NCBI GenBank assembly: GCA_003194425.1
Contig: PQXB01000001.1
Span: 790,444-822,443, forward strand
Origin: Candidatus Methanophagaceae archaeon
GTDB taxonomy: Archaea; Halobacteriota; Syntropharchaeia; Alkanophagales; Methanospirareceae
Direction of reading: 5' to 3'
DNA length: 32,000 bases
Every line of letters begins with the position of its first letter. Position 1 is the first letter of the stretch. The position numbers and the translations under genes were made by a program. Positions 1 to 32,000 of the stretch are shown here, piece after piece. Under the pieces are notes generated by a model. The model was given only the letters and a program-made list of their open reading frames with translations, ran no database searches and had not been told where the DNA came from.

Positions 1-977
1 AAAACATTGTGCGACGGGTGTGGCAGCCTGCTCTCCTTGTACGCAAAGACCTTCCCCTTCTCTGTCCCCGCGTTCCGCACCGACAGGTAATTCTTTGACC
101 TGTAGTGAATATTTTCGGCGGGCAGGCTAAGCCCTTTCAAGGCGTCCGAAGCAAAATAAGTGTGCGAGAGGTCGTCTGCGTGAAAAAGCCCGTCTCTCGT
201 GAGCGAGAGGAAATGCTCGCTTGACATCGGCGCTTCTCGGAACAGCCGCACCTTTGCGAAGGTGAAAATTTCCTGCCCCTCTTTTATCTCGGTCTCCAAG
301 TCAGAGGTGGCGAACCCCGCCCGCTCCGCCTTCGTTACAATCGGAGTTATTTCCACAATTCTGTCGCCCTCCTGCAGCCCAGAAATAATGCTTCGCCCCC
401 TCGTCAGCCGTCCAATCACGGCGTCGGGACCGGTCCCGTAGGCAGCCTCGTGCTCCCGCTTGCTCACCATTAAGTAGGTCTTGCTGGGGTCAAACCCGCC
501 GAAGCCGAAGAAAACATCCCATTTTTTGTATTTCTGCTCGCCCCGCTGCACGCTCAGATTCGTCTTTATCGGTCCGATCGCAGTTACATTCTCGGTCTTC
601 CAACTTACCTCTCCACTGCCCTCTCCGCTGCCCTCTCCACTGCCCTCTCTACTGCCCTCTCTACTGCCCTCTCCGCCACTCCCGCCCCCGCGGAAGTTCT
701 TGTAATTCTCGTAAAATGCCTTTATTCCTGCTCCTGCCCCTTCTCCTTCTGCTTGGACGATTTTTATCCTTGCCTCTCTGCCTGCGCCTCTGCCTCTGCT
801 TCTGCCTGCGGTCTTCACTGCGAATTCGTGTTTTAACTCAACGCTCTCTTTTTCTGAAGTAACGGCTACTGCACAGCCCTGCTTGTAGCCCTCTTTGTAA
901 GCACCGAGTTCTGCGATAATCTCGCCCAACCTTCTACCTCGGACCTCCCGTGTCTCTCCGTTGAACTTGATTTTCAT
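1..977 (-). CDS. Conserved hypothetical protein, C-terminus cut by the window edge. Central and C-terminal part is weakly cyclophilin-like (possibly UPF0288 / methanogenesis-marker-3-like, unverified).
   Basis: This ORF is not in the supplied track, probably because it has no stop inside the window. Manual minus-strand translation from ATG at 977-975 gives MKIKFNGETREVRGRRLGEIIAELGAYKEGYKQGCAVAV...GTGPDAVIGRLTRGRSIISGLQEGDRIVEITPI...VRNAGTEKGKVFAYKESRLPHPSHNV. The frame stays open for all 325 codons to position 1. The + strand track ORFs 199..441 and 481..705 are low-complexity shadows. Confidence 0.55.
   Translation of the reverse strand, partial: MKIKFNGETREVRGRRLGEIIAELGAYKEGYKQGCAVAVTSEKESVELKHEFAVKTAGRSRGRGAGREARIKIVQAEGEGAGAGIKAFYENYKNFRGGGSGGEGSREGSREGSGEGSGEGSGEVSWKTENVTAIGPIKTNLSVQRGEQKYKKWDVFFGFGGFDPSKTYLMVSKREHEAAYGTGPDAVIGRLTRGRSIISGLQEGDRIVEITPIVTKAERAGFATSDLETEIKEGQEIFTFAKVRLFREAPMSSEHFLSLTRDGLFHADDLSHTYFASDALKGLSLPAENIHYRSKNYLSVRNAGTEKGKVFAYKESRLPHPSHNV
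608..679. repeat. 12-bp tandem repeat x6 (cctctcc[a/g/t][c/a]ctgc), in frame inside CDS 1..977
   Basis: Units read directly at 608-619, 620-631, 632-643, 644-655, 656-667 and 668-679. On the minus strand they encode the GSGEGSREGSREGSGEGSGEG insert. Confidence 0.9.
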
Positions 978-1084
978 AACAATTTCTTTTGGTGCGGGGT
1001 CTTTTTAAAGTTTTTCGTTTTTGTCTAAATAATGCTTTGAAGGTAAGGGCTTTAGAGAGTAAGTAAGTACGAGGGGTGTGAGTG

Positions 1085-1145
1085 GCGGGGGAGAAGGAGA
1101 AAGGTAGGGGAGAAGGAGAATGGCAGGGGAGAAGGAGAAGGGGTA
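1085..1145. repeat. Intergenic purine-rich tandem repeat, about 19-20 bp x3, core ggggagaaggagaa
   Basis: The core occurs at 1088-1101, 1107-1120 and 1126-1139, upstream of thyX on its sense strand. Confidence 0.8.
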
Positions 1146-1248
1146 AGTTGCGGGTAAGTGCAGGAGAGGAGAGCTTTACAGGCGAGAAGTTGAGGATTTT
1201 GTTAAGGCTGTAGCGGGTCTGAAAACGGAAGCAGCGGTTTAAAAAGAA

Positions 1249-1947
1249 ATGAAAGTGAAACTGCTCAGGGTAACGGAAGACGGGGTAGATTTGGTGGCGG
1301 AAACGGCGAAGGTAAGCGGTAGTCTGTCGGAGCAGAGTGCGGAAGAGATTCTCGGGCTAATTACGGAGAACGACTACTCGTCGGTTCTTGAGCACATTTC
1401 TTTCACCTTTGACATTTCGGAAATTAGCGTAGCGTTGAGCCGGGAACTGCTGGAGCACCGTGTAGGAGTGTCGCACACAGCGAGGAGCACGCGGTACAAC
1501 GAAGAGGAGGGCTTCGGCTACTTCGTGCCTGACGAGTTGAGCAAGAAGCAGAACTTTAACGCAAATCTGGCTTTTACGGCTGCGATGAGAAATGCAAAAG
1601 AGAGTTACAAAAAGTTGCGGAGGCTCGGCGTTGCGAGGGAGCAGGCGAGGTACGTTCTGCCGTTGGCTCTGCACACGCACTACGTGGTGACGATGAACGC
1701 TCGGAGCCTGATAAACTTTTTTATGCTTCGGCTCTGCGTTCGGGCGGCGCCAGAGATGCAAGCACTTGCAAAACGGCTGCACGAAATTTGTGTAGCAGAG
1801 TATCCAGATATTTTTTCGCGGGTCGGGTGCCGTGGGGTCTCTTGGGGTGTCTGCCCGGAGAACGAGGTCAGACCCGCGGGGTGCCCGTTCAAGGAGTGCG
1901 TGCCGACGAAGAGCGAGGTGAAGGCGAAAATGAAAAACCAAAAATAA
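1249..1947 (+). CDS. thyX: Flavin-dependent thymidylate synthase ThyX
   Basis: 232 aa. ThyX signature HR..S....S.RY is present as EHRVGVSHTARSTRY. The downstream MNARSLINFFMLRLCVRAAPEMQ segment is also typical of ThyX. Confidence 0.85.
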   Translation: MKVKLLRVTEDGVDLVAETAKVSGSLSEQSAEEILGLITENDYSSVLEHISFTFDISEISVALSRELLEHRVGVSHTARSTRYNEEEGFGYFVPDELSKKQNFNANLAFTAAMRNAKESYKKLRRLGVAREQARYVLPLALHTHYVVTMNARSLINFFMLRLCVRAAPEMQALAKRLHEICVAEYPDIFSRVGCRGVSWGVCPENEVRPAGCPFKECVPTKSEVKAKMKNQK

Positions 1948-2179
1948 TTTAGAGCAAATGAACGCCACAAATCCTCAACTTCACGCAATTGGAAAATTCC
2001 GAAAATTTTTTAAGAGAAAAAATAATAGGGAGAAACGGGAGAGGAAAATGAACAGAAATAAAGGGTTTTTGGACAGGGGTGTTAGGAATTGTCGTCCTAG
2101 TGCTGTTCTCGGTGGGGCTGGTGGCGCTGGAGGGGTACATTTGCGTTGTAGGGAGGAGAAAGAGGGGGAGGGAGAATAA

Positions 2180-2458
2180 ATGAGTGAAACAATAGGAGTT
2201 ACAATCACGGGAAAGAAGATAGTTTTAGAATTTCCACGAGAGGAATTTGGGGTTTTAGAGCCGAGAGAAATTGAGCGGGAGGTTTTAAACGACTTGCGAC
2301 GGTTAAAAGCGGTAAAGGAGTTCTCGTTGGGAAAAATTTCAGGAAGAGAATTGATTAGACTGCTGGGACCGGAAAAAGCATTGAGCATAATAGAAGCGAA
2401 AAAGATAACCGAAGAGAGCGTAAAAAGGGCGATAAATGAGTATAAAGCAAGTTTATGA
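2180..2458 (+). CDS. UPF0175-family small protein (putative antitoxin partner of the downstream PIN-like gene)
   Basis: 92 aa. The C-terminal HTH-like FSLGKISGRELIRLLGPEKALSII resembles the UPF0175 lSlGkaAellG motif. It overlaps the next ORF by 23 nt. Confidence 0.55.
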   Translation: MSETIGVTITGKKIVLEFPREEFGVLEPREIEREVLNDLRRLKAVKEFSLGKISGRELIRLLGPEKALSIIEAKKITEESVKRAINEYKASL

Positions 2459-3011
2459 CACGACCGCTCTGCTTTCGCTGTCTCTGATCGGAAAATTTGA
2501 TTTGGTTAGAAAGCAGGGCATAATTGTTTCTGTGCCAATCTCGGTGGTGGAGGAAGTTGTGGAGATTGCCAAATACAAGGACGAACTTGGAGAAGCAGCC
2601 AAAGGGCTTCTGCGAATTACAGAGGGGGCTGGTGCTGCAGAGCGAGTAGAAATAGAGCAAGTAGAATTAAAGAAAGAATACAAGTCTTTAGCAGAACGGA
2701 TTGCACGGTTTCCGAGGGTAGACAGGGGCGAAGCGGAGGCTCTGGCGTTGGCTTACCAAATAAAGGCTAAAGAATTGGTCATTGATGATGTGCCAGCAAT
2801 TGGCAGTTTCGCGGGCTTATCAAAAATCATCGACGTTGAAACTGTGCCTTCCTCGTACGTCCTTGTCCGTGCTTATTTAAACGATGCTTTGGATTACGAC
2901 GAGACGAAAATGCTTTTAAAAGAGTTGTCAGCAAAAAGAGGTTGGGAGCAAAGCGTTTTGTACGAGACTGCGATTGTAATGTTGGAAGAGGCGAAAAAAG
3001 TAAAATGCTGA
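2436..3011 (+). CDS. DUF3368 / COG2405 PIN-like nucleic-acid-binding protein (putative toxin)
   Basis: 191 aa. N-terminal VYDTTALLSLSLIGKFDLV and internal VDRGEAEALALAYQIKAKELVIDD match the DUF3368 pattern (D.tpLi.L..i...dLL ... GEaeaiaLA......lliDD). Confidence 0.55.
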   Translation: MSIKQVYDTTALLSLSLIGKFDLVRKQGIIVSVPISVVEEVVEIAKYKDELGEAAKGLLRITEGAGAAERVEIEQVELKKEYKSLAERIARFPRVDRGEAEALALAYQIKAKELVIDDVPAIGSFAGLSKIIDVETVPSSYVLVRAYLNDALDYDETKMLLKELSAKRGWEQSVLYETAIVMLEEAKKVKC

Positions 3012-3338
3012 GAGACGGACAAAGAGAAAGTTAGTTTTAGTGTTGTCGTCGGACTCGGACGCGGTTACGATAGTTCGCGTCTCGGCACTCGCACCCACCG
3101 ACGACGAAGGAAGAGGGTCTTACGAGGCGGTTCTCAACCAGACAACCGCGTTCTTGGGAGAGGTAGGTAGTGCCAAAGATGTTTGAACCACGAAGAGAGG
3201 AGGAGCGAGTTATTTTTAGCCTCCTCGGTTCCGGTTCGGTCGTCGGGAAAGTGGCGGTTGGCTTGCTGCTTCTTCTCCCGCTGCTGCTCCTCTTTTACCC
3301 GCAAATTAAAAATTTAAGTAAAGTTTGATTTTATTTTT

Positions 3339-4427
3339 TTACATTTCCTCAAAGAAGAACTCGCTGCACAACGGGTCTTCAGCCAAGTAGTCGCCGTCGC
3401 CGTTGAGGAACGCCCGCACGCGGCAGCCACCGCAAATTTCCTTGTGCCTGCACTCTGCACACTTTCCCTTCACCTCCCGATTTTTCAGTGCAACGAAGAC
3501 TCTTGAATTCAAAATCTCGCGAAGGCTCGTCTCCCTGAGATTCCCTGCTTTCACCTCCAACAACGGACACGGCACGACGTCCCCGTTCGGTTTTATGGAA
3601 AGCATTCCAGTGGCGGCACGGCAGCCCGGAATTTCGTTGTAAAAGAACTCGGGAACGAAGAGCCCCTGCTCCGCCTTCCGCTTCAGCACCACCCAGTACT
3701 GCGCCGCCTGCGTCGTGCAGATTTCAAGTTCCCTCCGCTTGTTCTGCTCCTCGTAGAGTAGCGAAAGGTTCTCGGCGTACTGAACGCTGCCGAGTTCGGT
3801 GTCTGCTGGCAGCCTTTCCTTGCCCCTGCCCATTGGAATGTAGTGAAAGAACCTGCACTGCCTCGCGCCCAAATCTGCAGCGATTTCAATAATCCGCCCC
3901 GTCTCCGCCTCGTTCTGCTTCATTATGCAGGGGTCGACCACCAGACCCAGCCCCGCTGCTCTGCAAGCCCTCGCCCCCTGCACTGCCTTCTCAAAGACGC
4001 CCTCGCCCCTGATGAAGTCGTGTGTCTCCTGCGTGCCGTCGATTGGAATTATGACCTCCTCGACCCCTGCTGCTTTTAGGCGACCAGCGACCTCCTCGTT
4101 CAGCAGCGTCCCGTTTGAAGCGAGGACGAGGTGCAAGCCCCGCTCCTTTGCGTGCGAAATAATCTCAAACAAATCCTCCCGCAGCAGTGCCTCGCCCCCG
4201 CCGAAGGTAACTCTCGCACCGGCACTGCCCGCACTGCCCTCTCCACCAGCTCCTGCACCTGCACCAAAGACCTCCGCTATTTCGTCAAGCACCGCGAAGC
4301 ACTCTGCTGTGCTCAGTTCGTCTTCCAACTGCGTCCCTGCTTCGTAGTAGCAGTGCTTGCACCTCAGGTTGCACTGCCTCGTGAGGTTCCAGTTGATGTT
4401 GTATTTTGGCATTAGACTAAACCTCAA
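3339..4427 (-). CDS. Radical SAM protein with C-terminal SPASM/twitch cysteine cluster (NirJ/AhbC/AhbD-like family)
   Basis: 362 aa. CX3CX2C motif is present as CNLRCKHCYY. FHYIPMGRGKE resembles the family vP.GRG motif. C-terminal cysteines: CRAATG...PCPLL...GKCAECRHKEICGGCRVRAF. The start overlaps the stop of the upstream gene by 11 nt. Confidence 0.8.
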   Translation of the reverse strand: MRFSLMPKYNINWNLTRQCNLRCKHCYYEAGTQLEDELSTAECFAVLDEIAEVFGAGAGAGGEGSAGSAGARVTFGGGEALLREDLFEIISHAKERGLHLVLASNGTLLNEEVAGRLKAAGVEEVIIPIDGTQETHDFIRGEGVFEKAVQGARACRAAGLGLVVDPCIMKQNEAETGRIIEIAADLGARQCRFFHYIPMGRGKERLPADTELGSVQYAENLSLLYEEQNKRRELEICTTQAAQYWVVLKRKAEQGLFVPEFFYNEIPGCRAATGMLSIKPNGDVVPCPLLEVKAGNLRETSLREILNSRVFVALKNREVKGKCAECRHKEICGGCRVRAFLNGDGDYLAEDPLCSEFFFEEM

Positions 4428-5025
4428 CTCCTCTTACCTTAAATCGTCTTACCACCAAGTGACTTATCATTGTGGCACCCAGGATTAGGTAGACGAGAGT
4501 GTAGAAGTTGGAGTTTAAATTCAGGAAGTAGAGCAGCGGGAAGAGAACGCCGCTAATGCTGATTGGAAGTCCTAAGAAAAGGCTCCTGCTCCTCATTATC
4601 TCAAACCTTGCGAGCCTGAGGATTCCCGCCAGGAGGAAGAAGGCGAGAGAGAAAATCGTTAAGAGGCTCAACGGCAGAACCACGACCCCGAATAAGACCG
4701 GGGCTACACCGAAGGAGACTAAATCTGACATCGAGTCGAGATGCATTCCGAACTCACCCTGCCTCTTAATCCGCCTCGCCACGTAGCCGTCAAAGAGGTC
4801 GAAGAAAAAGGCTGCGGGTAGTAGAATCATCGCAATTGTAAAACTCCTGTAGAGGACGAAGACCATTGCTAAAAAACCGCAGAACGCGTTTGCCAGCGTG
4901 AGAATGTCAGGCAGTTTTATCAGGTCTCTGAAGTGGTAGTCTGCTTCTTTCCTCTTTTTCCTCTTTTTCCCCTTTTTCTCTTTTTTCTCTTTTTTCATCG
5001 TTACCAAATTCGTGGCTCTCTGCAT
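4417..5025 (-). CDS. CDP-alcohol phosphatidyltransferase (archaeal polar-lipid headgroup synthase type)
   Basis: Signature D..DG..AR........G...D...D is present as FDLFDGYVARRIKRQGEFGMHLDSMSDLVSF. The protein is multi-TM. The N-terminus carries a K/E-rich tract. An alternative ATG lies at 4998. Confidence 0.8.
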   Translation of the reverse strand: MQRATNLVTMKKEKKEKKGKKRKKRKEADYHFRDLIKLPDILTLANAFCGFLAMVFVLYRSFTIAMILLPAAFFFDLFDGYVARRIKRQGEFGMHLDSMSDLVSFGVAPVLFGVVVLPLSLLTIFSLAFFLLAGILRLARFEIMRSRSLFLGLPISISGVLFPLLYFLNLNSNFYTLVYLILGATMISHLVVRRFKVRGVEV

Positions 5026-5057
5026 TAATTAAATCTCCCGATTAATTAAATCTCCCG
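5024..5057. repeat. Perfect 17-bp tandem duplication (attaattaaatctcccg x2) at a gene junction
   Basis: Copies at 5024-5040 and 5041-5057. The unit contains the last 5 codons plus the TAA stop of CDS 5042..6109. Confidence 0.95.
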
Positions 5058-6109
5058 TATCGAAAGTTCAGGTAGAGTAGCGAAACGTACCCGAAGCCGA
5101 GCGAAAACAGGTAAAATATGAACCGATCCAAGAGGGCGACTGACGCGGCTATCGTAGCAGAGATTCCAAAAGAGATGTACAATGAAATCATCAGCAACTC
5201 CGTGACCCCTGCTCCTCCGGGCATAAACAGGAAGTAACTCAGGAAAATAGAGAGCGAAATTACAACCACGACGGCAAAGAAAGAGGGGCGGTGCCCGAGT
5301 GCGAGGAAAAGCACAAAACTGCTCGCAAAGGTCAGCAGCCAGCCGAGAAAAGCCAGAATAATGTTCTCACTAACCTTCTTCTTGTCGTGGGACAGCCTTG
5401 AGAATGTTTGAGCGAACTCCCCTAACTTCTGCCTCACATACCCGTCAAAACCTTGCAAGGTCTTGAACCGCTGCCTGAGAAATGAAAACGGGCCGAAGTA
5501 GTAGATTTTTGAGATGATGACTTTTCCCTTGAAGCCCTCTCCTTCGTTCTTCTTTCGCTCGTTCTTCTCGTACTTCTCCTTCACTACGAAGCCCAGGAGG
5601 GGCAGACCAACGAGGAGAACCAGCACGAACTCCAGCAGCACCTTCACCAGCAGGGGCACGTTCTGAACGAATACAAGGACGAAGAAGATTGAGCAGACCC
5701 CCAAAAAACTCAGGACGCCGACTCCTGTAACCCGCTCAACCAAAATCGTAGAGAGGCAGGTCGCCTTGTCCTCTTTTATCTTCTTCGAGAGGAAGTAGGC
5801 TTTTAGCGGTCCGCCGCCGACCTGAGGGCCGGGCGTGGCGGTGTCCATAAAACTACCGGCGAGCAAGATCGCTAATAGTGAAAAAAAGGGCGCTCTTTTT
5901 ATGCCGTTCACGAATATCTGCCACTTTAAGTTCCGCACCAAGATGGAAGAGGCGTGAAGCGCCACGGCGAGAAAAAGGTAGCGCGGGTTAGCGCGCGCGA
6001 TTGTGCTGTAGAGGCTTGAGAACCCGATGTTCTGCATTATTAGGATTAAAATTAGAAGCAGCAGCGTTGCGGGAAGTAGCAGAAACTTAAGATTTTTCTT
6101 GGTTTTCAT
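5042..6109 (-). CDS. UPF0104 / lysylphosphatidylglycerol-synthase-TM-region-like (flippase-like) integral membrane protein
   Basis: 355 aa with about 8 hydrophobic spans. Overall pattern (RYLFLAVALHASSILVRNLKWQIF ... PGGAGVTE) resembles the TIGR00374/UPF0104 family. A K/E/G-rich insert (KEKYEKNERKKNEGEGFKGK) sits in a loop. Confidence 0.55.
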   Translation of the reverse strand: MKTKKNLKFLLLPATLLLLILILIMQNIGFSSLYSTIARANPRYLFLAVALHASSILVRNLKWQIFVNGIKRAPFFSLLAILLAGSFMDTATPGPQVGGGPLKAYFLSKKIKEDKATCLSTILVERVTGVGVLSFLGVCSIFFVLVFVQNVPLLVKVLLEFVLVLLVGLPLLGFVVKEKYEKNERKKNEGEGFKGKVIISKIYYFGPFSFLRQRFKTLQGFDGYVRQKLGEFAQTFSRLSHDKKKVSENIILAFLGWLLTFASSFVLFLALGHRPSFFAVVVVISLSIFLSYFLFMPGGAGVTELLMISLYISFGISATIAASVALLDRFIFYLFSLGFGYVSLLYLNFRYGRFN

Positions 6110-6137
6110 TTTTATTTCATTTTTCTGTTCTTTAAGA

Positions 6138-6746
6138 TTAAGAAATTGCGTAAGAGAGGATTTGTGCGTTAAACCCCGCGAACAAAGGAATTAAAAGGTT
6201 GTCGTCAATCTTGCTGACCACGGTCTCGACCACTGTCGCCGTCCCCGCCATCACAAGAATTACCAGCCACGACCAGGAGTTCAAGAAGGAGTGCAGGAAG
6301 ACGAACCCGATGAGTAGGTCAACGACAAACTCCGCCGTGCAGCCCTCGACCGCCCTGTCCTTCAGCCCTGGTAGCCAAGTCCTGCCGAACCGCTTGCCGA
6401 AAATTGCTGCTGCCGAGTCTCCAAAAGTAGTCATCAAAATCGCAGCCGAAGCGACCTCTTTGGAGAAGACGCTGACCGCGATTAGGGCGCCGATGAGGAA
6501 GAAGACGTTGCCGCTCAGCCTCTCCGCCTCCTTCTCGCGGTAAAGTTTGTGAAAGAGGGGCAGTTTTTGCCGAAGCTCGAGCCTGACGAACTCGACCTCC
6601 AAGAAAAGTATCAAGAACAAGGTCAGCAGCAGCAAAATTACCTCTTTTGGCAGGAAGTAGCAAAATACAACAATCAGCACGGAGGTGGCGTGCACCGCCT
6701 TTCTCTGAAGTTCCCTCTTCAGACTGAATTCTTCTTGCGTTTCCAT
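6138..6746 (-). CDS. Polyprenol/dolichol kinase - phosphatidate cytidylyltransferase family membrane protein (COG0170-like)
   Basis: 202 aa, multi-TM. N-terminal LKRELQRKAVHA (RK..H motif) and the GDSAAAIFGKRFGR segment are typical of the CTP-dependent polyprenol kinase / CdsA superfamily. Confidence 0.55.
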   Translation of the reverse strand: METQEEFSLKRELQRKAVHATSVLIVVFCYFLPKEVILLLLTLFLILFLEVEFVRLELRQKLPLFHKLYREKEAERLSGNVFFLIGALIAVSVFSKEVASAAILMTTFGDSAAAIFGKRFGRTWLPGLKDRAVEGCTAEFVVDLLIGFVFLHSFLNSWSWLVILVMAGTATVVETVVSKIDDNLLIPLFAGFNAQILSYAIS

Positions 6747-6762
6747 TCTTCAGGCTCTAAAC

Positions 6763-9700
6763 TCAACGCTCCAACCGAGAAGCAACCGCTACCGTCAAAT
6801 CCTCAACTTCAAAATCCCCTCCCTCCCCTCCTCTTTCTTTAGTAAAGCTTTCTTTTTTTAAGTCCCCCCTTTCTTTAGTAAAGCTTTCTTTTTTTAAGAA
6901 AGGTTTAAAGAAAGGTTTTAAAAAAACTTTTGCACAGTCAAGGTGAATCCAGCACTTTGGGCAGGACACAACCAGCTTGGACGCACCCGTCTCTTCAGCC
7001 TCCGCCAGCCGTTCGATTTGCGTCGCCTTTGCCACCGGGCCACAAGTTAGCATCGCACTTACGCCGCAGCACTCCGCTCGCTCCCGGTTGTGTGCCATTT
7101 CCTGTAATTTTACACCCGGAATTCTGCTCAAGACCTCTCTCGGTGCCTCGTACACGCCGAGGTGCCGTAACCTGCAGGGGTCGTGGTAAGTAACAACCTC
7201 CTCTTTCCCTCCGCTTTCAACGAACCTCAACTCCTTGTCCCTCAAAAATTCGGAGAGGTGTAAAACCTGAAACCCCAATTCTGAGCTCTCTAAAAATCGC
7301 CGGTAGTCCTTCTCAAAAGTCCTGAGGCACTCTGCACAGGTAAAAACCACCGTCTTCGCCCCGCTCCTTCTTACCACTTCTACATTCGCCTTCACCAACG
7401 CCTTAAAACTCTTCTCGTCCCCTGCCCAAAGCAAGTCGTGGCCACAGCACTTCTCTGTACCGCTCACCGCAGGAACGACGCCGACTGAGTTGAGCAGCCG
7501 TACCGCACTCCTCGCAATTTCAAGCAGCCTCAAATTCTTACGGTCGCTGTACACTCGGTCGAGGTAAGAGAGGCAGCCCGAGAAGTAGTAGACCTCGCCC
7601 TTCTCCGAAACTTTCAGTCCCTCCTCCTCGCTACCCTCCTCTCCCTCCACCTCAAGCCACCTCAGCCTGCTCTCCTCCCTGCCCGCTCCCTTCTCTACAC
7701 TCACTACTTCAGCAGCCGAGCCAAAGAAGTGTGGCACGCTGCCCCTACTCAACGCCAAGCTTCTCGCACCCTGAACAAAACGCAAAAAATCTACCTCGTA
7801 AGGGCAAACCGCGTCGCAGACGCCACAGGTCGTGCACTTCCAAATTTCCTCACTCAACACCAGTTTCTCCGCGTCCTCAGACAACGCCAAACCCGAAAGC
7901 AGTCTTGGTGAGAAGCCGGGCTCCTTCGCGGTTACAGGACACAACGCCGTGCAAACCCCACACTCCACACATTTATTCACACCCGTAGCGTAAGCCAACG
8001 CGTCTACAAACTCCCCTGCGTCTCCCTCTCCCTTACCCTCTCCCTCTACCCTTCCCTCTACCCCTCTCTCCTGCCTCGGAAAGCTTAAAAGACAGCTCCT
8101 ACAGTTGAAACACCGTTCAGCCTCCTCAACCGCGTCGTCCTCTGAAAGCCCGACCTCAACCTCCTCAAAACTCGTTCTCCTCTCCTCCGCTCCAATTCTC
8201 CTCCCTACCGCCTCCTTTCTCCTTCTCCTCCTTACTAACCCTCTCTTTGCCTCGTCCTCCAACTCTTCTCTCACGCACACCTCCTCTTCGGGCAACTCCT
8301 CTGAAACTTTTACCGACGCTCTACCCTTTTTTAAATCCTCGCCCCTCAAACTCAAACCCCTCAAGAACCTGTCAATTGTCTCGGCAGCCTCGTTACCGTC
8401 TGCAACAGCCTCAACTGCGAACGCCGCACCACGAACGCAGTCGCCACCCGCGAACACTCCCTCCGCCGCACTAACACAAAACTCGTCTGCCACAACTCTC
8501 CCTTCTCTCCCTCCTCCTTTCCCCCCGCTCCCGACTGTTTCGACCCCGCTACCCTCAAGAAACCTCAAGTCCGACGCCTGCCCTACCGCGGGAATTACCG
8601 TGTCCACCGCCACCAAGAACTCCGAGCCACGAACGGGAACTGGACGCCTCCTTCCCGACTCGTCCTGCGGACCCAACCTCATCTTTACAAGCTCTAATTT
8701 TTCTACCCTCTCCTCCCCTCCTCCCCCTTCTCCCCCTCCTGCTCCGGCTCCTCCTACCTTTGCAGCACTCCCTAAAATCCTCGTTGGGCTCGCCAAGAAC
8801 ATAAATTTCACGCCCTCCTCCTCCGCTTCCCGCACCTCTACCTCACTCGCCGGCATCTCCTCTCGCGACCTCCTGTAAACGACGGTCACCTCCGAGCAGC
8901 CCAACCGCAACGCCGACCTCGCTGCGTCTACCGCTACATTTCCGCCACCCACCACTGCAACCCTCTTCCCTGCTACTCTTTCAAGACCTTTCCCAAGATT
9001 AAAATCACGCAGGAAATCAAGACTCGAAACAACTCCCTCCAAATCCTCGCCCTCGACTTCAAGCCTTCTGCTCACATCCGCGCCAACAGCGACAAAAACC
9101 GCGTCGTACTCGCCACGAATCCGCTCGAACTCCTCTCTACCAATCTCAACCCCTGTCTCAACCTCTATTTTTTCCCCCCTTCCCTCTCCTGCAACAGAAA
9201 AAACAACCGCCTCAATCTCCTTTTTCAGAACTTCTTTTGGCAGCCTGTACGGCGGAATACCAGCGAAGAGCATTCCCCCCGCCACAGGCAACTTCTCAAA
9301 GACCTTTACCCTGTACCCCTTCCCCGCCAACCGCCACGCCGCAGTCAGCCCCGCAGGACCCGCACCAACAACCGCTACTCTTTTACCTCTTTCGTTTTCC
9401 CCCTTGCTTTTCCCCTCTCTTTTCTCCTCTCTTTTCTCCTTCTTTTTCCCTTCACCCCCTCCCTTCTCTCCCTCCTCCTTTCCCCCCGCCTTCTCCAAGA
9501 CCGTGTCGCCAACGAACCGTTTTAAAGCGGCGACAGCAAGAGGGTCGTCAAAAAAACCTCGCTTGCAGTTCGCCTCGCAGGGGTGGTTGCAAATCCGCCC
9601 GAGAGTAGCAGGAAAAGGAATCGTCTCCCGAATTAGCGAGTACGCCTCCTCGTACCTGCCCTCCGAAATTAGTTTGATGTAACCTTGAGCGTCACAGCCT

Positions 9701-9807
9701 GCGGGGCAGGTAGAGACGCACCTCGGCACCTCTCTGTCTATTCCAAAATCCTCTTCATCGGAATGCAAAAAGCTCTTGTAGCGAGCACAAAGTTCTTTAG
9801 ACAGCAT
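6763..9807 (-). CDS. Multidomain oxidoreductase: GltD-like NAD(P)H/FAD module + 2x[4Fe-4S] ferredoxin + two CCG domains (HdrD/GlpC-like)
   Basis: 1014 aa. N-terminus has the GltD-type Fe-S region (ICNHPCEANCKRG) and a dinucleotide fold (VAVVGAGPAGLTAAWRLAGKGYRVKVFEKLPVAGGML, VAVVGGGNVAVDAA). Ferredoxin motifs are CVECGVCTALCP and CTTCGVCDAVCP. CCG domains are GCLSY...KCCGHD...FTCAEC and HDPC...ECCGVS...SCPKC. At least five G/E/K low-complexity inserts are present. Confidence 0.8.
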   Translation of the reverse strand: MLSKELCARYKSFLHSDEEDFGIDREVPRCVSTCPAGCDAQGYIKLISEGRYEEAYSLIRETIPFPATLGRICNHPCEANCKRGFFDDPLAVAALKRFVGDTVLEKAGGKEEGEKGGGEGKKKEKREEKREGKSKGENERGKRVAVVGAGPAGLTAAWRLAGKGYRVKVFEKLPVAGGMLFAGIPPYRLPKEVLKKEIEAVVFSVAGEGRGEKIEVETGVEIGREEFERIRGEYDAVFVAVGADVSRRLEVEGEDLEGVVSSLDFLRDFNLGKGLERVAGKRVAVVGGGNVAVDAARSALRLGCSEVTVVYRRSREEMPASEVEVREAEEEGVKFMFLASPTRILGSAAKVGGAGAGGGEGGGGEERVEKLELVKMRLGPQDESGRRRPVPVRGSEFLVAVDTVIPAVGQASDLRFLEGSGVETVGSGGKGGGREGRVVADEFCVSAAEGVFAGGDCVRGAAFAVEAVADGNEAAETIDRFLRGLSLRGEDLKKGRASVKVSEELPEEEVCVREELEDEAKRGLVRRRRRKEAVGRRIGAEERRTSFEEVEVGLSEDDAVEEAERCFNCRSCLLSFPRQERGVEGRVEGEGKGEGDAGEFVDALAYATGVNKCVECGVCTALCPVTAKEPGFSPRLLSGLALSEDAEKLVLSEEIWKCTTCGVCDAVCPYEVDFLRFVQGARSLALSRGSVPHFFGSAAEVVSVEKGAGREESRLRWLEVEGEEGSEEEGLKVSEKGEVYYFSGCLSYLDRVYSDRKNLRLLEIARSAVRLLNSVGVVPAVSGTEKCCGHDLLWAGDEKSFKALVKANVEVVRRSGAKTVVFTCAECLRTFEKDYRRFLESSELGFQVLHLSEFLRDKELRFVESGGKEEVVTYHDPCRLRHLGVYEAPREVLSRIPGVKLQEMAHNRERAECCGVSAMLTCGPVAKATQIERLAEAEETGASKLVVSCPKCWIHLDCAKVFLKPFFKPFLKKESFTKERGDLKKESFTKERGGEGGDFEVEDLTVAVASRLER
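6833..6898. repeat. 30-bp unit repeated with 36-bp period (in frame) in the 3' end of CDS 6763..9807
   Basis: ctttctttagtaaagctttctttttttaag occurs at 6833-6862 and 6869-6898. It encodes the KKESFTKERG(D/G) duplication. An adjacent aagaaaggttt x2 encodes FKPFFKPF. Confidence 0.9.
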
Positions 9808-9840
9808 TCGACAGCCTTCTGCTACCTCTAATCTAAAAGC

Positions 9841-9868
9841 CTCACCTCAGTGCCCTCACCTCAGTGCC
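9841..9868. repeat. Perfect 14-bp tandem duplication (ctcacctcagtgcc x2) spanning a stop codon
   Basis: Copies at 9841-9854 and 9855-9868. The unit includes the TGA stop and last codons (GH*) of CDS 9861..10715. Confidence 0.95.
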
Positions 9869-10715
9869 CTCCTTCCTCCACTTCCTCTGCCGGAGTCACT
9901 GCGTAGCCGACAAGCGAGACGATGAAGCTCAAGCAACTGCGGTACGCCTTGCTCAAAGCCCTCGTTTGTGCCATACTTCGCACCTGAAATATCGGTCGTC
10001 GCTTCCAGTTCGCCTCGTCTGACATGCACATCGCCTCTGCTGCAGAGACCGTGTTTCCTTCGCTGTCTTTGATGACCGCCCGAGCCTCGAACCCTTTCGC
10101 ACCCCACAACTCCACAGGTTTCGTCCACTCGATGAACGCTGTGAGGTTGCAGAACCGCCCGAGAGTCTGCCACGCCTCCAACTGCAGATATTTCTTCCCG
10201 TGCATTTCTTGGTAGAGGTGCTGTTTCTCGACAATCGCGTAGAGGCTGTCTGCTTTCTGCTGTGCGTCCGCGACAATTTCCTTCTCGCCTTTTGGCGTTG
10301 GCAGTTTTGGCGTTGGCAGCGCTGGCAGGACCGCTCCCGCTACAACTTCCTCCCTCTTCTCCAAGTCCTCTTCTCCCTCTCCTTCGGCGACCGCGTAGAA
10401 CCTCTTAACCACCTCCAAATCCTTCAGTTCCTCCTCAGGCAAGAATTTGTCGTTCTGAAGTGCCCAGAACCTGCCGGTCGGGTGTTGCTCGGTGAAAGTC
10501 CTGCCCAGCGTCAAGTCGCCCTCTCTCAAAATAAACCGCACCTTGCCGTCGCTCTCCCGCTTCTCGTGAAACCCCAAACTTCTTAAAACCCCCTGGTAGC
10601 GTCTGGCTTTGGCTTCCTCGCTCTCTCCTTCCTCCTCCTCCTCTTTTTGCTCTTGCTCCTCTTCTTCTACTTCTTCTTCTACTTCTTCTTTTTCTGTCTC
10701 TTCCTCTTCTCTCAT
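9861..10715 (-). CDS. Hypothetical protein with acidic N-terminal tail. The C-terminal ~130 aa may be a Redbeta/RecT-like single-strand-annealing fold (tentative).
   Basis: 284 aa. C-terminal GFEARAVIKDSEGNTVSAAEAMCMSDEANWKRRPIFQVRSMAQTRALSKAYRSCLSFIVSLVGYAVTPAEEV aligns by eye with the lambda Redbeta segment I recall as ...CRIYRKDRNHPICVTEWMDEC...PKRMLRHKAMIQCARLAFGFAGIYDKDEAE. The comparison is from memory only. Confidence 0.35.
   Translation of the reverse strand: MREEEETEKEEVEEEVEEEEQEQKEEEEEGESEEAKARRYQGVLRSLGFHEKRESDGKVRFILREGDLTLGRTFTEQHPTGRFWALQNDKFLPEEELKDLEVVKRFYAVAEGEGEEDLEKREEVVAGAVLPALPTPKLPTPKGEKEIVADAQQKADSLYAIVEKQHLYQEMHGKKYLQLEAWQTLGRFCNLTAFIEWTKPVELWGAKGFEARAVIKDSEGNTVSAAEAMCMSDEANWKRRPIFQVRSMAQTRALSKAYRSCLSFIVSLVGYAVTPAEEVEEGGH
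10290..10319. repeat. 15-bp in-frame tandem duplication (ttttggcgttggcag x2)
   Basis: Copies at 10290-10304 and 10305-10319. They encode LPTPKLPTPK in CDS 9861..10715. Confidence 0.95.
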
Positions 10716-10768
10716 TCTTCCCTCCTCTTCTTTTTCTGCCTCTTTCTCCTCCGCTCTCGGAGTTTAAA

Positions 10769-11359
10769 TTAGCAAAATAATTTTTTTATCTCTCTTCTAA
10801 ACGCCTCCAAAGAGCCGTTGTTCTGCACAATTTTATCCGCTTTTTTCATCGCCTCTTCCATTCCCCAGCCCCTTTCTCGTGCCTCGCGGTTCTTGAACTC
10901 CTCAAGGCTCAGCGAGTCGTCGCCCCTGCCACGAGCTTGTATTCGCTCGTACCTAACCCGAAGCGGAGCGTCCACCCGCACGAGAACGAAATCGTCGCCG
11001 AACTCCTTCTTAAACGCCTCTACCTCGGCAACGCCCCTTATTCCGTCTACTACGACAACCCCTTTCTTTTCCCCTGCCACGCCCTTTACGAGCGCCACGC
11101 CCTTTACGAGCGGGACGCACCGCTTTGCAACCGCGTCCAGCCCTTCCCTCGCCCGCAGTTCAGTCGCAACCCTGCCCGCGTTTGCGTCGCTCAACTCAAG
11201 ACCATGCCGCCTCAACTCTGCCCGCACAACCTCGCCCATTGTCACAACAGGAAAGCCCAACTCCTTTCCCACCGCCGCCGCTTCTGTCTTCCCCGCTCCA
11301 GGCGCTCCGACAAACGCAAACACCGAGACCGAGACTGGCTCCTCTCTCCAACCCTCCAA
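10769..11359 (-). CDS. UPF0200-family P-loop nucleotide kinase (archaeal dephospho-CoA-kinase-like / AAA kinase)
   Basis: Walker A FVGAPGAGKTE is followed by GFPVVTMGEVVRAELRRHGLE...VVVDGIRGVAEVEAFKKEFGDDFVLVRVDAP...RGRGDD. This matches the archaeal UPF0200 layout. The true start may be downstream of 11359. Confidence 0.7.
   Translation of the reverse strand: MEGWREEPVSVSVFAFVGAPGAGKTEAAAVGKELGFPVVTMGEVVRAELRRHGLELSDANAGRVATELRAREGLDAVAKRCVPLVKGVALVKGVAGEKKGVVVVDGIRGVAEVEAFKKEFGDDFVLVRVDAPLRVRYERIQARGRGDDSLSLEEFKNREARERGWGMEEAMKKADKIVQNNGSLEAFRREIKKLFC
11076..11111. repeat. 18-bp in-frame tandem duplication (gccacgccctttacgagc x2)
   Basis: Copies at 11076-11093 and 11094-11111. They encode LVKGVALVKGVA in the kinase. 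Confidence 0.95.
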
Positions 11360-11406
11360 CTCTCTAGACCTCTAAACCTCCAACTCTCTAAACCTCCAAC
11401 TCTCTA
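11350..11406. repeat. Intergenic 16-bp tandem repeat (aacctccaactctcta x2 plus a degenerate third copy)
   Basis: Perfect copies at 11375-11390 and 11391-11406. A degenerate copy lies at about 11350-11367. Confidence 0.9.
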
Positions 11407-11412
11407 AACTTC

Positions 11413-11859
11413 TCAATACCGGTACCTCTCGTGCAGCCACTTCTCCGCAGCACCCCTCGCAAGCCTCCGTTCGACCGCAGCGTAAAACACATTCACAACG
11501 CAGAGCAACTCCCCTTTCCTCACCAGACCGTCAAACAAGGGGTGAAAAATGGCTTCATCAAGAAATCTCGTCTCCTCTACTCCCTTCGGCTTACCCGCCA
11601 CCGCGAGCGAAGGAACGATGCCGAGTGCGTGTCGCATAATGTTGCAGGGCAGGACAATCGCCCTCGGGGGCAGTTCTATCGGCTCTATTTTTATGCTCAC
11701 GAGTTCATTTTTCGCTACCTCTTTGTCCTCTTTCGCGATCACTATTTCCCATTCCCCGTGCTGACCGACTGTGAAGCCGTAGCTGAACGCCTCTGTCTCC
11801 AGCCGCTCTGTCTCCCCTCCGATTTTATCCTTCCAGAAAACGAGTTCTATCTTTGCCAT
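11413..11859 (-). CDS. Hypothetical protein (148 aa), no family recognised
   Basis: Long ORF with non-repetitive composition, packed between neighbours on the same strand. The overlapping + strand ORFs look like shadows. Confidence 0.55.
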   Translation of the reverse strand: MAKIELVFWKDKIGGETERLETEAFSYGFTVGQHGEWEIVIAKEDKEVAKNELVSIKIEPIELPPRAIVLPCNIMRHALGIVPSLAVAGKPKGVEETRFLDEAIFHPLFDGLVRKGELLCVVNVFYAAVERRLARGAAEKWLHERYRY

Positions 11860-11885
11860 ATTCTTTGATTTGCGTTTTTGTTTGT

Positions 11886-12269
11886 TTAAAACTTTTTTAA
11901 ATCCGCCAACCGCTTGTCCCAGTAAGCGTCCAAGACAGCGGATTCTTCAGAGTCCTCAAAGACAAACTCGTCTTGCTCATCTCGCCGCTCGGACTTGGAC
12001 TTGGACTCGGACTCGGACTTGGACTCGGACTTTGCGATTTTTCCGATGAAGTTCCAAGTAACGCTCTGCCACTCGTTCTCGGTCAGCCCCCTGCCGATCG
12101 CGTCTTCGAGAACCGACCGCCGCACGACAAGTCTTTTGTCCGCTTTTACCCGAATCAGCATTCCGAAGTGCGTGTGGGTCGCGTTGTTAGCCCTGTTCTC
12201 GGGGTCTTCGCAGACCGCCCTCGCAGCAAGCAGGTTCGCAGGCACCGCTTCAAGAAAAACGCTTACCAT
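11886..12269 (-). CDS. Hypothetical protein (127 aa) with a (KSES)n insert
   Basis: ORF on the same strand as its neighbours. The insert is encoded by a hexanucleotide repeat. Confidence 0.5.
   Translation of the reverse strand: MVSVFLEAVPANLLAARAVCEDPENRANNATHTHFGMLIRVKADKRLVVRRSVLEDAIGRGLTENEWQSVTWNFIGKIAKSESKSESESKSKSERRDEQDEFVFEDSEESAVLDAYWDKRLADLKKF
11988..12031. repeat. Hexanucleotide microsatellite ([c/t][t/c]ggac)n, about 7 units, in frame
   Basis: Sequence ctcggacttggacttggactcggactcggacttggactcggac. It encodes KSESKSESESKSKSE on the minus strand. Confidence 0.9.
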
Positions 12270-12276
12270 TTTAATC

Positions 12277-13365
12277 TTAGACTTTGAAGTAGTCCCCCAC
12301 CCGCTCGACAGCCCTCGCGACGAGTTCAGCGCAGTTCTCGAGGTCTTTCAGGCTCAGCACCTCAACAGGGGAGTGAATGTACCTCGTGGGCACGCCGACA
12401 ACGCCTGTGGGGACGCCGCTTCTCGTGAGTTGGATTGCGGTGGCGTCGGTGGTGCCGCCTTCGGAGACGCTGAGTTGGTATTTTATGCCGTGTTGGGTAG
12501 CGGTCTCTTTGAGCCATTTCAGGACTGCAGGGGGCGTAATTAAGCCACGACCCGCAGCGTCGGAGACCGTGAGTACAGGTCCCTTCTCAAGTTCGACCGT
12601 CGTGTCCTTCTTTTCAATTCCCGGGTGCCCTCCCGCGATGTCGGTGTCGAGAGCGAGGGCAGCGTCGGGGTTGAGTTCGAACGCCGAGGTTCGCGCCCCT
12701 TTCAGCCCTACCTCCTCCTGCACCGTCCCGACTGCGTAGACCTCAAACTCAGCCTCGGTCTTCGCCTGCTTGAGCCTTTTGAGTGCTTCTACCAGCACTG
12801 CGACGCCGGCGCGGTTGTCGAAGGCTTTGCAACTCACCCGCTCGTTCTTGAGCTCTACAAAATTCCTGTCTACTGTTACTGGCGTTCCGACGCCGACGCC
12901 CCACTGCTCTGCTTCTTCCCTGCTCCGCGCGCCCACATCGATGAACATATCTTCAGTTTTCACCGCCTTCTCGCGCTCTTTGGGCTTCATTCTGTGCGGC
13001 GGTTTCGAGCCGACGACTCCAAAGACAGCACTGCCGTCGGAGCCGTTGCCGTTGGGGTCAGGGTGCAGGACCACGCGTTGGTTGAGCAGCGTCTGTCCAA
13101 ACCAGCCGCCAACGGTCGCGAACCTCAAGAAACCCTCGTCCTCCACGTGCTTCACCATCAGCCCAATCTCGTCGAGGTGCGCCGCAATCATAACAGACGG
13201 TCTCTTGCCCCGTTTCGTCGCTACCAAATTCCCCAACCTGTCCGTCTTTACCTCGTCCGCGTACTGCTCTACTTCGGCTTTTACGACCTCCTGCACCTCG
13301 CCCTCGTAGCCCGAAACACCGTGCGCCTCTGCCAACCTCTTCAACAACTCTTTCATCTCGGTCAT
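12277..13365 (-). CDS. M42-family (TET / FrvX-type) aminopeptidase
   Basis: 362 aa. N-terminal LLKRLAEAHGVSGYEGEVQEVVKAEV...DRLGNLVATKRGK.PSVMIAAHLDEIGLMVKHVEDEGFLRF..VGGW is the characteristic M42 N-terminus and metal-site context. Confidence 0.85.
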   Translation of the reverse strand: MTEMKELLKRLAEAHGVSGYEGEVQEVVKAEVEQYADEVKTDRLGNLVATKRGKRPSVMIAAHLDEIGLMVKHVEDEGFLRFATVGGWFGQTLLNQRVVLHPDPNGNGSDGSAVFGVVGSKPPHRMKPKEREKAVKTEDMFIDVGARSREEAEQWGVGVGTPVTVDRNFVELKNERVSCKAFDNRAGVAVLVEALKRLKQAKTEAEFEVYAVGTVQEEVGLKGARTSAFELNPDAALALDTDIAGGHPGIEKKDTTVELEKGPVLTVSDAAGRGLITPPAVLKWLKETATQHGIKYQLSVSEGGTTDATAIQLTRSGVPTGVVGVPTRYIHSPVEVLSLKDLENCAELVARAVERVGDYFKV

Positions 13366-13374
13366 CCTTAATAA

Positions 13375-13437
13375 AACTTTTCCTAAAACTTTTCCTAAAC
13401 CTTTTCCTAAAAGTTCTTTTGATAAACCTTTTCCTAA
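13375..13437. repeat. Intergenic 12-bp motif [a/c]cttttcctaaa: three tandem copies plus one spaced copy
   Basis: Copies at 13375-13386, 13387-13398, 13399-13410 and 13426-13437. They lie immediately upstream of the M42 peptidase start (13365, minus strand). Confidence 0.9.
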
Positions 13438-13444
13438 AAGGTTT

Positions 13445-14629
13445 TTAGGTAAGTAAAATCTTCATCGTCTCCTCCGCGGGCAGTTCGTTCTCCTTGCAGA
13501 CCGCGATGGTGCAGAGATTCCTCACCTCTGCTTCTTTGAGGTAAAGAAAGCCAATTGCCGTTCCGATGTTAATTGGGTAGCCCCGCAGAGTGTTTTTTAC
13601 CGTTGCGAAAAAATGCTTCCAAAGCGCGTTCTCGAAAGGAAAAAGCGTCTTCTCGGCTTCGTAGGCAGCCAACGCCCCGCTCAAAACCTCCTTGTAAGCC
13701 GAACCTGCCGAACCCGCCGGCATCGCTTGGACACTCGCACTCACACTCTCCGCCGAAACCGAGTCCTGCATCGCGTCGGCGCCAAAATCAAACGCGTACC
13801 AGTAGGGCAGAAAATACCGCCTCATTTCCCGCTCCTCCACTCCCTCGGATTTGCAGCGCAGCAAAATCATAAGATTCACAATGTCAAACTCGGTCCCAAC
13901 AATCCGCCTCACAATTCCCTTCTCCTTCGCGTTCAGTCGCCCCGTCTTCTCCCAGACCGAACCCGAAATCTCGGCGTCAAGCGCGTTCTCAAGAGCCAAC
14001 ACCCTCCTGCCGCTGCCTTCTCCCTTTGCCTTCCCCTGCAGCACCGCAGCTGGTAACGCCGCTTCCAAAACTCGCCTGTACGGCTCTTCTAACTCTTTTA
14101 CCACGCTCTCCACCGAGTCCGCCTCAAAGAGTCGGCTTATTCTACGCCCAAAGAAATCTTCAACCGGGAAAAACATCGCTCCTTCCACTCCCTCTTCTGC
14201 TCCTGTCCCAGTTCCTGTCCCTTCTCCTGTCCCAGTTCCTGTCTCTTCTCCTGTCCCCGTTCCCACGACCTCTGCAGCGGCTTTAGCCCGCAGAACCGCC
14301 TTCAGATTCTTCACCTCCAGCCGCCTGAGAAGTTCCTCAAAAACAGCCCTCGCCGCTCTTGCACCCTCGATCGATTTTATCACCATCAAATACTGCCCCA
14401 CCAGTTCTTCTTTCAACGCTCTCTCTATTCTCCTCGCGTCTACACCGCCACTTACCCCCGCTGCCACGCCTGCATTTGTTAGTTTCTCTTTGTAAGTGGT
14501 GTTCATCAGCAAAGCCAGAAAATCTTCCCCGCGAGCGTCTACAAGCTCTCTTAATCTCCGCTCGTCCAGAAGCCCGCTCATCCTCGCCCTCACCCTCGCA
14601 TACGAATACGCATATTTCGACACGCTCAT
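13445..14629 (-). CDS. atpC: A/V-type ATP synthase subunit C (eukaryotic subunit d homologue)
   Basis: 394 aa. N-terminal KYAYSYARVRARMSGLLDERRL is the hallmark start of archaeal AtpC. The protein is helical throughout. A G/T/E insert (GTGTGEETGTGTGEGTGTGTGAEEG) is present. Confidence 0.75.
   Translation of the reverse strand: MSVSKYAYSYARVRARMSGLLDERRLRELVDARGEDFLALLMNTTYKEKLTNAGVAAGVSGGVDARRIERALKEELVGQYLMVIKSIEGARAARAVFEELLRRLEVKNLKAVLRAKAAAEVVGTGTGEETGTGTGEGTGTGTGAEEGVEGAMFFPVEDFFGRRISRLFEADSVESVVKELEEPYRRVLEAALPAAVLQGKAKGEGSGRRVLALENALDAEISGSVWEKTGRLNAKEKGIVRRIVGTEFDIVNLMILLRCKSEGVEEREMRRYFLPYWYAFDFGADAMQDSVSAESVSASVQAMPAGSAGSAYKEVLSGALAAYEAEKTLFPFENALWKHFFATVKNTLRGYPINIGTAIGFLYLKEAEVRNLCTIAVCKENELPAEETMKILLT
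14201..14264. repeat. 24-bp in-frame tandem repeat, about 2.7 copies
   Basis: tcctgtcccagttcctgtc[c/t]cttc occurs at 14201-14224 and 14225-14248, with a partial copy to 14264. It encodes the GT-rich insert of atpC. Confidence 0.9.
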
Positions 14630-14646
14630 CTCCTCATTTCTCCCCG

Positions 14647-14678
14647 TCTATTTATTAGTTCCGAGCAACTTATAAATC
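14647..14678. promoter_or_regulatory. Candidate divergent promoter region with two TATA-like boxes
   Basis: ctatttatta (14648-14657) lies about 20-28 nt from the atpC ATG on the minus strand, which suggests a leaderless transcript. ttataaat (14670-14677) lies about 48 nt upstream of the ATG at 14725. Confidence 0.3.
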
Positions 14679-14724
14679 TCAATTAGACTAAAGTAAGGAG
14701 AGAGGGAGAAGGGAGGGAGAAGGA

Positions 14725-15876
14725 ATGCCTGATAAATTCAACGAGCGGGCGAACGCATTAGCCGCGGAATATTGGCGATTAAAAGGCGTAGGCAGCACCG
14801 TTGCCGGCACTGCCGACGGCACCGGCACTGCCGCCGAGAAAAACGCAGAAAATAAGTTAGCGGATTTGGAGGAGATTGAAAAATTATTGGAGCAGGGGGT
14901 GGGGGGGAAGTTAAGGGCGAAGTTGGACGCGGAGGCGAGGCGGCTGCGAAGGGAGAAGGAAGAGCGGAGCAGTGCGTCGCAGGGGTTGGTGGAGGTCAGG
15001 AAGGAGCTGTTGGAGCTGACTGCGGAGTTCGCCCCGAACCTCGACCTCTTTGACGGGCGTTCCTTTCCGTACGACAGCGAGCACGAGCCGATTTCTGAAG
15101 ATTATTTCTCCGCGATTACCGACCTCTTTCTCGGTAAGCCACAGCCAAGCGTCCAATTGAAGAACGCGGTCTTCTCTAAAGACGGCGTTGAAATTTGGTC
15201 CGAGACAGCGGGGGCAGGAGCGAGTTCGTCCTCGTCTTCGGCTTTAAAAGTTTTGGGTGACCTAATAATGTTAATGCAGGAGACCGCGAAGAAGTTGCTC
15301 GGCACGGAGAACAGCATTGACAGGGCTTGTAAAATGCTCAGGCAGAACGAGTACGCTTTTATCGTGTTAAGGACGCTGGTTAGAGACGGAAAAGGAAACG
15401 GAGCAGGAAGGCGACTTCGGATGCGGCAGATAAAAGAAATCTCCTACAACGAGGACAAGGAGTACAAAGAGCTGGTGAGGAATATTTACGACAAAGAGCT
15501 CGTTAAGGGCGTTGAATATTTGCTCAGCGGCAAGTGGGAACACGAGTTGGTCAGGGCGCACGACGGCGAGTACGACGACCGAGAGTACGAACCGACGGAC
15601 TTTGGCGTGTGGGTGTGGCGGATTTGCAACGCCGAGTTCGAGAGCGGAGGTGCAAGGGTGGGAAAGCGGAGAGTGTGGGGAGAAAGGCGAGAAAAGGGGG
15701 AGAGGAAAGAAAAGGGTGGGAGGAGAGAGAAGAAAGAAAAGGGTGAGAGGGGGGACAGAGGAGAGAGGGGGAACAAAGGAGAGAGGGGGAACAAAGGGGA
15801 GAGAGAGGAGAAAGGAGAGAGGAAAAGCATTTCAATGAAAATAGTAAAGTTTTTAAAGAAAGAGAAGATAAAGTAG
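14725..15876 (+). CDS. Hypothetical protein (383 aa): N-terminal coiled-coil, possible winged-helix-like region, C-terminal G/E/R/K repeat tail. First gene of the CetZ cassette.
   Basis: Long ORF with a purine-rich leader (aaggagagagggagaagggagggagaagga) directly before the ATG. No family recognised. Confidence 0.6.
   Translation: MPDKFNERANALAAEYWRLKGVGSTVAGTADGTGTAAEKNAENKLADLEEIEKLLEQGVGGKLRAKLDAEARRLRREKEERSSASQGLVEVRKELLELTAEFAPNLDLFDGRSFPYDSEHEPISEDYFSAITDLFLGKPQPSVQLKNAVFSKDGVEIWSETAGAGASSSSSSALKVLGDLIMLMQETAKKLLGTENSIDRACKMLRQNEYAFIVLRTLVRDGKGNGAGRRLRMRQIKEISYNEDKEYKELVRNIYDKELVKGVEYLLSGKWEHELVRAHDGEYDDREYEPTDFGVWVWRICNAEFESGGARVGKRRVWGERREKGERKEKGGRREKKEKGERGDRGERGNKGERGNKGEREEKGERKSISMKIVKFLKKEKIK
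15760..15795. repeat. 18-bp in-frame tandem duplication (ggagagagggggaacaaa x2)
   Basis: Copies at 15760-15777 and 15778-15795. They encode GERGNKGERGNK. Confidence 0.95.
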
Positions 15877-15901
15877 AAGGAAAGCGGATAAAAAAGAGTA
15901 A

Positions 15902-16654
15902 ATGAGAGAAGGGAAAGGAAGCGGGAAAGAGGAGAGGGCGGAGAGGGAGAAAGCCGTTGCCTACTTAAGATCACGAATATTTCCGTGGAATTTCATCTTT
16001 GAGCAGACAGAGGAGGACGCGATAAAACATTTCGTTGGCTACGCAATTCAGGTCTGCGAGGGCAAGGGAATTGAGAAGGGACGGGTAAGCGACGGCGTGA
16101 ACGAGGTAAAAGCGTTGCTTACAACGGAAGTGCGAGAGGCGGTGAACGACTACCTGCTTGAAGCAGACGACCCGGAAATGAGGAAAATGCACGGTGAATT
16201 CGCTGCAGCCTACCCCTTCGCGTTCAGTCAGTGCCTGGTGCACACGATTTTGTGCAGGCTCGGGCTTGAGTTGGCGGATTTGGTAGATTTAAGAGCGGTT
16301 AGCGAGTTGTTGGGGCGGAGTGTAAAAGAGATGAGAAAGAATGAACTTTTCGTTAGAGACCAAATCTCAAAGAACGAGCGAAAAGCGATGCAGATTTTTG
16401 CTAATTTTATTCTGAACCGGCAGGTTCTAACCGCGGACGGTGAGTGCGTTGGGCGTGTTAGCGACATTATTTTTGAGGCGGAGACCGGAGATGTGGGGGG
16501 GCTGATTGTAAATCATCAGAAGCAAAAGGGAAGAGGAGCGAGAGGAGCGAGAGGAGCGGGCTTGAAGGTGAAGAAGACCAAGATTTCTATGCACGATGTG
16601 AGATTGAATAAATATAGCAAGAACATTGTTTTAAATTATACAAGTTACAAATAA
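15902..16654 (+). CDS. PRC-barrel domain protein with an unknown ~170-aa N-terminal domain
   Basis: 250 aa. C-terminal LNRQVLTADGECVGRVSDIIFEAETGDVGGLIVNH...ISMHDVRLNKYSKNIVLNY fits the PRC-barrel pattern (G..V....G..lG.v.dv.id..tg.v..lvv). Confidence 0.6.
   Translation: MREGKGSGKEERAEREKAVAYLRSRIFPWNFIFEQTEEDAIKHFVGYAIQVCEGKGIEKGRVSDGVNEVKALLTTEVREAVNDYLLEADDPEMRKMHGEFAAAYPFAFSQCLVHTILCRLGLELADLVDLRAVSELLGRSVKEMRKNELFVRDQISKNERKAMQIFANFILNRQVLTADGECVGRVSDIIFEAETGDVGGLIVNHQKQKGRGARGARGAGLKVKKTKISMHDVRLNKYSKNIVLNYTSYK
16532..16558. repeat. 9-bp in-frame tandem repeat x3 (agaggagcg)
   Basis: Units at 16532-16540, 16541-16549 and 16550-16558. They encode GARGARGAG inside the PRC-barrel domain loop. 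Confidence 0.95.
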
Positions 16655-16729
16655 AGGCAAGGCGAGGCGAAGAGAAAGGAGAGAGGAGAAAGAGGCGAAG
16701 GACGAAGAAGGAGAAAGGGAAGAGAAGAA

Positions 16730-17947
16730 ATGAGGGTATTTGTGATTGGCTACGGGCAGGCGGGCGGAAGAGTGGCGGACGCTTTTTACGAGTACGCCAA
16801 GCGGACGGGTCAGAATTTCATCGTTCGCGCGTTAGCAATTAACACCGCGAGGTCAGACCTGCTCGGAATAAAAAGCATTCCGATGAGGGACAGGCTACTC
16901 GTAGGGGACGCGATGACAAAGGGGCACGGAATCGGGGCGGACAACGAAATGGGGGCGAAGGTCGCGACCGACGAACTTTACACGATTCAGACCGCGATCG
17001 ACAAACGCGGGACGCACGAGGTTGACGCATTTCTGATAATTGCCAGCTTGGGCGGCGGGACAGGCTCGGGTGGTGCTCCAGTCTTGGCACGGCGGCTGCG
17101 GAGTTTGTACGACGAGCCTGTTTACGGGCTTGGAATTCTGCCTGCAAAGGAGGAGGGCAGTCTGTACTCGCTGAACGCTGCACGGAGTCTGATGACTTTC
17201 GTGAACGAGGTAGACAACCTTTTCCTCTTCGACAACGACGCGTGGAAGACGAGCGGGGAGACGCTAAAAGAAGCGTTCCAGGGCATAAACGAGGAGATTG
17301 TGCGGCGATTCGGAATTCTCTTCGGTGCTGGCGAGGCGAACGAAGTAGGGCAAATGGTCGTCGACGCCGCAGAGGTGATGAACACGCTCAGGGGCGGCGG
17401 AATCTCGACGATCGGCTACGCTGCGGAGGAGATAAAAGGGAGGGGAAAAGGAGGCGGAAATGGTGGCGGAAGTGGAAGCGGCGGTGGTGGGGGAAGGGGG
17501 CTGTTAAAGAGGCTCTTTGGCAGAGGCAAGAGTGACGAGTCGATGGAGAAGATGGACGCAACCACGAGGATTACTTCTCTCACCAGGCGAGCGGCAGCGG
17601 GCAGACTCACGATTCCGTGCGATGTTACAACCGCGGAGAGGGCGTTGGTAATCGCTGCGGGTCCGCCTGGGGAGTTGAACAGGAAGGGAGTAGAGAAGTC
17701 GAAGGAGCGGGTAGAGGATTTGATACGAGGGACTGAGGTGCGGGGCGGGGATTTCCCGCTCGTAAAGAGCCGCTACGTCTCGACAGTCGTTCTCTTTTCC
17801 GGCGTCTCAAATATTCCACGAGTAAAAGAGATTCAAGAACTCGGTGCAGGTGCGTTAGAGAAGATTGAGGAGATTTCAAGCGAGAAGGAGAAGGACTACG
17901 AGGAGCTGCTGGACACGAAAGGGACGATAAAACCGCTGTTTAAGTGA
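16730..17947 (+). CDS. cetZ: CetZ-type tubulin/FtsZ-superfamily GTPase
   Basis: 405 aa. MRVFVIGYGQAGGRVADAF, INTARSDL, KGHGIGADNEMGA, tubulin signature SLGGGTGSGGAPVLA, EPVYGLGILP, LNAARS and FDNDAW are near-collinear with haloarchaeal CetZ1 as I remember it. A glycine-rich insert (GRGKGGGNGGGSGSGGGGGRG) precedes the C-terminal region. Confidence 0.85.
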   Translation: MRVFVIGYGQAGGRVADAFYEYAKRTGQNFIVRALAINTARSDLLGIKSIPMRDRLLVGDAMTKGHGIGADNEMGAKVATDELYTIQTAIDKRGTHEVDAFLIIASLGGGTGSGGAPVLARRLRSLYDEPVYGLGILPAKEEGSLYSLNAARSLMTFVNEVDNLFLFDNDAWKTSGETLKEAFQGINEEIVRRFGILFGAGEANEVGQMVVDAAEVMNTLRGGGISTIGYAAEEIKGRGKGGGNGGGSGSGGGGGRGLLKRLFGRGKSDESMEKMDATTRITSLTRRAAAGRLTIPCDVTTAERALVIAAGPPGELNRKGVEKSKERVEDLIRGTEVRGGDFPLVKSRYVSTVVLFSGVSNIPRVKEIQELGAGALEKIEEISSEKEKDYEELLDTKGTIKPLFK

Positions 17948-17965
17948 GATGCGAGGAGAAGAGAG

Positions 17966-18820
17966 ATGGGGATAAAATTGAAGGGACTGGTTGCAATCGT
18001 GGTGGTGTCGCTTTTCTTGACGCCGTTTTGCGTCGGAGTCGGTGGCGTCGGAGTCGGTGGGGTGGATTTAGAGAAGTCCAAGTTCGTGGAGGTCAAAGGG
18101 TCGCCCTCTGTGCAGTGTGAGGAAATAGCGGGGAAGATAAAAGCAGGGAGCGAAGTTTCGGTAACCGTCGTCCTAACGAACTTCAGTCAGGAAATAGAGG
18201 AATCTACGCTAGTCTTTTACTCGGACTTGGAGGACGCGGGAGGGCATGTCGGCGACGGCTCGCGTGTAATCAAAGACCGTGGCTCTTTTACGGTGAGACA
18301 CCGAGAGTTCAAAGACAAAGACAAAGAGCTGCGAATTGTCTGGTCGGGAAAGGCGCCGGAGTTGAAGACACAGCAGAACACGACTTTGCTGAGCATAACG
18401 CAGGAAATAACAGGGGAATATTTGGTAGTCAGTGTAAGGCGGGAGGTGTCTTCGGAGGAAATTGAGGAGGCGCTAAATGCCTTGAGCGAGGCGAGGGCGG
18501 AAATAGAAAATGCAAATTCCGCGATCTCTAACGCCACAAAGCACGGTGTCGAGGTCTCTGAAGCGGAGACGAATTTGGAAAATGCCAATTTCCATTTTAG
18601 AGACGCTAACAACTCCTACTGGCAAGGCAGAGCAGGAGAGTCGGTAACAGCGGCGAGAGAGGCTGCTCATTTTGCAAGGCTTGCCAAAGAGCGAGCAGAA
18701 TCGGGAAGTGCGTCGGTGAAGTGCAGGAATTACGGCGTTCTGGTGGGTGTGGTGGTTCTTGCGGTTGCGGTGCTCGTGTTTTTGATTATAAAACGGGGCA
18801 GGAAGCGGGGGATTTATTAA
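17966..18820 (+). CDS. Predicted surface-exposed single-pass membrane protein: N-terminal signal/anchor, beta-rich domain, helical domain, C-terminal TM plus basic tail
   Basis: 284 aa. N-terminal hydrophobic LVAIVVVSLFLTPFCVGVGG. C-terminal YGVLVGVVVLAVAVLVFLII followed by KRGRKRGIY. Starts 18 nt after the cetZ stop. Confidence 0.6.
   Translation: MGIKLKGLVAIVVVSLFLTPFCVGVGGVGVGGVDLEKSKFVEVKGSPSVQCEEIAGKIKAGSEVSVTVVLTNFSQEIEESTLVFYSDLEDAGGHVGDGSRVIKDRGSFTVRHREFKDKDKELRIVWSGKAPELKTQQNTTLLSITQEITGEYLVVSVRREVSSEEIEEALNALSEARAEIENANSAISNATKHGVEVSEAETNLENANFHFRDANNSYWQGRAGESVTAAREAAHFARLAKERAESGSASVKCRNYGVLVGVVVLAVAVLVFLIIKRGRKRGIY
18031..18060. repeat. 15-bp in-frame tandem duplication (cgtcggagtcggtgg x2)
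   Basis: Copies at 18031-18045 and 18046-18060. They encode VGVGGVGVGG. Confidence 0.95.
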
Positions 18821-18823
18821 TTT

Positions 18824-19861
18824 TCAGTCTCTGCTTTTTGTTTTTTTGTCTTGTTTTTTTCGCTCTTTTTTTATTTTTTTCCGCTCTTTCTTCTCCTCCT
18901 TCCGCTCCTCGTACCACCGCAGCACCCCCGCGTTCAGAAGCCAAGTGTTCCCCAAATCCGTCACGAGCCCGAAGAGAAGGACAGCTGAAATGTCCCACAG
19001 GATTGAAATTGAGACGAAATAAGAGACGATGAACATTGCGAAGACCGCGGAGAGCGTCGTGAAAGACATCGTTATGCCGGTTGTCATTGTGTTTCTTATC
19101 TTCTCTTTTAGGTCGCCCTTTTTACGAAGTACATTCGTCGTCAGCAGAATATCGGAGTCCACAGAGTAGCCGATGAGCATAAGCAACGCCGCTACCGTGC
19201 CGAGCGAGAGTTCCATCCCGACCACATTCATACAGGCGAGTGCGATGAGGATGTTAGAGAACGCCGCGAAGACCACTATTAACGGCGGCACGAAAGTTCG
19301 GAAGACCACGAAGACCACGACCGCCATCAAGAAGAACGCGATTAGCACTGCACGGACCGCTTGGGCTTGGTACTGCCTGCCGAAGAGCGGGCTAATGCTC
19401 TGCATTTCGTAAGTTCCCACTCCGTACTCCTCGTTAAGCAGATTTATCAGTTCGTCCTTCTCCGTCCCACTCATTGGACCGAACTCAATCCGTTTCTCGT
19501 TGCCTACGCCCGTACTGCCCACGAGGACGACAGGAAACGGCGAAGGTAACGTCGAGTCCGAGAACTTCGCAGTCAGTTCCTCGCCTGTCTCGTCGGTCCC
19601 GATTTTTACCCAAGTCCCGCCTTTGAAATCCATTCCCAACTGGACGGGCGAGCCGACGCTCAGTTGCGTGTAAGCGAGCACCGCCAAAGCGACGAGCAGA
19701 ATAATTAGCGGCACCGCAACCAGCCTCTTCACCGAATATTTCGTTACATCCAGCCGTTCAAAGAGACCGCTCCCTTCCTGCTCTCTCTCTCTTACTTCTC
19801 CTTTCCTTCGCCCGCCACCTCGCCCGCTCCTACTCCTGCTGCCTCTCTCCCTCTCCTTCAT
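18824..19861 (-). CDS. secF: Protein-export membrane protein SecF
   Basis: 345 aa. Matches include LGMDFKGGT, the GYSVDSDILLT motif, and six TM spans in the SecF arrangement. Charged low-complexity extensions occur at both termini. Confidence 0.8.
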   Translation of the reverse strand: MKERERGSRSRSGRGGGRRKGEVREREQEGSGLFERLDVTKYSVKRLVAVPLIILLVALAVLAYTQLSVGSPVQLGMDFKGGTWVKIGTDETGEELTAKFSDSTLPSPFPVVLVGSTGVGNEKRIEFGPMSGTEKDELINLLNEEYGVGTYEMQSISPLFGRQYQAQAVRAVLIAFFLMAVVVFVVFRTFVPPLIVVFAAFSNILIALACMNVVGMELSLGTVAALLMLIGYSVDSDILLTTNVLRKKGDLKEKIRNTMTTGITMSFTTLSAVFAMFIVSYFVSISILWDISAVLLFGLVTDLGNTWLLNAGVLRWYEERKEEKKERKKIKKERKKQDKKTKSRD

Positions 19862-19866
19862 TTTCT

Positions 19867-19898
19867 ACCTTGTGTTTATTTTTTCACCTTGTGTTTAT
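19867..19898. repeat. Intergenic duplication with 19-bp period (accttgtgtttat x2) just upstream of the secF start
   Basis: Copies at 19867-19879 and 19886-19898. Each is preceded by ttttc. Confidence 0.85.
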
Positions 19899-19923
19899 CT
19901 TTCCAATATCTAAACGAAATGAC

Positions 19924-19935
19924 TTTATATAAAAA
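19924..19935 (+). promoter_or_regulatory. TATA-box-like element (tttatataaaaa) in the secF/tfb divergent intergenic region
   Basis: A/T-rich octamer-type box about 55 nt upstream of the tfb ATG (19990), followed by a purine-rich leader containing ggagg. Confidence 0.35.
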
Positions 19936-19989
19936 TCTAAAATCTGATCGTGGGAGAAAGTTAGGAGGAAGGAGAGAAGGAAAGCAAAA

Positions 19990-21039
19990 ATGGTAGCCTT
20001 TAAGGAGGATAAAGAGGAGTGTGGGAGTAAGAAAAAGAGGGGGGAGGGAAGGAGGGAGGGAAGGAAGGAGGGAGGGAAGGAAGGAGGGAAGGAGGGAAGG
20101 AAGGAGGGAGGGAAGGAGGCGGGGGGAAATGTTAGCGAGGCGGGAGGTAGAGTAGAGTTAGAGACACGAGAATGCCCTGACTGTGGCTCTAAAAATTTAA
20201 TAAGCGATTACTGCAGGGCTGAGATTTTTTGTGCGGAGTGCGGGCTAATAATCGCGGATAATATTGTTGACCTCGGTCCTGAGTGGCGTGCCTACGACGC
20301 TGAGCAGGTGGCGAAAAAGGTGCGGGTCGGAGCGCCGATGACTTACCGAATGCACGACAAAGGGCTGAGCACGGTCGTCAGCCGTGGCGGTTCACAGGGT
20401 CAAGAGCAACACAAAATAAAAACATTGCAACAGCGGCGACACACTACCACGAATACGAATGAAAGGAGTTTTATCTTCGCGCTCTCCGAGATAGACCGGA
20501 TGGCGTGCGCGCTTAAACTGCCCGTAAATATAAGGGAAGCGGCGTCAATGTTGTACCGCCAAGCGATGAAGAAACACTTGATTCGTGGGCGGAGCATTGA
20601 AGGAATAACCTCTGCTATTTTATACATTTCCTGCCGACAGTGCGGCGTGCCAAGAACACTTGAAGAAATGGAGGACATCTCACGAGTTGAGCAGAAGGAA
20701 ATATCCCGTTCTTACAGGTTTCTTTTACGTGAATTAGGCGTGAAACTCTCGCCTGCTTCGCCTGTTGATTTTGTGCCTCGTTTCTGTTCGTTGCTCGAGT
20801 TAGGTAGCGAGACAAGGATAAGAGCAATCGAGATAATAAAAAAAGCGACCGAGGCGGAACTGACAAACGGACGAGGACCAATCGGGATTGCAGCAGCGGC
20901 TATTTACATCGCTGCGATTTTGAGTGGTCAGCACCGCACGCAGAAGGATGTCTCTGTTGTTACCGGCGTTACCGAAGTCACAATTCGGAACAGGTACAAA
21001 GAATTGTCGCAGCAGTTAAATATTGATATTCTTTTGTAA
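19990..21039 (+). CDS. tfb: Transcription initiation factor IIB (TFB)
   Basis: 349 aa. Zn-ribbon CPDCGSKNLISDYCRAEIFCAECGLII, then GPEWRAY, then two cyclin-fold repeats (NIREAASMLYRQA..., IRAIEIIKKA...GRGPIGIAAAAIYIA). About 50 aa of N-terminal (KEGG)n-type extension with no alternative in-frame start seen. Confidence 0.9.
   Translation: MVAFKEDKEECGSKKKRGEGRREGRKEGGKEGGKEGRKEGGKEAGGNVSEAGGRVELETRECPDCGSKNLISDYCRAEIFCAECGLIIADNIVDLGPEWRAYDAEQVAKKVRVGAPMTYRMHDKGLSTVVSRGGSQGQEQHKIKTLQQRRHTTTNTNERSFIFALSEIDRMACALKLPVNIREAASMLYRQAMKKHLIRGRSIEGITSAILYISCRQCGVPRTLEEMEDISRVEQKEISRSYRFLLRELGVKLSPASPVDFVPRFCSLLELGSETRIRAIEIIKKATEAELTNGRGPIGIAAAAIYIAAILSGQHRTQKDVSVVTGVTEVTIRNRYKELSQQLNIDILL
20038..20125 (+). 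repeat. GGA/GGG-rich low-complexity tract (ggaagg/agggag units) in the 5' coding end of tfb
   Basis: ggggggagggaaggagggagggaaggaaggagggagggaagg... was read directly. It holds many GGG runs separated by 1-9 nt on the sense strand. Confidence 0.9.
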
Positions 21040-21061
21040 ACTTTTTCTTGAAAGAAAATCT
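21040..21061. terminator. Possible bidirectional oligo-T terminator between convergent genes
   Basis: ctttttcttgaaagaaaatc: a T-run on the + strand after the tfb stop, and ttttctttc on the - strand after the DUF99 gene stop. Confidence 0.25.
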
Positions 21062-21637
21062 TTACCGAAAGCGGAGTGCCGCTCTCGCCGCCAGTTTCGC
21101 AACCCGCAGCGGCTCTGGCACTTTTCCGTGCGTCGTGAATTTTTTAAGCACCGCAGTAGCCTCGCTCTTCTGCAAACCAAAGAGCCGCACTAAAACCACG
21201 AAACCGCTGCTCAACTTTACAGGAACGCGACTCCCCAGTCGCTTGTAAGCCAGTAGTCGTGAATCTCGCTCGGCGGCTTCGAAATGCCTGGCAATGTGTT
21301 CTTCAAGACCCGCGGATTCCTCGTAAGTCACGCAGACAAGCGGAACTCGCAGCCGTTCGTAGACCGCTCGCAAGTCCACAATGTTGAACCAACTGACGAC
21401 GCAGCCGTTTAGCAGCACCAGATTTATGTCCGCGCGTTGCAGCGACTCGAAGACCTGCAGAACTCCCTGCGTGGCGTCTGCTCCGCCTACGGTCGCCTTG
21501 CCAAACGCAAGACCGTCTACAACAAAATCCGAACGCATCACGACGCCCGCGAGTACAGACTTCTCCCGGTCTCGCCGGAAGCTCTCTGCAATTCCGAGTG
21601 CTCTCAGCCCTTTTTTGTTTATGTGCAGTGGCATCAC
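21062..21637 (-). CDS. UPF0215 / DUF99 family protein (endonuclease-V-like fold family)
   Basis: 191 aa. LRALGIAESF...LAGVVMRSDFVVDGLAFGKATVGGADATQGV...INLVLLNGCVVSWFNIVDL...PLVCVTYE matches the DUF99 pattern (GiDD..f....lvGvv.r....dG.....i.vDG.DaT ... vmLdGi...gfNvvD). Confidence 0.65.
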   Translation of the reverse strand: MMPLHINKKGLRALGIAESFRRDREKSVLAGVVMRSDFVVDGLAFGKATVGGADATQGVLQVFESLQRADINLVLLNGCVVSWFNIVDLRAVYERLRVPLVCVTYEESAGLEEHIARHFEAAERDSRLLAYKRLGSRVPVKLSSGFVVLVRLFGLQKSEATAVLKKFTTHGKVPEPLRVAKLAARAALRFR

Positions 21638-22137
21638 AAATACGACCTGCTCTCCCTCTCTTTCTGCTCCCTGTACCGCCGCCTCGCGAGCGGGTCGCTG
21701 TGAATTTTCTCTAACTCCCTGTCTAACCTGTCGTCCAACTTCGACTGCTGCTCCGAGATGAATTCTTTACAGAGTGTGTGCGTGGAGTCCGAGGAGTACT
21801 GCTGGACGCCGGCCATAATAATCGCCAAATCAGGCTTCTTCTGCGGCGAGACCAAGCCAAACGGGACCGGCGCACCTGCCCCCGCACCTGCCTGCAAAAT
21901 TTTCCGCAGTTCGTCGTCCATCTTCCCCACCTCCAGCCCGAACCCGATTGACTCGTTGCCCCCTGTCTCCTCGATTTTTAACTGCCACACTCGCTCAGGG
22001 CTGGAGACGAACATATCGTACCGCCCCTTTGTATTCCTACCGCTCAGCACGGCCCACTCTGTCTTCTCCTTCTCCTCGCTCTTGTCCCAGTTCTTTTTTA
22101 GGATTCGTGCAATTTCCGCAGACGATTTTACTGCCAT
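21634..22137 (-). CDS. Hypothetical protein (167 aa)
   Basis: ORF whose stop overlaps the downstream DUF99 gene start by 4 nt. Sequence is non-repetitive apart from a short GAGAGA insert. No family recognised. Confidence 0.5.
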   Translation of the reverse strand: MAVKSSAEIARILKKNWDKSEEKEKTEWAVLSGRNTKGRYDMFVSSPERVWQLKIEETGGNESIGFGLEVGKMDDELRKILQAGAGAGAPVPFGLVSPQKKPDLAIIMAGVQQYSSDSTHTLCKEFISEQQSKLDDRLDRELEKIHSDPLARRRYREQKERESRSYL

Positions 22138-22167
22138 TTTTTCCTTTTCCTCTCCTCTTTCTCTCGA

Positions 22168-22253
22168 CGCCAGGGTCAGGATTTGAACCTGAGCGTCCCG
22201 GAAGGGACAGTGGCTCTCGAGGCCACCGCATTTGTCCGCTCTGCCACCCTGGC
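22168..22253 (-). tRNA. tRNA-Ser (anticodon CGA), type II with long variable arm, no intron, no encoded CCA
   Basis: Reverse complement is GCCAGGG-TG-GCA-GAGCGGACAAA-TGC-G-GTGGC-CTCGAGA-GCCAC-TGTCCCTTCCGGGACGC-TCAGG-TTCAAAT-CCTGA-CCCTGGC-G. It has a 7-bp acceptor stem, 3-bp D stem, 5-bp anticodon stem, U33, anticodon CGA, a variable-arm hairpin GTCCC/GGGAC, T-loop TTCAAAT and discriminator G. Confidence 0.92.
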
Positions 22254-22273
22254 TTTTTTTATCCTCTCTGTTT

Positions 22274-22729
22274 TTATTTCAATTCCTTCCTCGCTACAGC
22301 CCCACTTACCCGCAACGCGTTTATTAAATATTCACAAGCCCTGAACGCCGCCTTTCTGTGCCCCGCACCTACCAAAATAGCAACGATGCTCTCCCCAACT
22401 ACCAACGAGCCCTTACGATGCACGATTTCCACAGCCTCAACGCCAAACCGCTCCACCGCCTCTCGTTTCAACTCCTCAAACTCTCTCTCTGCCTTCGCCT
22501 CGTCGCCAACCACAATTTCCAGCCCTTTTATTTTTTTCCCCTCTTCACCCGTTTTGCCTGTCTCCGTGCCTGTCTCCGTGCCTGTCTCCGTGCCTGTCTC
22601 CGTGCCTGTCTCCGTGCCTGTCCCCGCCCGCACTACACCGAGGAAAGACACAATCGCGCCTACCTCCGGCTTCCTCTCCTTTACCGCCCTCGCGAGTTCG
22701 TCAAGGGAAAAATCCTGCTCGGCAATCAT
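22274..22729 (-). CDS. moaE: Molybdopterin synthase catalytic subunit MoaE
   Basis: 151 aa. GAIVSFLGVVR...VEIVHRKGSLVVGESIVAILVGAGHRKAAFRACEYLINALR matches the MoaE core (G.v..F.G.vR ... HR.G.l..ge..v.v.v.s.HR..AF.a....id.lK). It is interrupted by a (TGTE)5 insert. Confidence 0.75.
   Translation of the reverse strand: MIAEQDFSLDELARAVKERKPEVGAIVSFLGVVRAGTGTETGTETGTETGTETGTETGKTGEEGKKIKGLEIVVGDEAKAEREFEELKREAVERFGVEAVEIVHRKGSLVVGESIVAILVGAGHRKAAFRACEYLINALRVSGAVARKELK
22556..22627. repeat. 12-bp in-frame tandem repeat (gcctgtctccgt), 5 perfect copies plus 1 degenerate
   Basis: Units at 22556-22567, 22568-22579, 22580-22591, 22592-22603 and 22604-22615, with a degenerate unit at 22616-22627. 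Confidence 0.95.
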
Positions 22730-22776
22730 TTTTATTTATCAAATCTTTTCCTGCTTATTAAATATTAGGGGACGCG

Positions 22777-22820
22777 AGATGAGGTGGAAGGAGGAGAAAG
22801 ATGAGGTGGAAGGAGGAGAA
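22777..22820. repeat. Perfect 22-bp tandem duplication (agatgaggtggaaggaggagaa x2) containing a start codon
   Basis: Copies at 22777-22798 and 22799-22820. ATGs lie at 22779 (out of frame) and 22801 (start of CDS 22801..23520). Confidence 0.95.
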
Positions 22821-23520
22821 GGAGGAGCTCGGAAGGGAGGTTGTGCGTTTGTTGTACGAGAAGGGGCTGATTAAGACCTGGCTTCGGGACAACCCACGCG
22901 GTTGGACGCTCGTCTCTGGCTTGTGGAGTCCCTTCTACATCCAACTGCGACCCCTCTCTTCGTACCCTGAACTGCTCGGAAAGGTAGGGCACGCGCTGGG
23001 AAGGTTGGTCAAGGAAGAATGCAAAGGCGTGACTAAAGTGGTTGGCGTGGCGATGGCAGGAATTCCGCTTGCCTGCGCAATGGCTTTGCAAGCAGGCTTT
23101 CCTGCCCTCTGGACAAGAGAAAGAGAAGGGAAAAATCTTCAAAATTACGGCGAGCACACACTCGTGGAAGGCGTGCTTGAGAACGGCGACAGGCTTGCGG
23201 TCGTCGACGATTTGGCGACGAAATTTGACTCCAAACTCGCCGCGATTGAGCAACTAAACCGCGAGGCGGAGAGGAGAGGGGTCACTGTCGAGTGTAAGCA
23301 CGCGGTCGTTTTACTTGACCGAGAGCAGGGGGCTGCTGAAGTCGCCAGTCAGCACGGCGTCTCTCTTCACTGCCTCGTCCCTTTTAAATCCGCAGCAACA
23401 GAATGGCTGAAATCTTCGCTCTCTGAAACCGAATACAAAGTCCTCACCGAGTACCTGCGGGACGAGAAGAGATTTCAGTTTAGAGAAAAAAAGTTGCGAC
23501 GATCAGACCCGACTCAATGA
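22801..23520 (+). CDS. Orotate-phosphoribosyltransferase-like type I PRTase with an atypical PRPP-binding loop
   Basis: 239 aa. WTLVSGLWSPFYIQLRPLSSYPELL resembles the OPRT F.L.SG..SP.Y.d.R motif. The PRPP motif is LAVVDDLATKFDSK instead of the usual VDDV.TTGgS. Confidence 0.6.
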   Translation: MRWKEEKEELGREVVRLLYEKGLIKTWLRDNPRGWTLVSGLWSPFYIQLRPLSSYPELLGKVGHALGRLVKEECKGVTKVVGVAMAGIPLACAMALQAGFPALWTREREGKNLQNYGEHTLVEGVLENGDRLAVVDDLATKFDSKLAAIEQLNREAERRGVTVECKHAVVLLDREQGAAEVASQHGVSLHCLVPFKSAATEWLKSSLSETEYKVLTEYLRDEKRFQFREKKLRRSDPTQ

Positions 23521-24061
23521 GTGCAGCAACAAAGAGCAGCGGCAGAACCAGCCTGAGGAAAACCCTCAAGCCAGTCTGCAACTCCCTTTTTAAACGCCTC
23601 TCCGCTCGCCGCCGCAAAACCTCGCGCCCCAGTCGCAAGCCAATTGCGGCGCTGAGCAAGAGAGCAGGAATCTCAAAAATCCCGTGCGGCACAATCGCAA
23701 GCAAGACAAACAGACCCTCCTCCTGTGCGAACCAGCCGATCAGACCGCCGTTGAGGAACGCCGAGAACAAGGGGAAGAGGCCTAACAGCGGTCCTAAAAG
23801 GATGTCAATGAAACAGGTAAAGGCGTTGTTCAAGAAAATCAGGGTGAAGACCGCCAGAAAAATTAGCCACGCAGGGTAGAGCTGCGTAAAGTCTTCTACG
23901 CCCTGGCTGAGCTTTTGAATCCACTCCAGTGGCGCACTGAAGAGTCCGCTCATAAAACCCGCGTAGCCAACGAAAATTGAGCCGACGAAGAGAGCGGAGA
24001 CGAACAAGAGGTAGAATCGAACCGAGTAAAGGTAAGCCCGCACCGACATCTCTTCTTCCAT
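23480..24061 (-). CDS. SpoIIM-like / DUF95 family integral membrane protein
   Basis: Start re-set to the ATG at 24061 (MEEEMSVRAYLYS...). The family hallmark PHGIFEIPALLLSAAIG is present. The upstream part of track ORF 23480..24298 is a 23-bp repeat array and looks like non-coding read-through. A TATA-like ttatttata lies about 25 nt upstream of 24061. Confidence 0.7.
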   Translation of the reverse strand: MEEEMSVRAYLYSVRFYLLFVSALFVGSIFVGYAGFMSGLFSAPLEWIQKLSQGVEDFTQLYPAWLIFLAVFTLIFLNNAFTCFIDILLGPLLGLFPLFSAFLNGGLIGWFAQEEGLFVLLAIVPHGIFEIPALLLSAAIGLRLGREVLRRRAERRLKRELQTGLRVFLRLVLPLLFVAALIESGLIVATFFL

Positions 24062-24127
24062 CTTGAATAATAAATACACCAAGTATAAATAAAAACGCAA
24101 AAGGAAAATGCCGTGCGGAAAAATCTC

Positions 24128-24219
24128 GTGCAGAAGGAAGGAAAGAAGGAGTGCAGAAGGAAGGAAAGAAGGAGTGCAGAAGGAAGGAAAGAAGGAGTGC
24201 AGAAGGAAGGAAAAAAGGA
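24128..24219. repeat. Intergenic 23-bp tandem repeat x4 (gtgcagaaggaaggaaagaagga)
   Basis: Units at 24128-24150, 24151-24173 and 24174-24196, plus 24197-24219 with one mismatch. Confidence 0.95.
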
Positions 24220-24374
24220 GGAAAGAGGGGAAAACTTGCTTGCGTGTTTGTTTTTGGATTTGTCTTCGCAGCACTAGGAGTAGGGGCGCCGCCCCCAACC
24301 ACGTGCCTACAGGTGCAGGGAAAGGGGTAGTAGAAGGAGAAGGAGGAGTAAAGCAAGCCTGCCGAGGTAGGAGA

Positions 24375-24400
24375 GAGTTGCAGAGAAGAGTTGCAGAGAA
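24375..24400. repeat. Intergenic 13-bp tandem duplication (gagttgcagagaa x2)
   Basis: Copies at 24375-24387 and 24388-24400. Confidence 0.95.
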
Positions 24401-24436
24401 AGGTAGAGAGAGAGGAGTTGCCGTTTTAGGCGACTT

Positions 24437-24706
24437 CTACTTGTAAACCTTTTCTCTATGCTCAAATGTGATGAAGATGATTTTATCGGCGTTTAATTTG
24501 TAAATAATTCTGAACTTTCTGACCCTAACAGAGCGGCAGTTTCGGAAAGAATATCTCAGCGGTTTGCCTATTTCTGGGTTCTCTGTAATTTTCTTGACGA
24601 CCTTTTCGAGCTCTTCTTTAAACGCACCTTTAAGCTGACGTGTGTCCTTCAAAAATTTAAGCTGACGTGTGTCCTTCAAAAATCTGTTTGTGAACTCCTG
24701 ATTCAT
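24437..24706 (-). CDS. RelE/ParE-family type II toxin
   Basis: 89 aa. C-terminal RSVRVRKFRIIYKLNADKIIFITFEHREKVYK matches the RelE/ParE pattern (R.R.g.yRiiY.i......i..i.hR...Y). It lies 12 nt downstream of the small antitoxin ORF. Confidence 0.75.
   Translation of the reverse strand: MNQEFTNRFLKDTRQLKFLKDTRQLKGAFKEELEKVVKKITENPEIGKPLRYSFRNCRSVRVRKFRIIYKLNADKIIFITFEHREKVYK
24630..24683. repeat. Perfect 27-bp in-frame tandem duplication inside the toxin gene
   Basis: ttaagctgacgtgtgtccttcaaaaat occurs at 24630-24656 and 24657-24683. It encodes FLKDTRQLK twice near the toxin N-terminus. Confidence 0.95.
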
Positions 24707-24718
24707 TTGTTCTTGTTC

Positions 24719-24946
24719 TTATTCTTGCTCCTCTCCTTGCTTGACCTTGAGCGCCTTCTCAAACTCCGCGAACCCGTAAACCCGCCCCTCTTCGATGTCC
24801 GCCAGCCCTTCCTTTATCTTCCCCGCGAACTCATTATCCAAAATTATCTCCAGCTCCTCCCGTAAAGCATCCAAATCATCTCGTATCCCTGAAATCAACC
24901 CCAGAATACCGTCAAAATCCTCCCTCTTTATTGCTATCTCTTCCAT
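24719..24946 (-). CDS. Putative antitoxin (small acidic protein upstream of the RelE-like toxin)
   Basis: 75 aa, acidic, in the classic antitoxin-first operon position. The IKEGLADIEEGRVYGFAEFEKAL segment resembles archaeal RelB/ParD-type antitoxin C-termini. Confidence 0.55.
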   Translation of the reverse strand: MEEIAIKREDFDGILGLISGIRDDLDALREELEIILDNEFAGKIKEGLADIEEGRVYGFAEFEKALKVKQGEEQE

Positions 24947-24965
24947 AAATAATTCTTAAATACTT

Positions 24966-24984
24966 TCTATAAAATTATTTTTTT
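24966..24984 (-). promoter_or_regulatory. TATA-like element for the toxin-antitoxin operon (probably a leaderless transcript)
   Basis: The minus strand reads aaaaaaataattttatag, ending about 20-25 nt upstream of the antitoxin ATG (24946). Confidence 0.3.
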
Positions 24985-25126
24985 ACGACAGAATAAATTT
25001 TTTGATAATAAAGTTCGTACTCTAATTGCTGAATGTCAGTGCTGAAGCGTCTCTAAGGGTGGGTGTTGGAAATTGCATTTGATGAAGATTTTGAGCGGTT
25101 GGATTCAAGCGGTTACCCTGAGAAAG

Positions 25127-25168
25127 GTAAAGGGGAGGGAGAGGAGTGTAAAGGGGAGGGAGAGGAGT
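25127..25168. repeat. Perfect 21-bp tandem duplication (gtaaaggggagggagaggagt x2) overlapping the right direct repeat of the TA cassette
   Basis: Copies at 25127-25147 and 25148-25168. Confidence 0.95.
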
Positions 25169-25207
25169 TGCCGTTTTAGGTTAGGCGGCTCTCCTGTTTT
25201 TTTCCTG

Positions 25208-25222
25208 TTTTTTATTTTTATT
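25208..25222 (+). promoter_or_regulatory. TATA-like A/T box upstream of hmgA
   Basis: ttttttatttttatt ends about 23 nt before the ATG at 25245. This is consistent with a leaderless or short-leader archaeal promoter. Confidence 0.3.
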
Positions 25223-25244
25223 GAAATCGTTTAAAATTTCAAAA

Positions 25245-26534
25245 ATGAAAACGTCGAGACTGTCGGGATTTTATAAGCTGAGTGCAGAGCAGCGTTTGGA
25301 GACGGTGCGGGATTTTGCGGGGCTAACAGACGAGGAAGTAAAAGTTCTTGGCAACACAGGGGCTCTCGGAGAAACCGCGGACCGGATGATTGAAAATGTC
25401 GTCGGGGCAATGCCGTTGCCACTCGGAATTGCAGTGAATTTCCGAATTAACGGCAGGGACTGCTTAATTCCAATGGCGATCGAAGAGCCTTCGGTCGTTG
25501 CAGCAGCGAGCAACGCAGCGAAGAAAGCACGGGCGAGTGAGAGCCGTGAGGGTAGGGGAGAGAGCGGCGGTTTCCAAGCGAGTTCTACTGAACCCGTGAT
25601 GATCGGGCAAATTCAATTGTCCGACGTTCCCGACCCGTTCTCCGCAAGATTCACCCTCCTCGCGAACAAGCACCGAATTTTAGAACTCGCGAACGAGAAA
25701 GACCCCGTGCTTGTGCGTCTCGGCGGCGGTGCGAAAGACCTCGAGGTGCGGGTCGTTGAAGACGACAAGTCAAACAAGCAAACCCTCGTAGTTCACCTCT
25801 TGGTAAATGTTAAGGACGCGATGGGGGCGAACGCAGTGAACACGATGGCAGAAGCGGTCGCACCTCTCGTCGAGCAACTCACGGGCGGGAAAGCGAATTT
25901 GCGGATTATTTCGAACCTCGCAACGCACAGACTCGCATTTGCAAGGGCGGTCTTCGGAAAAGAAGCAGTAGGCGGCGAGGAGGTCGTAGACGGAATTGTG
26001 AACGCCTACTTCTTCGCAAAAGCCGACCCCTACCGCTGCGCAACGCACAACAAAGGAATAATGAACGGCGTAGACGCGGTCCTGCTCGCCACGGGCAACG
26101 ACTTCCGAGCGGTCGAGGCTGGTGCGCACGCGTACGCCTGCCTCACCGGAAAATACCTGCCACTAACACGCTGGGAGAAGAACAGGGACCGCGACTTGGT
26201 CGGCACGATTGAACTACCGCTCGCAGTCGGTGTAGTCGGCGGTGCAACCTCGGTCCACCCGACCGCGAAGGTGAACCGCAAGATTCTCGGCGTGAAGACT
26301 GCGAACGAACTCGCGGAGGTTCTCGCCGCGGTTGGGCTTGCACAGAACTTCGCTGCACTACACGCTCTCGCGACCGAGGGAATTCAACGAGGGCATATGT
26401 CTTTGCACGCTCGGAATGTCGCAATCGCGGCGGGTGCCACTGGCGAAAAAATCGACCGAGTCGTGGCGGTGCTGGTGCAGGAGGGGGCAGTGCGGGTTGA
26501 CAGGGCGAAGGAAGTGCTGAAAGAGATTGGGTGA
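25245..26534 (+). CDS. hmgA: HMG-CoA reductase, class II type
   Basis: The track ORF begins at TTG 25221. I prefer ATG 25245 ([13 protein letters not shown]...). [69 protein letters not shown] and [14 protein letters not shown] are class II (Pseudomonas mevalonii / Archaeoglobus type) motifs. Confidence 0.9.
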
Positions 26535-26552
26535 GAGAAAACGAACCGAGAA

Positions 26553-27218
26553 ATGTCAGACTACACCAACGACGCCACAGCCGTAGAGCTCACGGAGGTC
26601 ACAAAAAAATACGGCTACCTGCAGGCTTTGAAATCTGTCTCGTTGCGAATAAAATGCGGCGAGTTCGTGGCTTTTTCAGGGCACAACGGCGCGGGGAAGA
26701 CGACACTGCTGAAAATAATCGCTACGCACATTTCTCCCTCTTCGGGCAGTCTGCGGATTTTCGGCGAGGACGCACTCAAGAGCGAGACGAGGCGAGAACT
26801 GCGGCGGAGGATTGGGCTGGTAACTCATTTGAGCTTCCTCTACGACGAGTTGAGCGTTAGGGAGAACCTGTTGTTCTACGCAAGGCTGTTTGGTGCAAGA
26901 GAAGAGGACTTTCTCGGGACGGCGAAGTTTCTGGGGCTGCAGCGGTGGTACAACACACCTGTAAAGCAGCTCTCGCACGGCTTGAGGAAACGGGCGGAAA
27001 TCGTGCGAGCGTTAATTCACGACCCCGATTTAATCCTGCTCGACGAGCCTTTCTCGGGTCTGGACACCAAGACCTGCGACCTGCTTGTGGGTTACTTCAG
27101 GAGTCGTGCAGGAAAAACGCTCTTAATTTCGTCGCACTCGTTGGAGTGGTCGGAGAAGATTTGCGAGCGGCGAATTTCGCTCGAGAAGGGCAGGGTGGTC
27201 GGAGAAAATCAGTTTTAG
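26553..27218 (+). CDS. ccmA: ABC transporter ATP-binding protein, CcmA-like (heme exporter ATPase type)
   Basis: 221 aa. Walker A GHNGAGKTT, signature LSHGLRKR, Walker B LILLDEPFSGLD. The small size and the downstream CcmB-like permease support the assignment. Confidence 0.65.
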   Translation: MSDYTNDATAVELTEVTKKYGYLQALKSVSLRIKCGEFVAFSGHNGAGKTTLLKIIATHISPSSGSLRIFGEDALKSETRRELRRRIGLVTHLSFLYDELSVRENLLFYARLFGAREEDFLGTAKFLGLQRWYNTPVKQLSHGLRKRAEIVRALIHDPDLILLDEPFSGLDTKTCDLLVGYFRSRAGKTLLISSHSLEWSEKICERRISLEKGRVVGENQF

Positions 27219-27270
27219 TCCTTCAAAACCTCGCTATAATCTTTTCTTCATTCGTTAATAATAACTAACA

Positions 27271-28029
27271 ATGAAAAAAAACAACTTTTTCCAAGCAGCG
27301 TTCAGGATCGCGGAGAAGGACTTGCGGACCGAATTCCGGCGGTCTTACGAAGTCCTCTCAATCCTCTCCTTCTCGGTCGGCTCAATTCTGATCTGCAGTT
27401 TCGCGTGGAGTGGCGGTTCTGCCACTTCAGGACCAGAAGAGGCAGCCGCAGCGCTCTGGGTTATTCTCTTCTTCACGAGCATTCTCGTGTTTACAACCTC
27501 TTTTACACGCGAAGCCGACCGCGGAACGCTCGGCGGTCTAAAGACGCTGCCCTGCTCGCCGCTCGCAATTCTCTTCGGTAAAATTATTTACGGAACCGCA
27601 CTGCTTGTTCTCGTGGAGTGCGTGCTAATTCCTTCTTCGGTCGTTTTCTTAAACCTCGATTTTTTGGGTAGGGGATTTCCCGCACTCTTGCTCGTCTGCC
27701 TCTTGGGTGCGGTCGGGCTCTCGTTCGCAGGCTCGTTCGTCTCGGGGCTCGTGATGTTTTCAGAAAGCAAAACCCTGCTTCTCTCTTTTCTGCTCATTCC
27801 AGTTTCTATGCCGGTGCTAATTCCGTCGGTCGTGGCGACGCGAAAAATCGTCAGTGCTTCGGTAGCAGGCGTAGGTGTAGGAGGCGTGGGTGTAGGAGGC
27901 GTGGGCGTAGGAGGTGTGAGAGGTGTAGGGCTAACAGAAGTGCTGCCGGAGTTACGGCTGCTAACCGCTTTTCTTCTCCTGATAACCGCGATAATGGTCC
28001 TCACATTCGAGTTCGTGCTTGAAGATTAA
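27271..28029 (+). CDS. ccmB: CcmB-like ABC exporter permease (heme exporter protein B family)
   Basis: 252 aa with six hydrophobic spans. IAEKDLRTEFRR and FTREADRGTLGGLKTLPCSPLAILFGK match CcmB motifs (rDlrl..R ; f..E.e.GTle.l...P......l.gK). A (GVGVG)n insert lies near the C-terminus. Confidence 0.6.
   Translation: MKKNNFFQAAFRIAEKDLRTEFRRSYEVLSILSFSVGSILICSFAWSGGSATSGPEEAAAALWVILFFTSILVFTTSFTREADRGTLGGLKTLPCSPLAILFGKIIYGTALLVLVECVLIPSSVVFLNLDFLGRGFPALLLVCLLGAVGLSFAGSFVSGLVMFSESKTLLLSFLLIPVSMPVLIPSVVATRKIVSASVAGVGVGGVGVGGVGVGGVRGVGLTEVLPELRLLTAFLLLITAIMVLTFEFVLED
27868..27930. repeat. 15-bp in-frame tandem repeat, about 3-4 copies (ggcgt[a/g]gg[t/c]gtagga)
   Basis: Units at 27868-27882, 27883-27897 and 27898-27912, with a degenerate continuation to about 27930. 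Confidence 0.9.
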
Positions 28030-28196
28030 TTTGAATAAAGATAAAAAGAAGAATAAATTGGCGAAGAAGTAACGAAGTAACCTAAAGTGGTCTTAAGGGG
28101 TTTGGGGTCGTAGATCCCTGAGACAGGGTGCGACCTGAATAAACAGGTCATAAAGGAGGGAATAGCAGCTAAAAAATGCTGATATTGAGATAACAA

Positions 28197-29153
28197 ATGA
28201 ATATATGCATGGTATTGGGGAGTTTTTTTCCACCTGACATTCGTGTTGAGAAGGAAGCCAGAGCTTTAATCAGTGCAGGACACAGAATATTTCTTCTTTC
28301 ATTGGGGAAAAAAAGTATGCCAGCAGTAGAAGACATTAAAGGTATAAATGTTATTCGTGTTTTCCCTGCTGAGAGCTTTCTAAACAGAATGCGGAGATTT
28401 CTTTGGTTTAACATATTTTTTGACGACTCTTTCTGGAAAAGAAGTTTGGAGGGGGTTATTAAACAATATAAAATCGAGATTGTCCACGTTCATGATTTGC
28501 CGATGGTGAAAACCGCAACAACTGTTGCCAAAAAGTTCGATATTCCTATAATTGCTGATTTACATGAAAATTACCCAGAGGGAATGAGGGCTTGGAGAAA
28601 GGTAAAGATGAGTTGGAAGAGTAAAATCTTTAATCTGATTTCGCCTGTGTGGAGGTGGAAGCGATTAGAGCGGTCGGTGCTCCAGCACGTGGATAGAATA
28701 ATTGCCGTGGTTGAGGAGTCAAAGGAGCATTACATTAATGATTGTGGAGTGCCCCCTGAAAAGATAACTGTGGTGATGAATGCTGAAGACTTGGAAGATT
28801 TTGGCAATTTAGAAATAGATGAATCTTTAGTTAGAAAATATAAAAATAACTTCGTCATTTCCTACATTGGCGGTTTTGGACCTCACAGGGGAATGGACAC
28901 CGCGATTAAAGCAATGCCTGATGTTGTAGAAGAAATACCAGATGCAAGGTTGCTTCTGGTCGGTGGAAAGGGCTCGGAAGAATATGAAGAAGAGTTGAAG
29001 AAATTGTGCAAAGAGTTGAAAGTCGAAAACAATGTTGAATTTACTGGCTGGGTTGATTTTCGTCTGGTTCCTTCTTTTACCGCTTTGAGTGATGTTTGCC
29101 TTGTGCCGCATCATGCAAGTGGGCACACGAATACAACCATTCCTCACAAACTA
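28197..29153 (+). pseudogene. GT4-family glycosyltransferase, 3'-truncated (loses homology right after ...TTIPHKL)
   Basis: N-terminal FFPPDIRVEKEARALISAGHRIFLL and C-domain FVISYIGGFGPHRGMD...LLLVGGKG...VEFTGWV...ALSDVCLVPH are GT4-like. The expected continuation (P.KllEYma.G.PVi) is missing and the track ORF tail (LSLCNISYDQ...) looks like nonsense. The region is A/T-rich. Confidence 0.6.
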
Positions 29154-29533
29154 TTATCCCTCTGCAATATTTCTTATGACCAACTATTTCAAGTCGAGAG
29201 ATTTGAATCCGCCAAAAGTAACTTCTATTATAACTTCATCCGAAACTTTACTGCCAGAACATAGAACAGAGATAGAAAATTTCTGGGGTTGCAAAGTATA
29301 TGATTGGTATGGCTTAGGCGAAAGAGTCGCAGCCATAGGCGAATGTGAAGACGGCGGATTTCATATAAACCTTGAATATGGCATTGTTGAGTTTAAAGAT
29401 GTTAGTGGAAGCAACCAAAAAGAGATAATCGCGACCAGTTTTTGGAATTTTGCTATGCCTCTTATCAGATACTCTACCAGAGACCTTATAACTCCTTCAA
29501 CCAACAGCAAGTGTTCCTGCGGTAGAAGTTTAC
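29143..29533 (+). pseudogene. Internal/C-terminal fragment of a CapK / F390-synthetase-like (PaaK-type adenylate-forming) enzyme
   Basis: A different frame from the GT reads LTNYYPSAIFLMTNYF...VTSIITSSETLLPEHRTEIENFWGCKVYDWYGLGERVAAIGECEDGGFHINLEYGIVEF...IRYSTRDL...CSCGRS. This matches the middle-to-late part of CapK/PaaK-like proteins. There is no N-terminal half and no proper C-terminus. Confidence 0.55.
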
Positions 29534-29828
29534 TCACCGATCGCCTAACGCACACCCAACATCCAAAATCTTTATCTTCTTTTTCGTCGGCAGTATTGTC
29601 TTCAATATTTTGATGTAGCGGTCGTATCTGAATTTCTGTGAGCCACGCCAGTGGTGTCCCCAGCGGTCACCTTCTTCTCCAATATTCTTAAACATAGATT
29701 CAGCCACGCCAGTGGTGTCCCCAGCGGTCACCTTCTTCTCCAATATTCTTAAACATAGATTCAAACCATTCTTTAGTGCCCCCTTTCTCTCCCAAATCTT
29801 TGATATTAGATCTCTGATGTTTAGACAT
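29534..29828 (-). pseudogene. N-terminal fragment of a class I SAM-dependent methyltransferase, disrupted by a 61-bp tandem duplication and truncated after motif I
   Basis: From ATG 29828 the frame reads MSKHQRSNIKDLGEKGGTKEWFESMFKNIGEEGDRWGHHWRG and then hits TGA created by the duplication. Collapsing the duplication restores ...GSQKFRYDRYIKILKTILPTKKKIKILDVGCALGDR (motif I), which stops at the junction with the CapK fragment. Confidence 0.6.
29641..29762. repeat. Perfect 61-bp tandem duplication
   Basis: agccacgccagtggtgtccccagcggtcaccttcttctccaatattcttaaacatagattc occurs at 29641-29701 and 29702-29762. Confidence 0.95.
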
Positions 29829-29863
29829 TTTTTTGACCCAATTTTCATGCTAACAGCTTGAAA

Positions 29864-31689
29864 CTAACAACCATTGTATAAATTATAGTACTCCTCCATC
29901 TTTTTCTCGAACAATAACACATAATAAATCTCCAAAGTCTTGTCTTTAAATATAGATTCAGTAATTAGATATTCCCAATCACAATTGGATAATAATTCCT
30001 TGATATAATCTTCGTCTCGTGAATCAATTTTAGATTCTGATTTTGTTTTTTGGTTTGGAGAAATATGTCTAACTATAGATTCAAATAAGGATCCAAATGG
30101 ATGCTTTCTATCTACTCTATATTTATAAAAAAATTTTTCTATTGTTTTACCTGTATTTTCTATTGGAACTTTACGGAAGTAACTATCTTTCTTGTTCAGA
30201 TCGTAATTGAGTTTGGCGTTGAATTTCGTTGAATAGTCTATTGAAAGAGCATAATTAAAAAAATCATTTTCATAAAAAGGAGATAAGAAATATTCATTAT
30301 AATTCCTACCAACATAGCAATGATCATTCATATAACCATATATTCGATTTTCTATGACATAACGCTCAAATTGTTTTATATTATCTGTTGAATCATATTT
30401 TCCTTTAATTGTTTCATAATTATACTCAATTTCCCTCTTGATGTTGTTTACTATATTTAAAGGCCAATTAAGGCGATTTATCTTTGAGATGTAATAGTCG
30501 CTTGGCTTAACCATAGATGAAAACGTTCTCAAAAGGAATAATGTAATTTCATTAGGTAGAAAGTTAGAACTAATTAGCTCCATCTTCCTAAAAATATTTT
30601 TAGAGCCACCAATTAAAAAATCAAGTTTTGTAGCTGCCATAATTGTATCACCAACTGTACCTTCTGTGAAGATACTGGAGGGATCAAAAGATTTATGAAA
30701 ATCAACTAAATGAAGGTCTCCTTGTAATCTTTTTGTTTCTTGTATATCTATAAGTTGCTCATATTTCTCGGTCAGTTTTTTGAAATTTTTCTCCTTTTGT
30801 TTTTCTCGCCCTATGAGTTTTATTTCTACATTTGGATAATTTTTTTTGAGAGCATTGATTAGATGCCCCGCATGATCCTCAGTCGTGTGTGTATAAGTAG
30901 TAACTTTTAAGCTTTTTCTTAATAAATGAGCTAATAAATAGCTTGAATCCGTTCCTCCAGAGAAGCATAGAGATATTTTATATCTTTTATTTACTGGATT
31001 AAGCACTTTATCAATTGCATTTAGAAATAAATCCTCAATGTCTTCAAGATACGTTTTGTAATCCACGATTTTATTATCGATGTGGGGTTTATAAAATTTG
31101 TGAGTAAGTTTGTTGTTTTTTGGATTAAATGTATATATTGATAAATTATCTAATTATAGATCGTTTTCCTATTAAGAGTATGTTCAAGACTTAATAATTC
31201 TGCAATTGCCTCTTTACTGAGACTTATATGATTTTCCTTGGCTACTGGGAAAATAAATTTTATGGCTGGTGCCACACAAAAAATATTTCTGGATCTGTGG
31301 TAGTAAAGATCAAAGAGCGTATGGTAAGGTGTTATTATCTGCACAAGTTTCGGAGTTTTAATTACAATATTACCAAAGAAAGGTATTGTCTCAACGAAAT
31401 TTATTCCGTATTTATTATATAATTTTCCTATAAATTTTGCGCCATCATTAATCTCTTTGTCTTTACCTAAAATATAATCATCAAAAAAGATATGTGTGTT
31501 TTCTATTTTTGCATATGGAGTTGGATAAACACCCCAATTGATTAAACCACATAATTCTTTTTTAGAATATTGTTCAAAAATTTGACATTTTGGTTTCCTT
31601 TTTAATACATCTTTTAGAACTTTTTTGATGTATGTTTCTATTTCTTCCGCGTTTACATTGTTATAATAAAAAAGGCCTATATTGCTCAT
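29864..31689 (-). pseudogene. Asparagine-synthase-like (AsnB family) gene split by a 1-nt frame change. The N-terminal amidotransferase-like domain lacks the catalytic Cys.
   Basis: ORF 31150..31689 starts at ATG 31689 with GAGGTGA upstream and begins MSNIGLF, not MCG. It ends ...LNRKTIYN-TAG. The -1 frame is open from 31153 (LDNLSIYTFNPKNNKLTHKFYKPHIDNKIVDYKTY...) and runs into ORF 29864..31066, which carries the PP-loop SLCFSGGTDSS. Together these reproduce the AsnB interdomain region. Confidence 0.5.
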
Positions 31690-32000
31690 TCTTTCACCTC
31701 TCTCTGTTGAATATACCACCTATAATAACTCCATCGAGTAATGGAACAAACTGCGCAGCTTATAAAACTTACCCACGCAGCACCCATTGCTCCATATGCC
31801 GGTACTAAAAGAATATTCCCCATCAGATTTGATATACCCATAATAAAACTTGTATTTCGTAACTCAGTGCCCCGGGTGTGGGCGCTTAAAAAATTATTAT
31901 GTGGTAAAGTCAACCCAGAAACTAACCCAGCCAATGCAAGAGGCAATATCAAAGGAACAGTCGGCAAAAAGTTTTCGGTAAATAGCAAAACCACGATAAA
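31686..32000 (-). CDS. Wzx-like polysaccharide/oligosaccharide flippase, C-terminal part (5' end outside the window)
   Basis: Hydrophobic C-terminus ...NLMGNILLVPAYGAMGAAWVSFISCAVCSI... is typical of flippase C-terminal domains. Its TGA stop overlaps the ATG of the AsnB-like gene (ATGA overlap at 31686-31689). Confidence 0.55.
   Translation of the reverse strand, partial: FIVVLLFTENFLPTVPLILPLALAGLVSGLTLPHNNFLSAHTRGTELRNTSFIMGISNLMGNILLVPAYGAMGAAWVSFISCAVCSITRWSYYRWYIQQREVKE

Follow-up and report, generated by a model that had tools for sequence, protein, structure and literature searches.

Microhomology-mediated tandem duplication (MTD) is known across bacteria, archaea and fungi, and deletion of rad27 (FEN1) raises its rate (bioRxiv 10.64898/2026.02.28.708716). 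The DNA analyzed here, a stretch of 32,000 nucleotides (the window), derives from an ANME-1c (Methanospirareceae-type) archaeon, a heat-loving methane oxidizer in which head-to-tail duplications of 9-61 bp are 13-50 times commoner than in its relatives. With a period of at least 9 bp, the window contains 28 perfect tandem-duplication loci, whereas chance would give about 0.4. An exact scan gave 22 perfect duplications of period at least 12 bp and 8 of period 9-11 bp, compared with 0-0.03 and 0.2-0.4, respectively, in order-1, -3 and -5 Markov resamplings. Density was 3.4 duplications per kb in non-coding DNA (9% of the window) and 0.69 per kb in coding sequence.

Arrays were located by TRF and the exact scan, and the 36-bp pair at 6830/6866 by repeat search. 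All 20 arrays named in a first-pass annotation were recovered with the periods it gave and coordinates off by at most a few bases. It described most copies as perfect, whereas about half of TRF arrays in the window are. Identity within the 36-bp pair is 97%, the array at 19861 (19 bp) shows one indel and 91% matches, and the "6 bp" array at 11988 combines periods of 6, 12 and 18 bp. Perfect arrays overlooked by that annotation lie at 4222 (9 bp), 4948 and 4973 (9 bp), 9414 and 10660 (12 bp), 13372 (12 bp, intergenic), 14702 (11 bp), 19301 (9 bp), 25127 (21 bp, intergenic) and 25192 (11 bp). The arrays are listed below with the corresponding states in strain contigs (L numbers).

608..674, 12-bp array, 5.6 copies, within CDS 3-977 (minus strand), encoding a GSGE/GSRE-type insert missing from orthologues; window 24-27 bp longer than L074, L075 and L077
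776..810, imperfect 6/12-bp array (TRF) within CDS 3-977, a lineage-specific insert (SRGRGAGR) relative to orthologues
1084..1152, intergenic 19-bp array, 2.9 copies, with an adjoining imperfect 11-bp duplication at 1141 (TRF); 11-bp copy not in L074-L077
2111..2130, 9-bp array in a small ORF (gene calls of 74-77 aa in strain contigs); one extra unit in L074, L075 and L076
4222..4239, perfect 9-bp pair in a radical-SAM/SPASM CDS; also in Logan contig L078
4948..4996, two 9-bp arrays in the K/E-rich N-terminus of a CDP-alcohol phosphatidyltransferase CDS; window 9 bp longer than L075
5024..5057, perfect 17-bp pair across the start codon of gene 4417-5025 and the stop codon of gene 5042-6109, copying the TAA...ATG junction; seen in Logan contig L078
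5558..5578, 15-bp-unit site in an LPG-synthase-like CDS, about one unit in the window and three or four more in strains (L074 +60 bp, L075 +45 bp); protein lengths across strains 355, 365, 370 and 375 aa
6830..6931, 36-bp pair and 12-bp array of 2.8 copies at the C-terminus of a 1014-aa GltD/HdrD-like CDS; L075 lacks the 36-bp copy, L074 has 12 bp more
8021..8070, 6/12/18-bp array (TRF) in the GltD/HdrD-like CDS; 9 bp longer in L074 and L075
9378..9451, 12-bp array, 6 copies (79% matches, perfect core 9414-9440), in the GltD/HdrD-like CDS, whose protein has six length alleles (1003, 1003, 1009, 1014, 1026 and 1036 aa)
9840..9871, perfect 14-bp array, 2.3 copies, across the stop codon of gene 9861-10715; one copy in L074
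10290..10319, perfect 15-bp pair in CDS 9861-10715; three copies in L074
10613..10748, stacked arrays of 3, 9, 12, 15, 18, 21 and 42 bp, all multiples of three, encoding an acidic N-terminus; L062 and L074 differ from the window here by a 3-bp indel
11076..11112, perfect 18-bp pair in an AAA_17 kinase-like CDS
11346..11409, intergenic 16-bp array, 2.5 copies, with 8-bp microhomology, upstream of gene 10769-11359; L060 short by one unit
11988..12032, 6/12/18-bp array in an MmoB-like CDS; L060 18 bp shorter, L062 6 bp longer
13371..13445, intergenic 12/27-bp array flanked by the genes for M42 peptidase and V-ATPase C; L062 12 bp and L060 26 bp shorter
14200..14263, 24-bp array, 2.7 copies, in the V-type ATPase subunit C CDS, encoding a (GT)n/E insert missing from orthologues; extra unit in L060
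14702..14723, perfect 11-bp pair immediately upstream of the ATG at 14725; three copies in L060
15690..15827, 18-bp arrays with a perfect core at 15759-15797, whose product has a Gly-X-Y-like C-terminus and matches collagen-like families; L071 short by one unit
16532..16558, perfect 9-bp array, three copies, in a PRC-barrel protein CDS, the insert not present in any of 40 orthologues; four copies in L071
17435..17496, degenerate 12/24-bp array encoding a G-rich 18-aa insert of CetZ, not present in any of 50 orthologues
18030..18060, perfect 15-bp pair in CDS 17966-18820; one copy in L053
19301..19320, perfect 9-bp array, 2.2 copies, in the SecF CDS; common to L053
19861..19902, intergenic 19-bp array, 2.2 copies, upstream of the SecF start; common to L053
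20037..20119, composite 4/12/16-bp purine array in a TFB N-terminal extension; L053 42 bp shorter, in frame
22555..22626, 12-bp array, 6 copies, in the MoaE CDS, encoding (GTET)n; no difference in three JGI contigs
22777..22836, 22-bp array, 2.7 copies, spanning the start codon at 22801; common to L053-L055
24128..24220, intergenic 23-bp array, 4 copies; a diverged allele, 32 bp shorter, in L054
24374..24400, perfect intergenic 13-bp pair; common to L054
24629..24683, perfect 27-bp pair in a ParE toxin CDS, adding 9 aa; one copy in L054 (80 aa versus 89 aa)
25127-25168 and 25192-25213, perfect intergenic 21-bp and 11-bp pairs upstream of the HMG-CoA reductase gene; Logan contig L057 begins inside the former and includes the latter
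27862..27918, 15-bp array, 3.8 copies, in an ABC-2 permease CDS, encoding (GVGVG)n; identical in Logan contig L057
29641..29763, perfect 61-bp pair in a methyltransferase gene fragment (minus strand) of a low-GC glycosylation island

These arrays recurred in contigs from more than 10 independent metagenome assemblies, comprising an NCBI MAG, Logan re-assemblies of SRR6664617 and SRR6664622, and several each of JGI metagenomes and ENA assemblies. Over 56 kb of pairwise alignment, strain contigs showed 0.64% substitution divergence from the window and 35 unique indels, 29 of them 6 bp or longer; apart from about two, these 29 represented gain or loss of repeat units at arrays. Clean 1x/2x, 2x/3x and 3x/4x allelic states were among them, and strains carried duplications of their own that are absent from the window, such as a 10-bp duplication at 17953 (L053) and the extra 9-bp unit at 2111. 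Such copy-number polymorphism at this low divergence bears out the earlier suggestion that the events are recent or ongoing. That the duplications were generated by assembly, polishing or amplification is almost certainly wrong: Logan contigs often end within arrays (at 664, 14221, 25166 and 29734), indicating that arrays are difficult to assemble, but the JGI, ENA, NCBI and Logan assemblies, from differing samples and assemblers, agree on them, alleles differ by whole units and the frame dependence described below is not expected from errors. On these grounds the artefact reading was refuted, in agreement with the first-pass annotation.

Periods of arrays inside CDSs were divisible by three in 18 of 20 cases, as against 2 of 10 for intergenic or boundary arrays (Fisher p = 3e-4), and the same was true of polymorphic indels, with 19/20 in frame within genes versus 2/9 outside. 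In working genes the surviving duplications are the frame-preserving ones, whilst eight of ten arrays between genes or at their boundaries have other periods, as had been proposed; the bias holds when tabulated across the window. The two exceptions inside genes are the 16-bp periodicity of a composite GGAA/GGAG array at the TFB N-terminus, where the strain difference is 42 bp and in frame, and the 61-bp duplication at 29641. A purifying-selection filter is supported by the contrast in both fixed and polymorphic arrays but does not explain all of it, since short direct repeats in coding sequence of the window are already spaced by multiples of three 44-56% of the time and part of the in-gene bias is therefore mutational, reflecting substrate. 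The excess remained significant over this baseline (p about 1e-3 to 1e-5), and all eight in-gene duplications with 0-1 nt of microhomology were in frame.

Selection is plausibly relaxed within the low-GC glycosylation island, and frameshifting duplications of 16, 28 and 61 bp persist there; with one copy taken out, the epimerase and flippase ORFs return to full length (363 and 434 aa, respectively). The 61-bp duplication, previously thought to inactivate its gene, does place a TGA at the junction, but deletion of one copy in silico restores just a 77-aa methyltransferase N-terminal fragment, so the gene is truncated regardless of the duplication; Logan contig L072 stops inside this array. Three frameshifting duplications in cell-surface glycosylation genes could suggest selected contingency loci, programmed as reversible switches of promoters, ribosome-binding sites and surface or glycosylation genes, as could the presence of an array adjoining a start codon in nearly all intergenic regions of the window (for example 5024, 11370, 13372, 14702, 17953 in L053, 19861, 22777 and 25127) and the ready reversion known for such tandem duplications (PMC8639346). 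This explanation is very unlikely, however, as housekeeping genes of all kinds carry arrays, no intact CDS contains an array able to toggle frame, and the island duplications were recovered in the two-copy state alone with no other allele. Lack of constraint is the simplest explanation of the intergenic excess.

Density was compared with 755 kb of control DNA (62 loci, nearly all from other ANME-1 or Methanocellales). Perfect duplications of period at least 9 bp numbered 8.75 per 10 kb in the window versus 0.69 per 10 kb in controls, a 13-fold ratio rising to 38-fold for periods of at least 12 bp, and TRF arrays covered 6.7% of the window versus roughly 0.6% in relatives. The excess was restricted to units of at least 9 bp, with microsatellite-type repeats merely 1.5-fold up. 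Per substitution, the focal strains had 0.103 indels of at least 6 bp and 22 pairs drawn from other ANME-1 had 0.0053 (Fisher p = 1e-24), an excess of 19-fold, or 51-fold at 9 bp or more, although this contrast is somewhat inflated by control divergence (2.5-5% versus 0.64%) because young polymorphism keeps more deleterious variants. An unrelated low-GC archaeal lineage, represented by seven contigs, showed a single 6-bp indel. In alignments of seven proteins at least 25 lineage-specific insert runs matched arrays, with relatives showing 0-2 extra columns, and this polarity indicates that the arrays are lineage-specific insertions relative to orthologues, including in otherwise conserved proteins (CetZ, V-ATPase C, MoaE and TFB). 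The unusually active duplication proposed in the first-pass annotation is thus upheld by both density and indel frequency, and in the ANME-1c lineage tandem duplication of 9-61 bp probably occurs or persists at a rate exceeding that of sister lineages by one to two orders of magnitude. The analysis covered about 46 kb of the genome, made up of the window with flanks of 6.7 kb (left) and 7.3 kb (right), from which genome-wide reach is an extrapolation; the left extension was less dense, with three loci in 6.7 kb.

The apparently raised rate could alternatively reflect slow loss or weak selection. An ordinary duplication rate with drift accumulating duplications, in a lineage that grows very slowly or has a small effective population, would accommodate inserts in such conserved proteins, the gene-breaking duplications kept in the glycosylation island and the apparent tolerance, judged from coding versus non-coding densities, of about half of the in-frame events that would be expected. 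It is nonetheless improbable: frameshifts are effectively removed from core genes (18/20 and 19/20 in frame), all indel classes should be elevated rather than tandem units of at least 9 bp specifically, density is high in intergenic DNA where selection matters least, and the pattern was absent from other slow-growing ANME-1, high-GC thermophilic ones (L026, L032, L038 and L041) among them.

The junctions carried a mixed microhomology signature. Microhomology of at least 3 nt was present at 8/25 duplications versus 5% expected (p = 2e-5), whilst nine had none and eight had 1-2 nt, indistinguishable from chance, so that a purely microhomology-driven process fails for the majority. The youngest 1x/2x events had 1, 1, 3, 3, 4, 5 and 8 nt. 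Near-chance microhomology of 0-2 nt at 17/25 junctions is what would be seen if staggered nicks or double-strand breaks were filled in and end-joined, or microhomology-mediated end-joined, the overhang being duplicated without need of homology, and thermophily would imply a heavy DNA damage load. Such break repair is an unlikely source, given units spanning 9 to 61 bp, the clear excess of longer microhomology, later array change by whole units as slippage would give, and the lack of filler or templated insertions at the junctions inspected.

The account we consider likely is that tandem duplications arise at an unusually high rate, by replication slippage or a microhomology-mediated route, and that the arrays then expand and contract under a selection filter. 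During replication a growing strand would disengage and re-pair a short distance back, often at a direct repeat of 3-8 nt as in MTD and perhaps during lagging-strand (Okazaki-fragment) maturation, producing a 1x to 2x duplication. From two copies on, slipped-strand mispairing would gain or lose whole units (2x to 3x to 6x), and arrays would decay with time to low-complexity protein inserts. Selection would purge frameshifting events in functional genes, in-frame events would persist in tolerant loops and termini, and every period class would be retained in intergenic DNA and across start and stop codons. The raised rate may stem from altered flap-processing, polymerase or repair function, or from unusually slow reversal of duplications. 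No published account of so extreme an archaeal case was found in the literature; the mechanism of the ANME-1c duplications is of an already known kind.

TRF analysis of the window produced 105 rows that merged into 40 arrays covering 6.7% of its length, and an exact scan identified 30 perfect tandem duplications with a period of at least 9 bp at 28 loci, 22 of the 30 having a period of at least 12 bp. The first-pass annotation, made from the sequence alone, had described about 25 short tandem duplications, and all 20 of the arrays that it named were recovered with their coordinates and periods; its description of most copies as perfect does not extend to a 36-bp pair at 6830/6866 (97% identical) or a 19-bp array at 19861 (one indel). 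Markov resampling (order-1, -3 and -5) predicted 0.2–0.4 duplications at periods of 9–11 bp and 0–0.03 at periods of at least 12 bp. The periods observed were 9, 11, 12, 13, 14, 15, 16, 17, 18, 21, 22, 23, 27 and 61 bp with none preferred, and this continuous range of unit lengths excludes footprints of transposon target-site duplication, which would need one fixed length per transposase.

The first-pass annotation had also proposed a comparison of repeat density with related archaea. A control set of 62 loci totalling 755 kb, nearly all from ANME-1 or Methanocellales, contained 0.69 perfect duplication loci per 10 kb at periods of at least 9 bp and 0.17 at periods of at least 12 bp, the corresponding values for the window being 8.75 and 6.56, an excess of 13-fold and 38-fold, respectively. 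In the relatives, TRF arrays covered roughly 0.6% and at most 3.7% (locus L039). For microsatellite-type repeats with units of 1–9 bp the window was only 1.5-fold above relatives, so the repeat excess is specific to longer units. Base composition alone, for which about 0.4 perfect duplications with a period of at least 9 bp are expected against the 30 observed, was rejected as the cause; it is also contradicted by high-GC, purine-loaded relatives (L026, L031, L032, L038 and L041) that are poor in tandem duplications, and neither composition nor thermophily alone is therefore sufficient. Other contigs from the focal lineage carried 7–14 perfect loci per 10 kb. To the left of the window, 6.7 kb encoding an ABC-F ATPase, HSP20, HEM4, a thermosome subunit and a LigA-type ligase held four perfect duplications at three loci, with the encoded proteins differing in length between strains.

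The lineage itself was placed by a CetZ search of archaeal contigs, one genome per species, in which the 52 loci found all belonged to Methanophagales (ANME-1), Syntrophoarchaeum-like archaea or Methanocellales, the best being 78% identical; the focal species was absent from these contigs. A 99%-identical copy of a 284-aa protein encoded in the window is filed at NCBI under 'Candidatus Methanospirareceae archaeon', Methanospirareceae being the thermophilic ANME-1c family (10.1101/2022.07.04.498658). Two candidates for a second duplication-rich lineage were rejected. The TRF count of L039, an ANME-1-LC locus, was raised, but the arrays are grouped at a single gene: units of 6–22 bp at 5600–7900 make this locus the most repeat-dense of the controls (3.7% of bases), and the cluster could reflect a surface protein rich in repeats instead of a trait of the whole genome. 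Contigs L079–L085 encode a homologue of the GemA-like 284-aa protein (69% identity), but represent an unrelated 38%-GC lineage in which duplications are nearly absent and were used instead as a control.

Contigs of the same species were recovered by exact-protein look-ups and one metagenome scan from Logan re-assemblies of SRR6664617 and SRR6664622, several JGI metagenomes, ENA assemblies (ERZ27248172, ERZ27227317, ERZ27248454, ERZ1742239 and others) and one NCBI MAG. The arrays were reproduced across more than 10 independent assemblies. Logan contigs were identical to the window sequence across many arrays, and the remaining strain contigs had numerous arrays exactly in common with it, including a 12-bp unit present six times in MoaE and duplications of 22, 13 and 19 bp. 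This reproduction in independent assemblies and samples, together with the significant relation to reading frame described below, excludes an assembly or polishing artefact and bears out the initial view that the arrays are not sequencing or assembly noise. Logan contigs from SRR6664617 and SRR6664622 end at window positions 664, 5554, 14221, 25166 and 29734, within or beside arrays. Neither a 21-bp pair at 25127 nor the single-copy site at 5558 is long enough to produce a cycle in a de Bruijn graph with k=31, yet contigs end there, which hints at copy-number heterogeneity inside one sample.

Alignment of 13 strain segments to the window (56,186 bp) revealed 358 mismatches (0.64%) and 35 unique indels, 29 of which were at least 6 bp long; all but about two of these 29 were whole units won or lost at arrays. 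A 1014-aa protein had six length alleles between strains.

Copy-number alleles at arrays among the strain contigs and the window (window coordinates)
6833, 36-bp unit: one versus two copies
9840, 14-bp unit: one versus two copies
15759, 18-bp unit: one versus two copies
18030, 15-bp unit: one versus two copies
24629, 27-bp unit: one versus two copies
17953, 10-bp unit: one versus two copies, duplicated in strain contig L053 and not in the window
10290, 15-bp unit: two versus three copies
14702, 11-bp unit: two versus three copies
16532, 9-bp unit: three versus four copies
14200: 2.7 versus 3.7 copies
5558, 15-bp unit: one versus four to five copies

Copy-number polymorphism had been suggested as a check, here made on strain contigs, and alleles that differ by whole units at many arrays among strains at 0.64% divergence support the first-pass annotation's reading of the events as recent or ongoing. 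In 22 pairs of other ANME-1 loci at 95–97.5% identity (107,671 bp, 3,569 mismatches) there were 80 indels, mostly of 1–3 bp, with 19 of at least 6 bp and seven of at least 9 bp. Indels per substitution were consequently 19-fold (at least 6 bp) and 51-fold (at least 9 bp) higher in the focal strains (Fisher p = 1e-24), a comparison in which the control is the more diverged, so that deleterious indels survive better in the focal set. In the second control, seven contigs from seven samples of the unrelated 38%-GC archaeal lineage, one unique 6-bp indel was found against 614 pairwise mismatches.

Strain contigs also differed from the window in gene content. A 2.4-kb, 41%-GC insertion lies between window positions 6109 and 6139 in three of them (L074 5696–8058; also L075 and L086) and is missing from the window; it encodes an N6/N4 DNA methyltransferase along with small ORFs and resembles a variable islet of the restriction-modification type. 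L086 has further genes at 6057–8565, between the DUF22 and MmoB-like genes, that the window does not have, encoding a 618-aa IF-2B/HD-CE-domain protein and a retropepsin-like aspartic protease.

Gene calls were cross-checked with the pipeline calls for strain contigs. On this basis, 18 perfect arrays within coding sequences had a period divisible by three and two did not, versus two and eight, respectively, of the arrays that were intergenic or spanned a start or stop codon (Fisher p = 3e-4). Polymorphic indels of at least 6 bp followed the same pattern, with ratios of in-frame to frameshifting lengths of 19:1 in coding sequences and 2:7 outside. Non-coding DNA makes up 9% of the window and holds a third of the arrays (3.4 per kb versus 0.69 per kb in coding DNA). 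One of the two exceptions is a 16-bp periodicity within a composite purine array at the TFB N-terminus, where the strain difference of 42 bp is in frame. The other is a 61-bp duplication in a methyltransferase fragment, where removal of one copy restores only 77 aa, indicating that the gene was truncated before the duplication; the first-pass annotation had correctly placed this frameshifting unit within a gene, but was mistaken in regarding it as the inactivating event.

Part of this bias lies in the mutational substrate, a point overlooked when the in-frame pattern inside genes and its absence outside, both upheld here, were first described. Direct repeats of 4–6 nt with 9–61 bp spacing in the coding sequence of the window have a spacing divisible by three in 44–56% of cases, rising to 44–72% when repeats of 4–8 nt are considered, and microhomology-driven duplication therefore intrinsically favours in-frame products. 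The in-frame excess over this substrate baseline is still significant (p = 1e-3 to 2e-5), and all eight in-gene duplications with microhomology of 0–1 nt have a period divisible by three (p = 1.5e-4). The proposal of an active process of the slippage or template-switching type under purifying selection is supported by the rate, the polymorphism and this frame excess.

Positions 28000–32000 of the window and 1–7262 of strain contig L072 form a low-GC (30–39%) cell-surface glycosylation island within a 52%-GC genome, which was probably horizontally acquired. The island continues through the 7.3 kb to the right of the window and encodes glycosyltransferases, a UDP-GlcNAc 2-epimerase, a UDP-glucose/GDP-mannose dehydrogenase and a Wzx-like flippase. 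Each of three island genes is disrupted by a tandem duplication that shifts its frame (16, 28 or 61 bp). Deletion of one copy of the 16-bp duplication that splits the UDP-GlcNAc 2-epimerase gives a 363-aa ORF, and deletion of one copy of the 28-bp duplication that splits the flippase gives a 434-aa ORF, indicating that frameshifting duplications do arise; they persist at sites under plausibly relaxed selection, or where a loss of function is tolerated or beneficial.

The polarity of the arrays was assessed by comparing seven window proteins with orthologues in related loci. At least 25 residue runs across the seven proteins were unique to the window lineage, almost all of them at TRF arrays, and the relatives had extra residues in just 0–2 columns per protein; the arrays are therefore derived insertions. 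Lineage-specific inserts include an 18-aa G-rich stretch in CetZ, a (GT)n run in V-ATPase C and RGARGAR in a PRC-barrel protein, and the duplication process is old enough to have left degenerate low-complexity inserts. The C-terminus of a 383-aa protein encoded at 14725–15876 is a Gly-X-Y collagen-like repeat (window 15690–15876, GERGNKGERGNK...) made by an 18-bp array, and this repeat accounts for the weak matches of the protein to phage tail-fibre and Scl collagen-like adhesin families. Positions 24437–24946 encode a ParE toxin together with a small antitoxin; a 27-bp stretch of the toxin gene is perfectly duplicated, in frame, in the window (89 aa) and present once in strain contig L054 (80 aa).

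Microhomology of at least 3 nt was present at the junctions of 8 of 25 duplications compared with 5% expected (p = 2e-5); a further eight had 1–2 nt, and nine had none compared with 56% expected. In the youngest events, for which single-copy strain alleles are available, the arms measured 1, 1, 3, 3, 4, 5 and 8 nt. The junction signature is thus mixed, with microhomology present in part only. Duplicated units were modestly more purine/pyrimidine-skewed (0.49 versus 0.33, p = 0.01). Reconstructed single-copy sites folded less readily than random windows did (mean z = +0.72, p = 0.001), and hairpin-induced stalling was consequently rejected as the driver. Realignment of the nascent strand during replication is favoured because these features match published microhomology-mediated and microhomology-free duplication and its rise without Rad27/FEN1. 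Such realignment, possibly at Okazaki-fragment maturation, would generate a short tandem duplication, slipped-strand expansion and contraction of the arrays would follow, and the products would then be selected according to reading frame.

The data from approximately 46 kb support a quantitatively extreme, lineage-specific form of a known mutational process. As to its cause, we tentatively raise the idea, doubtful as it stands, of a natural, long-lived 'tandem-duplication mutator' ANME-1c, in which heritably altered lagging-strand maturation or loop repair (e.g. Fen1, PolD, PCNA or NucS) would have increased 9–61 bp duplications 20–50-fold, steadily inflating proteins with low-complexity inserts and providing the population with reversible promoter and glycosylation-gene variants. 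No replication gene was found in the approximately 46 kb covered, and the sole nearby ligase is of the LigA type. This 712-aa bacterial-type NAD+-dependent DNA ligase is encoded next to the thermosome gene about 6 kb to the left of the window (L074 20234–20888, L076 10535–11105); 70%-identical homologues in other ANME-1 (GoMg2) show it to be order-wide, and it was rejected as an oddity specific to the duplication-rich lineage. ThyX thymidylate synthase (1249–1947), typical of ANME-1 according to the literature, and endonuclease dU (21062–21637; NF052283, PF01949) are also encoded in the window and neither is unusual. The phage-like 284-aa protein (9861–10715) was suspected of being a chromosomal single-strand-annealing protein and, as such, the cause; it had no Pfam, NCBIfam or PDB sequence match, and behind an acidic repeat N-terminus its C-terminal domain matched only phrog_19042, a family of unknown function, leaving an annealing function unsupported. 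Distant homologues carry the Pfam GemA domain (PF06252), and in L079–L085 the genes next to the homologue encode PDDEXK and HNH nucleases, which suggests that it came from a mobile element.

In a survey covering 687 archaeal genomes, archaea had the lowest STR density of the domains and were not enriched over chance (PMC12699852), and the focal lineage is therefore an outlier needing explanation. A full-text search found no literature linking ANME-1 to tandem duplications, the sample accessions turned up in no paper, and a recent structural-variant study of ANME-1 excluded variants of 50 bp or less. The class of mechanism is known; an archaeal lineage in which tandem duplication dominates genome micro-evolution was not found described. 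Both the 13–38-fold excess and a duplication-to-substitution ratio 20–50 times that of sister lineages need to be explained. Archaeal genetics in this area is poorly known, and duplication-rich and duplication-poor Methanophagales offer a natural comparative experiment on which replication or repair factor controls short tandem duplication in archaea. In practical terms, short-read assemblies of the organism break up at arrays, protein lengths vary between 99%-identical strains, and strain typing, orthology calls and pN/pS in these uncultured methane oxidisers will be distorted unless arrays are explicitly handled.

Bacterial VNTR and contingency loci (Burkholderia pseudomallei, Haemophilus, Neisseria) similarly show hypervariable copy number in close strains and arrays in promoters and 5' coding regions. 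Their units are of 1–9 bp and toggle the frame of specific surface genes, whereas the focal units are of 9–61 bp, occur across housekeeping genes and have a period divisible by three in every intact core gene; no frameshifting unit was seen in an intact coding sequence, and for the frameshifting duplications of island genes only disrupted two-copy alleles were seen. Low-complexity inserts have expanded in the proteins of Plasmodium falciparum. This species has the highest STR density (PMC12699852). It resembles the focal lineage in having lineage-specific, slippage-made low-complexity inserts proteome-wide inside conserved proteins, but is a eukaryote whose inserts are AT-rich and of microsatellite type. 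Spontaneous tandem duplications occur in pyrE/pyrF mutation spectra of Sulfolobus acidocaldarius (PMC7785828), and were reportedly also observed by Grogan and colleagues in 2001. Tandem duplication is likewise a recognised spontaneous mutation class in this thermophilic archaeon; there, however, it represents approximately 10–15% of forward mutations in a reporter gene rather than a genome-shaping process, and no comparable standing density is reported.

Tishkoff and colleagues reportedly described in 1997 a duplication mutator phenotype in yeast rad27 (FEN1) mutants, with duplications of approximately 5–108 bp flanked by repeats of 3–12 bp. The sizes (9–61 bp), tandem layout and partial dependence on short direct repeats in the focal lineage match these, making Okazaki-flap processing a candidate cause; they differ in that many focal junctions are without repeats, only about a third being flanked by them, and in that the focal lineage is natural and evolutionarily stable rather than a laboratory mutant. 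Microhomology-mediated tandem duplication (MTD) was initially recognised in S. pombe and is on record for bacteria, archaea and fungi alike (PMC8639346; bioRxiv 10.64898/2026.02.28.708716). It increases in a rad27 deletion, and the preprint discarded species with fewer than 10 loci per genome and had too few variable archaeal loci for analysis (bioRxiv 10.64898/2026.02.28.708716). The focal duplications share with MTD the head-to-tail copying of short segments that were single-copy, more junction microhomology of at least 3 nt than expected, and one-, two- and three-copy allelic series within a species: one- and two-copy alleles coexist at six sites among strains 0.64% diverged, and growth into arrays of at least three copies is seen at 10290, 14702, 16532, 14200 and 5558. 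Roughly a third of the focal duplications are without microhomology, within the range of the preprint for fixed duplications. What sets the focal lineage apart from the MTD survey is its extreme density, approximately nine perfect loci per 10 kb, and an excess that is lineage-specific inside one archaeal order.

Follow-up and report, generated by a model that had tools for sequence, protein, structure and literature searches.

A CetZ1-like tubulin of ANME-1 and other archaea lies in a conserved gene cassette with three candidate membrane and envelope accessory proteins

The window, a 32,000-nucleotide stretch of an ANME-1 (Methanophagales) chromosome, contains a cassette of four genes, which like all cassette features below lie on the + strand. 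The first gene, g1 (14725-15876), encodes 383 aa that belong to no named family, and the second, g2 (15902-16654), encodes 250 aa in which a helical N-terminal domain (residues 8-170) precedes a PRC barrel. The third, cetZ (16730-17947), encodes a CetZ1-like tubulin-superfamily GTPase of 405 aa, and the fourth, g4 (17966-18820), encodes a fast-evolving, single-pass surface protein of 284 aa. Gaps of 25, 75, and 18 nt separate the genes, and the cassette is bounded by genes on the - strand, that for A/V-type ATPase subunit C (PF01992, AhaC; 13445-14629) before g1 and that for SecF (18824-19861) after g4. The layout agrees with the initial annotation, which also proposed a single transcription unit.

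That proposal is sustained in part. A TATA-like element (CTTATAAATC, 14669-14678) located 47-56 nt upstream of the g1 start is a weak candidate for the cassette promoter, and it sits in the 95-nt divergent intergenic region common to g1 and the ATPase subunit C gene. A cluster of five T5-T7 runs (18835-18880) begins 15 nt past the g4 stop codon and is a candidate archaeal oligo-T terminator; when read on the - strand, the same nucleotides encode the Lys-rich C terminus of SecF. Within the window sequence, T-runs of 5 or more are absent from all three internal spacers, and the overall pattern, free spacers followed by an oligo-T cluster after g4, appears compatible with one transcript. Across loci, the median gap is 19 nt between g1 and g2 and 13 nt between cetZ and g4, and within these tightly coupled pairs the stop and start codons overlap at some loci. 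The median spacer between g2 and cetZ is 86 nt, however, and thus cetZ may have an internal promoter of its own. We conclude that the cassette is probably an operon, and we infer that its four genes share a single transcript.

CetZ proteins are an archaea-specific branch of the tubulin superfamily, and CetZ1 of Haloferax is needed for rod formation and motility. The identification of gene 3 as a CetZ was borne out, as the protein matches the Pfam families Tubulin (PF00091, 114 bits, residues 3-173) and CetZ_C (PF21011, 215 bits, residues 176-371) and carries the motifs GGGTGSG (residues 108-114) and FDNDAWK (residues 167-173). Against the PDB, it scored 438 bits over its full length with 4b46 (H. 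volcanii CetZ1), 273 bits with 4b45 (CetZ2), and 79 bits with 3zid (Methanosaeta CetZ). Judged by sequence similarity, the cassette CetZ is much nearer to Haloferax CetZ1 than to CetZ2, and it is called CetZ1-like here because the organism lies outside the Halobacteria. It probably falls within the "Halobacteria-like" clade of Brown & Duggin.

Features that matter for CetZ1 function have counterparts in the cassette protein. At the level of residue conservation, the catalytic E218 of H. volcanii CetZ1 has its counterpart in E215; GTP-dependent polymerization of the cassette protein is putative. The M-loop is long and includes an organism-specific poly-Gly insert (17438-17536, residues 237-269), its amphipathic tip GLLKRLFG (17498-17521) aligns with GLLSRL (tip LLSRL) of H. 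volcanii CetZ1, and the C-terminal tail IKPLF(K) (17927-17944) is the counterpart of the LESLF tail. The H. volcanii protein (4B46) and the cassette protein therefore have in common the Tubulin and CetZ_C domains, GGGTGSG, the catalytic Glu, a long M-loop with an amphipathic tip, and a hydrophobic tail. They differ in that the cassette tail reads KPLF rather than ESLF and the host is ANME-1 rather than a haloarchaeon; moreover, the haloarchaeal cetZ1 neighborhood is entirely different, with nolA and cofactor and purine genes beside cetZ1. In H. volcanii, the M-loop tip LLSRL and the tail LESLF are both essential for rod formation, and neither has a known binding partner or envelope link (bioRxiv 10.1101/2024.04.08.588506).

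The same four families recur, with order and strand unchanged, in dozens of independent contigs with differing flanks, and such recurrence is more than chance. When species-representative genomes were searched with CetZ as the anchor, a CetZ with a …[KQR]PLF tail was preceded by g1 and g2 in 49 of 52 loci and followed by g4 in 52 of 54. The …[KQR]PLF ending marks the cassette-linked paralog, and ANME-1 CetZ paralogs that end in …APLF or have no tail were never beside g1, g2, or g4 in the neighborhoods examined. In metagenomes, where the anchor was g2 and its family members were recovered with the motif YLRSRIFPWNF alone, the cassette neighbors were again present (g1 in 34/36, CetZ in 26/31, and g4 in 17/17). 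Carriers include ANME-1, Methanocellales (L065, L066, L074, and L075), a Mnemosynella-like genome (L078, Mnemosynellales), and further lineages (L061, L063, L064, L079, and L119), and the flanking genes are unrelated from one cassette locus or lineage to another. Co-occurrence of the neighbor families around CetZ homologs is strong, spans several orders, and concerns one CetZ paralog only.

The four genes are genetically linked, but the cassette is not indivisible. It consists of two tightly coupled pairs, g1-g2 and cetZ-g4, that are apart in some lineages: cetZ-g4 occurs by itself in Alkanophaga, L058, and L069, g1-g2 occurs by itself in L080, L108, and L118, and g2 is alone beside ftsZ in L105. 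Thus, the four proteins need not form one obligate complex. What had been proposed as a self-contained four-gene module is indeed a conserved gene set, albeit one built of two pairs that also occur separately.

The product of g1 had been described as an unknown coiled-coil protein. It is indeed without a family, as searches of Pfam and NCBIfam gave no family match, but beyond a coiled coil it has a winged helix, which is acidic, and a C-terminal tail that is basic and amphipathic. (The matches that did appear were limited to collagen and adhesin models and were caused by the GERK repeat tail.) Members of the g1 family are about 298 aa long and are confined to ANME-1, Methanocellales, Mnemosynellales, and a few further lineages; in an exhaustive profile search of 1.84 billion representatives, the family amounted to no more than 21 clusters. 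The AF2 model of g1 (pLDDT 80.7, pTM 0.73) begins with three long helices (14728-15024; residues 2-24, 36-56, and 62-100), and residues 21-44 include an organism-specific Gly/Thr/Ala insert. A helical and winged-helix region follows (15313-15648, residues 197-308) and is acidic in nearly all orthologs, with a net charge of -2 and a pI of 5.8 in the window copy and a net charge of -5 to -13 and a pI of 4.4-5.5 in most orthologs. Next is an organism-specific, low-complexity linker of Gly/Glu/Arg/Lys repeats (15661-15825, residues 313-367) that originated from in-frame tandem DNA repeats. The protein ends in a basic amphipathic tail (SISMKIVKFLKKEKIK, 15826-15873) whose character is conserved across orders in the alignment. 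The hydrophobic moment of the tail ranks in the top 1-4% of 11-mers in ANME-1 orthologs (96th percentile in the window copy) and in the 80-98th percentile in Methanocellales and other lineages. Its net charge is +2 to +5 among orthologs, and a variable acidic or low-complexity linker sets it off from the folded domain. The tail is a candidate membrane-targeting or partner-binding helix. A terminal basic amphipathic helix on a flexible linker is the arrangement of FtsA/MinD/SepF/TubY-type anchors, and binding of g1 to lipid or filament is predicted by that likeness.

Could g1 be a transcriptional regulator? The cassette might reflect co-regulation rather than a physical machine, such that g1 is a winged-helix regulator of cetZ, and g2 and g4 are co-transcribed but act independently, for instance g2 as a housekeeping protein with a PRC barrel and g4 as a surface glycoprotein with no bearing on the others. 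The nearest structural matches of the g1 winged helix include PadR/MarR-type regulators, PRC-barrel genes often occur in neighborhoods unrelated to division (Zhao et al.), and the cassette can split into pairs. Foldseek, however, returned generic winged-helix matches alone (PadR, MukE, TubR, and Cdt1-C; best E 0.26), and its acidity in almost all orthologs makes the g1 winged helix likelier to bind protein than DNA. Moreover, g1 is atypical of a simple repressor in its size (about 300 aa), its long helices, and its conserved amphipathic tail, gene order and tight spacing are kept across orders for one CetZ paralog only, and the terminal motifs of all four proteins are conserved despite divergence elsewhere in sequence. 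We consider co-regulation alone to be improbable.

Far less probable, and scarcely credible to us, is that the cassette positions DNA in the manner of type III plasmid partition (TubZ/TubR/TubY), with the g1 winged helix tying DNA to CetZ filaments by way of the CetZ tail. The likeness is one of architecture. For the g1 winged helix, Foldseek listed TubR (6aht_B, TMt 0.65) among its matches, and TubY, a TubZ accessory that resembles g1 in combining an HTH and a coiled coil with a basic amphipathic tail, binds membranes through that tail (PMC7762940). The C-terminal tail of TubZ is reported to bind the adaptor (PMC5322520). Thus, a tubulin-like GTPase whose tail recruits a winged-helix adaptor, and an accessory with a coiled coil and a membrane-binding tail, make up a system whose elements g1 combines in comparable form. 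Sequence homology is lacking between the two systems, however, and TubR is one of many generic matches with E-values of 0.26 or worse. The g1 winged helix is acidic, not basic like a TubR-type DNA binder, and centromere-like repeats were not noticed beside the cassette, where the tandem repeats found are in-frame coding sequence. Finally, the tubulin is CetZ1-like, and its gene lies on the chromosome among housekeeping genes and next to one for a surface protein.

The suggestion that g2 ends in a PRC barrel was upheld by three lines of evidence. The domain (16421-16633, residues 174-244) matches PF05239 with 33 bits against a cutoff of 21.2, its AlphaFold model adopts the barrel fold and was matched by Foldseek, with a probability of 1.0, to 3htr, 8onw, and 8qzo, and a profile search reached CdpB of A. 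fulgidus (8qzo_A) at an E-value of 3.8e-8. Methanocellales orthologs carry the barrel at 31.8-37.5 bits, and residues 209-220 of the window copy form an organism-specific Gly/Arg loop insert within it. The helical N-terminal domain, conserved and about 165 aa long, gave no structural match when its model was searched with Foldseek. A near-invariant motif within it, YLRSRIFPWNF (15962-15994), whose FPWN residues do not vary across orders, may serve as a short interaction motif; it lies in a low-confidence part of the model.

Recent papers report that CdpB PRC-barrel proteins organize the archaeal FtsZ/SepF ring, and CdpB proteins are the nearest relatives of the g2 barrel. An alternative is that CetZ, g1, and g2 serve division and not cell shape, such that they would act on the division ring together with FtsZ and the g2 barrel would do the work of CdpB1/CdpB2. 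In roughly half of ANME-1 loci, ftsZ is divergent and directly upstream of g1 (29 FtsZ matches), which makes a link to division a live alternative, and the ftsZ side of one locus (L004) also has a CdpA_N/DUF7139 gene and a volactin-type actin. Moreover, g2 of L105 remains beside an orthologous ftsZ (74% identity) in a neighborhood from which g1, cetZ, and g4 have been lost. Adjacency to ftsZ is found only in ANME-1, however, and is absent from the window, Methanocellales, Mnemosynella-like genomes, and the other cassette lineages. Neighborhoods tie the cassette to CetZ much more consistently than to FtsZ. Haloferax, moreover, is known to divide without CetZ1 (Duggin et al. 2015). The FtsZ-SepF-CdpB1/CdpB2 system (8ONW, 8QZO) resembles the cassette in joining a tubulin-superfamily filament, a PRC-barrel protein, and a membrane-binding adaptor, which here is predicted, but the cassette filament is CetZ rather than FtsZ, and a SepF gene is absent. 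Unlike CdpB, g2 is not a small, barrel-only protein but has the extra N-terminal domain of about 165 aa with the invariant FPWNF, and while CdpB genes are generally unlinked to ftsZ and sepF (Zhao et al.), g2 is tightly linked to cetZ. We think a division-site role unlikely, although it is the strongest of the alternatives.

The g1-g2 pair also resembles the CdvA/CdvB proteins of the Cdv/ESCRT system, in which one partner joins a PRC barrel to a helical region and the other has a winged helix. The order of domains in g2 is the reverse of that in CdvA, as the helical domain precedes the barrel. CdvB is the member that carries the winged helix. The cassette is without ESCRT-III or Vps4 genes, and Foldseek gave no ESCRT-III structural match for g1.

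The fourth gene product has the topology originally ascribed to it: an N-terminal hydrophobic signal/anchor (residues 8-25), a C-terminal TM helix (18731-18790, residues 256-275), and a basic cytoplasmic tail, KRGRKRGIY (18791-18817). Between them lie a beta-rich domain of about 130 aa and then an Ala-rich helical region of about 100 aa. All orthologs share the topology even as the ectodomain evolves fast, N-x-S/T sequons are conserved, and the tail endings are conserved by lineage as …KRGIY or …WDRLG. We note that the cytoplasmic tail is just 7-12 residues, a small handle, which counts against a role as envelope link. Given its basic amphipathic tail and acidic winged helix, g1 is no weaker a candidate than g4 for the membrane tether.

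The reading we prefer, at about even odds (0.5), is that the cassette encodes a CetZ1-type cytoskeletal filament module with three dedicated membrane/envelope accessory proteins. CetZ would polymerize with GTP below the membrane as Haloferax CetZ1 does. The g1 and g2 proteins would be produced in stoichiometric amounts and together make a peripheral adaptor at the membrane, to which g1 would contribute membrane attachment by its amphipathic basic C-terminal helix and protein binding by its long helices and acidic winged helix, and g2 would contribute its CdpB-like PRC barrel and the invariant FPWNF motif. The adaptor might capture CetZ, most likely through the …KPLF C-terminal tail or the M-loop. 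The g4 protein, translated together with CetZ, would be a single-pass surface protein that is glycosylated and offers, by its short and conserved basic tail, an envelope handle to the cytoplasmic assembly. The output of the module may be control of rod shape or envelope organization. A role in cell shape would transfer by CetZ homology only, because profile searches detected no relatives of g1 in Halobacteria, where CetZ1 function was defined. Moreover, H. volcanii CetZ1 alone binds liposomes in vitro (bioRxiv 10.1101/2024.04.08.588506), and thus a tether may be unnecessary.

Our literature search found no publication that links CetZ to a PRC-barrel protein or describes the cassette, in keeping with the view of the initial annotation that CetZ has no described PRC-barrel partner and that the module is uncharacterized. 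Published surveys of CetZ synteny report loose associations only, with metabolic, pilus, or sugar genes, and the published surveys of CetZ and PRC-barrel neighborhoods were made without the lineages considered here. The cassette is instead a tight, paralog-specific association across multiple orders, and it names three protein families as candidate CetZ partners. We speculate, with somewhat less confidence than we have in the module itself, that g1, g2, and g4 are receptors of CetZ1-type filaments. The four components might be an ancestral machine in which the g1 tail and the g1/g2 adaptor linked a tubulin-like cytoskeleton with the membrane while g4 coupled it to the surface. Such a machine would be older than the split of Methanocellales, ANME-1, and Archaeoglobi-related lineages, and haloarchaea would later have lost or replaced it. 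On that view, g2 proteins would be adaptors for tubulin-superfamily filaments in general, with CetZ as the filament in the cassette and perhaps FtsZ where g2 is alone beside ftsZ, as in L105.

How CetZ filaments attach and what they act on could now be turned into defined binding and localization experiments, for which the cultured Methanocella species are a possible source of protein. We know of nothing at the molecular level on how ANME-1 cells are constructed. The cassette provides the first concrete candidates for proteins that join CetZ filaments to the membrane and cell envelope, and it bears on the construction of the rod-shaped, sheathed cells of ANME-1.

The window carries four + strand genes in tight succession: g1 (14725-15876), encoding a 383-aa protein; g2 (15902-16654), encoding a PRC-barrel protein; cetZ (g3; 16730-17947); and g4 (17966-18820), encoding a single-pass surface protein. 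The genes are separated by 25, 75, and 18 nt and are flanked on the - strand by A/V-type ATPase subunit C (PF01992, TIGR02923 AhaC) and SecF. An ORF scan agreed exactly with the positions, strand, and gaps of the initial annotation, and profile matches confirmed the opposite-strand atpC and secF that it had named. Rfam and tRNA scans found no RNA gene inside or adjoining the cassette. The remaining window is ordinary chromosomal housekeeping (M42 peptidase, TFB, endonuclease dU, HMG-CoA reductase, and tRNA-Ser), and a mobile or laterally acquired island was rejected on the basis of housekeeping flanks and ordinary composition. Elsewhere, a - strand gene (6763-9807) encodes a 1014-aa fusion of a GltD/HdrA-like flavoprotein part (Fer4_20, Pyr_redox_2), a 4Fe-4S dicluster domain, and two CCG (HdrB-like) domains. 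At the window end (28000-32000), GC content falls from ~52% to 29-39% over a GT4-family glycosyltransferase gene (28197-29264) and ORFs without a family; this region is a possible island of surface-glycan genes.

The gene association is robust. A CetZ alignment, run against one genome per GTDB species, yielded 68 loci, all of which were scored with purpose-built HMMs for g1, g2, CetZ, and g4; the "Halobacteria-like" CetZ of Archaeoglobus and Methanomicrobiales lay outside this census. Where flanking sequence sufficed, g1 and g2 were found upstream of a CetZ ending in …[KQR]PLF at 49/52 loci and g4 downstream at 52/54. Thus, the co-occurrence around CetZ homologs that had been proposed as the main test holds in several lineages. 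A second, independent scan used the g2 motif FPWNF as its anchor in metagenome contigs and found g1 at 34/36 loci, CetZ at 26/31, and g4 at 17/17. Homologs of g1, g2, and g4 bear Methanophagales/ANME-1 names, and two JGI contigs are 98 to 99% identical to the window g2, which assigns the window to an ANME-1 archaeon. Contigs of divergent g1 and g2 homologs repeat the four-gene order amid unrelated flanks. The full cassette is present in many ANME-1 genomes, Methanospirareceae and Methanoxibalbensis among them, in four Methanocellales genomes (CetZ 57% identical), and in three further Halobacteriota loci (L061, L063, and L064). Contigs of additional g1 clusters place it in a Mnemosynella-like lineage (NCBI class Archaeoglobi) and on an 80-kb JGI contig. 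On a Methanoxibalbensis-like contig (L007:13129-16032), an intein bearing a LAGLIDADG endonuclease (PF14890, PF14528) splits the A-type ATPase catalytic subunit A.

Linkage is limited to one CetZ paralog. Up to three occur per ANME-1 genome: the second ends in …APLF (loci L015, L020, L021, L030:6995-8146, L037, L038, L046:6879-8030, and L048), and the third is tail-less and 357 to 359 aa long (loci L052-L055 and L071). Cassette genes were never found beside either type in ANME-1, and for the …APLF type the counts were 0/4 upstream and 0/7 downstream. Typically, a small wHTH gene and a UPP synthase gene (PF01255) precede the …APLF gene, which in L030 and L046 is separated from the cassette upstream of it by only ~2.3 kb.

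The cassette consists of two separable pairs, g1-g2 and cetZ-g4. Median gaps are 19 nt for g1-g2, which overlap at times, 13 nt for cetZ-g4, and 86 nt for g2-cetZ. The cetZ-g4 pair occurs alone in Alkanophaga and at two other loci (L058 and L069), and the g1-g2 pair occurs alone at three (L080, L108, and L118). Thus, the initial proposal of a self-contained module stands as to conserved linkage but not as to a single unit. In the window, no T-run of at least 5 occurs in the three internal spacers, which are 88 to 93% purine, and five T5-T7 runs begin 15 nt past the g4 stop. Oligo-T tracts are archaeal termination signals, and the pattern therefore fits one transcript that would end after g4. 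In a scan for TATA-like boxes, AT-rich codons at the ends of the conserved genes obscured any promoter signal, and cetZ may have a promoter of its own. We note that g4 and secF meet tail to tail, their stop codons only 3 nt apart (18821-18900), and that the oligo-T cluster is opposite-strand coding sequence of the Lys-rich SecF C terminus.

The filament-forming candidate is a CetZ, as first claimed: g3 matches Tubulin at 114 bits and the CetZ-specific C-terminal domain PF21011 at 215 bits. Against the PDB, it scores 438 bits over its full length with H. volcanii CetZ1 (4b46), 273 with CetZ2, and 79 with Methanosaeta CetZ, and by these scores we classify it as CetZ1-like. Its long M-loop has an amphipathic tip, GLLKRLFG, where CetZ1 has GLLSRL, and its hydrophobic C-terminal tail reads IKPLF, where CetZ1 has LESLF. 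Haloferax needs both elements to form rods, and the CetZ1 tail, presumed to be a protein-interaction site, has no known partner (bioRxiv 10.1101/2024.04.08.588506). In the window organism, in-frame short tandem DNA repeats give many proteins Gly/Glu/Lys/Arg-rich low-complexity inserts. Such inserts lie in ATPase subunit C (14200-14263), the g1 linker (15690-15827), a g2 barrel loop (16532-16558), the CetZ M-loop (17435-17496), the g4 signal region (18030-18060), and the TFB N terminus (20037-20119), and orthologs in other ANME-1 genomes are without them.

The PRC barrel ascribed to g2 is supported by sequence and by structure. It scores 33 bits against a Pfam cutoff of 21.2, the sequence profile matches 8qzo_A (E = 3.8e-8), and the AlphaFold model (pLDDT 78.5) has a helical domain (residues 8-170) and then the barrel, whose best structural matches include the A. 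fulgidus CdpB1/CdpB2 structures. Foldseek found no PDB match for the helical domain. The N-terminal motif YLRSRLFPWNF, almost unchanged from one order to another, sits in a low-confidence segment of the model; this pattern is typical of short interaction motifs, and YLRSRLFPWNF is a candidate for one.

The g1 protein is probably a membrane-binding adaptor. As reported earlier, it has no recognizable family by sequence in Pfam, NCBIfam, or the PDB, and it forms 21 clusters among 1.84 billion representative proteins. Collagen/adhesin matches were discarded because they come from the repeat tail, and HVO_A0261_N was discarded at 14 to 17 bits against a cutoff of 35. The model (pLDDT 80.7, pTM 0.73) comprises three long helices at the N terminus, a small beta unit, and a C-terminal region of helices and a winged helix. 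Foldseek returned only generic winged-helix matches with poor E-values, and neither ESCRT-III nor SepF nor any other fold of a cytoskeletal adaptor was among them. The linker is variable and acidic and is enlarged to a 55-residue GERK repeat in the window organism. A basic amphipathic segment (IHKILKFLKR, ISKLYQMLRRK, or SRFRLFGRR) closes every ortholog, and its hydrophobic moment is in the top few percent of the protein in ANME-1 and in the 80-98th percentile in other lineages. In this, g1 resembles TubY of the TubZ system (PMC7762940) and similar accessory proteins with an amphipathic tail. The winged-helix region is acidic in almost all orthologs (net charge, -5 to -13), which argues against DNA binding. 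Together with the overall architecture, that acidity makes it less likely that g1 is a transcription regulator or that the cassette is a DNA-positioning system like TubZRC. Distant g1 relatives (E = 1e-14 to 1e-26) are encoded on contigs of ~41% GC organisms (L076:6138-7855 and L077:3922-6035) as tandem pairs of look-alike proteins with a coiled coil and a winged-helix-like end. No CetZ or PRC gene is near them, a beta-flower gene (PF21784) is next in L077, and we set both loci aside as evidence on CetZ because they are unrelated contexts with a tandem paralog.

The g4 protein is the fastest-evolving member and matched no family above threshold in profile searches. Sub-threshold DUF4398 (6/21 members) and RIFIN/Stevor matches were rejected, the latter as reflecting the TM helix and basic tail, and so was a PGF-CTERM/archaeosortase signal, as no PGF motif precedes the TM helix. 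In all orthologs, a hydrophobic segment lies at the N terminus, a beta-rich domain and an Ala-rich helical region are present, and N-x-S/T sequons are conserved. Each also has a single TM helix and a basic tail, 7 to 12 residues long, with lineage-conserved endings. Thus, the topology first claimed for g4 is retained throughout the family.

The observed linkage, folds, and motifs are best read as a CetZ1-type cytoskeletal module with dedicated partners. In such a module, g1 and g2 would act as a peripheral-membrane adaptor, with g4 on the envelope side, and CetZ would dock through its conserved tail or M-loop. The arrangement recalls FtsZ-SepF-CdpB of archaeal division, in which a filament is likewise combined with a PRC barrel and a membrane adaptor. 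Every physical contact, and an output in cell shape, we infer from the function of CetZ1 in Haloferax and from the fact that ANME-1 and Methanocella cells are rods.

The main rival is a role in division, and such a link is a possibility. In about half of ANME-1 loci (L004:3744-6885, L001:5779-6918, and ~29 others), ftsZ divergently adjoins g1. Once, in L004, the ftsZ side also carries a CdpA-like gene (CdpA_N/DUF7139) and a volactin-type actin gene (PF25216), making a small cytoskeleton gene cluster. Moreover, solo g2-type proteins with FPWNF and a PRC barrel, 44 to 51% identical to cassette g2, are encoded beside ftsZ without g1, cetZ, or g4 at three loci (L105:4845-5645, L102:411-1190, and L103:35-814). 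In L105, g2 persists with an orthologous ftsZ (74% identity) on one side and, on the other, the MutS-like gene found after g4 in L004; because the surrounding genes match the L004 neighborhood, g1, cetZ, and g4 were lost or moved. Adjacency to ftsZ, however, is limited to ANME-1, whereas linkage to cetZ covers all lineages.

The proposed cytoskeletal module is of a known kind, a tubulin-superfamily filament with accessory proteins, and includes two protein families without prior description. The PRC-barrel neighborhood survey of Zhao, Makarova et al. found translation, Cdc48, EngB, and Cdv contexts and one SepF/FtsZ case and reports no CetZ link. The CetZ synteny study of Brown and Duggin included neither ANME-1 nor Methanocellales and does not mention PRC barrels; its non-haloarchaeal analysis was restricted to CetZs outside the Halobacteria branch and so missed the CetZ1-like clade. 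The searched literature contained nothing relevant on CetZ in ANME-1 or Methanocella or on FtsZ and cell shape in ANME-1 and no description of the cassette, in keeping with the initial view that it is uncharacterized. The gene association makes a question of archaeal cell biology directly testable, but the host organisms are hard to work with.
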